A stretch of DNA of 64,000 nucleotides from a bacterium (GTDB lineage Bacteria; Bacteroidota; Ignavibacteria; UBA10030), in contig JAZDJN010000026.1 in assembly GCA_043803945.1 (NCBI GenBank), positions 1 to 64,000 of the forward strand. Reading direction: 5' to 3'. The stretch's first letter is position 1; each line of letters begins with the position of its first letter. The position numbers were made by a program, and so were the translations under genes. Below, in pieces: positions 1 to 64,000 of the stretch. The notes beneath the pieces are model-generated. The model was not told where the DNA came from. It made no database searches and worked only from the letters and a program-made list of their open reading frames with translations.

Positions 1-219
1 CCATTCTATTGCACAAACTAAATCTCAAACCCCCTTCCAGGCTTGAAATGAAACTCAAATTGTAGTGTAAACTTTTGACACCTTTTGCCTCTTATAGCTC
101 AGAATCATCGTTTTTTCTTCACAACTGTCGAACTTGGGCTAAGACTAAATATTAACTTGACCACTGCCCGTGATAGACAGTGATCAAGCATTAGAACGTT
201 ACTATGGTTTTTCTTTTCA

Positions 220-3033
220 CTACATGTTGAACTTGACACCTGCATGCATCCACCAGGAATAGAATTCCTGCTGCAGCGGACGGCTTTCCTGCCCCATGTA
301 GTAAATCATGGGTTCTTTGTTTAAGTTGATGACCTCAAGGTACACCTGCAGTCCCTTGTACACCTGCTGACTGGCAGAGAAGTCCATTTGCATGTGTTCT
401 TTGTAAATTCTGTCGTGTTGTGCGTCTGTTCCGACTTCCTCAGTGAATTTACCATTGTAGCTTATACTGAACCGGCCTGTGAATCCAAATTTTTCGTAAC
501 TGATGGAAAAATTGGCAACGTTTGCTGCCTGACCTGGTAATTCCGATCTCTCCAACCGTCCGCCCACATCCGCCGTTGCTTTAGTATAGGCGTAGTTAAC
601 CGATAAACCTAGCCCGTCCCAAAATCCCGGTAGGAACCTCATCTGCTGCTCCCAATTGAATTCGAAACCTATAAGTGTTGAGCTCCCACCATTCACCGGT
701 TGGAAGTAATAATACTTATCGTAAATACCACCTACGAGCCTCTTGGTTTGTGTGAAAATAATGTCGTTTAGCTTTTTATAGAAGACGCCACCGGAAATCA
801 TGCCGCCGGTCTGAAAATAGTGCTCGGCCATCAGGTCGAGGTTGGTCGCAGTGGTCGGTTTCAGCATCGAATTACCCTCACTGATTTCCTCAGCTTCTGC
901 ATCCACATTGCGATAAGGAACGAGATCGTAGAAGTTCGGCCGGGCCAGACTGGACGTGAACGCCAACCGGATGTTGCTCATCGGTGTCAGTTTGTACCGG
1001 ATGTGCGCCGTTGGCAGAAAATTGTTGTAACTGAGTTCCGATTCCATCCCAGTCGTCGATACGTAATCGCCGTTTGCATCCAGAAGAACTTGACTGCTTT
1101 TATTTGTTAGGCTGGTAAACTCATGTCGAACACCTACGAGAAACATCCACTGGTCCATATTCAAGGTATTCATAACATAGTATGCGCCGGTTTTTTCATT
1201 TGCTGTGAAACTTGCAGCTTCTGATGCTTGGTGGTCAATTGCGCCTACGAAACCAGTAGATTTGTCTTTCTGAGACTGGAAATATGATCTGAATTTGCCA
1301 TCAAGAATGCGACCTAGTCTGTAGGTTCCATCCAGTATAGTGGCCTCATCGCCAACAAACTGGGTCATCAGCAGATCGCTGGCACCTTTCCATCCGTAGA
1401 CCCATCGGTCTTGATTCTTCACTTTTTCTCTAATATGCATCTTGCCGCCAACTTTCAATTCAGATGGGAACTCTGCAAGCCTAAATGAATATTTCAAATT
1501 CGCTGAACCCAAAATATCCTTGTCTGTCGCAAGATCGTTATTATATTTGACTGCGTCCAGTTTGAAGTTGTCTGGATTAAACTGATCGTATGCAGCACCT
1601 ACGGTGGTAACATTGTATAACGGTTTATTCGGATTGCTCCTATCGAGCGTTAAGCCAACTTTCTTTATCATAACAAAGTTTGGATCGGTTTCGTCAGCTT
1701 TTTCCGTCTGTCCAAAGTTATATCCGATGGTGTAATCAAGGTTCAGGTTATCCATTTTGTGAATGCCGCCCGCTGAAAGTGCCATTATACTTTGTCTCTC
1801 GAGGCGATCCTTGAGTCCCATGTAAATCTTTGCATCTTTGATGGTGTTTGCATCTGCTTGGAATGTTCCCTTTGAAGGGCGAATATATAGATTACGTCGA
1901 TTTTCGATATCATCACGATTGTTGAACATACCGCGGATGAAGAAATTAATATCTTCGCTAGGGTGGTAATCTAAATTGCCTGCAACATTAAATCTTTCAC
2001 GAGAAATATTATAGTTCCTCATATCAAAGTCAACCAATGTCATAGGAAGGGCAACGCCAGTAGTGGTTGCTTTATCATCATAGGCTGTTTCGACATCCCA
2101 CGTTTCCCTCTTCCACTGATCGTAGTTGCCGGTTACCGCGATACCAAATTTGTCATCTGAGCCGAATTTTGTGCCGTATGTAAAGCCACCTTGCCAGAGG
2201 GGTTTACCAAATATATCGCTGTAGCCACTGCCGGCCTGGATATTAAAAAATGGTTTATCCGAGTCAAAAGCGCTTTTTGTTTTTATGTTCACAGAGCCAC
2301 CGATTGCATCAGCGTCTAGGTCGGGTGTAATGGCTTTCACAACTTCGATGGAAGCTGCTTGACTGGCTGAAATCACGTCCATTCCAACGAAACGTTCCCC
2401 AGGGTCAGGAGCGACGATGCGTTCCCCATTAACAGAAATGGAAGTGAGGCGAGCGTCGGTGCCGCGGATTTGTACGTAACGGCCTTCACCCTGATCGCGA
2501 ACGATCGAAATGCCGGAAATGCGCTGTAATATTTCAGCGGTGTTCAAATCAGGTAACTGCACCATTTGCTCTTGGGAAACAACGCTCAAAATATTATCCG
2601 AAGTTTTTTGAATATTTATGGCTTTAGTTTGTCCTTTTCTCAGTCCGGTTATTTCGACAACTGCCATCTCGACGGCACCAGCCTTGAGCGCCACATTTTG
2701 CCTTACTTTAAGGTTTGAACCATCAACTTTAATATTAATAGACTGACTCACATACCCAATATAGCTCACAACGAGCTCATAAGAACCAGGTGACAGGTTT
2801 GAAAGTCGGTAGTCACCATCTTTATTAGTCGCTGCGCCGATGGAAGTACCCTGGAGCCTCACGTTTGCACCAGGTAAATATTCTTTTGTATCTGCATCGC
2901 TAACTCGACCATAAATTTGTCCATTTGCTTGTGCCAAAACCGTTTGTGGTAAAATCAACAAACAGCTAAAGACAATGCAGTACAGAAGTATTGAGACATA
3001 TTTCACAAATTGATACAATGAATTAGTAACCAT
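220..3033 (-). CDS. TonB-dependent outer-membrane receptor (N-terminal carboxypeptidase-regulatory-like domain, plug, beta-barrel)
   Basis: Signal peptide; GRVSDADTKEYLPGANV N-domain; plug motifs GISIVRDQGEGRYVQIRG and IEVVKAITPDLDADAIGGSVNI; barrel motifs SLARPNFYDL and GNSMLKPT; C-terminal strand AGVKFNM. Confidence 0.93.
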   Translation of the reverse strand: MVTNSLYQFVKYVSILLYCIVFSCLLILPQTVLAQANGQIYGRVSDADTKEYLPGANVRLQGTSIGAATNKDGDYRLSNLSPGSYELVVSYIGYVSQSINIKVDGSNLKVRQNVALKAGAVEMAVVEITGLRKGQTKAINIQKTSDNILSVVSQEQMVQLPDLNTAEILQRISGISIVRDQGEGRYVQIRGTDARLTSISVNGERIVAPDPGERFVGMDVISASQAASIEVVKAITPDLDADAIGGSVNIKTKSAFDSDKPFFNIQAGSGYSDIFGKPLWQGGFTYGTKFGSDDKFGIAVTGNYDQWKRETWDVETAYDDKATTTGVALPMTLVDFDMRNYNISRERFNVAGNLDYHPSEDINFFIRGMFNNRDDIENRRNLYIRPSKGTFQADANTIKDAKIYMGLKDRLERQSIMALSAGGIHKMDNLNLDYTIGYNFGQTEKADETDPNFVMIKKVGLTLDRSNPNKPLYNVTTVGAAYDQFNPDNFKLDAVKYNNDLATDKDILGSANLKYSFRLAEFPSELKVGGKMHIREKVKNQDRWVYGWKGASDLLMTQFVGDEATILDGTYRLGRILDGKFRSYFQSQKDKSTGFVGAIDHQASEAASFTANEKTGAYYVMNTLNMDQWMFLVGVRHEFTSLTNKSSQVLLDANGDYVSTTGMESELSYNNFLPTAHIRYKLTPMSNIRLAFTSSLARPNFYDLVPYRNVDAEAEEISEGNSMLKPTTATNLDLMAEHYFQTGGMISGGVFYKKLNDIIFTQTKRLVGGIYDKYYYFQPVNGGSSTLIGFEFNWEQQMRFLPGFWDGLGLSVNYAYTKATADVGGRLERSELPGQAANVANFSISYEKFGFTGRFSISYNGKFTEEVGTDAQHDRIYKEHMQMDFSASQQVYKGLQVYLEVINLNKEPMIYYMGQESRPLQQEFYSWWMHAGVKFNM

Positions 3034-3341
3034 GATTACTTCCTCCTAAATTAGTTATGGTATTTATGAGGTTTATGAATCATATCCTTTGAATATTCTG
3101 AGTCGGGACTAACAATCGAAAAAATATTTTACCGTTGTGTAAGTAAACCATGTCTATATATTCCTGGTTGAGAGAAGATAAGTCACAGGATTTATTCGAT
3201 GTGGATAAGTGATGAATGTCCCTTTCATATTATATTAAGAAGACTAAACACGATTTATTTCAAGGGGTCAGTAGAAAATTGATTTACTGCACCGTGAGCA
3301 TACAATAATATTAAAAGACTCAACCAAAACTATGAATAGCG

Positions 3342-4421
3342 TTATCGTTGGGCTACAGAATCTCTTTCGACCAAGTAAGAAGTAAGTATAATAGATTTTG
3401 GATCGTGCGTTGCCCCAAGAATTCTTGAACTAATAAGTTTCATACTCTCCACACCCATTTCGTAAATAGGCTGGTGCATCGTCGTTAGTGGTATTGCGGG
3501 AAGATTCAGATCATCGTAGCCAACGATGGAAAGGTCGTGAGGAAAAGCAAGATTCATCTCTTTGGCAACCGAATAGAATGTAAGAGCAATTCTATCATGA
3601 CCTGCAAAGACCGCATTGATATTCTTGCTTCGTTTTAGAATTGAGCGTGCGTATTGAGAAAAATGTTCTTCGTTGAACGGTCCTGAATGACTTACGACTA
3701 TAGAAGGATCAAGTTGAATCTTTCTGTCTTCCAATGCTTTTTTATATCCTTCAAAACGAAACCGCTCAGCACTCGAGCTATTACCAAACACCATCGCGAT
3801 TTTTCTATGCCCTTTGTCGAGTAGATAATTCGTAAGTTTATAAGCGCCATCAAAATTATCAGTTGTTACTTGATCGGATTCTATGTCGGAGATAGTGCGA
3901 TCTGCAAGTACAACTGGAATATTTTTTTCTTTAAACTTTTGAATAATTATTTTATTCTTCTTGTCAGGCGATGCGGTAGGGACATAAATGACACCACAAA
4001 CATAATTTTCAATCAATCTGTTTGCATGAAACTCTGCCTTAATGAAAAGATCATCCGAACTACAAAGTATCACACTTTGTTTGCTCTTCGATGCTGTGTC
4101 TTCAACACCTCGAGCTAACTCAGGTGCATATCCACTGCGGATATCGGGAACTATCAATCCTATGATCGCTTGTTTCTGGTGACCCAGCTGAGGAATTGTA
4201 ACGAATGTGCCTAATCCTTTTTTGCGTGTGAGATATCCGAGGTTAGCAAGATTTTGAAGGGCTTGCCTTATTGTTGCTCGAGCCAGACCTGTCATTTGTA
4301 CAAATTCTGCTTCGGTAGGAATCCTATCATCAAGCTTAAATACTCCCTGTTCGATCTGTTCCTCAAGCCACGTCTGCAACTGAAAGTACTGGGGTATCGG
4401 ACTATTCTTATCGATTATCAT
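3342..4421 (-). CDS. GntR-HTH / LacI-type sensor hybrid transcriptional regulator (AraR-like)
   Basis: Likely start ATG at 4421 (MIIDKNSPIPQYFQLQ); GntR wHTH RIPTEAEF...RATIRQAL...GLGTFV, followed by a periplasmic-binding fold ending LSIVGYDD...LTTMHQPIYEMG. Confidence 0.9.
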   Translation of the reverse strand: MIIDKNSPIPQYFQLQTWLEEQIEQGVFKLDDRIPTEAEFVQMTGLARATIRQALQNLANLGYLTRKKGLGTFVTIPQLGHQKQAIIGLIVPDIRSGYAPELARGVEDTASKSKQSVILCSSDDLFIKAEFHANRLIENYVCGVIYVPTASPDKKNKIIIQKFKEKNIPVVLADRTISDIESDQVTTDNFDGAYKLTNYLLDKGHRKIAMVFGNSSSAERFRFEGYKKALEDRKIQLDPSIVVSHSGPFNEEHFSQYARSILKRSKNINAVFAGHDRIALTFYSVAKEMNLAFPHDLSIVGYDDLNLPAIPLTTMHQPIYEMGVESMKLISSRILGATHDPKSIILTSYLVERDSVAQR

Positions 4422-4425
4422 AATG

Positions 4426-4443
4426 TGTCTATATGTATAGACA
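4426..4443. promoter_or_regulatory. Candidate operator palindrome TGTCTATA-TG-TATAGACA
   Basis: Perfect 8-bp inverted repeat just upstream of the regulator start; the same half-site recurs at 3151-3158 and 4571-4578; GT..AC arrangement is typical of GntR operators. Confidence 0.6.
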
Positions 4444-4664
4444 AATATACATATGTTATAAATGTATGTCAAGTTATATTTTGTAATAGAAGCATTGAAA
4501 GACAATGAATATATCGTCTAATGGCATTGATTAAATATATTGCGGATGAAATCTCAGCTTATTATATTAGTATAGACAAATAGACAATAGAACAAACAAG
4601 AGTATACGTGTGTATATATGATCCCATTCAATACACGCTAGCTAAACAATAATCTGGAGGATAA

Positions 4665-5699
4665 ATGAAAGCCCTAGCTTATAAGGAAATTGGAAAAATT
4701 GCGCTAGAAGAACGATCTGTACCAAAAATTACTTCACCTGAGCAAGTGTTGCTCAAAGTGCTTGCGTGTGGAATTTGCGGGACGGATGTCAAAATATTAG
4801 AGGGAAAACACCCAGTTGGTAATAATACTATCTTAGGTCACGAATTCGTAGGCGAAGTTGTCGAGATAGGCGGTAAAGTTTCCACGCTGAATGTTGGAGA
4901 ACGCGTTGCTGTCGATAACAGCCTGCGCTGTGGTCTATGTGAGTATTGTAGAACGGGAAATAGCAGTCAATGTAATTGGCTGAAAGATAAATCCATCGGA
5001 ATTTTTCAAGATGGAGGATATGCCGAGTACTGTGTCTTACCCGAAAACGCATGCTACAAGGTACCTGACGAATTGAATGATATTGTCGCGACACAAGTTG
5101 AGACGCTTGGTACAGTTTTAAACGGGATGAATATCGTTCAAATGCAGCCTTGGGACTCCGTTGTAGTAATCGGTTTTGGTCCCATTGGATATTTGTTCTC
5201 GGCGCTTGCAAAAAATATTGCTGCTCGAGTTATGGCTCTCGAAATTGATGACTTTAGAATTAAGGTTGCAAAAGAATTGGGCGTTCCCGTCTTCAATCCG
5301 GATGATACTGACATAGAGAAACAAGTAATGAGTTTTAGCGATGGCAAAGGTGCCGAGATTGTAATTGATGCAGTTGGCACTCAATTAGAAAACGCTATCA
5401 AATATGTTGCTCCCGGAGGCAAAATATTAGCGTTTGGTATGGATAGCAGTGTCAAAGCCACAATCGTACCAAATACCATTACACGAAAAGCAATAAGAAT
5501 ACTCGGATCTTATATAGGGCAGAATACTTGTCTCTCAGCAATTAAGATATTGCAGTCGGGAAAAATAAATATGATTCCATTCTTTACTGAAGTAATTAAG
5601 TTAGAAGAAGGGGTAGGAGCCTTCAATAAATTGGGTTTAGATCTTAAGACTCAAAAGCAGATACCTAAACAAGCTATGAAGATAGTACTCAAACCGTAA
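4665..5699 (+). CDS. Zn-dependent medium-chain dehydrogenase (polyol/sugar dehydrogenase-like)
   Basis: ACGICGTD, GHE, structural Zn CGLCEYC...C, GFGPIG Rossmann motif; GGAGG RBS. Confidence 0.9.
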   Translation: MKALAYKEIGKIALEERSVPKITSPEQVLLKVLACGICGTDVKILEGKHPVGNNTILGHEFVGEVVEIGGKVSTLNVGERVAVDNSLRCGLCEYCRTGNSSQCNWLKDKSIGIFQDGGYAEYCVLPENACYKVPDELNDIVATQVETLGTVLNGMNIVQMQPWDSVVVIGFGPIGYLFSALAKNIAARVMALEIDDFRIKVAKELGVPVFNPDDTDIEKQVMSFSDGKGAEIVIDAVGTQLENAIKYVAPGGKILAFGMDSSVKATIVPNTITRKAIRILGSYIGQNTCLSAIKILQSGKINMIPFFTEVIKLEEGVGAFNKLGLDLKTQKQIPKQAMKIVLKP

Positions 5700-5764
5700 A
5701 GTCTCGGGTTGACTTAGATTGATCACTTTGATTAATTCCCAGTATGCTATGATAATGGAATTAT

Positions 5765-7117
5765 ATGAGAAACGTATTCAAGTTTTTTGCGGCAGGCGAA
5801 GACGCACCACTTATAGATGATGAAAGGCGTGTAAAATCTCTCTATAACAAGTACCGATGGCAAGTAATGGTAGCCATCACGATTGGATATGGAGTTGTAT
5901 ACACCTGTCGGCTTGCTCTATCGGTTGTTAAAAAACCTTTGATAGATAGTGGAATATTTTCCGCTGAAGACTTAGGGATCATTGGTTCCTCTCTATTCTA
6001 TACGTATGCTTTTGGAAAACTTACGAATGGATTCCTCGCTGATCATTCCAACATAAAAAGATTCTTTTCTTTTGGCGTTCTGGTTTCTGCTTTGATCAAC
6101 ATAGCCATGGGGTGGACTAATCTTTTATGGGTGTGGGTTGTCCTTTGGGGGCTTAACGGATGGTTCCAGGGTTTTGGTGCACCGGCAGGAATGGTTTCCT
6201 TGGCTCAATGGTTCAGCAACAAAGAAAGAGGACGCAGGTACGGAATATGGAGCACTGCCCACTCCTTAGGTGAAGGATTAACCATGGTCGGAGTAGCAGC
6301 GCTTGTTAGTTTCTTTGGTTGGCAGGCTGCATTCTTGGGCCCTGGCACGACCTGTATCGTTGTTGCTATTTTGATTTATATGTTTATTCAAGATCGTCCG
6401 AGAACATTAGGCTTGCCCTCGATAGCAGATTGGAAAAATGATCACGGTAATCCAGTGCTTAATGCAGAAGGACAGCCACCAAGTGTCTGGGAATTACAGC
6501 GTTCCATTCTTAAAATTCCTTCTATTTGGATCTTAGCGCTATCAAGTGCAAGTATGTATATCACTCGATATGCATTAAATAGTTGGGGTATCCTTTATCT
6601 TCAGGAAGTCAAGGGTTATACGCTTATGGAGGCCGGAAGCATGTTGGGTTTAAACACGATTGCCGGCATTCTTGGTTGCCTTGCGTACGGCTATGCATCC
6701 GACAAACTATTTCATGCGCGACGTCCACCGGTAACTTTAATAGTCGGTATCTTAGAAATTTTTGCTCTGATTGTGATTTTCTATATGCCACCAGGTCATT
6801 CGACGCTGTTAACACTTGCCTTCCTTCTCTACGGCTTTTCTTTGAATGGTTTAGTAACAACGCTCGGTGGTTTATTCGCCACAGATATTGCACCGAAGAA
6901 AGCAGCAGGTGCTGCGATGGGATTTATTGGCGTATTCAGTTATCTCGCAGCAGCCACACAAGAGCGTATTAGCGGATTTTTGATTGAAAAAGGAACAATT
7001 GTAATCGATGGTGTGAGACACTATGATTTCAGCGCTGCTATTGTATTCTGGGTTGGGGCATCTGTAGTTTCTCTAATTCTTGCAACTTCGCTATGGAATG
7101 CCAAGGTGAGTGACTAA
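5765..7117 (+). CDS. MFS organophosphate:Pi antiporter (GlpT/UhpT/UhpC family)
   Basis: YRWQVM..YTCR, YAFGKLTNGFLAD, WFSNKERG..WSTAHSLGEG, DIAPKKAAGAAMGFIGVFSY motifs; about 12 TM segments. Confidence 0.9.
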   Translation: MRNVFKFFAAGEDAPLIDDERRVKSLYNKYRWQVMVAITIGYGVVYTCRLALSVVKKPLIDSGIFSAEDLGIIGSSLFYTYAFGKLTNGFLADHSNIKRFFSFGVLVSALINIAMGWTNLLWVWVVLWGLNGWFQGFGAPAGMVSLAQWFSNKERGRRYGIWSTAHSLGEGLTMVGVAALVSFFGWQAAFLGPGTTCIVVAILIYMFIQDRPRTLGLPSIADWKNDHGNPVLNAEGQPPSVWELQRSILKIPSIWILALSSASMYITRYALNSWGILYLQEVKGYTLMEAGSMLGLNTIAGILGCLAYGYASDKLFHARRPPVTLIVGILEIFALIVIFYMPPGHSTLLTLAFLLYGFSLNGLVTTLGGLFATDIAPKKAAGAAMGFIGVFSYLAAATQERISGFLIEKGTIVIDGVRHYDFSAAIVFWVGASVVSLILATSLWNAKVSD

Positions 7118-7133
7118 GATGTATGGAGATCAA

Positions 7134-8045
7134 ATGGTAAGTAAATCAAAATTGTACGACATAGTAATTTTTGGCAATTATACAAAAGACACCATCATTA
7201 CGAACACGGGAATAAGATACTTGGATGGTGGTGGATTCAATTATGGAGCGCATGCTGCCAAGATGCTAGGACTAAACGTCGCTGCAGTAACTCGTTTAGC
7301 AAAAGAAGATCGTCGCGTCGTAGACAAATTGGAAAAGATCGGCGTGGATGTTTATCCTTTCTTCACGCCTTCTTCCACCCACATGGTATTGGAATATCCA
7401 ACTTCTGATCCAGATGATAGAATATTAAGAAGCCCTGTAACTGCCGGTTCATTTACTGATGATCAATTTGACGGATTGGATGCAAAGGCTTTCTTAATGA
7501 GCGGATCCATTCGCGGTGAAATCCCCTATGGTGTCGTGACAGCGCTTCGCAAAAAGAGCGCTTTGCTTGTTGCAGACCTGCAAGGCTTTATTCGTATCAT
7601 CGCACCGGATAACAGACTCCTGCACGCTCCTTGGCCAGAAAGGGATAAATATCTTGCTTTGATTGATGTGTTAAAAACAGATTCAGTTGAAGCAGAATCC
7701 TTAACGGGCGAATCGAATTTCAAAAAAGCTGCTACGATGATCTCAGAGCTTGGGCCCAAGGAAATTGTTCTAACCCATAAAGATGGAATTCTCGTTCTTG
7801 CAGAGAATAAGTTTTATGAAGCGAAGTTTCACGCTAAAAGTTTGGTGGGACGCAGCGGCAGAGGAGATACTTGCATCGCTTCCTATATGGCGAAACGACT
7901 AACTGAGCCTCCTGAGGCTGCGATTGTTTGGTCTGCTGCTGTCACAAGTTTGAAGATGGAACGTGAAGGTCCCTTTTTGCTAAGTGTTGAAGATGTTCGA
8001 TCACTCATTGAAGAAAAGTATACTTATCCCGTTTCACCAAAGTGA
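7134..8045 (+). CDS. PfkB-family carbohydrate kinase, candidate inositol kinase
   Basis: GNYTKD..GGG N-terminal motif and GRSGRGDT variant anion-hole motif; iol operon context; start 7134 chosen from GGAG RBS (ORF track starts 7110). Confidence 0.8.
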   Translation: MVSKSKLYDIVIFGNYTKDTIITNTGIRYLDGGGFNYGAHAAKMLGLNVAAVTRLAKEDRRVVDKLEKIGVDVYPFFTPSSTHMVLEYPTSDPDDRILRSPVTAGSFTDDQFDGLDAKAFLMSGSIRGEIPYGVVTALRKKSALLVADLQGFIRIIAPDNRLLHAPWPERDKYLALIDVLKTDSVEAESLTGESNFKKAATMISELGPKEIVLTHKDGILVLAENKFYEAKFHAKSLVGRSGRGDTCIASYMAKRLTEPPEAAIVWSAAVTSLKMEREGPFLLSVEDVRSLIEEKYTYPVSPK

Positions 8046-8127
8046 TCTTGTTTTTTAAGATCGACCTTGTTGGCGAAACGTATATAGTTACATACTATTG
8101 GATTTTTTATAATAGAAGGAAGTCAAA

Positions 8128-9141
8128 GTGAAAAAAAAGATCAATGTCGGTTTAATAGGTGCCGGAAGATTAGGCACTATGTACGCTGAATTTCTAACCA
8201 CAAGAGTTGCAACGGCAAATCTTGCTGCAGTTGCAGACATTATTCCAAAAAGAGCGACAGAATGCTCTGAGAGATTCGGTATCCCCAAAGCTTACTTCAG
8301 TCATCAAGAAATTAATGATAATATAAATCTTGACGCAGTTATTATTACCGCTACAACCTCTAATCACAAAGATATAGTTATTGATGCGGCGAAGAAAGGG
8401 AGACCAATCTTTTGTGAAAAGCCAATGACGTTAAACTTGGATGATGCAAGAGAGATGAAAACCACTATAGAAAATACAAGTATCTTCTATCAACAAGGAT
8501 ATATGAGAAGGTTTGATGCCGGCTTTGCTGCAGCTAAGAAGAAGATTGAAGAAGGTGTAATTGGAAGACCAGTTGTTTTTCGTGGCTCTTCAAGAGACCC
8601 CTATTTGCCAACATTGGAATATCTCTCTCCACACAATAGCGGTGGCCAGATTTTAGACATGGCGATTCACGACATAGACATTGCACGATGGTACATGGGA
8701 GAAATATCATCGATATATTCTATTGGTGGTGTATTGGCTTTTCCGGAAGTTGGGCCGACAGGTGATACAGATAATGTGATTATGTCCTTCAAATTTAACA
8801 GCGGATGTTTAGGTGAAATTGATATCAGCAGAAATGGGGTGTATGGATATGATATTCGCGCTGAAGTTCTTGGAACAAAAGGAACACTCAAGGTCGGCTA
8901 TCTGAGAGAGACACCAATACTGGTAATGACGAAAGAGGGCGTTACACACGATGTGGTGCCATATTTCCCGGAAAGATTTTGTGACGCGTATGTTGCTCAA
9001 CTAAATGATTTCTTGAATAATCTTGAAAAGAACCTGCAACCGATGATTACTATTGATGATGGAATTGCCGGCCTTCAAGTTGCTGTTGCCGCGACAGCCT
9101 CTTTAATAGAAAATAAAATCGTAAGTGTAAAAGATTTTTAA
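8128..9141 (+). CDS. iolG: myo-inositol 2-dehydrogenase (Gfo/Idh/MocA)
   Basis: GLIGAGRLG, FCEKP, GYMRRFD, SRDP, SGGQILDMAIHDID and GYDIRAEVLG motifs typical of IolG; next to iolMNO. Confidence 0.8.
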   Translation: MKKKINVGLIGAGRLGTMYAEFLTTRVATANLAAVADIIPKRATECSERFGIPKAYFSHQEINDNINLDAVIITATTSNHKDIVIDAAKKGRPIFCEKPMTLNLDDAREMKTTIENTSIFYQQGYMRRFDAGFAAAKKKIEEGVIGRPVVFRGSSRDPYLPTLEYLSPHNSGGQILDMAIHDIDIARWYMGEISSIYSIGGVLAFPEVGPTGDTDNVIMSFKFNSGCLGEIDISRNGVYGYDIRAEVLGTKGTLKVGYLRETPILVMTKEGVTHDVVPYFPERFCDAYVAQLNDFLNNLEKNLQPMITIDDGIAGLQVAVAATASLIENKIVSVKDF

Positions 9142-9176
9142 TCCATGGTATCAATATCAAATTGATCGGAGTCGTG

Positions 9177-10364
9177 ATGAGAACGGTATCATTATTTGCA
9201 AAATGGGATCCTAAACCGGGCTTTATTCTTGGGAAAAAGGATATCGAAGGAAAGCTGACTTATTTGGGAAGTAAAGTCTGGCACAATCCTTATATCAAGA
9301 TAGTCGAAAAAGAAGTGAGAGAACCGGGCCCTACTGAAGTACTCATCGAAGTAAAAGCCTGTGGGATATGCGGCAGCGATGTTCATATGTATCAGACAGA
9401 TAACGATGGTTACATTTTTTATCCCGGTCTAACGGCGTTTCCGTCTGTTTTAGGACACGAATTTGCCGGACAGGTTGTAAAAGCCGGGGAAAAAGCAATC
9501 AATAAGAGGACAAACAAAAAATTCGATATAGGCGAAGCAGTCTGTGCGGAAGAAATGATGTGGTGCAGTTATTGCAGGCCGTGTTCAGACGGATATCCCA
9601 ACCATTGTGAGAACCTGCAGGAGATCGGTTTTTCAATCGATGGCGCTTATGCAAAGTATATAGTCGTTGACTCAAGATACCTTTGGAGTATCGAGGATTT
9701 TAGAAAGCCATACGGCGAAGAAAAAATGTGGCTGCTCGGCAGTTTAGTTGAACCGACCTCTGTTGCTTACAATGCAGTTATTATCAGGGGTGGCGGAATA
9801 CTCCCGGGCGAAAATGTTGTTATACTTGGTGGAGGTCCAGTAGGTGCCGCAGCTTGTGCAATATTAAAAAGAGCGGGTGCAAATGCAGTTATACTTTCAG
9901 AACCCTCCGAAGCGAGAAGAAAAATGGCACTATCGATAGGAGCTACTCATGTTATTGATCCAAAAACAGAAAATGTTGCAGACGCTGTTCTTCGTATTAC
10001 CAACGGGCATGGAGCAAAAATAATTTTGGAGGCAACCGGATTACCAAGCATAGTGTGGTCAGACGTAGAGAGAATTATTTGGGAAGGAAGGGCCGTCAAT
10101 ACGACGGTAGTAGTAGTAGCCCGCGCAGACGATAGAATTCCATTGAATGGTGAAGTTCTCCAGGTAAGACGTGCAAATGTTGTCGGCTCTCAGGGACACT
10201 CGGGTCATGGAATATTCCACAATGTTATTAGCTGCATTTCTTCCGGCATGGATATCTCTCCGATTGTCACGAAAAAAATTCAGTTAGACCAGATTGAAGA
10301 AAATCTGAAAAAACTTCAAACCGACAGAGATGAAGTAAAGATTACTTTAATAAATTTTGATTAA
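9177..10364 (+). CDS. iolM: scyllo-inosose 3-dehydrogenase (Zn-MDR)
   Basis: Diagnostic N-terminus AKWDPKPGF.LG.KDIEGKLTYLGSKVW and GSQGHSGHG match the Thermotoga IolM family as I recall it. Confidence 0.88.
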   Translation: MRTVSLFAKWDPKPGFILGKKDIEGKLTYLGSKVWHNPYIKIVEKEVREPGPTEVLIEVKACGICGSDVHMYQTDNDGYIFYPGLTAFPSVLGHEFAGQVVKAGEKAINKRTNKKFDIGEAVCAEEMMWCSYCRPCSDGYPNHCENLQEIGFSIDGAYAKYIVVDSRYLWSIEDFRKPYGEEKMWLLGSLVEPTSVAYNAVIIRGGGILPGENVVILGGGPVGAAACAILKRAGANAVILSEPSEARRKMALSIGATHVIDPKTENVADAVLRITNGHGAKIILEATGLPSIVWSDVERIIWEGRAVNTTVVVVARADDRIPLNGEVLQVRRANVVGSQGHSGHGIFHNVISCISSGMDISPIVTKKIQLDQIEENLKKLQTDRDEVKITLINFD

Positions 10365-10387
10365 TCAGAATTTAAATAGGAGCAAAT

Positions 10388-11482
10388 ATGTCGAAGTGGA
10401 TTAAAGCAAATCGAGGAGATATTCATTTTGAAGACACGAGCGTCGGTAGATTAAAAAAGAAGATTTGGGATGCCAGCGATGAGGAAATTGACATGATACT
10501 CGCTGAATATGAAATTCCTTCTCCGTCCGAATTGGCAAAACCGGGAACATACATTCAAACGACGGTCCGAAAACATGTAATCGAAAACCGGAAGAAGAAT
10601 GACATTCTCTTCATTCCTATCGGGTGCACAGAGTTGCACGGTATTCATACAGTGACAGCGCTCGACACTTTTATGGTTACACAAATCCTCGAAGGTCTTC
10701 GCCGCTACACAGCAAAAAAGGGCGCCCCTCCAAATCTAACCTGGACACCGCTGAATTTTGGCGGTCATCCGCACCATCACGTCGGAATGCCCGGGACGAT
10801 CCACTTAGAGGATGAAGTGTTGAAAAGGTTATTGATTGATGTGATGGTTGGATTCTGGAATGACGGCTTCAGAAAAATCATTCTCATCAATAATCACGGT
10901 CATTCCTGGCTGCTCGAAGCAGCAATTCAAGAGCTGCAAAAGACATGGAACTTGCCCGGCATATTCAGAATGATTGATTGGCACAGATCTGTGCGAGAAT
11001 TCTTCCGAACAAAAGAGCGCGGCGGAGATTGGGATGATGACTTTGTGCACGCGGACGAAGCAGAAACCTCAGTGCTTCTCCTGTTGGCAAAAGAATACGT
11101 GGAGATGAAGTACGCACAGGAAACGAAAGTCAAACCATATCTCCCGGATGGTCATTTCGACAAGGCTGTCGATCCGTTTGGGCGTCCTTCTCGTTGGTCG
11201 GAAGGTCAAGGACATTTTCCAACGGAGATGGGTTCTATCCCGGAAGGTGTTGTAGGTCGACCGACAATAGGAAAAGCTGAAAAAGCAAAACGAACCATAG
11301 CGGCAATCCTTTCTTATCTGACGTTGGTTCATGATGAAATCAAAGAAGCTTTTCCATCGGGAAAATTGCCTCCGATCGAAAAAACAACTATGCGCACAGA
11401 AAAGGAAATGGAGCCTTATTTAAAGGAACCTTTCACCAAAGGATGGAGACCGATTTACGCTATCCCCAAAATGGGATTATAG
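10388..11482 (+). CDS. iolN: 3-dehydro-scyllo-inosose hydrolase (creatininase fold)
   Basis: IPIGCTELHG, HPHHHVGMPGT, GFWNDGFRK.ILINNHG, FVHADEAETS, PEGVVG, FPSGKLPP motifs; lies between iolM and iolO. Confidence 0.85.
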   Translation: MSKWIKANRGDIHFEDTSVGRLKKKIWDASDEEIDMILAEYEIPSPSELAKPGTYIQTTVRKHVIENRKKNDILFIPIGCTELHGIHTVTALDTFMVTQILEGLRRYTAKKGAPPNLTWTPLNFGGHPHHHVGMPGTIHLEDEVLKRLLIDVMVGFWNDGFRKIILINNHGHSWLLEAAIQELQKTWNLPGIFRMIDWHRSVREFFRTKERGGDWDDDFVHADEAETSVLLLLAKEYVEMKYAQETKVKPYLPDGHFDKAVDPFGRPSRWSEGQGHFPTEMGSIPEGVVGRPTIGKAEKAKRTIAAILSYLTLVHDEIKEAFPSGKLPPIEKTTMRTEKEMEPYLKEPFTKGWRPIYAIPKMGL

Positions 11483-11487
11483 ACTGA

Positions 11488-12300
11488 ATGAAACTGAGCA
11501 TAGTTCTATCGACACAACCTTCGTCATTTTCGGCTTTGGCGTACAAAGGAAATCTATCCGAGAATGTTGCCAAGATAAAACGCTTTGGTTTTGACGGAAT
11601 AGAACTTGCCGTTAGAGATCCAGATCAATTGGATGTCGACTTTCTGAGATCAATATTAAAAGATAACAGTTTGCCCGTTTCCGCTATAGGAACCGGGCAA
11701 GCCTACAATGAAGAAGCACTCTCATTCACCAACCCCCAAAAAGAGATTAGAGAAAGAACAATCAAGCGAATAAAATCTCACGCTAAGTTGGCTGAGAGCT
11801 TGAATGCGATCATAATTATTGGTTTAGTACGAGGCAAAAAGGAATCAGAACTTGGATATGAAACAGTTGAAAATTGGCTCATAGAAGCGTTACAGGAATG
11901 CACTTCGGAATATGATTGCATTAAATTTGCCATCGAACCTATTAACCGGTACGAAACAAATCTTATCAACGATGTCACATCCGGACTTGCGCTTCTTGAA
12001 AAAATTGGTAGGACAAATGTAGGTCTTCTTCTTGATACTTTTCATATGAACATTGAAGAGCCATCCATCATAAAGAGCATAAATACTGCAAGAGAAAGTC
12101 TCTTCCATTTTCACGTTGCCGATTCTAATAGATGGTATCCAGGTGCTGGTCATATCGATTTCAAAGCAATTTTCAATGCACTTGCAGAGATTCACTACAC
12201 CGGCTTCGTTTCTGCGGAAATATTGCCTTTGCCGGATTCTGATACTGCCGCGAAAAAAACTATCGATTTCTTGCGCGATTTGTTAACAAATGAATTATAG
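11488..12300 (+). CDS. iolO: 5-keto-L-gluconate epimerase (AP_endonuc_2 TIM barrel)
   Basis: MKLSIVLST..SFSALAYKG, ELAVRDP, AIGTGQAY, IIGLVRG, EPINRYET, DTFHMNIEE, HVADSNRWYPG. Confidence 0.88.
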   Translation: MKLSIVLSTQPSSFSALAYKGNLSENVAKIKRFGFDGIELAVRDPDQLDVDFLRSILKDNSLPVSAIGTGQAYNEEALSFTNPQKEIRERTIKRIKSHAKLAESLNAIIIIGLVRGKKESELGYETVENWLIEALQECTSEYDCIKFAIEPINRYETNLINDVTSGLALLEKIGRTNVGLLLDTFHMNIEEPSIIKSINTARESLFHFHVADSNRWYPGAGHIDFKAIFNALAEIHYTGFVSAEILPLPDSDTAAKKTIDFLRDLLTNEL

Positions 12301-12365
12301 AGATTCATACGATTTTATTGTGATCGACGGGTTCCGTTTTATCAATATCAAACTTGGAGCGTACC

Positions 12366-13340
12366 ATGCATACTTTTCATAGTAAGAATATTTCCATTTC
12401 GTTTATTCCAAGAAACCGTCTATCATTTGCTATACTTTTCATCACCATTCTCTTCAGTTTCACTACAGCATGGTCGCAGAGCTTTCAAAGTAATTCGACT
12501 CGATTTCTCATTGTTAGCGATTGGGGAGGATCTGCATCGAGCGATCAAATAGCTGTTGCAGCAGCAATGGCAAAAGAAGCCGAACGTATAGGAGCACAGT
12601 TTGTTGTGACAGCGGGAGATAATTATCACGACGATGGCATTACTACTGCAACCGATCCGCGATGGAAAACGGAATTCGAAGATGCCTATGCCTATCCAGC
12701 TCTTCAGATTCCATGGTATCCCTCAATAGGGAATCATGAGTACCGAGGAAATGTGGACAGCGAAATTGAATATTCCAAGCTAAGCACGCGCTGGAAACTT
12801 TCCGCCCGCTATTATACGCAAAAAGAGCAGATCGATGATACCAGTTTCGTTCTTATTGTTCATCTAGATACATCTCCATTTATTGAATCGTACCACAGTG
12901 AATCTAATGTATATCAAGTGGAAGGACAGAATACGAAGAAGCAACTGATCTGGTTGGATTCGGTCCTGACTGTATCGCGGACACGCTGGACGATTGTGGT
13001 TGGACATCATCCCATCTATGCCGCGGCAGCTAAACATGGCGACACAAAAGAATTGAAAGAGAAGGTACTTCCGATACTGACAAAATATCAAGTGCCTCTC
13101 TATGTCTGTGGGCACGACCATGTGTTACAGCATCTAAAAAACGTACAGATGGATTTCATCGTCTGCGGCGGTGGAGCGAAAACACGCGATCCAGATCAAC
13201 GTGATGACGTTGTGTTTGGCATTAGATCGCTGGGCTTTCTTTCTGTATCGGTGACGGCGAAAGATATTCGAGTGAACATCATCAACGATAAGAATACAAT
13301 CCTGCATAGCCTTCAAATCCCCGCGGGGATTTCTCAATGA
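12366..13340 (+). CDS. Secreted ACP5/tartrate-resistant acid phosphatase-like metallophosphoesterase
   Basis: Signal peptide; SDWG, GDNYH, GNHE, VVGHHPIY, CGHDH motifs. Confidence 0.88.
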   Translation: MHTFHSKNISISFIPRNRLSFAILFITILFSFTTAWSQSFQSNSTRFLIVSDWGGSASSDQIAVAAAMAKEAERIGAQFVVTAGDNYHDDGITTATDPRWKTEFEDAYAYPALQIPWYPSIGNHEYRGNVDSEIEYSKLSTRWKLSARYYTQKEQIDDTSFVLIVHLDTSPFIESYHSESNVYQVEGQNTKKQLIWLDSVLTVSRTRWTIVVGHHPIYAAAAKHGDTKELKEKVLPILTKYQVPLYVCGHDHVLQHLKNVQMDFIVCGGGAKTRDPDQRDDVVFGIRSLGFLSVSVTAKDIRVNIINDKNTILHSLQIPAGISQ

Positions 13341-13404
13341 CATTAGGAAAAATCATCTTTGTTGAGAAGTATCGGTAGAAAACTTATCGTATTGATTTTA
13401 TTTC

Positions 13405-14895
13405 ATGCAAAATAACCCAGTTCTAGAAATGCACCACATCTGGAAGATATTCCCGGGCGTCATCGCTTTAGATGATGTCGGTTTTGAACTTCGAAAGGGA
13501 GAGGTGCACGTGCTGCTGGGTGAAAACGGCGCCGGTAAATCTACACTTGTCAAAATTCTCAGCGGGGCATGTCAGAAGACAAGCGGTGAGATTCATCTTT
13601 CTGGTCGTCGAACCGAAATAAAATCTCCAAAACATGCGCAAGAACTCGGAATCACTATCATCTATCAGGAACTACAACTTATACCCGGCCTCACGGCCAC
13701 TGAAAATATTTTTCTCAGTAGAGAGACGACAAACAAATTTGGACTGATAGATTCAAAAGCACTTCTTTTATCAGCTCAAAGCATCTTAGCCAGTCTTGGG
13801 ATCGATATAGACTGCGATTGTCCGGTTAACCATTTTGGAATAGCGCAGCAGCAAATGATCGAAATTGCAAAAGCCTTATCTCTTGACGCAGCCATTCTTA
13901 TCATGGACGAACCTACCTCTGCCCTGTCTGAGACTGAAATCAAACAACTCTTCAACATAATCCGCAGGCTCAAAGCGAAAGGTGTGTCCATCATTTACAT
14001 CTCTCATCGGTTGGAAGAGCTTTTTGAAATCGGCGACAGGGTAACTGTCTTGAGAGATGGGAAGTGTGTCGGCACAAAGAGAATTGATGAAACTTCGCAG
14101 CCTGAATTAATAGGAATGATGGTCAATCGCGAACTAAAAGAACAGTATCCGAAGCAACAAGTTCAGATTGGCGAAGAGGTTCTCAGAGTTGAAAAGCTTT
14201 CGCGGAAAGGTGCAATAAAGAATATAAGCTTCTCGCTCCATCGCGGTGAGATTTTGGGAATAGCCGGTCTCTTAGGATCTGGAAGAACTGAATTGGCGCG
14301 TGCAATTTTTGGTGCAGATAGAATCGACTCCGGAGAAATTTATGTAAAGGGAAAACTGCAGAAGATCAATTCCCCGCGCTCGGCAATAAATCTCCGGATC
14401 GGTTTTCTTACCGAAGATCGCAAATCACAGGGACTGGTATTGAGCCTGTCGGTGAAAGAGAACATTAGCTTATCAAGTCTCGATTCGTTTTCCAGATTCG
14501 GAATTGTTGATATAAAAACAGAAGAGAATAAAGCCGGTTTCTATGTGAACACCTTGCACATAAAGACTCCCAATCTTAAACAAAGGGTGCTCTATTTAAG
14601 CGGCGGTAATCAACAAAAAGTAGTTCTTGCAAAGTGGCTTTGCAGTAAGGTGGATATTTTCATTTTCGATGAACCTACAAGAGGAATAGACGTCAGCAGC
14701 AAAGTTGAGATCTATAAATTGATGAACCAGCTTGCTGCTGAAGGTGTTGCCATCATCATGATATCATCTGAGTTGCCAGAAATCCTTAGTATGAGCGACA
14801 GAATTCTGATTTTGCGTCAACATGAAATTGCTGGAGAAATATCAGCTAAAGCAGCAACTCAGGAAGCACTCATGCGATATGCGTTGGGGGCTTGA
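13405..14895 (+). CDS. Sugar ABC transporter ATP-binding protein (RbsA/MglA type, two NBDs)
   Basis: GENGAGKST, IMDEPT, LSGGNQQKVVLAKW, FDEPTRGIDV. Confidence 0.95.
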   Translation: MQNNPVLEMHHIWKIFPGVIALDDVGFELRKGEVHVLLGENGAGKSTLVKILSGACQKTSGEIHLSGRRTEIKSPKHAQELGITIIYQELQLIPGLTATENIFLSRETTNKFGLIDSKALLLSAQSILASLGIDIDCDCPVNHFGIAQQQMIEIAKALSLDAAILIMDEPTSALSETEIKQLFNIIRRLKAKGVSIIYISHRLEELFEIGDRVTVLRDGKCVGTKRIDETSQPELIGMMVNRELKEQYPKQQVQIGEEVLRVEKLSRKGAIKNISFSLHRGEILGIAGLLGSGRTELARAIFGADRIDSGEIYVKGKLQKINSPRSAINLRIGFLTEDRKSQGLVLSLSVKENISLSSLDSFSRFGIVDIKTEENKAGFYVNTLHIKTPNLKQRVLYLSGGNQQKVVLAKWLCSKVDIFIFDEPTRGIDVSSKVEIYKLMNQLAAEGVAIIMISSELPEILSMSDRILILRQHEIAGEISAKAATQEALMRYALGA

Positions 14896-14936
14896 GAAAA
14901 CATTATGCAAGGCAAAATCGATCTTGACTTGAAAAA

Positions 14937-15893
14937 ATGTTATTCGTGATCACCAAAGATAAAATATTTTATAGCAGCAGGCAGCTCGGAACGTTGATCG
15001 GGTTGGCGATTGTGACGATCTTCTTTTGGACTTTCAGCCCTTACTTCCTGACTGTTTCCAATTTAGCAAATATTGCCGAACAGACTGCAATCAATGCAAT
15101 AATAGCCGCGGGCATGACGTTTGTCATTATCACTGCTGGTATTGATCTTTCCGTCGGATCAATAGTAGCTTTTTCAGGAGTGATTTTGGCGAGCGCGTTG
15201 CACGCTGGAATATCAGAACCATTCGCCATCCTTGCCGGACTTGCAGTTGGAGCAATGTGCGGCTTAATGAACGGCCTTCTGATTAGCTTTGGTCGGTTAC
15301 CCCCATTCATCGCTACTCTCGGTATGATGAGTGTGGCGCGCGGTGCCGCTCTTTTTTATACTGAAGGAAGACCCGTATCAGGTTTTTCTTCAGAGCTGAG
15401 GTTTCTCTCGACGGGTGAGTTGTTAAAAATTCCGATGCCTGTCATTATCATGGTTGTTATCTACGTCATGGCACATTTTGTTTTGAAGAGAACAAAGTTA
15501 GGGAGATATACATACGCAATCGGCGGTAATGAAGAGGCGGCAAATTTATCGGGGATCAATACCAGAGTAATCAAAACTACTATTTACACTCTTTGCGGTT
15601 TATTGAGCGGGTTGGCAGCAGTACTACTCACAGCGCGCTTGAATTCAGCGCAGCCGATTGCTGGCATTATGTACGAATTGGATGCAATAGCAGCAGTGGT
15701 CATCGGTGGAACAAGTTTGATGGGAGGAGAGGGAAAAATATCTGGTACTCTGATTGGCGCTTTCATTATGGGAATTCTGAGAAACGGATTGAATCTCTTA
15801 GGAATTTCTTCCTTCGCCCAGCAAATCGTTATCGGTTCAGTAATCATTTTTGCTGTCTTGATAGATATGGCGCTCAAGAAGAGAAGAAACTGA
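14937..15893 (+). CDS. Sugar ABC transporter permease (RbsC type)
   Basis: GIDLSVGS, PPFIATLG, YAIGGNEEAA.LSGI, YELDAIAAVVIGGTSL. Confidence 0.95.
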   Translation: MLFVITKDKIFYSSRQLGTLIGLAIVTIFFWTFSPYFLTVSNLANIAEQTAINAIIAAGMTFVIITAGIDLSVGSIVAFSGVILASALHAGISEPFAILAGLAVGAMCGLMNGLLISFGRLPPFIATLGMMSVARGAALFYTEGRPVSGFSSELRFLSTGELLKIPMPVIIMVVIYVMAHFVLKRTKLGRYTYAIGGNEEAANLSGINTRVIKTTIYTLCGLLSGLAAVLLTARLNSAQPIAGIMYELDAIAAVVIGGTSLMGGEGKISGTLIGAFIMGILRNGLNLLGISSFAQQIVIGSVIIFAVLIDMALKKRRN

Positions 15894-16040
15894 TGCTTGT
15901 GCTACTTTCAGAAAATATTATTGTATTTCATCACAGATCTCCATCACTGTACAGCATTCCTATGCATTCCACGGCTATCTCTGCGTCTCAGCATTAAGAC
16001 ACAAGTTGTCATAAGTCATAACTCGCAAGAGGATATTTGT

Positions 16041-16985
16041 ATGAAACAAACATTGGTTATATTTTTGGCTATCACCTCTCTTGTACTGTTTGAAACATGC
16101 AGAAAATCTGAAAACATAGATAAACCTGCAATTGCACTGGTGCTAAAGACTTTGAATAATCCTTTCTTTATAGATATGCAGAAAGGAGCTGATTCAGCGG
16201 CTAAGGAGTTGGGAATAGACTTAATAGTCCAAGCTGCAGAACGAGAAGTAGATGTTGAAAAACAGATGCAGATAATTGAAAATCTCATTCAAAGAAAAGT
16301 ATCTGCCATTTGTATCACGCCAAGCGGATCCAAGGAGATTGTGCCAGCCATTATTAAAGCGAATGAGGCAAAAATTCCGGTACTGATTATTGACACTAGA
16401 GTTGATAAGAGATCATTGACTGAATCCGGTGGACACGTAGTAACGTTCATCGGATCGGATAATAAGGATGGCGGTAGAATTGCCGGTGAGTATATTGCAG
16501 ACCGGCTCGGCGGTAAAGGAAATGTCGCAATCTTAGAAGGCATACCGGGTCACGAAACCGGCGATGCAAGACTAAGTGGATTTCATGAAGCTCTTGAAAA
16601 ATATAAGGGAATCAAGATCGTCGCATCTCAAACGGCTAATTGGGAAAGAGACCAGGGATTCAATGTATTTCAGAATATTCTGCAAGCTCATCCGGAAGTA
16701 CAAGCTGTTTTTGCCTGCAATGATATGATGGCCCTTGGCGCTGTCGAAGCAATTTCTGCTGCTCAGAAGAAAAACAAAATTGTTGTCGTCGGTTTCGACG
16801 CCATTAGCGACAGCAGAGTCGCCATATTGATGGATGAAATGCACGGATCGATCGCCCAGCATCCTGAAGAAATGGGAAAGCTTGCCATAGAATACGCTTA
16901 CAAAGCAATCAAAGGCGAGAACGTACCTGCCGAAATGCCGGTAAAAATTGAATTGATAACCAAAGAGCGGCTGATTAAGAAATAG
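16041..16985 (+). CDS. Sugar ABC substrate-binding protein (RbsB type), probable lipoprotein
   Basis: Start ATG 16041 after GAGG; signal peptide ending in Cys; KTLNNPFF, IGSDN, QTANWER, ACNDMMALGA. Confidence 0.92.
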   Translation: MKQTLVIFLAITSLVLFETCRKSENIDKPAIALVLKTLNNPFFIDMQKGADSAAKELGIDLIVQAAEREVDVEKQMQIIENLIQRKVSAICITPSGSKEIVPAIIKANEAKIPVLIIDTRVDKRSLTESGGHVVTFIGSDNKDGGRIAGEYIADRLGGKGNVAILEGIPGHETGDARLSGFHEALEKYKGIKIVASQTANWERDQGFNVFQNILQAHPEVQAVFACNDMMALGAVEAISAAQKKNKIVVVGFDAISDSRVAILMDEMHGSIAQHPEEMGKLAIEYAYKAIKGENVPAEMPVKIELITKERLIKK

Positions 16986-17043
16986 ATACGTGACAGCAAA
17001 TATATTTATAGATAAAATTTAATCCTTTTGGAGAACATAAAAA

Positions 17044-18639
17044 ATGATCAAAAAATCATGGATCTTTTCAATCATCACATGGTCGGTTTTTGTTACTTTA
17101 GCTTTCGGACAATCCAAGTCTGCTGCATCGGCAACGCCAGACAACATCAGGCTGACATGGTCGGAAAGTCCAAAGACGACCCAAACCATAGGCTGGCGTA
17201 CAGATTCCACAGTTGCTAAAGGAGAAGTTCAATACGCAAAATTGGGCCAGGCATTTGCGACATCTTCAACCCCCGCGCCGGAAATTCTTATTACCAACGT
17301 CGGTAAAATCCATCTTTTCTCTACAACTTTGCGAAACCTGCAACCGGGTGCACGGTACCAGTACCGGGTGGGTAACGGTGTTCATTGGAGCGCCACTTAT
17401 ACTTTTGAAACCGAAAACGCTAGTGCGGATAAGTTCGAGTTCATTGTCTTCGGCGATTCGCATAAAAAAAAGCCGGAGTATACTGTTTGGCAGAAGACGG
17501 TTAACAATGCCTATCGACAAAATCCGGATGCAAAGTTTATGATGAGTGTTGGCGATCTGATCTATTCCGGAAAGGATTATGTTCAATGGCAGGCATGGTT
17601 TGCTGCGTGTCAGGATGTTATTGCCCGTATTCCAAATATGCCTGCAATAGGCGATCATGAACCACGGGGCGTAACCAGCAAAGACGAATGGCAAAGACCC
17701 GAGTACTTTATTAAGCTGTTTAAAGTCCCCCAAAATGGACCGACAAATTTCAAAGGTGAAGTCTACTCATTTGATTATGGTTCGGCGCACATTTCGGTAC
17801 TGAACAGTTCGTTTGCATACGAATTTGCGGATTCAGCGAATCGGCAGGCTATGGTTCAGGCTGAAACGGCATGGCTGAATGCCGATCTCGCCGCTACCAC
17901 TAAACCGTGGAAAATAGTCTTGTACCATGATGCTACCTATAATTTAGCTCCGGACCGGTCTGGAATTTATACCAAGACTCATTTTGGACCGATCATCGAT
18001 AAATATCATGTCGATGCAGTCTTCAACGCGCACGACCACGCTATGGCCAGGAGTTATTTCATAAAAAATGAAAGTTTTGTACAAAGTGCAGCAGAAGGTA
18101 CGGTATACTTTATTTCAGGCAGATCGGGCGACAACGCCAAAGAAAGTCTGGTGCGTAAAATATGGCATCCTTTTTTCTATGATCCACAGGCGCAAACCTG
18201 TTATCTTACCGTGGATGTGGATCAAAAGGAACTGACAGTTAAAACCAAACTCGAAGACGGCACGATAGTGGACGTATTCAAGATTAATAAAAATAAACCT
18301 GAAGAGAGTACGCCGGTGATTCCATTCGGTGCATACCAAAGTCCACGTTTTGCTGCATTCGGGAGTCTACTTCAATTCGGCAAACCGCCCGAGCAGAATA
18401 GCACCGGGGAATGGTTTGTCGATATCAATGCTTTGGCTGCTTATCTAACAGGCCAATTCAATCCATTAACTAATACATTCAGTTATAACGAAGGTGATAT
18501 CCAGCTTCAATTGGCCAATGGAATGTTTTTGGATGAATCCAAAACAATGGTTTCATTGACTGGGCTCACTTCGGTAGGCTTTTACTGTAAATACCACCCA
18601 GCTATGAACCTGGTCATAGTGGAACGGTGGAGGGACTGA
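17044..18639 (+). CDS. Secreted metallophosphoesterase with purple-acid-phosphatase FN3-like N-domain and an unrecognised C-terminal domain
   Basis: Signal peptide; PDNIRLTW...LRNLQPGARYQYRVG FN3-like domain; GDSH, GDLIY, GDHE, YH, AHDH metal motifs. Confidence 0.85.
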   Translation: MIKKSWIFSIITWSVFVTLAFGQSKSAASATPDNIRLTWSESPKTTQTIGWRTDSTVAKGEVQYAKLGQAFATSSTPAPEILITNVGKIHLFSTTLRNLQPGARYQYRVGNGVHWSATYTFETENASADKFEFIVFGDSHKKKPEYTVWQKTVNNAYRQNPDAKFMMSVGDLIYSGKDYVQWQAWFAACQDVIARIPNMPAIGDHEPRGVTSKDEWQRPEYFIKLFKVPQNGPTNFKGEVYSFDYGSAHISVLNSSFAYEFADSANRQAMVQAETAWLNADLAATTKPWKIVLYHDATYNLAPDRSGIYTKTHFGPIIDKYHVDAVFNAHDHAMARSYFIKNESFVQSAAEGTVYFISGRSGDNAKESLVRKIWHPFFYDPQAQTCYLTVDVDQKELTVKTKLEDGTIVDVFKINKNKPEESTPVIPFGAYQSPRFAAFGSLLQFGKPPEQNSTGEWFVDINALAAYLTGQFNPLTNTFSYNEGDIQLQLANGMFLDESKTMVSLTGLTSVGFYCKYHPAMNLVIVERWRD

Positions 18640-18762
18640 CAAATATACTGTATAGTCTCGAAGGTATTCAGGAGATGTTTGAAAACACAATTCTACGCCG
18701 TCGCATGTACTCACAAAGGTTTTTATCAATTACAAAATGATAATTGCTAAAACAATAGGGAG

Positions 18763-21648
18763 ATGAGGGTGTTCGATTTATTTAACAAAGTTGAACATAA
18801 AAATGTTTTAGAACAATCAAATCCTGATTGGTTGAAAGAATTATGTCTGAGTCTCAAAGAAAAAGTATGCTGTGATATTGTTACGCTACAGCTTTATAGC
18901 ACAGCCGCTTGCTTTTATGATATTACTCCCATGGCAGTCGTAATACCGGATAACATTGAAGACATAATAACAACAGTAAAGATTTGTGCAAAGTATAACG
19001 TCCCAGTCTTGCCTCGCGGTGCGGGTTCGAGCTTGTCTGGCAATTCGGTTGGCAAAGCAGTTCTTATGGATTTGACTCACGGTTTTAAAGAGATAACATT
19101 TATTAACGATAGAAAAGTTAAAAGCGGTGTGGGTGTTGTATTGAATCATCTGCAGGATAGACTGAAGCGAACGAATAGATTATTCGCACCCGATCCAAGC
19201 AGTGGAAACGTTTGTGTTATAGGGGGTATGCTAGGCAATAACAGCGGTGGTCCGCACACGTTAAAGCATGGCAACATGTATAAGCATGTTGAAGAAATTA
19301 CGGCTGTTCTTTCTAATGGAAAGATTTTCAATGCGAAAAACATATCGCTGGTTGATATTCACAAGTTAGACGATTTCCACAAACCTTATTATGAAAAAGT
19401 AAAACAGTTGCTAGAAAAATATTCTGATGACATTACCACAAGCAGGCCAAACGTGACAAAGAGTACTTCGGGTTATCAGGTATGGGATATTCTTACCGAT
19501 ACGCATCTCAACATGGCGTCGTTGATGGTTGGCAGCGAAGGCACGCTCGGGGTATTTACCGATGCCACACTTAAAGTAATTCCTGCCATAAAACACCGTG
19601 GAATACTCTCGCTCTATTTTACAGACATAGCAAAGATGGGCACTGCAGTAAAGCATCTAAGAGCTTTAGGCGCATCTGCCATCGAATTTGTTGACCAGTC
19701 GTTTATTCAACTTGCTTTGAGTTTTAGACCGGAGCTGAAAAAGTTTTTGCCGGAATATGTGAAATATCTATTGTATGTAGAGTATGAAGATGACGAGATA
19801 AAGAACATTGAAGATTTGTTTACTAAAACCCGTCAAATAATTTTTGATCATGAAAAATTAGCAGAAGTCGGTGCATGTTCAGTAGATGAAGAAGAGATAG
19901 CAAATATATTTAGGATTAGAAAAGCCGCAACGGTAATCCTTAATAAGATTCAAGGTAAAGAGAAGCCTGTTCCGTTTATAGAAGACGCTGCAATTCATCC
20001 CGATCGATTCTCGGAATTCCTAATTGATCAAGCCAAGTTGCTTGAAAACTTTTCGTGTAAGTATGTCGTATTTGGGCACGCTGGAGATGGAAATCTTCAT
20101 ATCCGTCCATTATCAAATTTCCGAGATGAAAATACCTTCAACGAAACGGATAGATTAACCCAGAGCTATGTTGACTTAGTTCTTAAATATAAAGGGACAC
20201 TGAGCGGCGAACATGGCGACGGCAGATTAAGAACCCCTTTTCTAAAAAAATGTTATCCGAAACTTATTCCTTTATTCGAAGAGATAAAAAATCTTTTTGA
20301 TCCTTCAAGAATCATGAATCCGGATATCATCGTTCCGTTGAAAGAATATAAATGGAATGAGAACCTTAGATATTCCCCTGATTACAAATATATACAAACA
20401 TCGTCCAGACTCGATGCAGATAAATGGAGAATGGAGATTGAAAAATGTCATGGCTGCGGCACTTGCAGAGAATATTGTCCTGTTTTTATTGCCACTGGAG
20501 AAGAAGAAGCTACTGCACGGGCAAAAGCAAATATTCTACGCGGAATGATCTCTGGGAAAGTATCAGCCGATGCTGTTGATACAAGTCACTTCTATAAAAT
20601 TATGGATTATTGTATCAACTGCGGGCAATGTATAACTGATTGCCCGACCGCTGTCAATATTCCTGGAATGGCAATACTCGCAAAAGAAAAACTGCGGGAA
20701 AACCGTTCCTACAAAATCAGCGAGTATATTCTTCAAAGAGGTAACCAAGTCAGCACGCTTGCCTCTTTATTCTCTTCAGTGAGTAACATTGCAATGTCGA
20801 CGCCTTTGATGAGAACATTGATGCACTTTACGATTGGAATTGATCGCCGGAGAAATATGCCAAGGTTTTTCAGGCAGAAGAAACAACCGCAATTGCTTGA
20901 TGGGAAGATTGGAAAGAAAGTCGTCTTATGGTCGGGATGTGCTGCGCAGTTCAATGACCCTCAGGGAGAATTGAAAAGTTGTAAGCAAATTCTGAATAAG
21001 TTAGGGTATGATGTAATTCTTCCAGATTGGAAATGCTGCAGTGTCGCTAAATTGTCATACGGAAATATAAAAGATTCTTTGAATGATATTGAATACAATA
21101 TAAAAGTGCTGCTCCCCTATGTAAATCAAAATATCCCAATTCTTTTCACCAGTGCCTCGTGCGGGTATGCCTTTATGCACGAGTATGAAACGTTGTTCAA
21201 TGATAACGCTGACATAAAAAAAATCGCACAATCAAGCAAAGATATCCATGATTTCCTCGGCAGCGTTTTTCTCAATGGAGAACAAAAGTATTCCTTTACA
21301 CCCATAAGCAAAAAAGTTGTCTATCATGCACCTTGTCACCTCAAAGTTCAGAAGAACAAGTTTGGACCAACGGATTTGCTCAAAGTGATTCCAAACTTGG
21401 AGTTGTGTAGAATAAATGATAGCTGCTGTGGAATCGCCGGAACATTTGGAATGAAAAAAGAAAATTTCGATCTTTCAATGGAAATAGGATCCGCACTCTT
21501 TGCAGAAATAAAAACAGCTAGCCCCGACTATGTATTATCCGGGTGCGGCACTTGTCAGATTCAAATACGCCAGGGCACCGGCTTGGATGTGATTCACCCA
21601 ATTATACTATTGAACGAATCATTTCAACAAATGGGCGGTAAGGAATAA
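18763..21648 (+). CDS. FAD-binding and Fe-S-binding oxidoreductase (YdiJ-like GlcD+GlcF/GlpC fusion)
   Basis: PRGAGSSLSG, GSEGTLG, GHAGDGNLH, SGEHGDG; two CxxCxxCxxxCP clusters; CCS/CCG cysteine-rich domains. Confidence 0.9.
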   Translation: MRVFDLFNKVEHKNVLEQSNPDWLKELCLSLKEKVCCDIVTLQLYSTAACFYDITPMAVVIPDNIEDIITTVKICAKYNVPVLPRGAGSSLSGNSVGKAVLMDLTHGFKEITFINDRKVKSGVGVVLNHLQDRLKRTNRLFAPDPSSGNVCVIGGMLGNNSGGPHTLKHGNMYKHVEEITAVLSNGKIFNAKNISLVDIHKLDDFHKPYYEKVKQLLEKYSDDITTSRPNVTKSTSGYQVWDILTDTHLNMASLMVGSEGTLGVFTDATLKVIPAIKHRGILSLYFTDIAKMGTAVKHLRALGASAIEFVDQSFIQLALSFRPELKKFLPEYVKYLLYVEYEDDEIKNIEDLFTKTRQIIFDHEKLAEVGACSVDEEEIANIFRIRKAATVILNKIQGKEKPVPFIEDAAIHPDRFSEFLIDQAKLLENFSCKYVVFGHAGDGNLHIRPLSNFRDENTFNETDRLTQSYVDLVLKYKGTLSGEHGDGRLRTPFLKKCYPKLIPLFEEIKNLFDPSRIMNPDIIVPLKEYKWNENLRYSPDYKYIQTSSRLDADKWRMEIEKCHGCGTCREYCPVFIATGEEEATARAKANILRGMISGKVSADAVDTSHFYKIMDYCINCGQCITDCPTAVNIPGMAILAKEKLRENRSYKISEYILQRGNQVSTLASLFSSVSNIAMSTPLMRTLMHFTIGIDRRRNMPRFFRQKKQPQLLDGKIGKKVVLWSGCAAQFNDPQGELKSCKQILNKLGYDVILPDWKCCSVAKLSYGNIKDSLNDIEYNIKVLLPYVNQNIPILFTSASCGYAFMHEYETLFNDNADIKKIAQSSKDIHDFLGSVFLNGEQKYSFTPISKKVVYHAPCHLKVQKNKFGPTDLLKVIPNLELCRINDSCCGIAGTFGMKKENFDLSMEIGSALFAEIKTASPDYVLSGCGTCQIQIRQGTGLDVIHPIILLNESFQQMGGKE

Positions 21649-21652
21649 TATA

Positions 21653-22201
21653 ATGTCGATTAACTCTGCCGCGATTTTCCATCGGTATTGGCGATCGATT
21701 CGGTATGGAAGGACGAGCACACGTACGGGCTCTGAAGCAAGCACTTGACAAAGGAGTGGAAGTAATTTCAGTTTGGAACAAATCCAATCGAGAGCATACC
21801 ATCATCGGGACGGAACCTCTTTCTGCCCGACAGGAAGCAGATGCGACAGTACAAGATGAGAAGGGGATGTTACCATACTTCTGTGACGCCGACCGTGTCG
21901 GACTTAAAACACTCAACCGTAAACACCTGCAGAATTGTATCTCTTTCTTGCTGGTCTGGCAAAGTTAGATGTCGCAGCCCAAACTGTGGCGCCAAAGTTT
22001 TGTGGCAAGTTCTTAAAGGGAATTGATTATGTCGGAGATGTATCGGCATTTACGCGTGAATTCGAGAGCGATCTTACCGTAATAGAGATAGCAAAAGCAG
22101 AGTTTTCACATACGCTGGAATTGAAACCCAGCATACATTCCGGAAGCGATAAATTTTCATTACTCGCACCGTTCTACCACTGTTCATTGGCACGTAGATA
22201 G
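21653..22201 (+). pseudogene. uxaE: Degenerate tagaturonate epimerase (uxaE) copy
   Basis: LTLPRFSIGIGDRFGMEG...WNKSNREH in one frame, then QTVAPKF.GKFLKGIDY...HSGSDKFS in another; ATG out of frame, about 100 codons deleted internally, C-terminus missing. Confidence 0.88.
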
Positions 22202-22479
22202 AATAAGAGGTTGAAATAATTTGTGACTTCGGCTAAAGAAGGAAATTCAAAATAAAACTGATAAGACGTTTGTCTCGTCTCGATCTTTCTTTAAGGATAA
22301 TCTTTCATGGCATTCAAGAATAGTTGAATCCCTCTATGAGGAATGCTAATTTACATTAAAGCATACGGAGAAACGCTCGCATGATCTTGTAGTGATAGTA
22401 GAGTTAATAGGGATGAATAGTTGCCTACTCTGAGATTATAGGTATATTTTTATCGATCAAAAAAGTGAAAGGTAATATC

Positions 22480-23451
22480 ATGAAAACGGTAGGTATTCGT
22501 GTTTGCTCTTTAGCAATTCTATTCATTGGATTGCAAGTGATCATACATTCACAAGAAAGAATTAAGATTGTTGTCATCCCTAAAAGCAATACATCCTATT
22601 ACTGGAAATTAGTGCGCACAGGTATCAAATTAGGAGCGGTTGCCTTATCGCGAATCGATATTGAGTGGAGAGCTCCGGAAATAGATCATGATAAAGCCCA
22701 GCAGATTTCTATATTGGAGGAATGTATCACCGAGGGGGTTTCCGGAATTGTTCTCTCACCGTTGGATAATGTTGCATTAGCAATACCGGTTGCAAAAGCA
22801 TTAAAGAAAAACATTCCTGTGTTGATTTTTGACAGTGCCCTCAAAGGTAAGCCGGGGAAGGATTTTATCTGTTTCGTTGGGATCGATAATAGTAAGGCGG
22901 GAAAAATTGCCGGTGAGGAGTTGGCAAAATTGCTCGGAGGCAAAGGCAAAGTTGTTCTTCTTGGATCTAAAGGATCATCCAATATCATCGCACGTGAAGA
23001 AGGATTTCTCGAGACATTGGCAAAATATAAAGGCCTTCAATTGATCAAGCAGATCAGTTACACTGGCACATCCAGCGATGAAGCGATGGATGCGAGCATG
23101 AAAATGGCGGATCAACTCAAGGAAGCCGATGGAATTTTCTGTTCCAGAGAAATATTAACAATTGGGATGCTTAACGCTCTACGCAATCTTCATTTGATAG
23201 GTAAAGTTAAATTCATAGGTTTCGATACACCTGCAGCTGCAGTTGATGCCTTGAAGAAGGGCGAGATGAGCGCTTTGATTAGTCAAAATCCTGCACGAAT
23301 GGGTTTTTTCGCCATCAAAACGATCGTTGATCATATTCGCGGTAAAGAGGTTCCTTCAACAATCGATATAGATGTGCAAATCATTACTCGTGAAAACATA
23401 AATGATCCGAATATTCAAAAACTCCTCATCTTACCGGGTATAAAGGAATAA
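22480..23451 (+). CDS. Second sugar-binding periplasmic protein (RbsB/LacI-like fold)
   Basis: Signal peptide; IVVIPKS..YW, FDSAL, FVGIDN, REEGF, GFD, QNP..MG. Confidence 0.88.
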   Translation: MKTVGIRVCSLAILFIGLQVIIHSQERIKIVVIPKSNTSYYWKLVRTGIKLGAVALSRIDIEWRAPEIDHDKAQQISILEECITEGVSGIVLSPLDNVALAIPVAKALKKNIPVLIFDSALKGKPGKDFICFVGIDNSKAGKIAGEELAKLLGGKGKVVLLGSKGSSNIIAREEGFLETLAKYKGLQLIKQISYTGTSSDEAMDASMKMADQLKEADGIFCSREILTIGMLNALRNLHLIGKVKFIGFDTPAAAVDALKKGEMSALISQNPARMGFFAIKTIVDHIRGKEVPSTIDIDVQIITRENINDPNIQKLLILPGIKE

Positions 23452-23535
23452 ATATATTCTCTAAATTATAACCTTCGGAATGTAATACATATAATTCTTT
23501 GATAACCTTCAGAAGGTCAGATAAGGTTTCAAAAA

Positions 23536-23815
23536 TCATTTCTCATCCAACACATTCCGCAGAACTTTTAGAACTTTCTTAAGATCGTATGGTTTGCCCA
23601 AGAAAATATCTATGCTCACTTTCAAAAAATCTGATTTCATTTCTGCATCAAGAACGCCGTCGCAACAATGATTCCAGCACTCGGATTAAGTTGTTTTATC
23701 CGTCTATACATATCGATGCCAATAATCGAGGGCAATCCAAGATCGGTAATGAAATGCGATCTCTTGTTGCTGTTCCATATATACCTTCAACGCCGCCGAT
23801 CCTTACAGAACGAAA
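23536..23815 (-). pseudogene. Response-regulator receiver domain remnant
   Basis: Manual translation across two frameshifts: ALKVYMEQQQEIA / ITDLGLPSIIGIDMYRRIKQLNPSAGIIVAT / GVLDAEMKSDFLKVSIDIFLGKPYDLKKVLKVLRNVLDEK*; has the phospho-Asp D-x-x-L-P, conserved Thr and KP motifs. Confidence 0.8.
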
Positions 23816-23824
23816 GAGTTCACA

Positions 23825-24859
23825 TTGGGCGGTTTTGAAGCAATAAAAAAAGTAGGCCAGGGTTCGTTCATGGTGATCACAGGCGACCTCGATCCACCGC
23901 AAGCTACTCGCGAATTGATAGATATGGTTTTCGGCAAAAAATATCTCTGGTACCCCATCGTCGGTAATCATGATTTCGAAAAGGCTGCGGATATACAGTA
24001 TCTTCGTGCACTTAATAGCGGTGACAAATCACTCTCTCATCTCGTACGAAAGGGACCGGTGGGCAGTGAAGAGACTTCTTATTCGTTTGATTGGAATGAT
24101 GCTCATTTTATTGTGCTTAATCTTTACTACGATGGGAAGAGTGATATTGGTGGGACAGGTAATATTGCCCCTGAGCTTTTTGATTGGCTACAGAAGGATC
24201 TAGATCATAACACCAAGAAATGTATTTTTGTCTTCGGTCATGAACCGCTCCTGACTATCCCTGACATGGATAATGGCTCGATTCGACATCAGGGAAATTC
24301 TTTGGATCAATATCCCGAAACCGTTTTCAAGTTTCATCAAATGCTTGTTAAGTATAAAGTTACTGCTTATATCTGTGGTCATACTCACCGTGCATCGTTC
24401 GCAAACATCAATGGTCTTTGGCAATTTGATCCCGGTCATATCCGTGGTTATGAAGCCGACTATACTCCCGATAGGTTGTATGCCCGCATCTCAGAAGAAA
24501 TGAAAAAAAAGAAGGACACGGGAATCACTCTGAGTAAAACACTTGTTGATTTCTATAAGTCAGACATAAAAGAGGTAAATAAGATTATTTTTAGTTTAGG
24601 CTTCGGCAGCGGGAAGTCATACGACGAAGTGAGCGAGAATGAAGCAATTACAGGGTTGAATTATTTTTTTATAGATTACGAGAAAAGTATTGAAACAAGA
24701 AATCAACACAAAAAGAAATTCCAGGAGAATTGTGGATGGGGCAAGAGTTCTTTTCTGAGAATCACGGTCAACAAGACATCGACACATGTGGAAATATATC
24801 GAGATGATGATTTCAGCGGAAACTATATATTGAAGCATTCGCAGTTATTAAACCAATAA
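23825..24859 (+). pseudogene. 5'-truncated calcineurin-like metallophosphoesterase
   Basis: GDLD, GNHD, FGHEP and CGHTH present; first metal-binding Asp motif, signal peptide and RBS absent; abuts the receiver remnant. Confidence 0.65.
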
Positions 24860-24989
24860 ATGCGACTGTCGTTGTTCGAGTGTATGTCGACTACGAAACA
24901 GCAACTCTTTGGAAATCATCAATCTGGTATTTAACTGATCCGAATAAATATTGTGGTTATTCATTTCATCATGCGAAAGGAATAGTATA

Positions 24990-26264
24990 ATGATTGCAAA
25001 TCCGTTAACATTACCGCGATATTCTATCGGTATTGGCGATCGATTCGGCATGGAAGGACGAGCACAGTTACGGGCTTTAAAGCAAGCACTTGATAAAGGA
25101 GTGGAAGTAATTCCTGTTTGGAACAAATCCAATCGAGAGCATACGATTATCGGAACACGGCCGGAAGATGCGCGCAAGGCAGCAGATGATGCTGTGAAAG
25201 CAATGGATTGGAAAGGGAAGTATTACCTTGACGCAGACCATATAAGTCTCATAACGGTGGATCCTTTTATTACGCACTGTGATTTCTTTACTCTGGATGT
25301 CGCGGATTTCATCAGAACAACACCTGATCCATTGGAACTTGAGGTGTTCGAACGTGAGATGAAACCGTTGTGCGGCTTGCTTCGGATTCCTACGATGAAT
25401 AGAGAAATTCGAGTTTCAGAAGAAATGATTCGCACGATTGGCTCAAAATACCTCTGTGCAGTGAAGGAAGCAGGTAGAATTTATAGGTATATCCAAAATC
25501 GAAAAGAAAATGCCGAAATAATCGTTGAAATCTCGATGGACGAAACTAATTTGCCACAGACACCGGTGGAGCTGTTCTTTATCCTCGCTGCGGCTGCTCA
25601 GGAAAAAATCCCCATTCAAACGATTGCTCCAAAATTCTCCGGGATGTTTCTCAAAGGGATTGATTACATAGGAGACCGCTCGGATTTCGCAAAGGAGTTC
25701 GAGGAAGATATCATCGTTGTGTCTCATGCAATCAGCGTCTTCAGCTTACCCTCAAGTCTCAAGTTAAGTGTCCACTCCGGCAGTGATAAATTCTCTCTTT
25801 ATCCATTGATGTATCAAGCGATGAAGAAACACAATGCAGGTCTCCATTTGAAAACTGCAGGAACTACCTGGCTGGAAGAAGTGATCGGACTCGCTGCCGC
25901 TGGGAATGAGGGATTACGCATCGCGAAGGAGATCTACAAAAGCGCTTATATGCGGATAGATGAACTCTGTGCTCCATATGCAACGGTTGTTCAAATCGAA
26001 CGAACGAACCTCCCCTCGCCGGAACAGGTAGAACAATGGACCTCAAACCAATTCGTTTCGACACTTCGCCACGATCAGCATTGTCCAACCTATAATAAAG
26101 ATATCCGTCAAATGATTCATGTTGCTTTCAAAGTTGCTGCAGAGATGGGAGATCGGTATCGAAATGCTTTAGAGACACACGAGAAAATCATAGGGAAATG
26201 CGTTACAGATAATCTCCTCGAACGCCATATCAAACCTCTCTTTCTCGGTGAGCACTCTGTATGA
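24990..26264 (+). CDS. uxaE: D-tagaturonate/D-fructuronate epimerase
   Basis: SIGIGDRFG, DADH, EISMDET, APKF, SVHSGSDKF, HLKTAGTTWLEE; AAAGG RBS before ATG 24990. Confidence 0.92.
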   Translation: MIANPLTLPRYSIGIGDRFGMEGRAQLRALKQALDKGVEVIPVWNKSNREHTIIGTRPEDARKAADDAVKAMDWKGKYYLDADHISLITVDPFITHCDFFTLDVADFIRTTPDPLELEVFEREMKPLCGLLRIPTMNREIRVSEEMIRTIGSKYLCAVKEAGRIYRYIQNRKENAEIIVEISMDETNLPQTPVELFFILAAAAQEKIPIQTIAPKFSGMFLKGIDYIGDRSDFAKEFEEDIIVVSHAISVFSLPSSLKLSVHSGSDKFSLYPLMYQAMKKHNAGLHLKTAGTTWLEEVIGLAAAGNEGLRIAKEIYKSAYMRIDELCAPYATVVQIERTNLPSPEQVEQWTSNQFVSTLRHDQHCPTYNKDIRQMIHVAFKVAAEMGDRYRNALETHEKIIGKCVTDNLLERHIKPLFLGEHSV

Positions 26265-26557
26265 GAACGATGTGGCAAATAGGAGAAATGATCTTTGCTG
26301 TTATGGAAGCAGTTATAGCTAACAGCTTGAAGAAATTGGTAAAAAGAGATGTTGCATTTTGGTAACAGGAAGTGAAAACATTTCAGAATTGCCTTATTAA
26401 TCGAGGATGGTTATCCGCTCCTAATGCTAGTGCGTCCCTCAAAAGTTGGCTTGACGTAAATTCTGAGTGATTGAACTGTTGAGCTTTGATAATTGTAATA
26501 ATTTGAATTTACACTCATAGTTCCATTCTACAATTAGACGCCTTTGGATCTATTTGA

Positions 26558-26980
26558 TCAAGTTGTACTGTAAATATCTTTGGCTATATTCTTTACAAAA
26601 AATATCTGTCCATGTCCTGGTAATACTATATCAGCAGTTTCCTGTATCTTCTGAGTGCTTCTCTTTGCCTCATCAATGCTGAAAAAATCATTGTTATTTT
26701 TTCAAATAAGTGCTGAAGCAAGCCAATCCCGGTTCAGAATCGCAACGCCCGCAATCACTACCTGTACCGAATTATCCTCCGAAATCCATAACACGGAACA
26801 ATGATGCCGTGTGTGGCCTGGTGTTTCTATCACTGTGGTGTTTGAGAGCAGAGGGGCACCATCGCCAACCGGATTAAACCGCCGCCTCAGTGGAAGATCA
26901 ATGTAATCAAAAACTTCGTTGTGACAATACCAGGCGGCATGATCGAAGTGTTCTATTCCATAAAAATGATCGACGTATTT
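26558..26980 (-). pseudogene. MBL-fold metallohydrolase remnant
   Basis: VDHFYG (tail of HxHxDH), TPGHT, AGV in place of AGD; in-frame TGA at 26702-26704 followed by ...ADIVLPGHG to a stop at 26558-26560. Confidence 0.75.
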
Positions 26981-27190
26981 CTGAAAAATTAATTCGTTAG
27001 AATCCTCCAATAGCAGTGACAGTCAAAAGAGATACACTTCCCCTTGATATTGCCAAAAGAGCTCTATAGATTTTTATTAAAGATCTCCAAAAGAGTATTT
27101 GAGGTTGAATTGTAGTATATATTTATTACACTGCATTGGTTGGACAGGTGTCATGAGCAACTGTTTTAGAAATTGAATCGAGAGGATACA

Positions 27191-27787
27191 ATGATGGAAG
27201 CGATAAATTCAGGCTTGCAGAACAAAACGATGGAGGGTCACCGCTACCTCCAATCGAAAAATTATGATCAAGCACTCGATTGCTTCAACCATGTGCTCAA
27301 GACAGAAGCATCGAATGCCATCGTCTGGGTGTATAAAGGACTCTGCCTGGCCGGATTGAAACGCAACCTCGAAGCCCTTGAGGCATTTTCAGAAGCAAAA
27401 AAGCATCGGATTATGGAAATTACCTCCTGGAAAAGTATGGGAAAGAGCCTCTATGAGTTGGGCCGGTATCGCGAAGCATTGGCATGCTTTAGCGAGATTA
27501 CTGAGTTTGATGAAGAGTTGGTTGAAGCATGGCTTATGAGGGGACTAATGCACTATCATCTGGGGCAGTACGAACTTGCACTGAAATGTGATGAGGAAGC
27601 TCTTCGATTACAGCCCAGATATATTCCGGCCTGGAATAACAAAGGAGTATGTCTTGAACTTCTGAAGCGAGAGAAAGAGGCGCTCATTTGCTATAATGAA
27701 GCATTGAGAATTGATCCAGCGAATAGTGAAGCACACTATAATAAGGAAGCTCTCTTTCAGTCCGGTGATCGAAGAATCAGGGATTAG
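27191..27787 (+). CDS. Tetratricopeptide repeat protein
   Basis: Five TPR-like units (W..KG..L..L....EAL..F..A); GAGG RBS before ATG 27191. Confidence 0.88.
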   Translation: MMEAINSGLQNKTMEGHRYLQSKNYDQALDCFNHVLKTEASNAIVWVYKGLCLAGLKRNLEALEAFSEAKKHRIMEITSWKSMGKSLYELGRYREALACFSEITEFDEELVEAWLMRGLMHYHLGQYELALKCDEEALRLQPRYIPAWNNKGVCLELLKREKEALICYNEALRIDPANSEAHYNKEALFQSGDRRIRD

Positions 27788-27867
27788 GAAGGGAACTTCT
27801 TCTCGTCTGATAGATAAATCGGCAGCGTATTTTGATGCTTATCAATCCACATATCGAGTGAGTTCCA

Positions 27868-29177
27868 ATGAATGAATCAAAGCTTCTTCATTCTGCATTT
27901 ACCAGAATGATTATCATCGCTGGGATTTCTTTCCTCCTGTTTTTGTTTGCACTCCTGATCGAATATCTCGTCGATGAACGTGCTGCAAGATCAATCGTGG
28001 CAGCCGGAGAAGTTACCCATAGTTGGGGAGAGAGCCAGACGCTGACAGGTCCCTTCATCTCTATTCCTTACAAAGAATTATCTAAAGATGAAAATGGGAA
28101 TACAATATTTCTAACGCAATATGCTCACTTCCTGCCGACCAAACTGAATATTCGGTGTTCCCTGAAAACCGAACGGAGGTATCGTGGGATTTATGAAGTA
28201 GTCCTCTATAGCGGGCATTTTTATTTCGAAGGTGATTTTTCTTCACTGAGCCTTCAACAATTCGGCATCGCGGACGACAAGATATCCTGGAAGGACGCTT
28301 TTGTGACCATGGGTATCACCGATCTGAAGGGTATTCGCGACAGCATACGAATAGCATGGAACAAACGATTCGTTCCATGCATACCGGGTGTTCTCTCGAA
28401 GGGAATTGTTGATGCCGGTGTGATATTTAGACCGGAGATAGAGCAGGGAGGTTCATCTGTTTCGTTTTCATTAACACTCGATCTTCAGGGCTCATCGGAT
28501 ATCAACTTTATCCCGATGGGTGAGGTCACCAATGTTGAAATGTCTTCCTCCGGCGTGATCCCAGCTTCATTGGTAACTTTCTGCCCCTTGAGAGGAATAT
28601 CGATCAAAATGGTTTTTACGCCCGCTGGAAGGTGCAAAACCTGAATAGAAATTATCCTCAGGCATGGATAGGAAATGTGCAGGAGGTGTCAGGCTCTGCC
28701 TTTGGTGTGAAATTCTTTCTTCCGGTCGATGAGTATTTGAAATCAAAACGTGCAGTAAAATACGCGTTGCTCTTTATCGCCTTGACATTTGTAGCCCTCT
28801 TCCTCTCCGAGGTGCTTACCCGGACGTTGATCCATCCTGTCCAGTATACGCTCATCGGTTTTGCACTTGTCATCTTTTATCTCATGCTCTTATCTCTTTC
28901 TGAGCATATGCTGTTTGATCTTGCGTATATCGTATCGAGTATTGCCACGATTGCTCTCATCACACTCTATCTGCGTTGGATTACACGAAGTAAACACATC
29001 ACCATTGCACTCTCGATTATACTTGTAGTCCTCTATGCGTTCTTATATGTGACTTTACAGCTCCAGGACTATGCACTGCTTATCGGAAGCCTCGGTCTCT
29101 TTCTTATTCTGATGATGGTCATGTATTTGACACGCAAGGTTGACTGGTTTGTGCTTGATCACGATATACGGAAGTAA
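27868..29177 (+). pseudogene. creD: Inner-membrane protein CreD, split by a 1-nt frameshift
   Basis: RYRGIYEV, RAVKYA.LFI, IHPVQY.LIG, LLSLSEH, MYLTRKVDW; restoring one base between 28551 and 28552 gives W-RDPSFIGNFLP and joins both ORFs. Confidence 0.88.
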
Positions 29178-29288
29178 GCAGGCAGGGCGGGATTGAATAA
29201 AATCTTTCGGGTGGTACAACGATCACAGTGGAGCCTGATAATCGTCCTTGTGGCGTTTGCTCTATTGGTTAAGTCGAATTGACGTCGA

Positions 29289-29387
29289 ATGTACTTTTGC
29301 AGCAATGACCTGCTAAGTGGAGTCTACCTCTATTCGCTAACAGCAGGAAAATATCGGGCGACGAAGAAGTTGTTGTTGATGCAATAA
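29289..29387 (+). pseudogene. Orphan 3' end of a T9SS type A C-terminal sorting domain
   Basis: Translates ..NDLLSGVYLYSLTAGKYRATKKLLLMQ*, the typical LxSGVYxYxLxAG..TKKLLL terminus. Confidence 0.7.
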
Positions 29388-29526
29388 TACAAGAACTGGT
29401 AAACTCTTTAAGCCGCTCCATTAATTCCATCAAATAAGAAAAGGCCCGACATTCGAATGATCGGACAAATAAAGCATTCTCATGATAAAAGAACATTCTG
29501 TTGTTTCTAGAAGAAAATTTCACAAT

Positions 29527-30306
29527 ATGATTAAGTGGTCTTCCTTCATTCTGTTATTATCATTTCTTGCAATGAATGTCTTTGCACAGAATACTCAGAA
29601 GAAGGCGACTATACTTTTCATGGGCATGAAGCATTTTCAATTGTTCGATGATATTTACACACCGAAACGACAGAAGGAAATTGAAGAAGTCGTTGCCCTG
29701 TTGAAGAAGTTTAATCCCACGAAAATAACTTGCGAGAGGCCATACGGTGACATAGAGACTTTAGAGCTTTACAGCAAATACCGCAAAGGCACTTATAAGC
29801 TAAGTATCCATGAGTCGAATCAAATAGGATTTCGCTTGGCGAAAGAACTTCATCTTGAAAAGGTTTATCCTGTAGATTACCGAATTGAAGCCAAGCTGCC
29901 ATCAATAGACTCATCTGCGAAAGCAAACAATCAGGAACTGTTTCTTAGAAGGTTGATTGATGGATTCGATACCGTTGGTCATCCTTCGGACGAGATGATT
30001 AAAACTTCTTCGATACTCAAAGTTCTTCAAGCGGTTAATGCTGATACTTTCCTTGAGCAGGTTGATCAGGTGCAACTCAGTACTTATGTTCACATCGGCA
30101 ACGATACAGATTATGTAGGTACAGATTATCTGACTGAATGGTATAAAAGAAATCTTAGAATATATACGAACATAACCAGGATAATCGATTCCAATAATGA
30201 TCGTGTGTTAGTGTTGATTGGGGCTGCCCATGTTAACTTACTTCGGTGGTTTACGTTAGGTTCGGGTGAGTATAGTGTAGAGAGGGCAGATGAGTATTTG
30301 AGGTGA
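29527..30306 (+). CDS. Exported DUF5694-like protein
   Basis: Signal peptide; RQKEIEE, FNPTKI.CE, E.NQIGFRLAK, WYKRNLRIY.NI, RVLVLIGAAH. Confidence 0.7.
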   Translation: MIKWSSFILLLSFLAMNVFAQNTQKKATILFMGMKHFQLFDDIYTPKRQKEIEEVVALLKKFNPTKITCERPYGDIETLELYSKYRKGTYKLSIHESNQIGFRLAKELHLEKVYPVDYRIEAKLPSIDSSAKANNQELFLRRLIDGFDTVGHPSDEMIKTSSILKVLQAVNADTFLEQVDQVQLSTYVHIGNDTDYVGTDYLTEWYKRNLRIYTNITRIIDSNNDRVLVLIGAAHVNLLRWFTLGSGEYSVERADEYLR

Positions 30307-30781
30307 GGTCATAATAATCCCAATTCATAAATGCCTCTGACCAATCCCCAATCGTAGTGCCAATAATACGTTAGCTTCTACTTTTATCAAGAATTGAGGG
30401 AATTGATCATTGAAACCTTCTTGGTTTCAGCCCGCATCTATTGAGGTTTTTTTATATCAACTTCTGACAATCCTGTCAAAAGTCATGGCGATATTGGCCT
30501 CGGTAATGACTCATTAGAAGAGCTCCCTCAGGTATTTTTCTTTTCAAACTCAGGTGTTTACCTGAGGCAATTTCATGTGTGAAATATTTTGAAATGTGTT
30601 ATATTCAATTCGACTAACCCGAGGGGAGATGTTGGCCGAAGGGAAAGAGAAACCTCTGGATTTGCGATCAGCGATTAAAGAGGTTTTGTATTAATAGGAA
30701 GACAGATGCCATAATTCTACCCGGAGGAAATGAGTGATGTAATATGTTAAGGCACTACTTCACAACAAAGGGAGAATTCTC

Positions 30782-32071
30782 ATGCGAACCGTAGCCACGA
30801 TTGCTCTCATCTTTTTGCTTTTCACCACACAACTTCGAGCTCAAACAATAATTGACTCGATTGATGTTCTTCAAAAATCTGCCATCAAGGTTTTTCTTGA
30901 TTGCGATTTTTGTGACGAGAATTATATTCGGACTGAAATTACGTTTGTGAACTACGTCAGAGATCGAAAAGAAGCAGATGTTCATATCATGGTCACATTA
31001 ATGTCAACAGGCAGCGAAGGGACCGAATACACATTCACACTGTACGGCCAAGGAACATTTTTAGGGAAGAATGATACCCTACTATATATTTCCAATAAAA
31101 CTGATACACCCGATATGTCAAGGAAAGGGTTGGTAAGAGTACTTAAAATCGGTTTAATGCGATACTCAATGCACACTCCTCTTGCTGATTATTTTAGTGT
31201 TTCCTACAATAGACCAACCGCATCATCAAGAGTAACCGATAAGTGGAACTACTGGGTCTTTAGCATCTCCTTAAACAGCAATATTAATGGAGAGTCTCAT
31301 TCAAACTCTGAAAATTATAGCGGGAGTCTCTCAGCGAGCAGGACAACCGAAGATTGGAAAATACGCCTGTCGATGAGTGGAAATTATTCTGCAAACAACT
31401 ATGAATTTGAGATCGATGAGAACACGGTTATTAAAAGTACATTCATAAGCCGAAGCCAATATATCAATGGGTCAGTAGTAAAAAGTCTCGGTGATAACTT
31501 TTCTGCGGGACTTTTTGGCTCGGCGTATTCATCGACCTACAGCAATATGGATCTGAGCGTTGATCTCCAGCCAGGAGTTGAATACGATTTCTTTCCTTAC
31601 AGTGAATCCACACGGCGCATGCTCACCCTCACCTATCGAGCCGGCATAAGTTCAAATAATTATGTTGATACGACGATCTATTTAAAGAAGTCCGAAATTC
31701 TTTACCGTCATTCGCTCTCACTTGCTCTTTCGCTTCAACAACCCTGGGGACAATCATCGGTTTCGCTTAATGGATCCCAGTACTTGCATGACCTCTCTAA
31801 AAATAGTTTCTCAATTTACAGCAGCTTATCGATTCGACTCTTTGAAGGTTTATCGGTGAGACTCTATGGCGGTTATTCTGCAATTCATGATCAGGTCACA
31901 CTCCCGAAGCGGGAACTCACTGTCGAAGATGTCTATCAACGACAGCGTCAATTGGAGACAAGCTATTCATTCTGGGGTTCTGTAGGATTTAGCTACACGT
32001 TCGGGTCGATCTTTAACAACATTGTGAATCCAAGGTTTGGTGGTGGCGGCGGTGGTGTGTATTATTATTGA
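30782..32071 (+). CDS. Exported hypothetical protein, probable outer-membrane beta-barrel
   Basis: Signal peptide; KVFLDCDFCD..YIRTEI.FVNYVRD N-domain; alternating beta-strand pattern; ends YTFGSIFNNIVNPRF. Confidence 0.7.
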   Translation: MRTVATIALIFLLFTTQLRAQTIIDSIDVLQKSAIKVFLDCDFCDENYIRTEITFVNYVRDRKEADVHIMVTLMSTGSEGTEYTFTLYGQGTFLGKNDTLLYISNKTDTPDMSRKGLVRVLKIGLMRYSMHTPLADYFSVSYNRPTASSRVTDKWNYWVFSISLNSNINGESHSNSENYSGSLSASRTTEDWKIRLSMSGNYSANNYEFEIDENTVIKSTFISRSQYINGSVVKSLGDNFSAGLFGSAYSSTYSNMDLSVDLQPGVEYDFFPYSESTRRMLTLTYRAGISSNNYVDTTIYLKKSEILYRHSLSLALSLQQPWGQSSVSLNGSQYLHDLSKNSFSIYSSLSIRLFEGLSVRLYGGYSAIHDQVTLPKRELTVEDVYQRQRQLETSYSFWGSVGFSYTFGSIFNNIVNPRFGGGGGGVYYY

Positions 32072-32206
32072 TAGATCCTAGTCCTCTAACGGAATAATAT
32101 TTTTCCTTTCAGAAGGAATAAACAGTTAGGAATGATAATTTTCTTCTATATGCGGCTTAGTTCAACCTGCTATTAGGCAAAAGCACACACTCGCAATCTA
32201 GCAACC

Positions 32207-32926
32207 ATGAATATAAGACTTCAGAGACTACTCTCGACGTTGGCTTCGTTTGCCGTAGGTATCATCCCGGTCTTTGTTCTCATTCATTACTTTGGTGTGT
32301 CAAGCAAACTCATTGTCGGTTGGGGTGTTCTCTCGTACGTCGTTGGCGTAGTAGGTTTTAAAATGCCCCTTTACCATTTCTTTGTTATCAAGGTGCTGCA
32401 TGGGAAACTCTCAAATCTCTGGCTTAGTGTTTCGCACGGTTTTGTCTCTGCGATTTCGGAACTCGGTGCTGCCCTTCTGTTCTTCATCTTTGTCGTTCCC
32501 GAGTTAACCTTGCCCCAGCTAATCGGATTTGGGGCTGCGGCTGGCGCCGTCGAAGCCATTATGTTGGTGTTCATCCAGAATCCTCTCAAGGGAACACCAT
32601 TGGAGGAGCACTCCTCGGAAGTCATCCAAAGAGCATCTGCCAATAATCTGATTCCATGGATGTCGGTATTGGAACGAGCACTGGCTCTCTTCCCACACGT
32701 TGCCACTCGTGGTCTTGTCTACATCAGCTTCATTTCTGGCAACATTGTTCCGGTTGCTCTGGCAGTTTTAACTTTTGCTTCCATTGATGGGAGAGCATAC
32801 TTTGCTCACCTTGAGAAATGGCCGTTTGACAATATCCGGATGCTGGGCAAAATCTACCGCTATCTTGCGTTGGTAGGAATTTTTCAAGTTCTACTCTTTG
32901 CGCTTTTCTACTACTATCTGATGTGA
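32207..32926 (+). CDS. Membrane protein, divergent YhfC/PrsW-like intramembrane protease family
   Basis: About 7 TM segments; SAISE, GFGAAAGAVEA, LERALALFPH resemble YhfC motifs. Confidence 0.5.
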   Translation: MNIRLQRLLSTLASFAVGIIPVFVLIHYFGVSSKLIVGWGVLSYVVGVVGFKMPLYHFFVIKVLHGKLSNLWLSVSHGFVSAISELGAALLFFIFVVPELTLPQLIGFGAAAGAVEAIMLVFIQNPLKGTPLEEHSSEVIQRASANNLIPWMSVLERALALFPHVATRGLVYISFISGNIVPVALAVLTFASIDGRAYFAHLEKWPFDNIRMLGKIYRYLALVGIFQVLLFALFYYYLM

Positions 32927-33191
32927 GTGTGCGCCTATCAGGGATCGTGCTTACGACCTCCGCCTACGCAAGAGGCACTTCCGGACAGGCTTCCGCTATA
33001 CAGATAGCTGACAAGCGCTCCATTTCGGGCTGATGAAAATATTATTATCCTTCTCTATCAAGGGCGATGAGGATATTCAGTATCAAATAGTACCAGCATT
33101 TTTCAGTACTTCACAAAGAAAATTCCTATTTTTCACCTCAAAACGACATCGCTCTTCCACTCATGAGCTACTTATCGCGGCAAGTGACTTA

Positions 33192-34085
33192 ATGAATGAA
33201 CTTTCAACCTGCGTCCTCGGCAGCTCGAGTGTCGGCAACGCGACAGTGATATGGAATTCAAGAACCGCAGTGCTTGTCGATTGCGGCTTCAATCCGGCCT
33301 ACATGAAGGAAGGATTCCAAGATCTGGGTTTGAAAATTTCAGATCTCCATGGAGTCCTGATTACTCATATCCATGGCGATCACGTGAATGAATCAACTGG
33401 AAGGAGGCTTATCAAAGAGAGGATTCCTATCTATTGTCCTTCTCAGATCGCAATGCATTTAAAGACAAGATATGGAACCTTCAAACAAGCCTCTCACGAA
33501 GGCTTGCTCAGGATTATAAAAAAATCAGAAGCCGAGCTCAACGAGTTTCATATATGCTCCTTCGAAGTGCATCATGACTCCGGTGGAGGATGCTTCGGAT
33601 ATTCCATCTTTTCTGAATCGGGGGGCCGCACCAGGAAAATCAGCGTTACTACCGATATGGCCTATCCAACGAAATCAGCCATCCATCACATGGCCAATTC
33701 AGATGTCATTGTGATCGAATCCAATTATGATGAGGGCATGCTCGAAAACTCCAGCAGGCCGGCCTGGCTGAAACGTCGAATCCAGGAGGAAGGACACCTT
33801 TCAAACGACCAGTGCGCAGACGCGTTGCTGCAGATTATAGATCACTCACACACTCTTCCCAGGAGCCTGACGCTCGCACATGTCAGTCAACAGTGTAATA
33901 CCAATGCGTTGGCTCTTGGATGCACGAGGGAGGCACTCGATAAGGCAGGAATCGGTGGTGTTAAGCTCTTTGAAACACATCCCGACAGTCCAGGCCGCAC
34001 AATTACCGTTGATCAAACTTCCAATGGTTCATCAGAGGATCAAGAGATCGAGATGACCGTCACCTTCCTCAGGTCAATCCATTGA
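33192..34085 (+). CDS. MBL-fold metallohydrolase (YycJ/WalJ-like exonuclease family)
   Basis: VLGSSSVGNA, VDCG, THIHGDH, HD, IESNYD, LKRRI...GHLSN, LAHVSQQCN; start placed at ATG 33192. Confidence 0.85.
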   Translation: MNELSTCVLGSSSVGNATVIWNSRTAVLVDCGFNPAYMKEGFQDLGLKISDLHGVLITHIHGDHVNESTGRRLIKERIPIYCPSQIAMHLKTRYGTFKQASHEGLLRIIKKSEAELNEFHICSFEVHHDSGGGCFGYSIFSESGGRTRKISVTTDMAYPTKSAIHHMANSDVIVIESNYDEGMLENSSRPAWLKRRIQEEGHLSNDQCADALLQIIDHSHTLPRSLTLAHVSQQCNTNALALGCTREALDKAGIGGVKLFETHPDSPGRTITVDQTSNGSSEDQEIEMTVTFLRSIH

Positions 34086-34171
34086 CCTGCGTACTCGAAA
34101 AATGCCCTTGAAATCCTTCTTAAACTTGTGGATATTGTTTGTGCATTATCACAAGATGAGGGACTCGTTCT

Positions 34172-36541
34172 ATGAACATGCGCTATTCTCTTTTCCTCGC
34201 ACTCGCTTTCATCACCGGCTGTGCTTCGTTCAAGGAACTGGAACCGAAACCTCCGCTGCTGCCCACTGAACGGGGCTTCATTGAACTCCGCAATGATCAG
34301 GAGAATTTTCTTCTCGAGAAAGAGAAGAAATATTTTATTCGCTTCCCCAAACCTTCCGAGACTAATTTTTACGTACTTCTGAAAACAAGCGCCAAAAAGA
34401 AAGTCCATAATTATTTCACGGCAACCTTTGATGATGGCGAAGGAGTGATTACTCCCATAAAGGATGAGGCCATCAAGCAGGATAGCCTCAGTGTTTTTGC
34501 CATCGATACGTCATCGTCCTTTTTCTACTGGGTGATTGATACTGTTCGGGAACATCTACCCCTGAACGTACAGTACCGCTATGTGGCCCAATGGCGCTAT
34601 ACCGTCGAGACAAAACATGATGAGTATCGGCAAATCCTCGCGGCGAGCAAACACAACCGTCAACCCTATGAATCAATGGGGCCCCAGTTCAACTGGGATT
34701 CCTTCGATGCGAAAGGAGAGCAGCGAACGCTTCAGCAAAAGTTCAAAGCCCTCTCCGCAATGAATGATGCCTTGCTGAAGCTTGAAAAAGTGTTCCCGGC
34801 TACATCAACTATTCAGAACGATACCATCTTCCACCGTTATGTCTCATTAAGTAAAGACACTAGAGAAGAGCTTCGATTTCAGTCGGACTACGATGCGGTC
34901 CTCACCATCCTCGATCGTGAGCGTGAGACGCGGGGTAATCTCGCTGCGTTCGTTGAACGAAGAGTTGAGTTCACGGCATTCCTGGAACAGAAGACCCGCT
35001 TTCGGCCCCCTGTTTTAGAGTATGTAAAAACACTCATGCTCCACCGATTGGACGAGTCTCTGCCGGCTTATGATGAGTCAATAAAAAAGCAAAGTGATCT
35101 CAATACCTTCGAACTGCAACCACCTATCGTAGAAGTAGAAAAGTTTTACAAGGCGTGCGGTCAGCAGCTTCCAAAAGATGTAATGGAAATTAATGCGTTT
35201 GTCGGAGAGTTCAACACAGTAGTGCCGGCATTGGATAAAGCGAAGCAGATGATTAAAAATCTCCCCACGACAACAACCTCTCCCGCTACCTGGCCAGAGG
35301 ATTCATACTATCAGGGATTTCTTACACGAATTGACGATGCGAAAAAGGCGGTTCCAGGTTATGCCCTTGATAAGTATGAACGCTGTAAGGCATATCGGAT
35401 TTCATCGCTGCTGAAAGAGGAAATAAGCAAATCACAGAAACAACTGGAGGATGCCGAAGCACCATATAGAAAAGCAAAAGAAATTGTTCAGAGAATCAAT
35501 GTCTTAAAAGCACAGCAGAATTATAAGGGAATTATCGACATTCTCCGTGAAAACCATGAAATGGATTTTCTCATCGCTCAGTATTCTGACGTCGATGAAC
35601 GCTCAATGAACGTCCTTGTCAGCAAGGTTCGTGAGCGTATCGAGTCGGGTGCCTGGAGTGAAGCCGAGCGGCGCCTGGCAGAACTCTGGAGTGACAAAAA
35701 TTATCTGAACCTTGCCGCCATCGCTCCCAAGAAAACGGAATCAGTGCGGGCGATGGAAGCAGATATTCTGAATGGTGTGAAAAAGCTTTCCACCGACCGT
35801 ACCAGTGCATTTGCAAAAAAGAATGAGACCGCACTCGAACGCATCACAGTGCTCTACTCCGACTCATCCTTTTTGCCGGTCTACATCCTCGACTTCAGTT
35901 CTGAATCACGCAAGGAATTGCTGGCGAAACAGAAAAGTATCGTCGATCAGCTTCGCCAGATTAAACACTATCGTTTCCCTGAAAGTGCAATCCGTGTCAT
36001 TTACAGGGAATTGACTCAGTCGCCGCAGGTCAGGGGCATTGCAAAAGCCCGCGCCATTCTGGAGCATGCAAAATTTTACCGCGGCAGCGACAAAGCAACA
36101 CTCGCGATGGTCGATGAGTGCAATCCGGTTGTAGCGAAGAAGCTCGACAAGCCAAAGGATTACCGGCGGATCTTCGTCCTGCCGGTCAATCAAACGGAAC
36201 GGGCTTCCAACGAATATGTGTTTCGGATTAATATTCAAATTCTAACAGAAGCGAAGTTTCCGGTCTTTGATATCAACATCAAAGTCCCGAAAGAGATTGC
36301 AGAGAATGCGAAAACAAAGCAGTGGTTCACAGAACTCCTGTTGAATAAGAAGGTTGTGAAAACTGAAGGATTTATGCGTATCGTTGCACCATCGGCCGAT
36401 AATGATTATGAAGCGCAGATCACACCGGTACAGGTGAATAAAGAGGGGGAGAACATCATCGACGTAAAGTTCAACTATCCCGGCTATATGCTGTTCGAAG
36501 TAAGTGTGATGGCTCAGGTTCCCCTGATCCGCAAAAATTAG
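34172..36541 (+). CDS. Large hypothetical lipoprotein (helical core, beta-rich termini)
   Basis: Lipobox AFITG-C; 789 aa; no family recognised. Confidence 0.75.
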   Translation: MNMRYSLFLALAFITGCASFKELEPKPPLLPTERGFIELRNDQENFLLEKEKKYFIRFPKPSETNFYVLLKTSAKKKVHNYFTATFDDGEGVITPIKDEAIKQDSLSVFAIDTSSSFFYWVIDTVREHLPLNVQYRYVAQWRYTVETKHDEYRQILAASKHNRQPYESMGPQFNWDSFDAKGEQRTLQQKFKALSAMNDALLKLEKVFPATSTIQNDTIFHRYVSLSKDTREELRFQSDYDAVLTILDRERETRGNLAAFVERRVEFTAFLEQKTRFRPPVLEYVKTLMLHRLDESLPAYDESIKKQSDLNTFELQPPIVEVEKFYKACGQQLPKDVMEINAFVGEFNTVVPALDKAKQMIKNLPTTTTSPATWPEDSYYQGFLTRIDDAKKAVPGYALDKYERCKAYRISSLLKEEISKSQKQLEDAEAPYRKAKEIVQRINVLKAQQNYKGIIDILRENHEMDFLIAQYSDVDERSMNVLVSKVRERIESGAWSEAERRLAELWSDKNYLNLAAIAPKKTESVRAMEADILNGVKKLSTDRTSAFAKKNETALERITVLYSDSSFLPVYILDFSSESRKELLAKQKSIVDQLRQIKHYRFPESAIRVIYRELTQSPQVRGIAKARAILEHAKFYRGSDKATLAMVDECNPVVAKKLDKPKDYRRIFVLPVNQTERASNEYVFRINIQILTEAKFPVFDINIKVPKEIAENAKTKQWFTELLLNKKVVKTEGFMRIVAPSADNDYEAQITPVQVNKEGENIIDVKFNYPGYMLFEVSVMAQVPLIRKN

Positions 36542-36545
36542 GTTG

Positions 36546-36872
36546 AACCGCTAAGGAACGCCAAGGACGCAAAGAGTATGATAGAGGTTTTTCTGTTTCG
36601 AAGCTCCCGCGGCGAAACACTCAAAGGGAAGATACTTCCACGCAGGAGCAGGGCGGCAGTATCGTAAACAAAAAAAGACTAGGGCGTCACGAACCCCCGC
36701 CTGCCATAATAGGTTCAAATGAGGCGGGCAGGACTTCGTGACGCAAAATTAGGAAAGCATTCAGTTTTATGTGTCACGGTGTGGACCGTGACACCCTTGG
36801 AAAGGAAAGACGCTTCCACGCAGGAGCGTGGAAGCAGTCTCGTATTTCATTTATTCCTTTGAGTTGGCGGTT
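36546..36872. repeat. Composite stack of palindromic repeats
   Basis: Outer AACCGC..GCGGTT imperfect inverted ends; two 38-nt CTTCCACGCAGGAGC units (36629-36666, 36807-36844) flank a REP doublet. Confidence 0.65.
36678..36800. repeat. REP-doublet (REPIN-like) element copy A with a 37-nt insertion
   Basis: ACTAGGGCGTCACGAACC...ACTTCGTGACG...TGTCACGGTGTGGACCGTGACACCCTTGG, as at 44628 and 53081. Confidence 0.9.
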
Positions 36873-36934
36873 TATTTGAAGAGTGAATCAGAGTCATTTT
36901 ACCACAAGATGAGTTCATCAATCAGAAACGATCT

Positions 36935-38668
36935 ATGACCATGAAAAAATATTATATCATCGGTGCTGTCCTTGTTGTGCTCATCGGTGCGGGCCTTTGG
37001 TATTACCTAACCCGCCCGACGCTGGAAGGGACAGTGGCAATTCCCTACATCGCTCACCAGAAACCGGCAATCGATCCACATCTGCCAAGTGCAAATGCTC
37101 TTGCAGACAAACTGGATGAAGTACTCTTCGATGGACTCTTTAATCTCACGGCAACCTCCAGCGGCGTAGTGTTTGAAGATGGGTTGGGAGAGTTTGTGAG
37201 CATCGAAAATAACATCGTTACAATCCGATTAAAGACCGGACACTACTGGCACGACAGCTACCGCGCATTCGCGGATGGAAAGAAAGTGACCATTGAAAAA
37301 TCGGCGGTACACGAATTTTCCTCGAAAGACTTTGCCTTCACCCTGAAACGCATCCAGAGCCTGGGCAGCCTCTCGCCTGATTATATCCTTATCGCTCAGG
37401 CACTTCCGGTGATGGACTTTGAGGGGCCAAATGAGAAGAATGAAATCAAACTGAAGTTCCGCGACAATCGCGTCTGGGTTGAATCGGATATCAAAGAGGT
37501 ACTCTCGTTTAAAATACTTCCGGATAACGAAGAGCTGAATGCCATGACCTATACAGTCGGGACAACCCCATATATGGCTGTGCCGGAGTATGATCGCAGC
37601 ATTCGCTTCTACCGAACTCCAGATGCTGCGGTGAACATCGGCAAACTCCATCTCGTCCCCTTTGTCGATAACAGTACCTTCAGCACGGAGCTGCGAAATG
37701 AGAACATCAATGCACTCCTGGAAACACCCTTTGGCAGCCTCTCGCCGCTTCTGCCGGAGCAAGAGAAATATTTTGTTAAATCGAATGTCAGCTCAACCTA
37801 CTTTGCTATCCTCTTTAATACCGAGCGGCTTTCACGCGAGAAGCGAATTCAGCTTCGAAAACTCCTCAATAATAAGATGATTCAGGACCGTTTCTTTAAA
37901 GTCGGCAGCGGCCAGCAGCGGCATATTATCGATTTTAAAGGGAACCTTGACAACTACCCCGAGTACCTGAACGATGGTGTCTTTCCCGGCTCTTCGTACT
38001 ATGTGCAGGAAAAGATTATCGATCGGTGGAGCGATACGACAACCGCAAATCCTTCAGTTCTCACCGATACGATTCGCATTAAAGCGTGCCTCAACTATGG
38101 CTATCGTGAAGAGTATGCCGAACTCCTCGATATCCTGAACGATCCTCTCATTACTGACGGGCGGATACGGGCAACAGCCGTGCCGAATGAAGAGATCAAA
38201 CAGGGAAACTACGATGCCTTGTTAATTGCGGTGAGCGGGTACCGGAGCAATTTTCTGTTCGACCTCTATGATCTCTTCCTCCGTGAACCGGATCTGGAGC
38301 AGTACCGAATCAATCTCGTTACCGAAATAGATTCACTCGGCGTAGGGCGCGTGAAACCGGCCTCGTTGCAAGCCAGCCATAATTTTTTCCGGATGGATGC
38401 CATTGCATCTGTGCCGGAACGCGATGATATGCTTGCCTTGCTTGAAGATGTCTATGGATTTATGTCGACACGAATGGTTGGCGATAAGCAGGCGTATGCA
38501 CGGCGTGTTGCTGTTCGTGAACATGACATGGCGCTTGCCGGGTGGCTCTTCTCGCTGCCGTCGCTGATGTATTTCAGTTCGCAATTTGACAACACCAGTA
38601 TCGATCTGTACGGAATCGCCTGCCAGTTATCGACGCTGAAGAAATGGAAAGAACTTCCAAAGAAGTGA
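36935..38668 (+). CDS. Divergent ABC substrate-binding protein (family 5, OppA/DppA-like) with N-terminal membrane anchor
   Basis: IDPH, LFDGLF, IRLKTGHYWHD, FSSKDFAFTL, VGTTPY resemble the SBP_bac_5 N-terminus; upstream of permeases and ATPase. Confidence 0.6.
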   Translation: MTMKKYYIIGAVLVVLIGAGLWYYLTRPTLEGTVAIPYIAHQKPAIDPHLPSANALADKLDEVLFDGLFNLTATSSGVVFEDGLGEFVSIENNIVTIRLKTGHYWHDSYRAFADGKKVTIEKSAVHEFSSKDFAFTLKRIQSLGSLSPDYILIAQALPVMDFEGPNEKNEIKLKFRDNRVWVESDIKEVLSFKILPDNEELNAMTYTVGTTPYMAVPEYDRSIRFYRTPDAAVNIGKLHLVPFVDNSTFSTELRNENINALLETPFGSLSPLLPEQEKYFVKSNVSSTYFAILFNTERLSREKRIQLRKLLNNKMIQDRFFKVGSGQQRHIIDFKGNLDNYPEYLNDGVFPGSSYYVQEKIIDRWSDTTTANPSVLTDTIRIKACLNYGYREEYAELLDILNDPLITDGRIRATAVPNEEIKQGNYDALLIAVSGYRSNFLFDLYDLFLREPDLEQYRINLVTEIDSLGVGRVKPASLQASHNFFRMDAIASVPERDDMLALLEDVYGFMSTRMVGDKQAYARRVAVREHDMALAGWLFSLPSLMYFSSQFDNTSIDLYGIACQLSTLKKWKELPKK

Positions 38669-39561
38669 GTCACACAGTTCGCCGGGGCGGCTGCCGCTGC
38701 CCCTGGTTCTTGTTCCGCTGGATTACTCTCTCATGTTCTCTCCTCATGCCTGTTCTCCTGGCTTCACAATCGGCCGATCTCCTCCTCGTTGAGAAAACGG
38801 AAAAGCTTGTTGTGTACAATTCCTTTCAGCAATCCCAGAAGAAGCAGCCGGCGGCACTTCAACCCTTCAGACCCATTCAAATTCTGAATGCCTACGAACT
38901 CCTCAGCGATGGCATCACACCTTGCATGAAAGTGGAGATAGAGGGAGAGATATATTATTTGCTCCTTGAAAAGAAAGGGGAACTTGCCGACCTCAAGATG
39001 CTGGGATTCACAAAGCTCTATTCATCGAAAAAGGTATTCTCCGATACGGTGGAAATTCTTGCTTCGAAGCGGATGGCCATTCGCCATGTGCTTACCAAAC
39101 AGCGCATCGCGTTAAAAGCGGGAGAGCGATGTGTCCGGTACTTTGCCGAAAAAGCTCTTATGTATGTAAAGAAACTTGGCACACCATCTCTCTTTGGATG
39201 GATGGAATGCCCGCCGGGTCGGGAAGGGACGTGGTGGAGCCGTCTCCTTACCCGTGAGAAATTTTCTGCATTGCCGTTGCTTGCACAGAAGCGCATTACT
39301 GGAAAGATGAAGGAAATCAATACAAAACTATTGCAACTGCATGGAATGTTCACAGCCGAGACAGCAAAAAAAATATCCCCGCCCCAGTGGCAGGTAAGGC
39401 AAACCGATTCAACTCTTACCTTATCGCTTTTGCCCGAAGGTGCTGCTGCGGAATATCGGCAAAGTATGTCAGCCTTATTGGGAACAGTGCAGACCTATTT
39501 GCTCGGCACCGGGTACGATGCCGTGTTGAAGAGTAATAGTATAGAGATCAAATGCCGATGA
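38665..39561 (+). CDS. Exported hypothetical protein
   Basis: GTG overlaps the upstream TGA; signal-like segment; overlaps the next gene. Confidence 0.65.
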   Translation: MSHTVRRGGCRCPWFLFRWITLSCSLLMPVLLASQSADLLLVEKTEKLVVYNSFQQSQKKQPAALQPFRPIQILNAYELLSDGITPCMKVEIEGEIYYLLLEKKGELADLKMLGFTKLYSSKKVFSDTVEILASKRMAIRHVLTKQRIALKAGERCVRYFAEKALMYVKKLGTPSLFGWMECPPGREGTWWSRLLTREKFSALPLLAQKRITGKMKEINTKLLQLHGMFTAETAKKISPPQWQVRQTDSTLTLSLLPEGAAAEYRQSMSALLGTVQTYLLGTGYDAVLKSNSIEIKCR

Positions 39562-40715
39562 ATAGAATCCTTTCATTTATCGGGAAGAAAAACGATTCGT
39601 TTCGATCGAAAATGATCGGCCATGCGGCAGGCATTCTGTTCATGACGATTCTGTTTGGAGTTGTCATCACCTTCGTCGGTACCTCTCGTACAAGGTCAGT
39701 TGAGGCTTCAACGACGATTGATCGCTATCTTAAACTCCAGGATATCGATTTCGGCGATCCAATCGATCGTGTACTGTTCGAGGAAACTCTTGCGAGATTT
39801 TACCCGGGACAATCTGCCCGAAACGACTCACTGATGAATGCCATCACTGAACTAAGGCAGCGGAGATTCGGTGATCCGAGATACAAAACGGGCAGCGATC
39901 TGCAGGGGCTGACTCCAACTGTTATTGCAAACCTGGCCTTTATGGTTCTGCAGTTCCTTGTCGTGTATGGGATCGTGCTCGTCGTACTTTATCTCGCGGC
40001 ACAGCGAATAGCACTCTACAGATTCATCAAGATGAAACAACATCGTGCTTCCTACCTTGCGCAAGTGTATGAACTGGTAATGAAATTCTCATTCTCCTCA
40101 AAGGAGATCCAAGACAAGGGCTGGAGAATTGCAGTATTGCTGGTAAAAGCTGCGGTAAAAGGAGCAGCGCTGGTGCTCCTGTTTTCTCCGGCCTATGTCA
40201 TTGCCTATTCTGTGAAGACATCGGTCGACACCAGTTCCATGCTGTTCATGATCCTTCTGGCGATTATCTCGAATGGCGTTTTAATCCATGCGGCAAATCG
40301 GTTTTTTACGTTTCTGGTTTCAGAGAGCCGCAAAGGCTATGTTCAAACGGCTGTTGTGAAAAATCTTCATGCATCGTACGAGTGGAATACACCCGATGGA
40401 GTTCCATTGCATGTCTTACTGGAAACAAACAAGAACCTGAGATCTCATGTTCTTCACCATATTTATCTCAACGCCCGCTTCCAGTTCTTGCCGACATTAA
40501 AGGAGCATGCGGCGTTCCTGATCACCGGGCTCATCATTATCGAAATGGCGTTGAATATTCAGGGACATCTCTGTTATGAATTACTGCAGCAGATTCTATA
40601 CCGGCAGTATGATGTGGTGGCTCTGATCGTGCTTGGTATTTTCCTTATTATCAAGGCGACAGAAATTGGTGTCGACATCTGGTATGAAAAAGAAAGAAGG
40701 CGGTATGGCTTCTGA
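39552..40715 (+). CDS. Divergent DppB/OppB-like ABC permease
   Basis: ESRKGYVQTAVVKNL (EAA-like loop) and LITGLIIIE...YRQYDVV...IGVDIWY C-terminus. Confidence 0.65.
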   Translation: MPMNRILSFIGKKNDSFRSKMIGHAAGILFMTILFGVVITFVGTSRTRSVEASTTIDRYLKLQDIDFGDPIDRVLFEETLARFYPGQSARNDSLMNAITELRQRRFGDPRYKTGSDLQGLTPTVIANLAFMVLQFLVVYGIVLVVLYLAAQRIALYRFIKMKQHRASYLAQVYELVMKFSFSSKEIQDKGWRIAVLLVKAAVKGAALVLLFSPAYVIAYSVKTSVDTSSMLFMILLAIISNGVLIHAANRFFTFLVSESRKGYVQTAVVKNLHASYEWNTPDGVPLHVLLETNKNLRSHVLHHIYLNARFQFLPTLKEHAAFLITGLIIIEMALNIQGHLCYELLQQILYRQYDVVALIVLGIFLIIKATEIGVDIWYEKERRRYGF

Positions 40716-40724
40716 TGCTAAAAT

Positions 40725-40750
40725 GTAGGACGAGTCACCGACTCGTCCAC
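40725..40750. repeat. GTAG-type REP hairpin
   Basis: GTAGGACGAGTC-ACC-GACTCGTCCAC, 10 nt after a stop codon. Confidence 0.7.
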
Positions 40751-40867
40751 AGTGGGTCTGAGATAATTTATAGGATTGCGCGATCTGCAAGTGTAAGATA
40801 TATTCGATAAGTACTTTTTGGACAACCTAATACGAGATAGTCTGAAAAAGGAATAATCTCTTTGGAA

Positions 40868-41755
40868 ATGTCTGATAGAATGTCGCGAATAAGTATTTGG
40901 TACAGAGATCTCTATCGTCAAAAAGATTTACTCTGGCTCTTAATTTGGCTTGGCGGACTCATGACAATCTGGTTCTGGGACGCACTATTCCTGAATGCAC
41001 CGGCATTTGCAAGGGTTCAGACAGCATTTCTCAACAGCCTTATCACTGGCTTGATGGTGGTAGCGCTCTCTGTGGTACTAGGATGGATAATGGGTGTCGG
41101 GATGCATCTCCTGGAGCGGGGTGAATCGAAAGGCATGTATATCGTTGCTCAGTTTATCACGAACCTTCTTCGTTCAGTTCCACAGATTCTTGTGGTGCTC
41201 ATCGGATATGTTATACTCACCGTGATGCTCGATCAGGAAATTATCCGATCATCATTCGCTCAATTGTTATGGATTGCAGGCACCATTACTCTTGCTGTCT
41301 TTCTCGAGGCAGCAGACACGGTTCGAAGCCGCATCGAGCACTTCCGCTCTTCGGATATGGTGGATGCCATGCTTTGCTGCGGGATCAGCGAGTGGAGAAT
41401 CATCAATGTTGAAATTCTCTGGCGGAACAGCCGCAGCCATCTGCTGCACAAAACGATCGCTCTGTTTGGCGTCTCCATCTTCCTCCAATGCAGTATCGAT
41501 TTTATAATCTCTGTGGGGCTCTCGACGGATGTCAGCCTGAGCAATTTTCCGCTCACACTGGGCAGCCTGCTGGCGAGTCTTGAGAGCAAACAGGATATTC
41601 TTTCCATCAGCAATCTCTTGAGCGATCCCGGATACCTGCCCGTCATTTTTGTCCGCCACCTTCAGGGAGTAAGCATAGCCTTCTCAATTGTGTTCACACT
41701 TCTTTGTCTGTATAAGATAGCGAATGGATTTGTGTGGAGGCATAGGCTTGCATAA
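40868..41755 (+). CDS. Divergent DppC/OppC-like ABC permease
   Basis: NSLITG, LRSVPQIL, VRSRIEHFRSSDMVDAMLCCGISEWRII (EAA-like loop). Confidence 0.7.
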   Translation: MSDRMSRISIWYRDLYRQKDLLWLLIWLGGLMTIWFWDALFLNAPAFARVQTAFLNSLITGLMVVALSVVLGWIMGVGMHLLERGESKGMYIVAQFITNLLRSVPQILVVLIGYVILTVMLDQEIIRSSFAQLLWIAGTITLAVFLEAADTVRSRIEHFRSSDMVDAMLCCGISEWRIINVEILWRNSRSHLLHKTIALFGVSIFLQCSIDFIISVGLSTDVSLSNFPLTLGSLLASLESKQDILSISNLLSDPGYLPVIFVRHLQGVSIAFSIVFTLLCLYKIANGFVWRHRLA

Positions 41756-41756
41756 G

Positions 41757-43265
41757 ATGAACGAGCGAAGCTGCAACATACGAATCAGCTATGGGAAGAG
41801 AGAACTGGTCGCAATTGATGATTTCCGGCTGGCAGAATCGTCCCTTAACGTTCTTCTTGGAGAATCCGGTATCGGAAAGTCTCTCATAGCCCGCGCAATC
41901 GCCGGCCTTCTTGATCCGGATGAACTTGACATTACAATGAACAGAAAACCGTATTCGGACTATCTCCAAAGTTCTGAAGCACAGGAGATTCGCCGGAATG
42001 GCTTTTTCGTATTTCAGGAGCCTTCATCGCATTTGAATCCGTTGATGATGCTGCGTAATCAACTGAATGAGGGAAGCCTCGCTGCAGCACCTGATGATTC
42101 AGCGATGATGGAGCGATTGTGGGGAAAATCATCATCGACACGTTTTCAGGACGTGCTTGATGTCTATCCAAAGCCCTATCGTCCGAGTGGCGGTGAGAAG
42201 CAGCGAATTCTTTCTGCCATGGCATTTAAAAAGATCTCAACACTCCTGGAACACCCGGAAGGTGCACTCTACGTCTTCGATGAACCGACGGGGAATCTCG
42301 ATGATTCATTACGGAATGAGTTCATCGATTTGCTCATTGAGACTCTGCGCCAACGCCGGATAACAGCTCTGCTCATCACTCATGATTATTCGATGATCAA
42401 TCGGTTGACAACAGCCTACCCGGATTTTCAGAAGCAGATAATTTTCAAGGAGTTGGTGTTGAATCGCGGACAATTGAATCTCAGGGCATTTCTTCCTGAG
42501 GAGTATCTGGACTGGCTCGAGTCCCGGAAATCGAAGATGTTGAGGATGGTAAAGAGGGACCCAATTCTCAAGTTCGAATCGGGTGCAAAAATCTTCGGCC
42601 GAAGATTGATGATTTCACGTGATCCCAGGGGCAAGGACCAGGCTCCACTTGAATTGAGGCGCGGTGCAATGACGTATCTGAAAGCCCCAAGCGGTACCGG
42701 CAAAACGACTGTTGTCAAGTTGATGATGGGATTGCTGAAGCCAGAGAAGATGAAAATGTCGCTCAACGGCCGGGAGTATACAGAAAAGAGCTCAAAGAAA
42801 ATATGGCAGCAGCAGCTATGGGGGCGTGAGCTGACCATGGTGTTTCAGCATGCTGATGAAGCGTTGAATCAGAACGCAACTGTGCGGGATGTATTTGCAG
42901 GATTGCCTCTGCCAGCCATGGATGATGAAGCGATCATACGCCTGCTGTCTGAATTTTTCGATGAAGAGGCAGATCGTGAATTCCTCGGCAAACGTGTTGC
43001 TCATCTGAGTGGGGGACAGAAACAGCGGCTGAATCTCCTGCGCTCATTATCGCTCGATACCGATGTTGTCATTCTCGATGAGCCGCTGAACGGCCTTGAT
43101 TTTGCAGGGGCTGTGAAGGTCATTACAAAGATTGAAGAACGCATGTGCGGCGATGGCGGTGCAGCATTTTTAATAATCTCGCATAATGAAGAGATTTTTG
43201 ATGCACTGGTTCCGAAAGACAACCTGTTCTACCTCCGGGCAATCGCGGATAGAAGTCCGTCATAG
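41757..43265 (+). CDS. Fused double-NBD ABC ATPase (DppD/F-like, divergent)
   Basis: GESGIGKS, VFQEP, PSGGEKQR, FDEPT; second NBD APSGTGKT, LSGGQKQR, LDEP, ISH. Confidence 0.88.
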   Translation: MNERSCNIRISYGKRELVAIDDFRLAESSLNVLLGESGIGKSLIARAIAGLLDPDELDITMNRKPYSDYLQSSEAQEIRRNGFFVFQEPSSHLNPLMMLRNQLNEGSLAAAPDDSAMMERLWGKSSSTRFQDVLDVYPKPYRPSGGEKQRILSAMAFKKISTLLEHPEGALYVFDEPTGNLDDSLRNEFIDLLIETLRQRRITALLITHDYSMINRLTTAYPDFQKQIIFKELVLNRGQLNLRAFLPEEYLDWLESRKSKMLRMVKRDPILKFESGAKIFGRRLMISRDPRGKDQAPLELRRGAMTYLKAPSGTGKTTVVKLMMGLLKPEKMKMSLNGREYTEKSSKKIWQQQLWGRELTMVFQHADEALNQNATVRDVFAGLPLPAMDDEAIIRLLSEFFDEEADREFLGKRVAHLSGGQKQRLNLLRSLSLDTDVVILDEPLNGLDFAGAVKVITKIEERMCGDGGAAFLIISHNEEIFDALVPKDNLFYLRAIADRSPS

Positions 43266-43267
43266 AG

Positions 43268-43318
43268 AGAAGTCCGACTTTTAATCATCGATATGACAAA
43301 GAGAAAAGTCGGACTTCT
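43268..43318. repeat. Perfect 15-bp inverted repeat after the ABC operon (REP-like or terminator)
   Basis: AGAAGTCCGACTTTT ... AAAAGTCGGACTTCT. Confidence 0.65.
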
Positions 43319-43508
43319 TCAAAAAACAAACAAGCCCGACATTCCATCTTGCCGGGCTTATGGTTGATGTTGGGATCGCAAGGATCGCCTCTGACATCAA
43401 GCGTACCGAAAGTTACACATCTCTTTTATAATGTCAAGGGGAAGTCTTGCGGAAACTATCCAGATTGACATTGAAATTATTATATACTAAGCTTTATCCC
43501 AGTGGTTC

Positions 43509-43562
43509 TGCGCCAAAGGCGCATGCGCCTTCCACCAATAAGACGGCGGACAAGTCGGCGCA
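43509..43562. repeat. 30-nt double-hairpin mini-element carrying a 24-nt insertion
   Basis: TGCGCC-AAA-GGCGCA TGCGCC-T[24 nt]TC-GGCGCA; homologous to 54495-54524. Confidence 0.7.
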
Positions 43563-43603
43563 AATGGTACATTTCCCGCTCAAACCTTTCTCCGGAGGAG
43601 AAC

Positions 43604-44533
43604 ATGAGAAAGAAAATTCATGCAATCATTCTTTCCTCTCTTTTTCTATCATTCATTTTAATACTTTCTATGGGCGCTCAACAAACTGCTCCATCCCAGA
43701 TTCGGCATATCTCGCCCGAATTGAAACAGCAGGTCGATAAAACCGATTATTCGTCGGTGAAGATCAAGAACATCCCGCTTGCTATGCAGTGCTGGACATT
43801 CAGAAAATTCACCTTCTTTGAAACCCTTGAAAAAGTTAAGGAGCTCGGTATTCACTACATCCAGGCCTATCCCGGCCAGCTATTAGATAATAAAACTCCC
43901 AACGCAAGATTCAGCCATGAAATGACGCTGGAACAAATATCCGAGGTCAAAACGAAATTGAAGGAAACCGGGCTCACTCTGGTGGCGTACGGCGTTTGTG
44001 ATATCGGTGTTACTGAAGCAAGTATGAGGAAAGTCTTCGACTTTGCCAAAGCAATGGGAATCAAAACAATTGTCACAGAACCGGCGAACGACGACTTTAC
44101 ACTGCTTGAACAGATAATTCGCGAATACAACATAGGCATTGCAATTCACAATCATCCTGCTCCATCCAAGTACAATCTCCCGGAAACCGTGTATGTTCAC
44201 GTCAAAGGAAAAGAGAAGCTTATCGGTTCATGCGCCGACAACGGCCACTGGATGCGGGGGATGAACGATCCGCGGGAAGCTTTTAAATTGCTCAAGGGCA
44301 GAATTCTTGATGTCCATCTCAAGGACCGAAGCGGCTTCGGGACTAAAGATATAGAAGATGTCCCCTGGGGACAAGGGAAGGCAATGATCCGCGATCTTCT
44401 GGCGGAACTCACGTTACAGGAATATACCGGCTGCCTGACGATTGAGTATGAAAATGAAAAAGAGGTTGGTAATCCTATTCCAGCAATTCTAAAAAGTATC
44501 GAGTACTGGAAAAGTCTTGTTGATAAAAAGTAG
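43604..44533 (+). CDS. Exported sugar-phosphate isomerase/epimerase-family protein (AP_endonuc_2)
   Basis: GGAGG RBS; signal peptide; QCWTFRKFTFFE, AIHNH, CADNGHW, HLKD, IEYE. Confidence 0.85.
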   Translation: MRKKIHAIILSSLFLSFILILSMGAQQTAPSQIRHISPELKQQVDKTDYSSVKIKNIPLAMQCWTFRKFTFFETLEKVKELGIHYIQAYPGQLLDNKTPNARFSHEMTLEQISEVKTKLKETGLTLVAYGVCDIGVTEASMRKVFDFAKAMGIKTIVTEPANDDFTLLEQIIREYNIGIAIHNHPAPSKYNLPETVYVHVKGKEKLIGSCADNGHWMRGMNDPREAFKLLKGRILDVHLKDRSGFGTKDIEDVPWGQGKAMIRDLLAELTLQEYTGCLTIEYENEKEVGNPIPAILKSIEYWKSLVDKK

Positions 44534-44604
44534 GTGAATTTTTGCCGCTTATCATACAATAAAACCACAAAGGACACAAAGGGATTTTGGAATAATTTCT
44601 TTGT

Positions 44605-44734
44605 GAGGTCGTCTAAAAAAGAAAAATACTAGGGCGTCACGAACCACTTCGTGAGGCAAAATGCGAAAAGTAATAAGATAGTATGTGTCACGGTGTGGAC
44701 CGTGACACCCTTGGTGTATCTTTTAGTCAGCCTA
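44605..44734. mobile_element. MITE-like element (copy B): imperfect terminal inverted repeats around the 87-bp REP doublet
   Basis: AGGTCGTCTAAAA ... TTTTAGTCAGCCT ends; inner doublet 44628-44714. Confidence 0.75.
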
Positions 44735-44771
44735 TGACACGCTCTCGCTAAGCTATGAAAGGAACTCTGAA

Positions 44772-45710
44772 ATGAACAACTCACCCAATAATTCTTCACG
44801 CCGCCGATTTTTCCGTGACGCTGCTCTTGGAGCAACTGCTCTCATGGCCTCCGTTCCTGATCTCTTCGGCAAGGGAAAAACCATCGATCAAGTGAACACG
44901 GGATTTAAGCTGAACTATGCTCCTCCATTTGGTATGTTCGAACAGCTTGCCGGGAAGAATATTATCGACCAGATAAAGTACATTGCCGATCAGGGTTTTC
45001 ATGCGATCTTCGATAATGGTCTTATGAATCGCCCCATTGCAGACCAGGAAGCCATTGCACGCGAAACCGAGCATTTGAAGATGATCATCGGGCCTTTTGT
45101 CGCCTATGCAGATTTCTCCGTGAAGTCGTTTGTTACGCGTGATCCGGCTATTCGCGAGATGCTTGCCGGCAGACTCAAAACAGCGATTGAAACATCTCAG
45201 AGAACCAATGTTAAATCTGCGCTGATGGTCCCGGGAAGGTTTGATGAAAGCCTGGATTGGGACTACCAGACCAATAATGTCATCGAAAATCTCAAGTGGT
45301 GTGCCGGGATCTGTGAACCGGCCGGACTCATAATCGTGATCGAACCGCTGAATCCAAAAAACCATCCGGGTTTGTTTCTAACAAAAATGTCTCAGTCATT
45401 CCAGATTGTCCGTGCAGTAAACAACCCCTGCTGCAAAATTGTGGAGGATATCTACCACCAGCAGATTACCGAAGGAAATATCATTCCCAACATCGATGCA
45501 TGCTGGTCGGAAATTGGCGCATTTCATCTGGGCGATACCCCGGGGCGCAAGGAGCCGGGGACAGGCGAACTTAATTATAAAATGATCTTTAAACACATCG
45601 CTTCCAAGGGATATAAAGGCGTTCTCTGCATGGAGCATGGCAAAAGCCGTTCCGGGAAAGAGGGCGAACAGGCAGTGATTGATTCCTATCGGGCATGCGA
45701 TAATTTCTAA
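44772..45710 (+). CDS. Tat-exported hydroxypyruvate-isomerase-family TIM barrel
   Basis: SRRRFF Tat motif; IEPLN, DIYHQQITEGN, PGRKEPGTGELNY, MEHG. Confidence 0.88.
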   Translation: MNNSPNNSSRRRFFRDAALGATALMASVPDLFGKGKTIDQVNTGFKLNYAPPFGMFEQLAGKNIIDQIKYIADQGFHAIFDNGLMNRPIADQEAIARETEHLKMIIGPFVAYADFSVKSFVTRDPAIREMLAGRLKTAIETSQRTNVKSALMVPGRFDESLDWDYQTNNVIENLKWCAGICEPAGLIIVIEPLNPKNHPGLFLTKMSQSFQIVRAVNNPCCKIVEDIYHQQITEGNIIPNIDACWSEIGAFHLGDTPGRKEPGTGELNYKMIFKHIASKGYKGVLCMEHGKSRSGKEGEQAVIDSYRACDNF

Positions 45711-45720
45711 AGGAGCAACA

Positions 45721-47037
45721 ATGGAACATTTATCTCGAACACTCGAGTCTGGTATGACCAGGCGTAATTTTATCAAAACGACATCGGCAGCATCGCTGGC
45801 AGTGCTTGCATCCAACGCCGCCGTTCTGCATGCAGCAGATGCAGGGAAAATTCGTGTCGGGCTTGTCGGCTGCGGCGGCCGTGGGACGGGAGCGGCAATC
45901 GATTGTGTGACTGCATCGTCCGATGTTGTGATCACCGCGCTCGGCGACCTCTTTCCCGATATGCTTGAATCGTCTCTCAAGCGGCTGAAGGAGAAGGTGA
46001 AGGAAGAAAATCTTGCGGTCACTCCCGAACTCTGTTTCACCGGTTTCGATGCCTATAAGAAAGTCGTCGCAGCGGATGTCGATTTAGTGATTCTTGGTGC
46101 GCCGCCATTCTTCCGGCCTCAGCATCTTCAGGCCGCAGTCGAAGCGGGAAAGCATGTCTTCATGGAGAAACCTGTTGCAGTCGATCCGGCTGGCGTGCGA
46201 TCGGTGATTACCAGTTCAGACATCGCTCAGCAAAAGCGTCTCTCTCTTGTAGCCGGTACACAGCGCCGGCATCAGGCTCACTACCTCGAAGTGATGAAGC
46301 GTATTAAAGGAGGAGACATCGGCGAGGTTGTCGGCGGCCAATGCTACTGGAACATGGGTGCATTGTGGCTCGACCGTGCAGCACAAAACTGGTCGGATCG
46401 CACAAGCAAAAAATGGTCAGACATGGAGTGGCACATCCGGAACTGGCTCTTCACAGTCTGGTGCAGCGGCGATCATATCGTCGAACAGCACGTCCATAAT
46501 CTTGATGTGATGAACTGGGCAATCGGGTCTCATCCGGTGAAGTGCACAGGCATGGGAGGCCGGGCAGCACGGACCGAGCCGATGTTCGGCAATGTATTCG
46601 ATCACTTTACGGTTGAGTATGAATATGCCAACGGGGCACGCATTCTCAGCATGTGCCGCCAAACTGCAGGTGCAACCGATAACGTTTCTGAACGCGTTGT
46701 GGGTACGAAAGGTTTTTCCTACACCGATGGCGCCGATGGCTATATCAAAGGAGCGCAACCGTACGCCACCGAGAAGTCCTCTCCCAATCCCTATGTGCAG
46801 GAACATATTGACCTTCTGGAAAGCATCAGAGCGGGCAAGCCAATTAACGAAGGAAGGCAAGTCGCTGAGAGCACACTGACGGCGATTATGGGAAGGATGA
46901 GCGCATATACAGGGAGATCCCTAAGCTGGGATTGGGTGATGAACGCATCCAAACTTGACCTGACTCCGCCTCACCTCGAATGGAAATCGTTGCCGCCGCT
47001 TGAGGTGGCGATACCGGGGAAAACAGAACTCATATAG
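45721..47037 (+). CDS. Tat-exported Gfo/Idh/MocA oxidoreductase
   Basis: TRRNFIK Tat motif; GLVGCGGRGTGA, FMEKPVA, GTQRRH, GDHIVEQHVHNLD; AAGGAG RBS. Confidence 0.92.
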   Translation: MEHLSRTLESGMTRRNFIKTTSAASLAVLASNAAVLHAADAGKIRVGLVGCGGRGTGAAIDCVTASSDVVITALGDLFPDMLESSLKRLKEKVKEENLAVTPELCFTGFDAYKKVVAADVDLVILGAPPFFRPQHLQAAVEAGKHVFMEKPVAVDPAGVRSVITSSDIAQQKRLSLVAGTQRRHQAHYLEVMKRIKGGDIGEVVGGQCYWNMGALWLDRAAQNWSDRTSKKWSDMEWHIRNWLFTVWCSGDHIVEQHVHNLDVMNWAIGSHPVKCTGMGGRAARTEPMFGNVFDHFTVEYEYANGARILSMCRQTAGATDNVSERVVGTKGFSYTDGADGYIKGAQPYATEKSSPNPYVQEHIDLLESIRAGKPINEGRQVAESTLTAIMGRMSAYTGRSLSWDWVMNASKLDLTPPHLEWKSLPPLEVAIPGKTELI

Positions 47038-47080
47038 AAGAAGATTTTCTCGTTCAACAGTTCTGCTTGCATCTTAATCT

Positions 47081-47315
47081 CGATCCCAAACTCTGTTTGG
47101 GATCGCCCCAAGGCATTTTGAGAAAATAGAAGCAGAGCTTCAAGCGACACGTGCCCAAGCGGATAGGGTGTGTGAAAAATGTATCTCTTTGTTTGGTAAT
47201 CTCACTGAATATGAATATGCATTCCGTTTTTGTAGAATCTGGATCCCAGCTTTCGCTGGGATGACATCTCGATAGAGTTTTCGCACAGTCTGAGAGCTTG
47301 GGAACGGGATGAAAG
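47081..47315. repeat. Palindromic repeat unit (left copy), interrupted by a MITE
   Basis: Hairpin CGATCCCAAAC-TCT-GTTTGGGATCG; 47134-47163 identical to 49507-49536; homology resumes after 47292. Confidence 0.8.
47164..47292. mobile_element. 129-bp MITE-like insertion containing a REP hairpin
   Basis: Ends TAGGGTGTGTGAAAA / TTTTCGCACAGTCTG (imperfect TIR); internal GGATCCCAGC-TTTC-GCTGGGATGAC; absent from the sister repeat at 49536. Confidence 0.7.
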
Positions 47316-47356
47316 GGGAATCCGTATACGTTGTTTGAGGGGAAGACGAGAGACTA

Positions 47357-48958
47357 ATGAGCTTACCAATATTTCGATGGGCACATAGATCTGTTCTGCA
47401 GAAAAAAGAAAAGCATTCTTCCAGTTTGATTCAGGTAATTGCAGACTACCAACATAGGCATCCCTATGCCACAGCAGGTGCATTAGGTTTGCTCGGCGGT
47501 GCAATAATTGCAGGTGGTGTCCATACTTCTGACAACACAATGTATGCTCAGGATGGTAGAAAAGTCTTAAAGAAAGATGCAGGCTCAAGCGCAAACCTGA
47601 CTTTGAAAGTTTATACTTCAGACGATTCAACAGCTGTCCTGAATTACCTTGCAAATCTCAGGAGCGGAACTCAGATAATCAAATCACTGACACCTGCTGC
47701 AGGCTCAAATGCAGTCACATTCACAAACCTTGCAACGCCAGTTGAACAGGTTGGAAATGAAATCCCGACAGGCTATGATTTGATGCAGAACTATCCAAAC
47801 CCTTTCAATCCGTCGACAACAATAAGGTTTGCAATCCCAAAGCAGGGACCTGTTTCAATAAAAGCATACAATGAAGCCGGACAGGAAGTCGGAACTCTTG
47901 TTGACAAAGTATTGGATGCAGGAGTGCACCAGTTTAGCTGGTCGCCAAACACAGCGTCAGGTGTTTATTTTGTCGACATGGTTGCAGGCAACTATCGCGA
48001 AACAATTAAAACAGTTAATCTTGGCAGCGGAAACGGTTCAAGCATAGTCAGCGCTCCAAGCATTGTCGGTTCAGTCCAGCAGCCTCAGGCGTCATTTAAT
48101 GATGTGACTGGTTTCCATGCATCGCTTGGCAAAATTTTGCAGCAGTACGGCATTGATCTAAGCGGGGGCGATCCTCCACTAGTGGCAACTTCTCTCGGAC
48201 TTGATTTAACAAAAGATACAATACTGGTGGTCTATGCAAAAAGGGACCAGAGAAGCATTGGCGGCACCTTAACTGATTATGAAGGCAAGCCAGTGCAGGG
48301 TTATCTGCTCGCAATAAACGCAAATAAAGACACTGCAGTTGCAAAAGCAGATGCAAATGGAAGGTTTGCTCTGAACACAAAAAGATCCTTAGGCGACACA
48401 ATAAAGGCGCAGATATTAAACAAAAATCACCCAGACGGATTCATCAGGACAATTTATGCTCCTGGTGGCCTAGACTTGAATAATCTCACCATAGATGCAA
48501 TCCCATTGCTGGCTGATTCTGTATTCATCGGTCCAGACACTCTTGCTAGCTTTGCATGGGAAGCGAATTTCCAGCCTTGGTCACACAAATACGAAGGATT
48601 GAAAAAAGCCGATTTAAACAATTTGTTTGAAGTAATCTCTAGTACCTCTTGGAAAGGTGGGAAGATCACACCAGATGAGCAACTTTCCATAAAACAGATT
48701 ATAGGACAAGATACTCTGTATAACCCTGCACCAGTGCAAGAAGGATTAAGTGCAAGAGTGGCTCCATCTGAAGTTGGCATTACAAGTAAAATAAAACCAA
48801 GTCAAACGGTCCTCCATAAAAATACTGCAAAAAAAGAAATCCAACCAGCAGATGACTGGTTAATATTAATCGCAGAAAATTATGCACCAAAAACAAGTTT
48901 TTATGTACTTATGAAAATTGGAAATCTTGAGCAGGTTTACAACAGACTGAAGAAATAA
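47357..48958 (+). CDS. Foreign-looking protein with an internal T9SS-CTD-like domain; possibly chimeric at the C-terminus
   Basis: N-terminal TM segment; YDLMQNYPNPFNPSTTIRF...ASGVYF at about aa 135-225; carboxypeptidase-regulatory-like segment; AGR-dominated Arg codons. Confidence 0.65.
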   Translation: MSLPIFRWAHRSVLQKKEKHSSSLIQVIADYQHRHPYATAGALGLLGGAIIAGGVHTSDNTMYAQDGRKVLKKDAGSSANLTLKVYTSDDSTAVLNYLANLRSGTQIIKSLTPAAGSNAVTFTNLATPVEQVGNEIPTGYDLMQNYPNPFNPSTTIRFAIPKQGPVSIKAYNEAGQEVGTLVDKVLDAGVHQFSWSPNTASGVYFVDMVAGNYRETIKTVNLGSGNGSSIVSAPSIVGSVQQPQASFNDVTGFHASLGKILQQYGIDLSGGDPPLVATSLGLDLTKDTILVVYAKRDQRSIGGTLTDYEGKPVQGYLLAINANKDTAVAKADANGRFALNTKRSLGDTIKAQILNKNHPDGFIRTIYAPGGLDLNNLTIDAIPLLADSVFIGPDTLASFAWEANFQPWSHKYEGLKKADLNNLFEVISSTSWKGGKITPDEQLSIKQIIGQDTLYNPAPVQEGLSARVAPSEVGITSKIKPSQTVLHKNTAKKEIQPADDWLILIAENYAPKTSFYVLMKIGNLEQVYNRLKK

Positions 48959-48962
48959 CTTG

Positions 48963-49404
48963 CTAATTCTCTAGCATTAATACAATTTTTGCTATGAACT
49001 TCCTTGCATTTTCAAATATTTCCTTGACCTGCCTTTCAGTATAAGATTTTATCGCAGAGTATCTTGCAATATGGCTTTCCTTTTTTGCCTCTGCAAAATA
49101 CCTTACATATTCCTCCTCAAATATCTTTTGTGATTGGTTCAGTATTTCCAAATCTTCTTTTTCAATTTTGTCAGGAACAAGTAAATGTCCAAGTGCAACC
49201 TGCGCAGCATCGTGGCTTTTTACTTCATAGCCTTTTGATAATATGGCTGCTTTGGCAGCATAAAGCATTGAATAATAGCTGATAACTATCGCCCAATAAT
49301 GCCAGTATAATTTCTCAGGTTGGCTTTCATTCGGTTTTATGTCCTTATGAAAGGCAGCAATCTGTAAGCTGTTTTCAGACTTTTCAAGAAAAAGCTTTAT
49401 CACA
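48963..49404 (-). pseudogene. HEPN-domain protein, 5'-truncated
   Basis: FLEKSENSL, WAIVISYYSMLYAAKAAIL..G.EVKSH, ARY, ARKFI; the ORF's first ~40 codons run through repeat DNA. Confidence 0.72.
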
Positions 49405-49474
49405 CTAGCCCGAAGGCGTCTCGCCGAGGGAAAAAGCGAAATTATTGTGCTCGGCGGGGACGCCTTCGCACTAG
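49405..49474. repeat. 70-bp CTAG-bounded inverted-repeat element
   Basis: CTAG..CGAAGGCGTCTCGCCGAG ... CTCGGCGGGGACGCCTTCG..CTAG. Confidence 0.8.
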
Positions 49475-49501
49475 AAAATACTTTTTGGTCTCCGCCCCAG
49501 G

Positions 49502-49603
49502 GAAGTAGAGCTTCAAGCGACACGTGCCCAAGCGGAGCTTAGGCACGAGATGAAAAAACGTGAAGATGTGATTTAAAGTATCACGGTAGGACCGTGACAC
49601 CCC
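49502..49603. repeat. Palindromic repeat unit (right copy) plus a partial REP (copy D)
   Basis: Matches 47129-47163; TCACGGTAGGACCGTGACACCC at 49581-49602 matches the second hairpin of the REP doublet. Confidence 0.8.
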
Positions 49604-49624
49604 CGCGAACGAGATGACTTCTGT

Positions 49625-52600
49625 TTACCTCTTCACCGGGAGTGTACTTCTGAATGTATACTTTCCCGATTCTATTTCATACAACGCCCTCCCGCGTTCG
49701 ATCCGGAGGAAGCGAATTCCCTTCAGACTCTGAATGGGTTTCCTACTCTCCGTAACGGACTTTACGTCGCCAGTAGGTATACCAATGGTTGCCGTGGTAT
49801 TCGCCGGAATCGTTATCTTCCATTCAAACCGATCTTTTGTCCTTCTCCATTCACTGGCAATCAATCCGTAGGGTGAGCGGTGCGATGCCCTGATGTGTGT
49901 CAAATCACCGACGACGGTTGGATGCATGAGGAGGTGTTTGAATCCGGGTTGCACCGGATCGGGTTTGATACCGGCAAGGTGCTCGTAAAACCAAATAACA
50001 AGGTCACCGACAAGCATCACATGATTACCTGAGTTCATAGCCGGATCGGCGCTGTCACCGTTCCAGAGTTCCCAGATGGTCGTTGCGCCCCGCTCTGCCA
50101 TATATCCCCAACTGGGGTAGGTCGTATTCGTCGCAAATTTGTATACAAGGTCTGGGCGGTCAATGTCTGATAGCACCCGGCAGAGCCATTGCCCGCCGAC
50201 GAGCCCGGTTCCGATATGCCCCTTTGTCTCATTGATGATTTTCGATATGAGATGTGAAGAGACACGATCGCGTTCGCTGGGAGGAACCATTCCGAATGCC
50301 AGCGGCAGGACACAAGAGGTTTGCGAACCGTTATCGTAATATCCCTTCTCCAGTTTATAGAATTGCTGGTTCAACGCTCTGTTCAACTCTCCAGCAAGAG
50401 TTATAAAATGTGTTGCATCATCCTGCTTCCCTAACATTCCGGCATAACGTGACATCAACTGTAAATCATAATAGAAATATGTTGTAGCGAGAATCCCCGG
50501 TGCGGTCTTGCGCATGGGATCCTGGGAATGAATCAATACAGGATCCTCAGGCGGTACACACCAATCCCCATAACTGTCACGCGTAATGATACCGTCCTTG
50601 ATATATCCGGACATATGATCGATCCACAGTTTCATGCTGGAGTAATGCCTTGCAATGAGACTGCTGTCGGCGTACTGGTCGAGCAGAGTACCGGGAATAA
50701 TCACCGTACTGCTTGGCCAGGTGACATTATCATTGTACAGAGGCCAATACGCAGGGCAGACATCGCTGACACTTCCATTTTCCTTCTGTGCGTCTGCCAT
50801 ATCCTGAATCCACTTGGAATAGAGGGCAGCAATGTTGAAGAGGTACGTTTCACCTTTGGATTCTGCCGAACGATCGCCAAGCCATCCCTGCCTTTCATCA
50901 CGCTGCGGGCAATCGGTGGAGATGCTGCGGTAATTTCCTTTTACTCCCCAGACAATATTGTTGTACGTCCGGTTGATGATTGCATTCGATGTGGTGAACT
51001 CTCCGGCTTGTTCAACATCATCATTCACCACACATCCTTCGATAGCCGATAGGGTTGGTTTGCCGGGGAATCCGGTGACTTCAACAAACCGGAATCCATG
51101 GTACGTGAATCGCGGCTCGTATGGTTCTATTTCTTCTCCTTTCAGCGTGTAACAATCGGTCACCAGTGCGCCCCGAATGTTGTCGAGATATAAACCGCCA
51201 TCGGGCTTTAAAGTTTCGGCGTGACGCAGTTTCACATGCGTGCCTCGCTGTCCCTTCACAATAAGCCGGCACCAGCCAACCATGTTCTGGCCCATATCGA
51301 AAATGAAAACCCCGGGCTGTGGTTCGGTGATCGCAATCGGTTTCAACTTCCCGGTCACACGGATAGGATTGATCATCTGAGCCCTGAGTGCTCCTCCCGG
51401 AGCTGAAACCACGGATGGGATTTTCCATTGTGTGTCATCATAACCGCTGCGGCTCCAATTGCCCAATTCCATTCTTGCATCGTACTCTTCACCATCGTAT
51501 TCATTGTTTGCCCTTATCGGACCTTCGGTTGTTAATTTCCAGGTCTTATCACTCATCACAACCATGGTGCTCCCGTTAGTATATTCGCAGCGGAGCTGGA
51601 GAAGAAGTTTTGGGTAACCATAGGTCGTGGTGGTGGTCGGTTGGCGAAGCCGTGGAGCGAAGTAGCGTCCGTTCCCCAAGATCACACCGATGGCATTGTT
51701 TCCCTTCTGAATAAGAGACGTAACATCGTGGGTCACATAGAACACGCGTTTAGGGTACTCACTGAGTGCAGGGGAAAGAACGTGATTACTCACTTTGGTT
51801 CCATTTAAATACAATTCAGAGAGCCCTAATCCCGATATCGAAACAGTTGCCCGCTGAAGGATTTTGGTGCTGGTAAATTCCTTGCGTAACCAGCGCGCAG
51901 GCAGTCGACGGTCTTCCAGTCCATAGAGCTTTCCCCATGGAGCCATTCCTGCTGGACCAAGCACCTTCGAAGAACACCACTCTGAGTCATTTAATGGTAT
52001 TGATTCCCAACCTGTAATTTCCCTGTTCATCGTTTTCCATGTTGAGTCGGTTTGTAATTGCATCGATGATCCGTCGGTGAAGAGCATCGTCAGCAGGCCG
52101 ACGAATCCCGCCGGATTTGGTTTCTCTCCGATATTCTTCACTTCGACTGCGATAAGGTTCGATCCGGGCCTGATCTTTTTTGTCAAGTCGATATCGAGAA
52201 CACTGCGATGATCGTCGTGCCGGAGAATGTTCTCTCCATTGAAGAACAGGGTCGATTGATTGTCGCCGGTGAAATAGAAGTGCGCAGATTGCAGAGTGTG
52301 CTGTTCGGGCAATTGGAATTGACGACGAAAATAGCGGGCAGCGACAGGTGCAGACTCTTGAGGCTTTCCCTCAGGATACCAGATCCAGTTCGTTCCGGTA
52401 AGCTGTATTGTTTTATCTTCCTCGTCACGTCCGATCCACGAAGCTTTCCAATCATCTGCGGAGAGCAAGCCCATAGTCCAGTGTGCAGGGTTGCTCCAAC
52501 CGGAAGGGCGTCCATTCCTGTCCCATACTTGCACTTTCCAGAAGCAGGTCATCGATGATTGGAGCGGTGATCCGGCATACCGAATATGAATGGATTGATC

Positions 52601-52891
52601 GGAAAGAACCTTCCCGCTATTCCAGAGATCGGGAGAGTTGGCCAGAAGTTTTTTCTTGCTGCTTGCTACCATGACCTGGTAAGCTGTTTGGCGTTCACCC
52701 TGTTCGGCAGTGTTTAGAATCCAGCTCAGCCGGGGCTGGAGAATATCGATCCCGAGTGGATCGCGTAAGAACTCACATCGTAAATCACCTGGTGGTTGTT
52801 GATTTGCGAATGCAGGTGATTGGCTGAACGACAGGAGAAAGCAATAAAAGAAAATGATTAGCGAGAATTCGGCAAGATTTTGTGTGTTCAT
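49625..52891 (-). CDS. GH78 alpha-L-rhamnosidase family glycoside hydrolase
   Basis: Signal peptide; LRCE..DPLGID..PRLSW, FDMGQNMVG, PRFTYHGFRFVE, TDCPQRDERQGWLGD, GATTIWELW, SGNH. Confidence 0.95.
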   Translation of the reverse strand: MNTQNLAEFSLIIFFYCFLLSFSQSPAFANQQPPGDLRCEFLRDPLGIDILQPRLSWILNTAEQGERQTAYQVMVASSKKKLLANSPDLWNSGKVLSDQSIHIRYAGSPLQSSMTCFWKVQVWDRNGRPSGWSNPAHWTMGLLSADDWKASWIGRDEEDKTIQLTGTNWIWYPEGKPQESAPVAARYFRRQFQLPEQHTLQSAHFYFTGDNQSTLFFNGENILRHDDHRSVLDIDLTKKIRPGSNLIAVEVKNIGEKPNPAGFVGLLTMLFTDGSSMQLQTDSTWKTMNREITGWESIPLNDSEWCSSKVLGPAGMAPWGKLYGLEDRRLPARWLRKEFTSTKILQRATVSISGLGLSELYLNGTKVSNHVLSPALSEYPKRVFYVTHDVTSLIQKGNNAIGVILGNGRYFAPRLRQPTTTTTYGYPKLLLQLRCEYTNGSTMVVMSDKTWKLTTEGPIRANNEYDGEEYDARMELGNWSRSGYDDTQWKIPSVVSAPGGALRAQMINPIRVTGKLKPIAITEPQPGVFIFDMGQNMVGWCRLIVKGQRGTHVKLRHAETLKPDGGLYLDNIRGALVTDCYTLKGEEIEPYEPRFTYHGFRFVEVTGFPGKPTLSAIEGCVVNDDVEQAGEFTTSNAIINRTYNNIVWGVKGNYRSISTDCPQRDERQGWLGDRSAESKGETYLFNIAALYSKWIQDMADAQKENGSVSDVCPAYWPLYNDNVTWPSSTVIIPGTLLDQYADSSLIARHYSSMKLWIDHMSGYIKDGIITRDSYGDWCVPPEDPVLIHSQDPMRKTAPGILATTYFYYDLQLMSRYAGMLGKQDDATHFITLAGELNRALNQQFYKLEKGYYDNGSQTSCVLPLAFGMVPPSERDRVSSHLISKIINETKGHIGTGLVGGQWLCRVLSDIDRPDLVYKFATNTTYPSWGYMAERGATTIWELWNGDSADPAMNSGNHVMLVGDLVIWFYEHLAGIKPDPVQPGFKHLLMHPTVVGDLTHIRASHRSPYGLIASEWRRTKDRFEWKITIPANTTATIGIPTGDVKSVTESRKPIQSLKGIRFLRIERGRALYEIESGKYTFRSTLPVKR

Positions 52892-53059
52892 TTCGACTCT
52901 CCTTTAGTGTGAAGGAAAGGATGCTTTTCGGAAATATGATCGGCATGGTTACTCATTGGCAAGAACATGATTCGAGAAGATTTTTATTATCGTCTCAATT
53001 GTAATGTTCAGTGAGACCGTTTAAAACGGTTAAATCCTACCAGCTTACAATTCATAACG

Positions 53060-53186
53060 GGGTTGACCAAAAAGAAAAAAACTAGGGCGTCACGAACCAC
53101 TTCGTGACGCAATATGCGGAAAACATTCAGATTTCTTGTGTCACGGTGTGGACCGTGACACCCTTGGCGTACTTTTTAGTCAGCCC
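53060..53186. mobile_element. MITE-like element (copy C), inside a larger AACCGTT/AACGGTT inverted-repeat pair
   Basis: TIR GGGTTGACCAAAAAG / CTTTTTAGTCAGCCC (13 of 15 complementary); inner doublet 53081-53167; outer arms ~53012-53033 and ~53208-53230. Confidence 0.8.
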
Positions 53187-53250
53187 TAAAAAGATAAAAA
53201 ATCTTCGTAAACGGTTTTAACCGTTTTCACAACAGGAACAGTAAATTATT

Positions 53251-54234
53251 TCAATCATCGTAAGAAGCCTTCTTTTGTTTCTGAATGAACCACTCAACAA
53301 ACTGTTTCACTCCGGTCTCGAAATCAACCTTTGGGCTGTAGCCTAACAATGCATGTGCTTTTCGAATATCAGCATGGGTGTGTTTCATCTCGCTTGGATG
53401 TTCGGGTTCATACACTATCGTCAGTGGTCGTTGCAGATGCGAGGCCAGGAGATGAAGAACGTCGAGCATCTTGTGAGGAGTATTGTTTCCGATGTTGATG
53501 ATGAGATCGGACTGCTGATGATCACCAAGATAGTCAACCGAGGCGACAATGCCCTGAATGACATCATCGACGTGGGTGTAATCGCGTGAGGAATCACCCG
53601 CGCCGAAAATCTGAATGCGCGATCCCTCGAAAATCAGACGGCAGAATTTATGAATTGCTAAATCCGGTCTCTGGCGGGGGCCATAGACATTGAACAACCG
53701 CAGAACTATGGAGTTGAAACCATAGTCACGGTGGTATGCGTGAAACAGAGATTCACAAATTTGCTTTGTGCTTGCATAAACAGAGAGAGGCACAGTTGAT
53801 TGATGGTCTTCTTCAAAGGGAGCGATGGCATCTCTTCCGTACACAGAAGAGGAGGAAGTAAAGATAATGTTGTGACACCCGGAAGCACGCATCCAGTCGA
53901 GCACGGCAAGCGTGCCAAAAATATTATTCAGGATGGTATCATGAGGATGGCGCTGCGATTGGAGGATACCGGTTTTAGCTGCGGTATGAACTACAACGTC
54001 GATCTTATGGTGTGCAAGCGCCTTCAGAAGTGAGTTTGGAGCGCACAGATTAAGCTCATAAAACTGAAATGATGGATGAGAGAGCAACAACGAAAGATTC
54101 TGTTCTTTCAGAGAACGATCATAGAATGGATCGAAGTTGTCGATGCCGATCACCTGATCATTTCGCAGCAGCAGCTTCTCACAAAGATGTGAACCGATAA
54201 ATCCAGCGGCACCGGTTACCAGGATACTTGCCAT
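53251..54234 (-). CDS. NAD-dependent nucleotide-sugar epimerase (UDP-glucuronate 4-epimerase-like)
   Basis: TGAAGFIG, SSSSVYG, YASTK, VYGPRQRPDLAIHKF, RDYTHVDD. Confidence 0.9.
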   Translation of the reverse strand: MASILVTGAAGFIGSHLCEKLLLRNDQVIGIDNFDPFYDRSLKEQNLSLLLSHPSFQFYELNLCAPNSLLKALAHHKIDVVVHTAAKTGILQSQRHPHDTILNNIFGTLAVLDWMRASGCHNIIFTSSSSVYGRDAIAPFEEDHQSTVPLSVYASTKQICESLFHAYHRDYGFNSIVLRLFNVYGPRQRPDLAIHKFCRLIFEGSRIQIFGAGDSSRDYTHVDDVIQGIVASVDYLGDHQQSDLIINIGNNTPHKMLDVLHLLASHLQRPLTIVYEPEHPSEMKHTHADIRKAHALLGYSPKVDFETGVKQFVEWFIQKQKKASYDD

Positions 54235-54488
54235 TCGGGTATTCTCTTATCAGTTGTGATGTGAAGAATAAGCAAAGGCATAGTTAAGAAAACGATAGTT
54301 GGAGAATGATAACAGGGGAAGTTCGTGAAGCAATCGTTCTCATGCAATGTTCATTATCGGTCTGAAGGGAATTTCTCATTCCTGGCATTCCTTCAATTCC
54401 TTATAAATCAATCAACTCTGGTCACCAAACTTTTACCATCTTGCCTCGTATGCATCGATAGCCGCCTAGAAGCTTGGACGAAAAGTCC

Positions 54489-54637
54489 AACCACTGCGCC
54501 AACGGCGCATCAGCCTCTGGCTGAGAAGGACACCCTGCCTGCCGGCAGGCAGGAAAGGACACAAAGTATAAAATGAAATTAAATTGATTTGAAATTTTAT
54601 TATTCTTTATAGCTCTTCCTTCGTATCCTTAGTGGTT
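54489..54637. repeat. AACCAC-AAGGACAC repeat element carrying two palindromic micro-insertions
   Basis: Removing 54495-54524 and 54534-54553 restores AACCACGAAGGACACAAAGGACACAAAG (compare ~44563-44581); inverted partner at 54619-54637. Confidence 0.75.
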
Positions 54638-54728
54638 AAATTATTTCCTATACTTTTCAACCGGGTCCCTAGTTGCAGTTGTCCAAGAGTAGCGATAGAT
54701 TAGGGGCGACTAACAGAAGGGGGTGCCT

Positions 54729-55268
54729 ATGCTCATTTTTGTTGCTATTGCTCTCGGTTCATTTATTCTTATCGCCGGGTCATTCTTCTTTGGTCATGAT
54801 CATGATGCCAGCGACGCCGGCCATGATCATGGTGGCGGCGGTCATGATGTGAGTCATGATGCTGAACCGACGATCGGCTTATTCTCACTCAAAGTACTCG
54901 GGACACTCACCATGGGTTTTGGTGCAGCCGGGGCGATCGCACGGAATTATGACGCCAGTTATCTTGTTGCTTCGCTCTGGGGTACCGGTACAGGGATCAT
55001 GCTCGCGGGTATGATGTATTTTGTGTTGAAGCTCGTCTATTCACAACAAATCTCATCTCTGGTTACAACATCTTCAGCAATTGGACAGCAGGGAACAGTG
55101 TCGATCTCGATCGGTGAAATGACAGCCGGCGAAATTGAACTGTTTGTCGGCGGTCAGCAAATGGTCTATCTTGCCCGTTCTGCCCATGGCAAACCGATTG
55201 CGAAAGGCCGGATTGTCAATGTCGTACGCGTTGCTGGCTCTGAATTATTTGTCGAAGAGGTCGCATAA
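54729..55268 (+). CDS. Short NfeD-family membrane protein with a His/Asp-rich loop
   Basis: Three TM segments plus C-terminal OB-fold (IGQQGTV..I....GEI...I.KG..V.V); directly upstream of flotillin. Confidence 0.8.
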   Translation: MLIFVAIALGSFILIAGSFFFGHDHDASDAGHDHGGGGHDVSHDAEPTIGLFSLKVLGTLTMGFGAAGAIARNYDASYLVASLWGTGTGIMLAGMMYFVLKLVYSQQISSLVTTSSAIGQQGTVSISIGEMTAGEIELFVGGQQMVYLARSAHGKPIAKGRIVNVVRVAGSELFVEEVA

Positions 55269-55337
55269 GAAATTCATTGTAACTACATCTCAGCATTCCC
55301 AATCACTCAATTTCCTTTGGGGAAGGAGGAAGCATAT

Positions 55338-56948
55338 ATGATCGCACTATTCGGTTGGTTCGGGGATCTCACGGTTCCCTTCATGATTATTCTCCTGGCA
55401 CTCACCTTTATTATTGTACTGCGGGTGCTGGCAAGCCGTTATAAAAAAATTCCGCCGAACGCGGCCGGGATATTCTACGGAAGAAAATACACTCAAAAGG
55501 ATGCCGTCACAGGCAAAGAGCAGTCTCTCGGTTTTAAAGTCGTCGGCGGGGGAGGAAGAATACTGATTCCGTTTGTGGAGTCCTATCAGGAGATGTCGAC
55601 AGCGGCATTCCAGACCGATATCGATGAAAAGGGAATCCCGAATAAGGATAATGTGAAAGTCAACGTGAAGGGCGTTGCAACGTGCAAGATCTCAAACATT
55701 CCTGAAGACTTGATCAACGCCGCTCAGGCATTTCTTGGAAAGTCGGATGAGGAGATCAAAGCATTTGTCCAGAATATTCTGAAAGGACATCTCCGATCAA
55801 TCATCGGTAAACTGAACATCGACAGCTTGCTGAGAGAACGGGATGCCTTCAATAGACAGGTTGTTGAAGAATCCTCCGGCGAGTTGAAGCGTCTAGGGAT
55901 TCAGGTGATCACGCTGGTTATCCAGGAAGTCAACGACGAATATGGATATATCGACGCTCTCGGTAAACGTGCGGTGGCCGAAGCGGTGCGGGATGCAAAT
56001 ATCAAGGTTGCCCAGGCCGATCGTGAAACGGCAATTCAGGTCACCACGGCCCAGAAGGAGGCGGCAACGGTGAGGGCTTCGAACGAAGCGCTAATTGCCC
56101 AGGCGGAGATGGAGCGTGATGTCAAGAAAGCCGAATACAAGGCACGCAGCGATACAAAGAAAGCCGAGGCTGATAAGGCATTTGAAATTGCAAATGCCGA
56201 TCAGGACAAGACCCTCCGTGTCAAACAGGCTGAGAGGGATGCCGCTGAACGCGAGGCACAGATTCACGTTCAGGAAAAAGAAGGCATGAGAAGGCAGAAA
56301 GAACTTGAAGCCACGATTGTGCGGCAGGCAGAAGCAGACCGGCAGAAGACCATTATTGAAGCGGAGGGAGCAAAGCAGATGAAGATTTTGCAGGCTGAAG
56401 CGGAGATGATGAAGCTGGTGAAAGAAGCTGAAGGCCGGAAAAATGCCGATACCCTCATCGGTGAAGGCGAGGCGTCCAAGATGAAAGCGACATTATTTGC
56501 AGTCGCGGAAGGTGAAGCAGCAAAGAAGAAACAGGCACTCCTTGCTGAAGCAGAAGGTACACGGCAGCTTGCGGAAGCATTGGCGAAGATGACTACGGAT
56601 GCCAAACTGATTCTCATCCTCGACCGGCTGCCGATGCTCTTTGAAAAAGGGGGCGATGCCATGTCCAAAGTGGCGGAATCGATCTTCTCCAGTGTGGCCG
56701 CTCCATTGGGCAGTATTGATAGAATTGAGATCGTCGATATGGGCGGCGGCCGCGGGCTTGAGCAACTCAGTTCGATTGTCCCTAATACGGTCTTTAAAAC
56801 TCTGGCAGCGGCAAAAGCACAGGGAATTGATATCTCTAAATTACTTTCGACTCTTGGCATCGACATCGAAGAGGCATTAAAAATGATCGGCAAACCGGCT
56901 GAACAGAGTTTGCCGGAGGCAGAAGTCAAACCAGAGAAGAAGAAGTAG
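55338..56948 (+). CDS. Flotillin-like SPFH domain protein
   Basis: AAGGAGG RBS; TM, SPFH (GHLRSIIG, GYIDALG) and AEA-rich coiled coil. Confidence 0.93.
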   Translation: MIALFGWFGDLTVPFMIILLALTFIIVLRVLASRYKKIPPNAAGIFYGRKYTQKDAVTGKEQSLGFKVVGGGGRILIPFVESYQEMSTAAFQTDIDEKGIPNKDNVKVNVKGVATCKISNIPEDLINAAQAFLGKSDEEIKAFVQNILKGHLRSIIGKLNIDSLLRERDAFNRQVVEESSGELKRLGIQVITLVIQEVNDEYGYIDALGKRAVAEAVRDANIKVAQADRETAIQVTTAQKEAATVRASNEALIAQAEMERDVKKAEYKARSDTKKAEADKAFEIANADQDKTLRVKQAERDAAEREAQIHVQEKEGMRRQKELEATIVRQAEADRQKTIIEAEGAKQMKILQAEAEMMKLVKEAEGRKNADTLIGEGEASKMKATLFAVAEGEAAKKKQALLAEAEGTRQLAEALAKMTTDAKLILILDRLPMLFEKGGDAMSKVAESIFSSVAAPLGSIDRIEIVDMGGGRGLEQLSSIVPNTVFKTLAAAKAQGIDISKLLSTLGIDIEEALKMIGKPAEQSLPEAEVKPEKKK

Positions 56949-56962
56949 TTCTTATCCGATAA

Positions 56963-56992
56963 CCCTCCCGAAGGTGTTGGCCTCCGGGAGGG
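56963..56992 (+). terminator. GC-rich hairpin after flotillin
   Basis: CCCTCCCG...CGGGAGGG stem; no U-tract. Confidence 0.45.
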
Positions 56993-57019
56993 AAGAATCG
57001 CCGATCGGTGAGGAAATCG

Positions 57020-57481
57020 ATGAAGTGCAAGCGTTGTGGAAATGACTATCCGTCGAAGTATTATTTTCGAACCGACACAATGTGTATTCAGTGTTACAAT
57101 ACACTATCTCCCTCTGAACAGGAGCAGGCCGCGATGCCTCAAAAAATTCATGCTTTGACAACCACAGCCTTTACACTGGAGGGCTTCCGCATTGTGAAGA
57201 ACCTCGGTATTGTGCGCGGCATAATCGTTCGTTCCCGGTCACTGTTTGGATCTGTTGGAGCGGCTCTCCAGACAGTTGTTGGCGGAGACATTACATTGTT
57301 CAGCGAACTATGCGAGCAAACGCGTTCCGATGCTTATGAGATGATGATTCAGCATGCAGAGGAACGGGGAGGGAATGCAGTGATTGGTGTCCGATATGAC
57401 ACCACGGAAATCATGAGCGGTGTCTCCGAGGTACTCTGTTATGGTACGGCAGTGGTGGTTCAGGAAGTACCTCAAGCATAA
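57020..57481 (+). CDS. YbjQ/UPF0145 family protein with an N-terminal CxxC...CxxC zinc finger
   Basis: CKRC...CIQC, then LGIVRG..VRSR, GGNAVIGVRYD, EVLCYGTAV. Confidence 0.9.
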   Translation: MKCKRCGNDYPSKYYFRTDTMCIQCYNTLSPSEQEQAAMPQKIHALTTTAFTLEGFRIVKNLGIVRGIIVRSRSLFGSVGAALQTVVGGDITLFSELCEQTRSDAYEMMIQHAEERGGNAVIGVRYDTTEIMSGVSEVLCYGTAVVVQEVPQA

Positions 57482-57582
57482 CGTTCAATGGGGCCCTTGC
57501 GAGAGATCTCAGAATTCTTTCTGCAGGGATCGAGTGCTGAACACGAACGATCTAAAAGAGAGATAGTTTGAAAGGTAAGAGT

Positions 57583-58083
57583 ATGGCAGAACTAGCCACA
57601 CAGAAAACGTACGAGGTTGTTCAAGCGGTTCCGAATGCCATCATTGTGCACTGCAGCGATCCACGCTTTCAGAAAGCATTTTCTTCGTTCATCGCTGAAG
57701 AACTTGGATTCACGGAGGGGACCTATATTCCCCTGGTCGTTTCCGGCGCTGTCGGTTCGCTGTCCGAACCGTTGAAACTACCGAAGGAATTTAAATTTAT
57801 GAAGGAACGCATCGAGATGTTCATAACGCGTTTCGATACCATCAATCGGATCATTCTCATCAATCATGAAGATTGCCAGCACTACGAAGCGCTCAAGTCC
57901 TTTCTTGGCAATATCTTTCTCAATCGCGTTCGTGACATGATCGAGCGTCAGAAAGTCGATCTTAAGACTGTCTCCAATGCGCTGCTTCAACTTGCCGGTG
58001 TCAAGGTCGATGTGGATCTTTACTATGCCCGCTTCGCTGATGGTCAGAAGAACACAGTGGTGTTCGAGAAGATCGCCGGGTGA
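57583..58083 (+). CDS. Beta-carbonic-anhydrase-like protein
   Basis: HCSDPR (CxDxR) and NHEDC (HxxC) Zn ligands. Confidence 0.75.
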   Translation: MAELATQKTYEVVQAVPNAIIVHCSDPRFQKAFSSFIAEELGFTEGTYIPLVVSGAVGSLSEPLKLPKEFKFMKERIEMFITRFDTINRIILINHEDCQHYEALKSFLGNIFLNRVRDMIERQKVDLKTVSNALLQLAGVKVDVDLYYARFADGQKNTVVFEKIAG

Positions 58084-58168
58084 TGCCCTGGTAAGGATTG
58101 ATTGGTTTTTCTGAATTGAAGCGGATAAAAAGAACAAAGGATCGTCGTAGCAGTAGGCAGATAAATAA

Positions 58169-58211
58169 AGAACCCGATATTCAATGTTTATGAATATCGG
58201 GTTCTATTTTT
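58169..58211. terminator. Bidirectional intrinsic terminator
   Basis: Perfect 15-bp stem AGAACCCGATATTCA / TGAATATCGGGTTCT with A- and T-rich flanks between convergent genes. Confidence 0.75.
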
Positions 58212-58235
58212 GCAATTCTCCACCCTCCCTACAGT

Positions 58236-58595
58236 TCATCCCACGGGGAGAATTGCTTTTTTACACTCACACAAGCAGGCTTGGAGAACATTGATGCTCT
58301 CCGCCCCTGCTTGTTTTCCCATCAGCACATGATTTCCAACAGACCCTCCCTCGTAGGAGTTCCCGCTTTTTGAAAAAAAATATTTTTTCTCTGCGGCAGC
58401 ACCCTTCCTGGGAAAGAGAAGCAAAAGCATTATTGAGACTGTGATAACACCGCAGATGATCCCAGGCGAGATTTCGATGGGAAACTTCGCCCCGTATAAC
58501 TCGTTGAACCACAGCATTTTAAGACCGATAAAAACGAGAACAATTGCCAGGCCGTACCTCGACAGGTGAAATTTGTCGATTGCTCCCGCCAGCAT
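58236..58595 (-). pseudogene. terC: TerC-family C-terminal fragment
   Basis: LAGAIDKFHLSRYGLAIVLVFIGLKML matches the TerC/Alx C-terminus; the rest of the gene is absent. Confidence 0.75.
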
Positions 58596-58599
58596 AATA

Positions 58600-58810
58600 A
58601 CGGTTCGTTTGCACGAACCTCCTTGAGAAGCTAAATTCCTTCTTTGTCTTTTGCCAGTTGTTGCTCAGTTGGTGTAAGAACTGCTTCCATCTGGATGATG
58701 ATCATATCGTCGGGTAAATAGCTACGAGTTATAGTTAGGTCTATGACCCATATGTTCCACATCGAATGTTCCGTCACCTATGAAATCTCAGCTTCCATCT
58801 ATCCAACAGA
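58600..58810 (-). pseudogene. DUF2294 (MpsC-family) remnant
   Basis: SVG*MEAEIS* / TFDVEHMGHRP / TRSYLPDDMIIIQMEAVLTPTEQQLAKDKEGI*LLKEVR across 3 stops and 2 frameshifts. Confidence 0.7.
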
Positions 58811-59006
58811 AATTAATACATCCCCGTAAAAACAGTCATTCGATGCTACCAGTTGGAACCTATTTTTCATGGTTACCACACGATGTTCAGTATCAGCATA
58901 AATATTCCCAAATCTGGCGATACTTTTTGGTATACTATTCGTTATTACATGACATGGGAAATTCTTATCCACTTCTCACATCAATCAATAAGGAGGACTT
59001 ACCAGC

Positions 59007-60764
59007 ATGAAGCGTCTTATCGGAATTGTTGTCGTTGCGTTTCTTGTTGTTTCATTCGGTCTTGCTCAAACGGCTGGAGAAAAAATTGATACAGCCATGG
59101 TGAGTAAGATTAAGGATGAGGGAATGAATCATTCACAAATCATGGACTTGCTGAGCTATCTCTGCGATGTCTATTCACCTCGCTTGACATGGTCGCCGGA
59201 ATACCGGAAGGGAGCCGAGTGGACCGCTCAGAAAATGAAAACCATGGGATTGGAAAATGTTCACTTTGAAAACTGGGCACCGATTGGCAAAGGGTGGACA
59301 CTAAAAAGATTTACCGCTGTGATGACCGAGCCTATGGCCTCACCGCTTATTGCGTATCCCAAAGCATGGTCACCCGGTGTGAAGGGCACTGTGAAGGCCG
59401 AAGCCGTTTACCTGGATGCTAAAACTGAAGCTGACCTCGAGAAGTACAAAGGAAAACTGAAAGGAACGATTGTTTTAGTTAATGATCCGCGTGAGCTCAA
59501 AGCACGGTTCGAACCCCTCGCTCATCGATTGGATGATGCAGAATTATTGAGAATGGCCAATGCCGGTCCCACCGATGGGCGCGGAGGACGACGTCAATTT
59601 ACTCCTGGAGATACTGCTGCGTTGCGCCGTCTACTTGCCGATACATCGGCGGCTGCTCGACGGCAGTTTGGCGGCGGCGGACAACAATTTACCGGACGCA
59701 AACTCGAATTTGCTTTGAAAGAAGGAGCACTTGTTGCTCTTGATGGAGCATCAGGCGATCTCGGTACAATGAGCGTAAGTGCTGCCACTGTACCACCACC
59801 GCAGCAACCTGCAGGGCAACAGCCTCAAGGGCAGCAAGCTCCAGGTCAACAACCTGCCGGACAGGGGGGGCGTGGAGGGCGTATAAGTCCGTATGATGAA
59901 AATGCTCCTCAAATCATTCCACAGATCACAGTTGCTGCTGAGCATTATAATAGAATGGTGCGGATTCTTCAAAAGGGACAGAAGGTCAAATTAGAGTTGT
60001 CGCTGGAAGTGGAATTTACAAAGGCAGACTCAAGCTTCAATGTCATTGCTGAAATTCCCGGTACGGATCTGAAGAACGAAGTCGTGCTTCTTGGCGCACA
60101 CTTCGACACGTGGCATGCTGGCACCGGTGCAACGGATGATAATAGCGGCGTTGCAGCATGTATTGAAGCTGCCCGTATCCTGAAGACGCTTGGAGTTCAA
60201 CCCCGCCGGACAATTCGCCTCGGTTTCTGGGGCGGCGAGGAACAGGGCCTTATCGGCTCAAGGCAATATGTTGCGTTGCATTATGCCGAACGTGAGGGCG
60301 GACAAGGCGGCGGTGTACAATTCATGGGTGGCGGAGGCGGAGGTGCGTTGAAAATGAAACCAGAGTATGAAAACTTTTCTGTGTATTTCAACCATGATAA
60401 TGGCACGGGAAAATTCCGGGGTATTTACCTTCAAGGCAATGAAGCCGCTCGCTCAATCTTTCGCGCGTGGCTTACGCCCTTTGCTTCTCTGGGTGCATCG
60501 ACCATTACCTATTCGAACACCGGCGGCACCGACCATCAATCCTTTGATGGCGTGAACTTGCCCGGCTTCCAGTTTATCCAGGATCCGATTGATTACGATA
60601 CTCGGACACACCATTTCAATATGGATCTCTATGATCGGCTGCAGGCAGATGATATGAAACAGGCAGCAACGATTATGGCAGCATTTGCATACAATGCAGC
60701 GATGCGCGACGGAAAGTTTCCACGCAAACCGATGCCTGCTCCAGCACCTGCACCAGCACGATGA
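59007..60764 (+). CDS. Secreted M28-family metallopeptidase (carboxypeptidase Q-like, PA insert)
   Basis: Signal peptide; GAHFDTW, GATDD, GGEEQGLIGS, FNHDNG, GTDH, THH. Confidence 0.92.
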   Translation: MKRLIGIVVVAFLVVSFGLAQTAGEKIDTAMVSKIKDEGMNHSQIMDLLSYLCDVYSPRLTWSPEYRKGAEWTAQKMKTMGLENVHFENWAPIGKGWTLKRFTAVMTEPMASPLIAYPKAWSPGVKGTVKAEAVYLDAKTEADLEKYKGKLKGTIVLVNDPRELKARFEPLAHRLDDAELLRMANAGPTDGRGGRRQFTPGDTAALRRLLADTSAAARRQFGGGGQQFTGRKLEFALKEGALVALDGASGDLGTMSVSAATVPPPQQPAGQQPQGQQAPGQQPAGQGGRGGRISPYDENAPQIIPQITVAAEHYNRMVRILQKGQKVKLELSLEVEFTKADSSFNVIAEIPGTDLKNEVVLLGAHFDTWHAGTGATDDNSGVAACIEAARILKTLGVQPRRTIRLGFWGGEEQGLIGSRQYVALHYAEREGGQGGGVQFMGGGGGGALKMKPEYENFSVYFNHDNGTGKFRGIYLQGNEAARSIFRAWLTPFASLGASTITYSNTGGTDHQSFDGVNLPGFQFIQDPIDYDTRTHHFNMDLYDRLQADDMKQAATIMAAFAYNAAMRDGKFPRKPMPAPAPAPAR

Positions 60765-60787
60765 TCTCCAAGATGGAAAAAAAGACG

Positions 60788-60819
60788 ATGCCCCGGTTAC
60801 TCGGGGCATTGTTGTTTTC
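60788..60819 (+). terminator. Intrinsic terminator
   Basis: ATGCCCCG-GTTACT-CGGGGCAT followed by a T-rich tail. Confidence 0.6.
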
Positions 60820-60843
60820 ACCAGCCTTGAATGGGAGTAAACC

Positions 60844-61494
60844 ATGAATCGAAACCATACCTTATTCTGGATAATTTTGTTTGGAGTATCGTTTGGTTTT
60901 GTTGAGTCTTCGGTCGTCGTTTACCTGCGGGCACTATATTATCCGGACGGATTCAGCTTTCCTTTGAAGGTCATGGAATCATCCCACATTCTTGTGGAAT
61001 TGGCCCGTGAGATCATGACAATCGTGATGCTTGCTGCTGCCGGCGTGCTTGCAGGGAAAACGCGCTGGCAAAAATTCAGCTACTTCATGATTGCATTTGC
61101 TGTGTGGGACATCTTTTACTATCTCTGGCTTAAAGTCATTCTCGGCTGGCCGGTCACTCTCTTCGATTGGGATATTCTGTTCCTGATACCAATTCCCTGG
61201 ATCAGTCCCGTGATAGCGCCGGTAGCCATATCGATTATTATGATTGTCACCGGGATACTCATCATCCGGCAAGAGGAAAAAGAGGGCACGTTTACGCCGT
61301 CGATAATTCAATGGATACTTGCTATCCTGGGTACAGCCATTCTTCTGCTCTCCTTTATGATCGATCTGGGTGCGTCGTTGCGAGTGCAACAACCGCAACC
61401 GTACCGCTATGACCTCTTTGTACTTGGATTGTGTTGCTACATCGGCGGTCTCTGGCTGGCGTTTTTTAGGAGAAGGGGAAGTAATAAATCCTGA
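60844..61494 (+). CDS. Conserved hypothetical membrane protein
   Basis: About 6 TM segments; FVESSVVVYLR, ELAREIMT, WDIFYY, WDILFLIP motifs. Confidence 0.8.
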   Translation: MNRNHTLFWIILFGVSFGFVESSVVVYLRALYYPDGFSFPLKVMESSHILVELAREIMTIVMLAAAGVLAGKTRWQKFSYFMIAFAVWDIFYYLWLKVILGWPVTLFDWDILFLIPIPWISPVIAPVAISIIMIVTGILIIRQEEKEGTFTPSIIQWILAILGTAILLLSFMIDLGASLRVQQPQPYRYDLFVLGLCCYIGGLWLAFFRRRGSNKS

Positions 61495-61579
61495 ATAGTG
61501 TAAACGCAACAGAAATCAGACATCACGATCAGAGTTGAACAACGTGATTTCTTCTCCGGCTCCGTACTATCATCCGGGA

Positions 61580-62314
61580 TTAACGGCCGGCAGGATGGGC
61601 AAGCGCAATGATTGAGAGTCCGAATGGAAGTGAGGAATAACGCAACAGGTGTCGCTCAAACGAAAAAATCGAGGTCAGCGTTGAGTTCAAGAATGCACCC
61701 GGCATGGAAAGAGCGGCGTCGCTGTGTTGCTTGCTTGCTCGTTCGAACAATCGTGTTGCCACGGCTGCAGGAAAGAGCAGTGTATTATAATAAGAGATAA
61801 AGTCGATGGAATAACCGGTTGATGCCAGTAAATGCTGAAGCTGCGGTTTGGTGTAGCGGCGTTTATGGTGGTTGAGATCATCATGGGAGCTCCACATCCA
61901 TTGATACGCAGGTACTGTGAGAATCAGTGCCCCATCCGGTTTAAGCAGAGTGTTGATCTGGAGCAGCAGCCCGCGGTCATCTTCGAGGTGTTCAATGACA
62001 TCGAGTGCAGCGATAAGATCATACCGTAACTCTGGATTGGGTAAATCATCGAGGGTGCCGAGTATCGCATTGGCCAATCCACGTTTGCGGCAAAACTCAA
62101 TCGCAAGAGGCGATGTATCGGTTCCGTATGCCGTATACTGTTCGGAGAACATCTCCAGCAATGCACCCGTGCCGCACCCGACATCGAGTACCGGAGATGA
62201 TTTCGAAAGCCGAAGCTTCCGGCTGAGGAGAGCTTTGATAATTTGCTGCCGGGCGACGAACCACCAATGCTTCGTTTCGATCTCGTAAAAAGTCCGGTAA
62301 AGCTGTTCGTTCAC
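61580..62314 (-). CDS. Class I SAM-dependent methyltransferase
   Basis: HWWFVAR, LDVGCGTG, LDVIEH, TVPAY..WS.HD..HH.RRY. Confidence 0.9.
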   Translation of the reverse strand: MNEQLYRTFYEIETKHWWFVARQQIIKALLSRKLRLSKSSPVLDVGCGTGALLEMFSEQYTAYGTDTSPLAIEFCRKRGLANAILGTLDDLPNPELRYDLIAALDVIEHLEDDRGLLLQINTLLKPDGALILTVPAYQWMWSSHDDLNHHKRRYTKPQLQHLLASTGYSIDFISYYNTLLFPAAVATRLFERASKQHSDAALSMPGAFLNSTLTSIFSFERHLLRYSSLPFGLSIIALAHPAGR

Positions 62315-62315
62315 C

Positions 62316-63029
62316 CTAATAGATCCCTTTCGAGAAATTCTTCCGTACCCGTATCAGCCCCTTGATGTCATCGATTGCTGTATTGACAATCTTCACACGG
62401 CTGTCAAGGTCTTCAATCCAGCTCACCGGTAGGTCGAATATTCTATACCCAAGCTTTTCACCGATTACCAGAAGTTCCGTATCGAAGAACCAACCGGTAT
62501 CCACCACCTTCGGCAGGAGTTTTTGTGCAGCCGTCCTGGTGATCGCTTTGAATCCACATTGTGCATCGGAAAACTTTGTCCGGAAGAAGGACTTCACCAG
62601 GATATTATAACCCCGGGAAATAATTTCCCGTCTGATGCTCCGCTTGGTTGTAGAAGCCTTCAATAAGCGAGACCCGATACCAATATCAAATCCGTCGCTG
62701 ATCAATCCTTCGATGAGCGGAGGGAATGCATAGAGGTTGCTCGAAAGGTCGACATCCATATAGCTGAAAATATCCGCCTGGCTTTCAGACCAGACCTTCT
62801 TGAGTGCGCGGCCGCGCCCTTTCTGGTCGAGGTGCACCACCCGGACGCCGGGAAATTGCTTGCAGAGAGACTCGGCTACGGATTGTGTTTGATCGATGGA
62901 TGCATTATTGGCAATGACAATCTCCCAGTCAAACCGGCAATGGTCCTTGAGAAATTGATGCAGCGTGGCAATACTCGAGGGAAGTATCTTCTCCTCGTTA
63001 TAGACAGGGATGGTGACATTAACGAGCAT
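62316..63029 (-). CDS. GT2 polyprenol-phosphate glycosyltransferase (DPG-synthase-like)
   Basis: IPVYNEE, YMDVDLS, IGSRL, SDAQCGFKA, WFFDTELL. Confidence 0.9.
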   Translation of the reverse strand: MLVNVTIPVYNEEKILPSSIATLHQFLKDHCRFDWEIVIANNASIDQTQSVAESLCKQFPGVRVVHLDQKGRGRALKKVWSESQADIFSYMDVDLSSNLYAFPPLIEGLISDGFDIGIGSRLLKASTTKRSIRREIISRGYNILVKSFFRTKFSDAQCGFKAITRTAAQKLLPKVVDTGWFFDTELLVIGEKLGYRIFDLPVSWIEDLDSRVKIVNTAIDDIKGLIRVRKNFSKGIY

Positions 63030-64000
63030 AATCCTGAGTGCCTGATTGTTTTCGATTTTTCAGGGAGATCCAACCTGAGGAGGCAAGTAGAAGCACAAAA
63101 GGGACAGCCGGATAAAAATAGCGTGCCTCAGTATTTGTTGGAATGTGAATGACAATGTAGTAAATAATTATCAGAGCAGGGAGAAAGACAAGAGAATTTG
63201 ATCTCTGCTTCCAGAGGGCATACACAGCAAGGAGCAATGTCCCGTATTGAAGTAGGATGGCAATCAGCCGGATACACGATGCCAGGGGGTATGTGGTAAT
63301 ATAATCGGTGAGTGTAACTCCCGGTGAAGATGCCAAATAGGATTTCAAAGAAGGGACAAATCTGTTGGTAAGAATCCAATCGGGTGTGAGGAGCACCGGC
63401 ATTCTTTTCAGCATGACGCCGGCATACCACCATGGATGTTCTGCAATGATGGAGACTGCCTCTCGAAAACGTTTTTGATCACGCTCAATGCCGTTCGGGT
63501 AGGCCCAGTGAGAATAACCTTCTAATTGATTGAGCCGAGCATCGCCAAAAATAGTTCCATGGATATCGCCGAATTGGCTGATTCCTTCCCATAAGCTGAT
63601 CCCATTTCCCAGCCCAAGGGGGCGTACTGAACCGCCAGTAGCCGAGTAGCTTCGGATTGTGAGCGGAATAAAAATGAGGAGAAGCGCCGCTCCATAGGTG
63701 AGGATGAATTGCCGTGCGAATTTCCAGCCGTTTATTTTCCAGGCAAGGAACCCCAGGAAGAGGGGAAGAAACATCACATCTGCCCGGCAGGTGATAGCAA
63801 AGCCTACCCCCAAACCGGAACAGATTAACCAAGGATATTTATTGGAAGCAAAAAGGGCCTTTAACAGACACCAACAGGCAAGAAGTAGAAAGAAGGCAAT
63901 CGGAGCTCCTGGTAGAATCGTGATTTCAAACCGGGCACTTATAGGCCAAAGCGCGTAAGCCCAGGCAGCAACTGTGGCAACAGGTTTTGGAAAAATGGTA
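63019..64000 (-). CDS. Multi-pass membrane glycosyltransferase (GT-C, ArnT/PMT-like), 5' end outside the window
   Basis: Frame is open to the window edge; TM-rich; EARYFYP motif; in an operon with the GT2 gene. Confidence 0.7.
   Translation of the reverse strand, partial: TIFPKPVATVAAWAYALWPISARFEITILPGAPIAFFLLLACWCLLKALFASNKYPWLICSGLGVGFAITCRADVMFLPLFLGFLAWKINGWKFARQFILTYGAALLLIFIPLTIRSYSATGGSVRPLGLGNGISLWEGISQFGDIHGTIFGDARLNQLEGYSHWAYPNGIERDQKRFREAVSIIAEHPWWYAGVMLKRMPVLLTPDWILTNRFVPSLKSYLASSPGVTLTDYITTYPLASCIRLIAILLQYGTLLLAVYALWKQRSNSLVFLPALIIIYYIVIHIPTNTEARYFYPAVPFVLLLASSGWISLKNRKQSGTQDYAR

Follow-up and report, generated by a model that had tools for sequence, protein, structure and literature searches.

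Phytate is a major store of organic phosphorus, and the steps catalysed by IolG, IolM and IolN are established elsewhere. A TonB-dependent receptor (TBDR) paired with a beta-propeller phytase was reportedly described by Lim in 2007, and the inositol operon of Thermotoga maritima, with InoEFGK, is said to have been described by Rodionova in 2013. The ABC importer of T. maritima, which does not grow on free inositol, reportedly binds inositol phosphate, and the Thermotoga pathway is said to have been proposed already to use such a compound; hence, inositol-phosphate use by a Thermotoga-type pathway is not new. The operon and its kinase are described in PMC5931981 and PMC3750489, and the chemistry of IolO and TM0415 is likewise published. 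In published work, phytases are mostly seen as phosphorus-starvation tools, the inositol being cross-fed to other species; the Flavobacterium TBDR-phytase pairs Fjoh_1367/1368 are Pi-starvation genes (PMC8115612).

The locus described here lies in a 64,000-nucleotide stretch of DNA (the window). All of its parts are of known kinds, and no description of their combination was found in the literature. With substrates, kinase direction and expression judged from the sequence, it is probably a copy, partly decayed in this genome, of a system under repressor control which would draw mainly carbon from inositol phosphates derived from phytate. By linking outer-membrane import, phosphatases, a phosphate-ester antiporter and a PPi-using kinase with a rare route of inositol degradation, the conserved cluster suggests that phytate-type inositol phosphates feed these bacteria with carbon as well as phosphorus.

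Gene content and decay of the locus

The annotated features are as follows.
1..141, no strand: end of a multi-copy insertion sequence and contig break (near-identical copies at many contig ends)
155..189, minus: terminator-like hairpin 3' of the TBDR (15-pair stem)
220..3033, minus: TBDR of a phytase-associated clade (TIGR01782, 494 bits against a cut-off of 310)
3342..4421, minus: repressor with GntR-type HTH and LacI-type effector domain (Pfam GntR and Peripla_BP; start set from orthologue lengths)
4432..4472, minus: sigma-70-type promoter of the repressor (11/12 matches) with overlapping putative operator (consensus TTGTMTAKACAA, one mismatch)
4567..4580, no strand: another operator-like site, before the dehydrogenase-antiporter-kinase genes (PWM 13.8; a site at this position also in relatives)
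4665..5699, plus: second Zn-dependent dehydrogenase (under the IolM cut-off; on 24/58 iolN contigs)
5765..7117, plus: OPA-family phosphate-ester:Pi antiporter, MFS (GlpT 1PW4, E 1e-56)
7110..8045, plus: PPi-dependent inositol kinase, TM0415/IolK family, PfkB, Leu-Leu-Ser acceptor type (TM0415, E 3e-43)
8128..9141, plus: IolG-like inositol dehydrogenase (TIGR04380, 322, below the cut-off of 355)
9162..10364, plus: IolM, scyllo-inosose 3-dehydrogenase (NF041097, 488; cut-off 450)
10388..11482, plus: IolN, 3-dehydro-scyllo-inosose hydrolase (NF041098, 302; cut-off 245)
11488..12300, plus: IolO, 5-keto-L-gluconate epimerase (NF041099, 353; cut-off 300)
12366..13340, plus: exported TRAP/ACP5-like metallophosphoesterase, His for the purple Tyr (mammalian TRAP, E 3e-42; motif GDNYH)
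13405..16985, plus: monosaccharide (CUT2) ABC importer, comprising ATPase, permease and binding protein (the last on 24/58 iolN contigs)
17044..18639, plus: exported PAP-like metallophosphoesterase with FN3 domain, GDHE for GNHE (PF16656 and PF00149; plant PAP, E 3e-11)
18763..21648, plus: FAD-linked, Fe-S 2-hydroxyacid dehydrogenase-like protein (on 13/58 iolN contigs)
21660..22180, plus: decayed uxaE-like remnant (in two parts that differ in frame, with an internal deletion and one stop)
22465..23451, plus: solo periplasmic sugar-binding protein (0/58 at at least 40% identity; not conserved in the loci)
23612..24859, plus: pseudogene of a conserved exported metallophosphoesterase (40-62% against intact orthologues; frame lost in the 5' part)
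24951..26264, plus: divergent UxaE-family epimerase (PF16257, 183 bits)

All genes listed for this locus in the first-pass annotation were recovered in place by Pfam and NCBIfam searches, to which the GntR-LacI regulator, the Zn dehydrogenase at 4665, the FAD/Fe-S oxidoreductase at 18763, the uxaE-like remnant and the solo sugar-binding protein at 22465 were added. The Thermotoga-type iolM, iolN and iolO proposed there all exceed their NCBIfam cut-offs, and the reported lack of phytase, SusD and IolE in the window was borne out, none of the 44 window proteins matching these families (Pfam); in the whole genome, a profile search found no IolE over the cut-off and PF00328 had no match. The gene called iolG is IolG-like but scores under the family cut-off; its best PDB matches are inositol dehydrogenases, the top one (E 1e-72) being 3EZY, which we take to be TM0414. 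Similarly, the supposed uxaE does belong to the family but is divergent, with ∼26% identity to a canonical uxaE (539 bits) on contig C56 of the same genome, where UxaC, D-mannonate oxidoreductase, hexonate epimerase and a Gnd-like gene would complete the downstream route. Orthologues of the window UxaE (53-55%) follow the phytase in G271, G422, G443, G453, G484, G467 and G441. The dehydrogenase at 4665 probably acts on inositol or an inositol isomer; in L049, L053, L055 and G462, the position before the antiporter is occupied by an IolG-family gene instead.

Two intact exported phosphoesterases and a broken third had been noted as well. The counts were right, but it is the broken one that is best conserved, its family being present on 14/58 iolN contigs. 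The 12366 protein has close orthologues (61-66%) in 3 genomes, while the 17044 protein has none on the 58 iolN contigs and a single one elsewhere, between kinase and phytase in G450; both carry N-terminal hydrophobic leaders, as judged by eye, and are interchangeable extras. The pseudogene shows in-frame homology from ∼23789 on, after two stops, and has lost the leader and the first metal-binding Asp. The model of an intact orthologue shows the fold of TRAP/GpdQ-type phosphoesterases, with a helical insert. The seven metal ligands of purple acid phosphatases (PAPs) lie in the motifs DxG, GDxxY, GNH[DE], VxxH and GHxH. The full set is absent here, as the 12366 protein has GDNYH (no Tyr), the 17044 protein GDHE (no Asn) and the third family GD[LIV][DE]P. 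A bacterial PAP with phytase activity has been reported (PMC6355987), while PMC13674438 calls PAP phytases plant-specific.

Position 1 is the start of contig JAZDJN010000026.1, and the leftward sequence ends there in an element that is presumably IS1634-like, a full copy of which, with a transposase-like ORF of 612 aa, was found on contig C87. With this insertion sequence and the pseudogenes, the locus is partly decayed.

Conservation and control

Among 401 genomes of the class, iolN, the kinase and the antiporter (at least 60% identity) were each found in 4 and the phytase in 8; the same four genomes carry iolN, kinase, antiporter and beta-propeller phytase together, compared with a phytase in 4/397 others. 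The link to phytate is therefore stronger than it looks from the window. Chance does not account for the clustering, since many of the 58 tabulated genomes with iolN hold these genes together as well. The co-occurrence of iolMNO with TBDR, OPA and phosphatase genes, which the first-pass annotation had made a check of its system-level reading, was found, and that reading stands: the neighbourhood of iolMNO retains TBDR, OPA antiporter and an exported phosphoesterase, and in relatives a phytase adjoins the TBDR as well. A phytase is present in 31/50 iolN genomes, in 13 of them on the same contig and at most 30 kb from iolN, and had no match in the other 19; G449, G466 and G475 carry it in an unrelated context. 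Many iolN loci are without the TBDR-phytase module, some having an SSF symporter instead. In G271, a single-contig genome with the intact cluster, and in G422, one co-oriented cluster runs from the repressor through TBDR, phytase and uxaE; in G271 a hairpin, identified by eye, also lies between TBDR and phytase.

In a quick tree with SH-aLRT support only, biased in sampling because most TBDRs came from regions chosen for a phytase match, the window receptor falls into a clade of 22 rows (SH-aLRT 99), 19 of which adjoin a beta-propeller phytase and one a PTP-like phytase (G438, PF14566), the remainder being a second view of G481 and the window receptor itself. Two unrelated phytase folds fill the slot behind the TBDR. 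The window receptor has no adjacent phytase and sits on a long branch (0.79 against 0.24-0.28 in its sisters); the beta-propeller phytase of this genome is on a separate contig, C11, where it has no operator and its start is closely preceded by a short repeat. A SusC-type receptor was rejected (TIGR04056, 62 against a cut-off of 368), and no SusD partner was matched among the neighbours scanned.

Orthologues of the repressor occur on 28/58 iolN contigs, and the putative operator was found in all 28 of their upstream regions. The operator model, trained on repressor promoters only, also matches upstream of the dehydrogenase-antiporter-kinase genes, iolM and 5/32 phytase genes, the latter five being close kin from one lineage. 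Strict matches before 475 unassigned genes numbered 6, all in intergenic regions common with locus genes. No operator lies directly upstream of any of 29 TBDRs, the window TBDR has no site over the threshold, and the strict consensus does not occur in this genome. That the conserved operator precedes not only the repressor but also the antiporter-kinase genes and, within a single lineage, the phytase points to carbon-type control.

Antiporter and kinase

The proposed GlpT/UhpT-type antiporter stands as far as OPA fold and residues are concerned, but its best NCBIfam models (UhpC, PgtP, GlpT) are all under their cut-offs, and orthology to an OPA member of known substrate was rejected on this ground. 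It shares fold family and phosphate-site residues with GlpT, UhpT and PgtP: R45 and H165 are kept in 25/25 antiporters of this type, K80 in 22/25 (R in 2) and R269 in 24/25, these four being, as we assume, the phosphate-binding residues of OPA antiporters. In contrast, Lys46 is replaced by Leu (25/25), Trp138 by Ala (24/25) and Asn162 by Ser (25/25). No report of an inositol-phosphate OPA antiporter was found in the literature. The CUT2 ABC importer is presumed to import free inositol.

The kinase, previously noted as a PfkB protein, is one indeed, and its signature residues specify it further as the PPi-dependent TM0415 type: all five (K171, F221, R229, R232, M266) are kept. The Ins(1)P acceptor site of TM0415 (N78, S89, L116) is not kept, being Leu, Leu and Ser. 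Both the PPi signature and the Leu/Leu/Ser set are shared with homolog No. 49, from Levilinea saccharolytica, whose products were three inositol monophosphates, none of them Ins(1)P (PMC5931981). In that work, the forward reaction alone was measured for PPi-dependent inositol kinases, their physiological role was left open, and an acceptor other than myo-inositol was suspected. Of 23 close kinases, 22 have the antiporter at most two genes away. The genome has an H+-PPase and one Inositol_P-family monophosphatase; because of the latter, a reversed kinase is not required.

Proposed system and its relation to known ones

A lipoprotein phytase and the TonB receptor would capture phytate or partly stripped inositol phosphates, which exported metallophosphoesterases of three interchangeable families would strip further. 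Free inositol would enter through the ABC importer, and inositol monophosphate through the OPA antiporter with Pi going out. The kinase would handle the imported ester, most economically in reverse (InsP + Pi to inositol + PPi), or else the housekeeping monophosphatase would free the inositol; the IolG-like enzyme, IolM, IolN and IolO would then lead to D-tagaturonate, and UxaE and the hexuronate genes of C56 onward. Antiporter and Leu-Leu-Ser kinase might thus form an undescribed two-part entry route, tentative and somewhat unlikely as it is, in which the ester is exchanged for Pi and the reversed kinase transfers its phosphate to Pi, freeing the inositol and saving the ester energy as PPi for the H+-PPase.

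It is possible, though doubtful, that inositol phosphates are used while the kinase runs forward only, its product being an inducer, a biosynthetic precursor or a trap for another isomer, and the MFS protein perhaps a UhpC-like sensor or an exchanger. Phosphorylation of inositol by PPi is the energetically favoured direction, the genome is without MIPS, and UhpC, far under its cut-off, is the best NCBIfam match of the MFS protein; the forward measurements and the suspected acceptor (PMC5931981) agree with this. However, phosphorylating inositol would work against oxidizing it, the MFS gene has no conserved two-component partner next to it, and no cytoplasmic phosphatase was seen in the module among the neighbours scanned; moreover, this reading touches one step and is compatible with the phytate-carbon system. 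Rather unlikely, too, is that the phytate arm is dead or dying in this genome, leaving free-inositol catabolism alone. The insertion sequence behind the TBDR, the repeat at the phytase start, the uxaE remnant, the broken phosphoesterase, the weak operators and the long TBDR branch all speak for this, yet no in-frame stop interrupts the TBDR, the antiporter, the kinase, the two other phosphoesterases or the phytase ORF, each of which has its full length.

A lipid-derived substrate, with exported diesterases acting on glycerophosphoinositol or phosphatidylinositol head groups and the antiporter taking up glycerophosphoinositol, Ins1P or glycerol-3-phosphate, appears improbable. In G407, the closest antiporter paralogue outside the system does have a TBDR on one side and a glycerophosphodiesterase on the other; L040 has a PI-specific phospholipase C close to iolMNO, NPP-family phosphodiesterases adjoin the phytase in G478 and G480, and the best matches of the conserved phosphoesterase's model after TRAP are Rv0805 and GpdQ. 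Against this stand the two phytase folds behind the TBDR, the lack of GDPD among the scanned neighbours of iolN and phytase loci (a selection of unassigned ORFs) and the finding (PMC5931981) that Ins(1)P, the isomer derived from PI, was not among the products of the Leu-Leu-Ser kinase type, although lipid and phytate diets are not mutually exclusive. Very improbable is that two units with separate roles merely adjoin here, an operon for free inositol that meets the need for carbon and a TBDR-phytase module that scavenges phosphorus under Pi starvation. The Flavobacterium precedent, the many iolN loci without the module and the 0/29 TBDR operators speak for it; but the operator precedes the phytase and the sub-operon usually embedding the TBDR, in the class sample all 4 genomes with iolN also carry a phytase, and OPA antiport hands Pi back outside, which fits carbon gain (PMC9306846).

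If the phytate-carbon system is real, a single regulon capturing, stripping, importing and burning phytate would bring little-studied lineages (Ignavibacteria, KSB1, Calditrichota, Marinimicrobia, Acidobacteriota) into the carbon cycle of phytate, and Pi would be released whatever the phosphorus status. Were the entry route true, loose isomer specificity of the kinase would admit the mixed monophosphates left by phytases, and, if the inositol repressor controls receptor and phytase too, several lineages from sediments and soils would be complete phytate mineralisers missed by standard iol surveys. Three proteins without an assigned role would gain testable functions: the PPi-dependent inositol kinase, the candidate inositol-phosphate OPA antiporter and the new exported phosphoesterase family.

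With T. maritima TM0411-TM0416 and InoEFGK the system shares IolM, IolN, IolO, an IolG-like enzyme and a TM0415-type PPi kinase. It differs in having a GntR-LacI repressor where T. maritima has the ROK protein IolR, an OPA antiporter and a CUT2 importer for transport, and Leu-Leu-Ser instead of Asn-Ser-Leu at the kinase acceptor site; TBDR, phytase, exported phosphoesterases, second dehydrogenase and FAD/Fe-S enzyme are additions. Canonical iolBCDE clusters also serve inositol catabolism, but by different chemistry, and since their survey (PMC9430895) nowhere mentions Thermotoga or iolM, it would miss these organisms. Finally, Flavobacterium Fjoh_1367/1368 present the same SusD-less TonB receptor beside a PF02333 phytase (PMC8115612), whereas here the pair is found inside an inositol-catabolic cluster with the repressor's operator.

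Gene content and genomic context

Every gene named in the first-pass annotation, which proposed phytate or inositol-phosphate use built on a Thermotoga-type iolGMNO pathway, was found in the window by gene calling and family profiles. The features discussed here are as follows (single numbers serve as gene names):

220..3033 (-), TonB-dependent receptor (TBDR)
3342..4421 (-), GntR-LacI-type repressor
4665, second Zn-dependent dehydrogenase
5765, OPA-type antiporter
7110, PfkB/TM0415-type kinase
8128, IolG-like gene
12366 (TRAP-like) and 17044, intact exported phosphoesterases
18763..21648, FAD/Fe-S enzyme
23612..24859, third phosphoesterase (pseudogene)
24951..26264, divergent uxaE-like gene

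The NCBIfam cut-offs were exceeded by IolM, IolN and IolO, and the IolG-like gene scored 322 against a cut-off of 355. The receptor matched the TIGR01782 TBDR profile, not SusC. The nearest relatives of IolN (90-93% identity) come mostly from Ignavibacteria records. The full purple-acid ligand set was absent from both 12366 and 17044 in a motif check. The third phosphoesterase, represented by an intact orthologue, has a predicted calcineurin-like fold (pLDDT 89), nearest to TRAP and then to Rv0805 and GpdQ; such a model would be compatible with a monoesterase or a diesterase alike and does not separate them. Atlas entries gave only generic names for this phosphoesterase and the Zn dehydrogenase, and PDB sequence searches pinned no substrate for the Zn dehydrogenase, the FAD/Fe-S enzyme or the ABC binding protein, the last showing likeness to ribose and allose binders.

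The assembly (5.54 Mb, 118 contigs, completeness 100) carries the window at the start of contig C26, and because bases 1-141 are the terminus of a multi-copy IS, the left neighbour is unreadable. Joining contig C11, which bears a phytase, to this end was not supported, as a short repeat of another kind closes C11; the 4 bp flanking the IS point to C24, C27 or C80 instead, where the end genes are unrelated. Many contig breaks in this genome stem from a multi-copy, CTAG-flanked and often tandem repeat of ~155 bp, present at the C11 end, near 99 kb of C26 and on C38, C9 and C40, with one copy just upstream of the C11 phytase start. GC content is 0.39-0.44 over positions 1-32000, locus included, and mostly 0.46-0.50 over 32000-64000. 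CreD (27868-29177) consists of two overlapping ORFs, each one half of PF06123, and a second sugar cluster (43502-52891) encodes two TIM-barrel isomerases, a Gfo/Idh/MocA dehydrogenase and a GH78 rhamnosidase. An unannotated exported protein (30782-32071) has a 35% homologue directly 3' of an IolG gene in one iol locus (L044:13867-14734).

Conservation of the locus and its link to phytase

Scanning GTDB for iolN yielded 57 loci. With genomes G003 and G271 added, 58 genomes were tabulated, each count covering the iolN contig of the genome; many of these contigs are short, and just some of them were extended. On these 58 contigs the repressor occurs 28 times, the ABC binding protein and the second Zn dehydrogenase 24 times each, the antiporter 22, the kinase 21, the phytase 15, the FAD/Fe-S enzyme 13 and the divergent uxaE-like gene five times. 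The expected association of iolMNO with receptor, antiporter and phosphatase genes thus held for the TBDR (17 contigs; those of G447, G454 and G485 carry fragments, and the G449 receptor belongs to a different clade), the antiporter, the third phosphoesterase (14) and the TRAP-like one (10), and failed for the 17044 protein (0/58). The entire set is co-oriented in G271 and G422, in the order repressor, iolGMNO, ABC importer, FAD/Fe-S enzyme, dehydrogenase, antiporter, kinase, TRAP-like protein, TBDR, phytase and uxaE-like gene, while G438 shares the divergent layout of the window, its TBDR being followed by a PTP-like phytase and by an orthologue of 12366 (66% identity). From these counts and layouts it follows that the slot between kinase and TBDR accepts any of several exported phosphoesterases; the one broken in the window is the commonest in relatives' loci.

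Two iolN copies were found in each of two genomes, G461 (L057 and L058) and G478. Many loci have two entry dehydrogenases, either a canonical and a second IolG or a divergent IolG and a Zn enzyme (L049, L055 and L126 versus the window), a hint that the substrate range may extend beyond a single inositol stereoisomer. An exported family of ~250 aa lies right after iolO in five loci (L033:7692-8435, L034:12149-12895, L079:11895-12659, L082:1412-2047, L083:11932-12714); it had no Pfam match in the four of five members scanned and no match in the window's genome. Its C-terminal residue is aromatic or hydrophobic, as in outer-membrane barrels, and the family could be an inositol porin.

A PF02333 phytase was matched in 31 of the 50 iolN genomes scanned, out of 56, and had no match in the other 19; 13 genomes have it on the iolN contig at a distance of no more than 30 kb. 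In a single unbiased control sample of 401 genomes of the class, used for all families, iolN, the kinase and the close antiporter were found in the same four genomes and phytase in eight, i.e. in 4/4 of the former and 4/397 of the others (Fisher p = 7e-8, or 3e-6 without the window's genome, both overstated since related genomes are not independent). In a quick tree of 36 TBDRs the window receptor falls inside a 22-row clade (SH-aLRT 99), in which a beta-propeller phytase adjoins 19 rows and a PTP-like phytase one, with G481 entered a second time and the window itself making up the remaining two rows; this adjacency is partly built in, because most rows were taken from phytase-selected regions. 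Outside the clade are five other TBDRs of the window's genome and one phytase-adjacent TBDR (G486). A metagenome scan with the TBDR query returned one locus, which was unrelated. The sole beta-propeller phytase of the window's genome lies at the end of C11 behind a short repeat and is 64-66% identical to two locus-borne phytases; a genome search gave no PTP-like phytase, no PhoA-like protein and no PF00328 match.

Kinase, transport and regulation

The PfkB protein is homologous to TM0415 of T. maritima (E 3e-43) and carries Leu, Leu and Ser at the acceptor positions numbered 78, 89 and 116 in TM0415. PDB 7E4L has the first two of these changes (Leu 78, Leu 89), which are reported to move its product to Ins(3)P. 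The complete pattern is common to the window kinase and homolog No. 49 of PMC5931981, described as a PPi user making three inositol monophosphates, none of them Ins(1)P; all five residues set out there as determinants of PPi use are retained in the window kinase. Among 23 distinct kinases of at least 50% identity, 22 have the antiporter at most two genes away, and the remaining one neighbours an alkaline phosphatase, a 17044 orthologue and a phytase. In three kinases that are more remote, the acceptor site is of the Asn type and the gene lies near SSF or ABC importers instead.

The MFS antiporter retains the phosphate-binding residues of GlpT and, across 25 sequences, has smaller side chains than GlpT at positions 138 and 162; a larger substrate pocket is predicted. 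OPA carriers exchange ester for Pi, and UhpT is seen as a carbon route (PMC9306846). Gene context gives the ABC importer a putative inositol role. The nearest paralogue of the antiporter belongs to a TBDR-OPA-GDPD cluster (L156, genome G407), a candidate glycerophosphodiester uptake locus.

A TTGT-N4-ACAA palindrome precedes all 28 repressor orthologues, mostly directly 3' of a TTGACA..TATAAT-like promoter, and takes the strict form TTGTMTAKACAA in 24 of them. This 12-bp site was adopted as the operator after a long palindrome had failed in relatives. A matrix trained on repressor-upstream sites alone matched the 64-kb window twice, each time in the gap separating the repressor from gene 4665, and gave 22 matches at the same score in the whole 5.54-Mb genome, with none before the window TBDR or the C11 phytase. 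In relatives, sites precede the dehydrogenase-antiporter-kinase genes, iolM and an ETF module. Near-training scores were also reached upstream of phytase in five of 32 phytase rows, all from related genomes (G271, G422, G447, G451, G467), and these predicted operators argue that phytase is under the inositol repressor's control in at least one lineage. Upstream of the repressor, L074, L075 and L079 carry ETF beta/alpha and a short FAD oxidase in place of the fused FAD/Fe-S protein, with a strong predicted operator, an arrangement that points to a so far undescribed step of 2-hydroxyacid oxidation linked to the pathway.

Proposed route and comparison with known systems

Judged from sequence, the system probably captures phytate-derived inositol phosphates, strips them, imports them as inositol or monophosphate and burns them. 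Free inositol would enter through the ABC importer and the monophosphate through the antiporter, oxidation following. The product of IolO is given as D-tagaturonate in PMC12632266. Contig C56 encodes a canonical UxaE, UxaC, D-mannonate oxidoreductase, a nickel-dependent hexonate epimerase and, by eye, a Gnd-like gene; the window uxaE-like gene is ~26% identical to this UxaE, its family travels behind phytase, and its reaction is uncertain. The genome also has an H+-PPase, one inositol-monophosphatase-family gene and one GDPD; a genome search gave no MIPS and no IolE over the cut-off.

Several observations speak against this catabolic reading, namely the signs of decay in the window's genome, the 19 iolN genomes without a phytase match, the glycerophosphodiesterase adjoining the nearest antiporter paralogue, and the presence of a PI-phospholipase C in one of the iolN loci. 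The system may also serve the salvage of inositol for lipid synthesis; MIPS, the one enzyme searched for in that connection, was absent from the genome. Within the catabolic route, the fixed antiporter-kinase pairing and the lack of a cytoplasmic phosphatase among the genes found in the module suggest that the kinase might remove phosphate from the imported ester by transfer to Pi, a reversal that we consider rather doubtful. The reverse reaction is uphill by a few kJ/mol but could be driven as inositol is oxidised and PPi consumed; an acetate kinase that forms PPi offers a precedent.

The joined system was not found described in a literature search that reached few subscription papers and not the key Thermotoga ones, and the accessible text of a large inositol-cluster survey leaves the Thermotoga-type pathway unmentioned (PMC9430895). 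The system is real, a combination for which no description was found, of parts that are already known: the core inositol pathway, the chemistry of the kinase and the pairing of a TBDR with a phytase, the last described before in PMC8115612.
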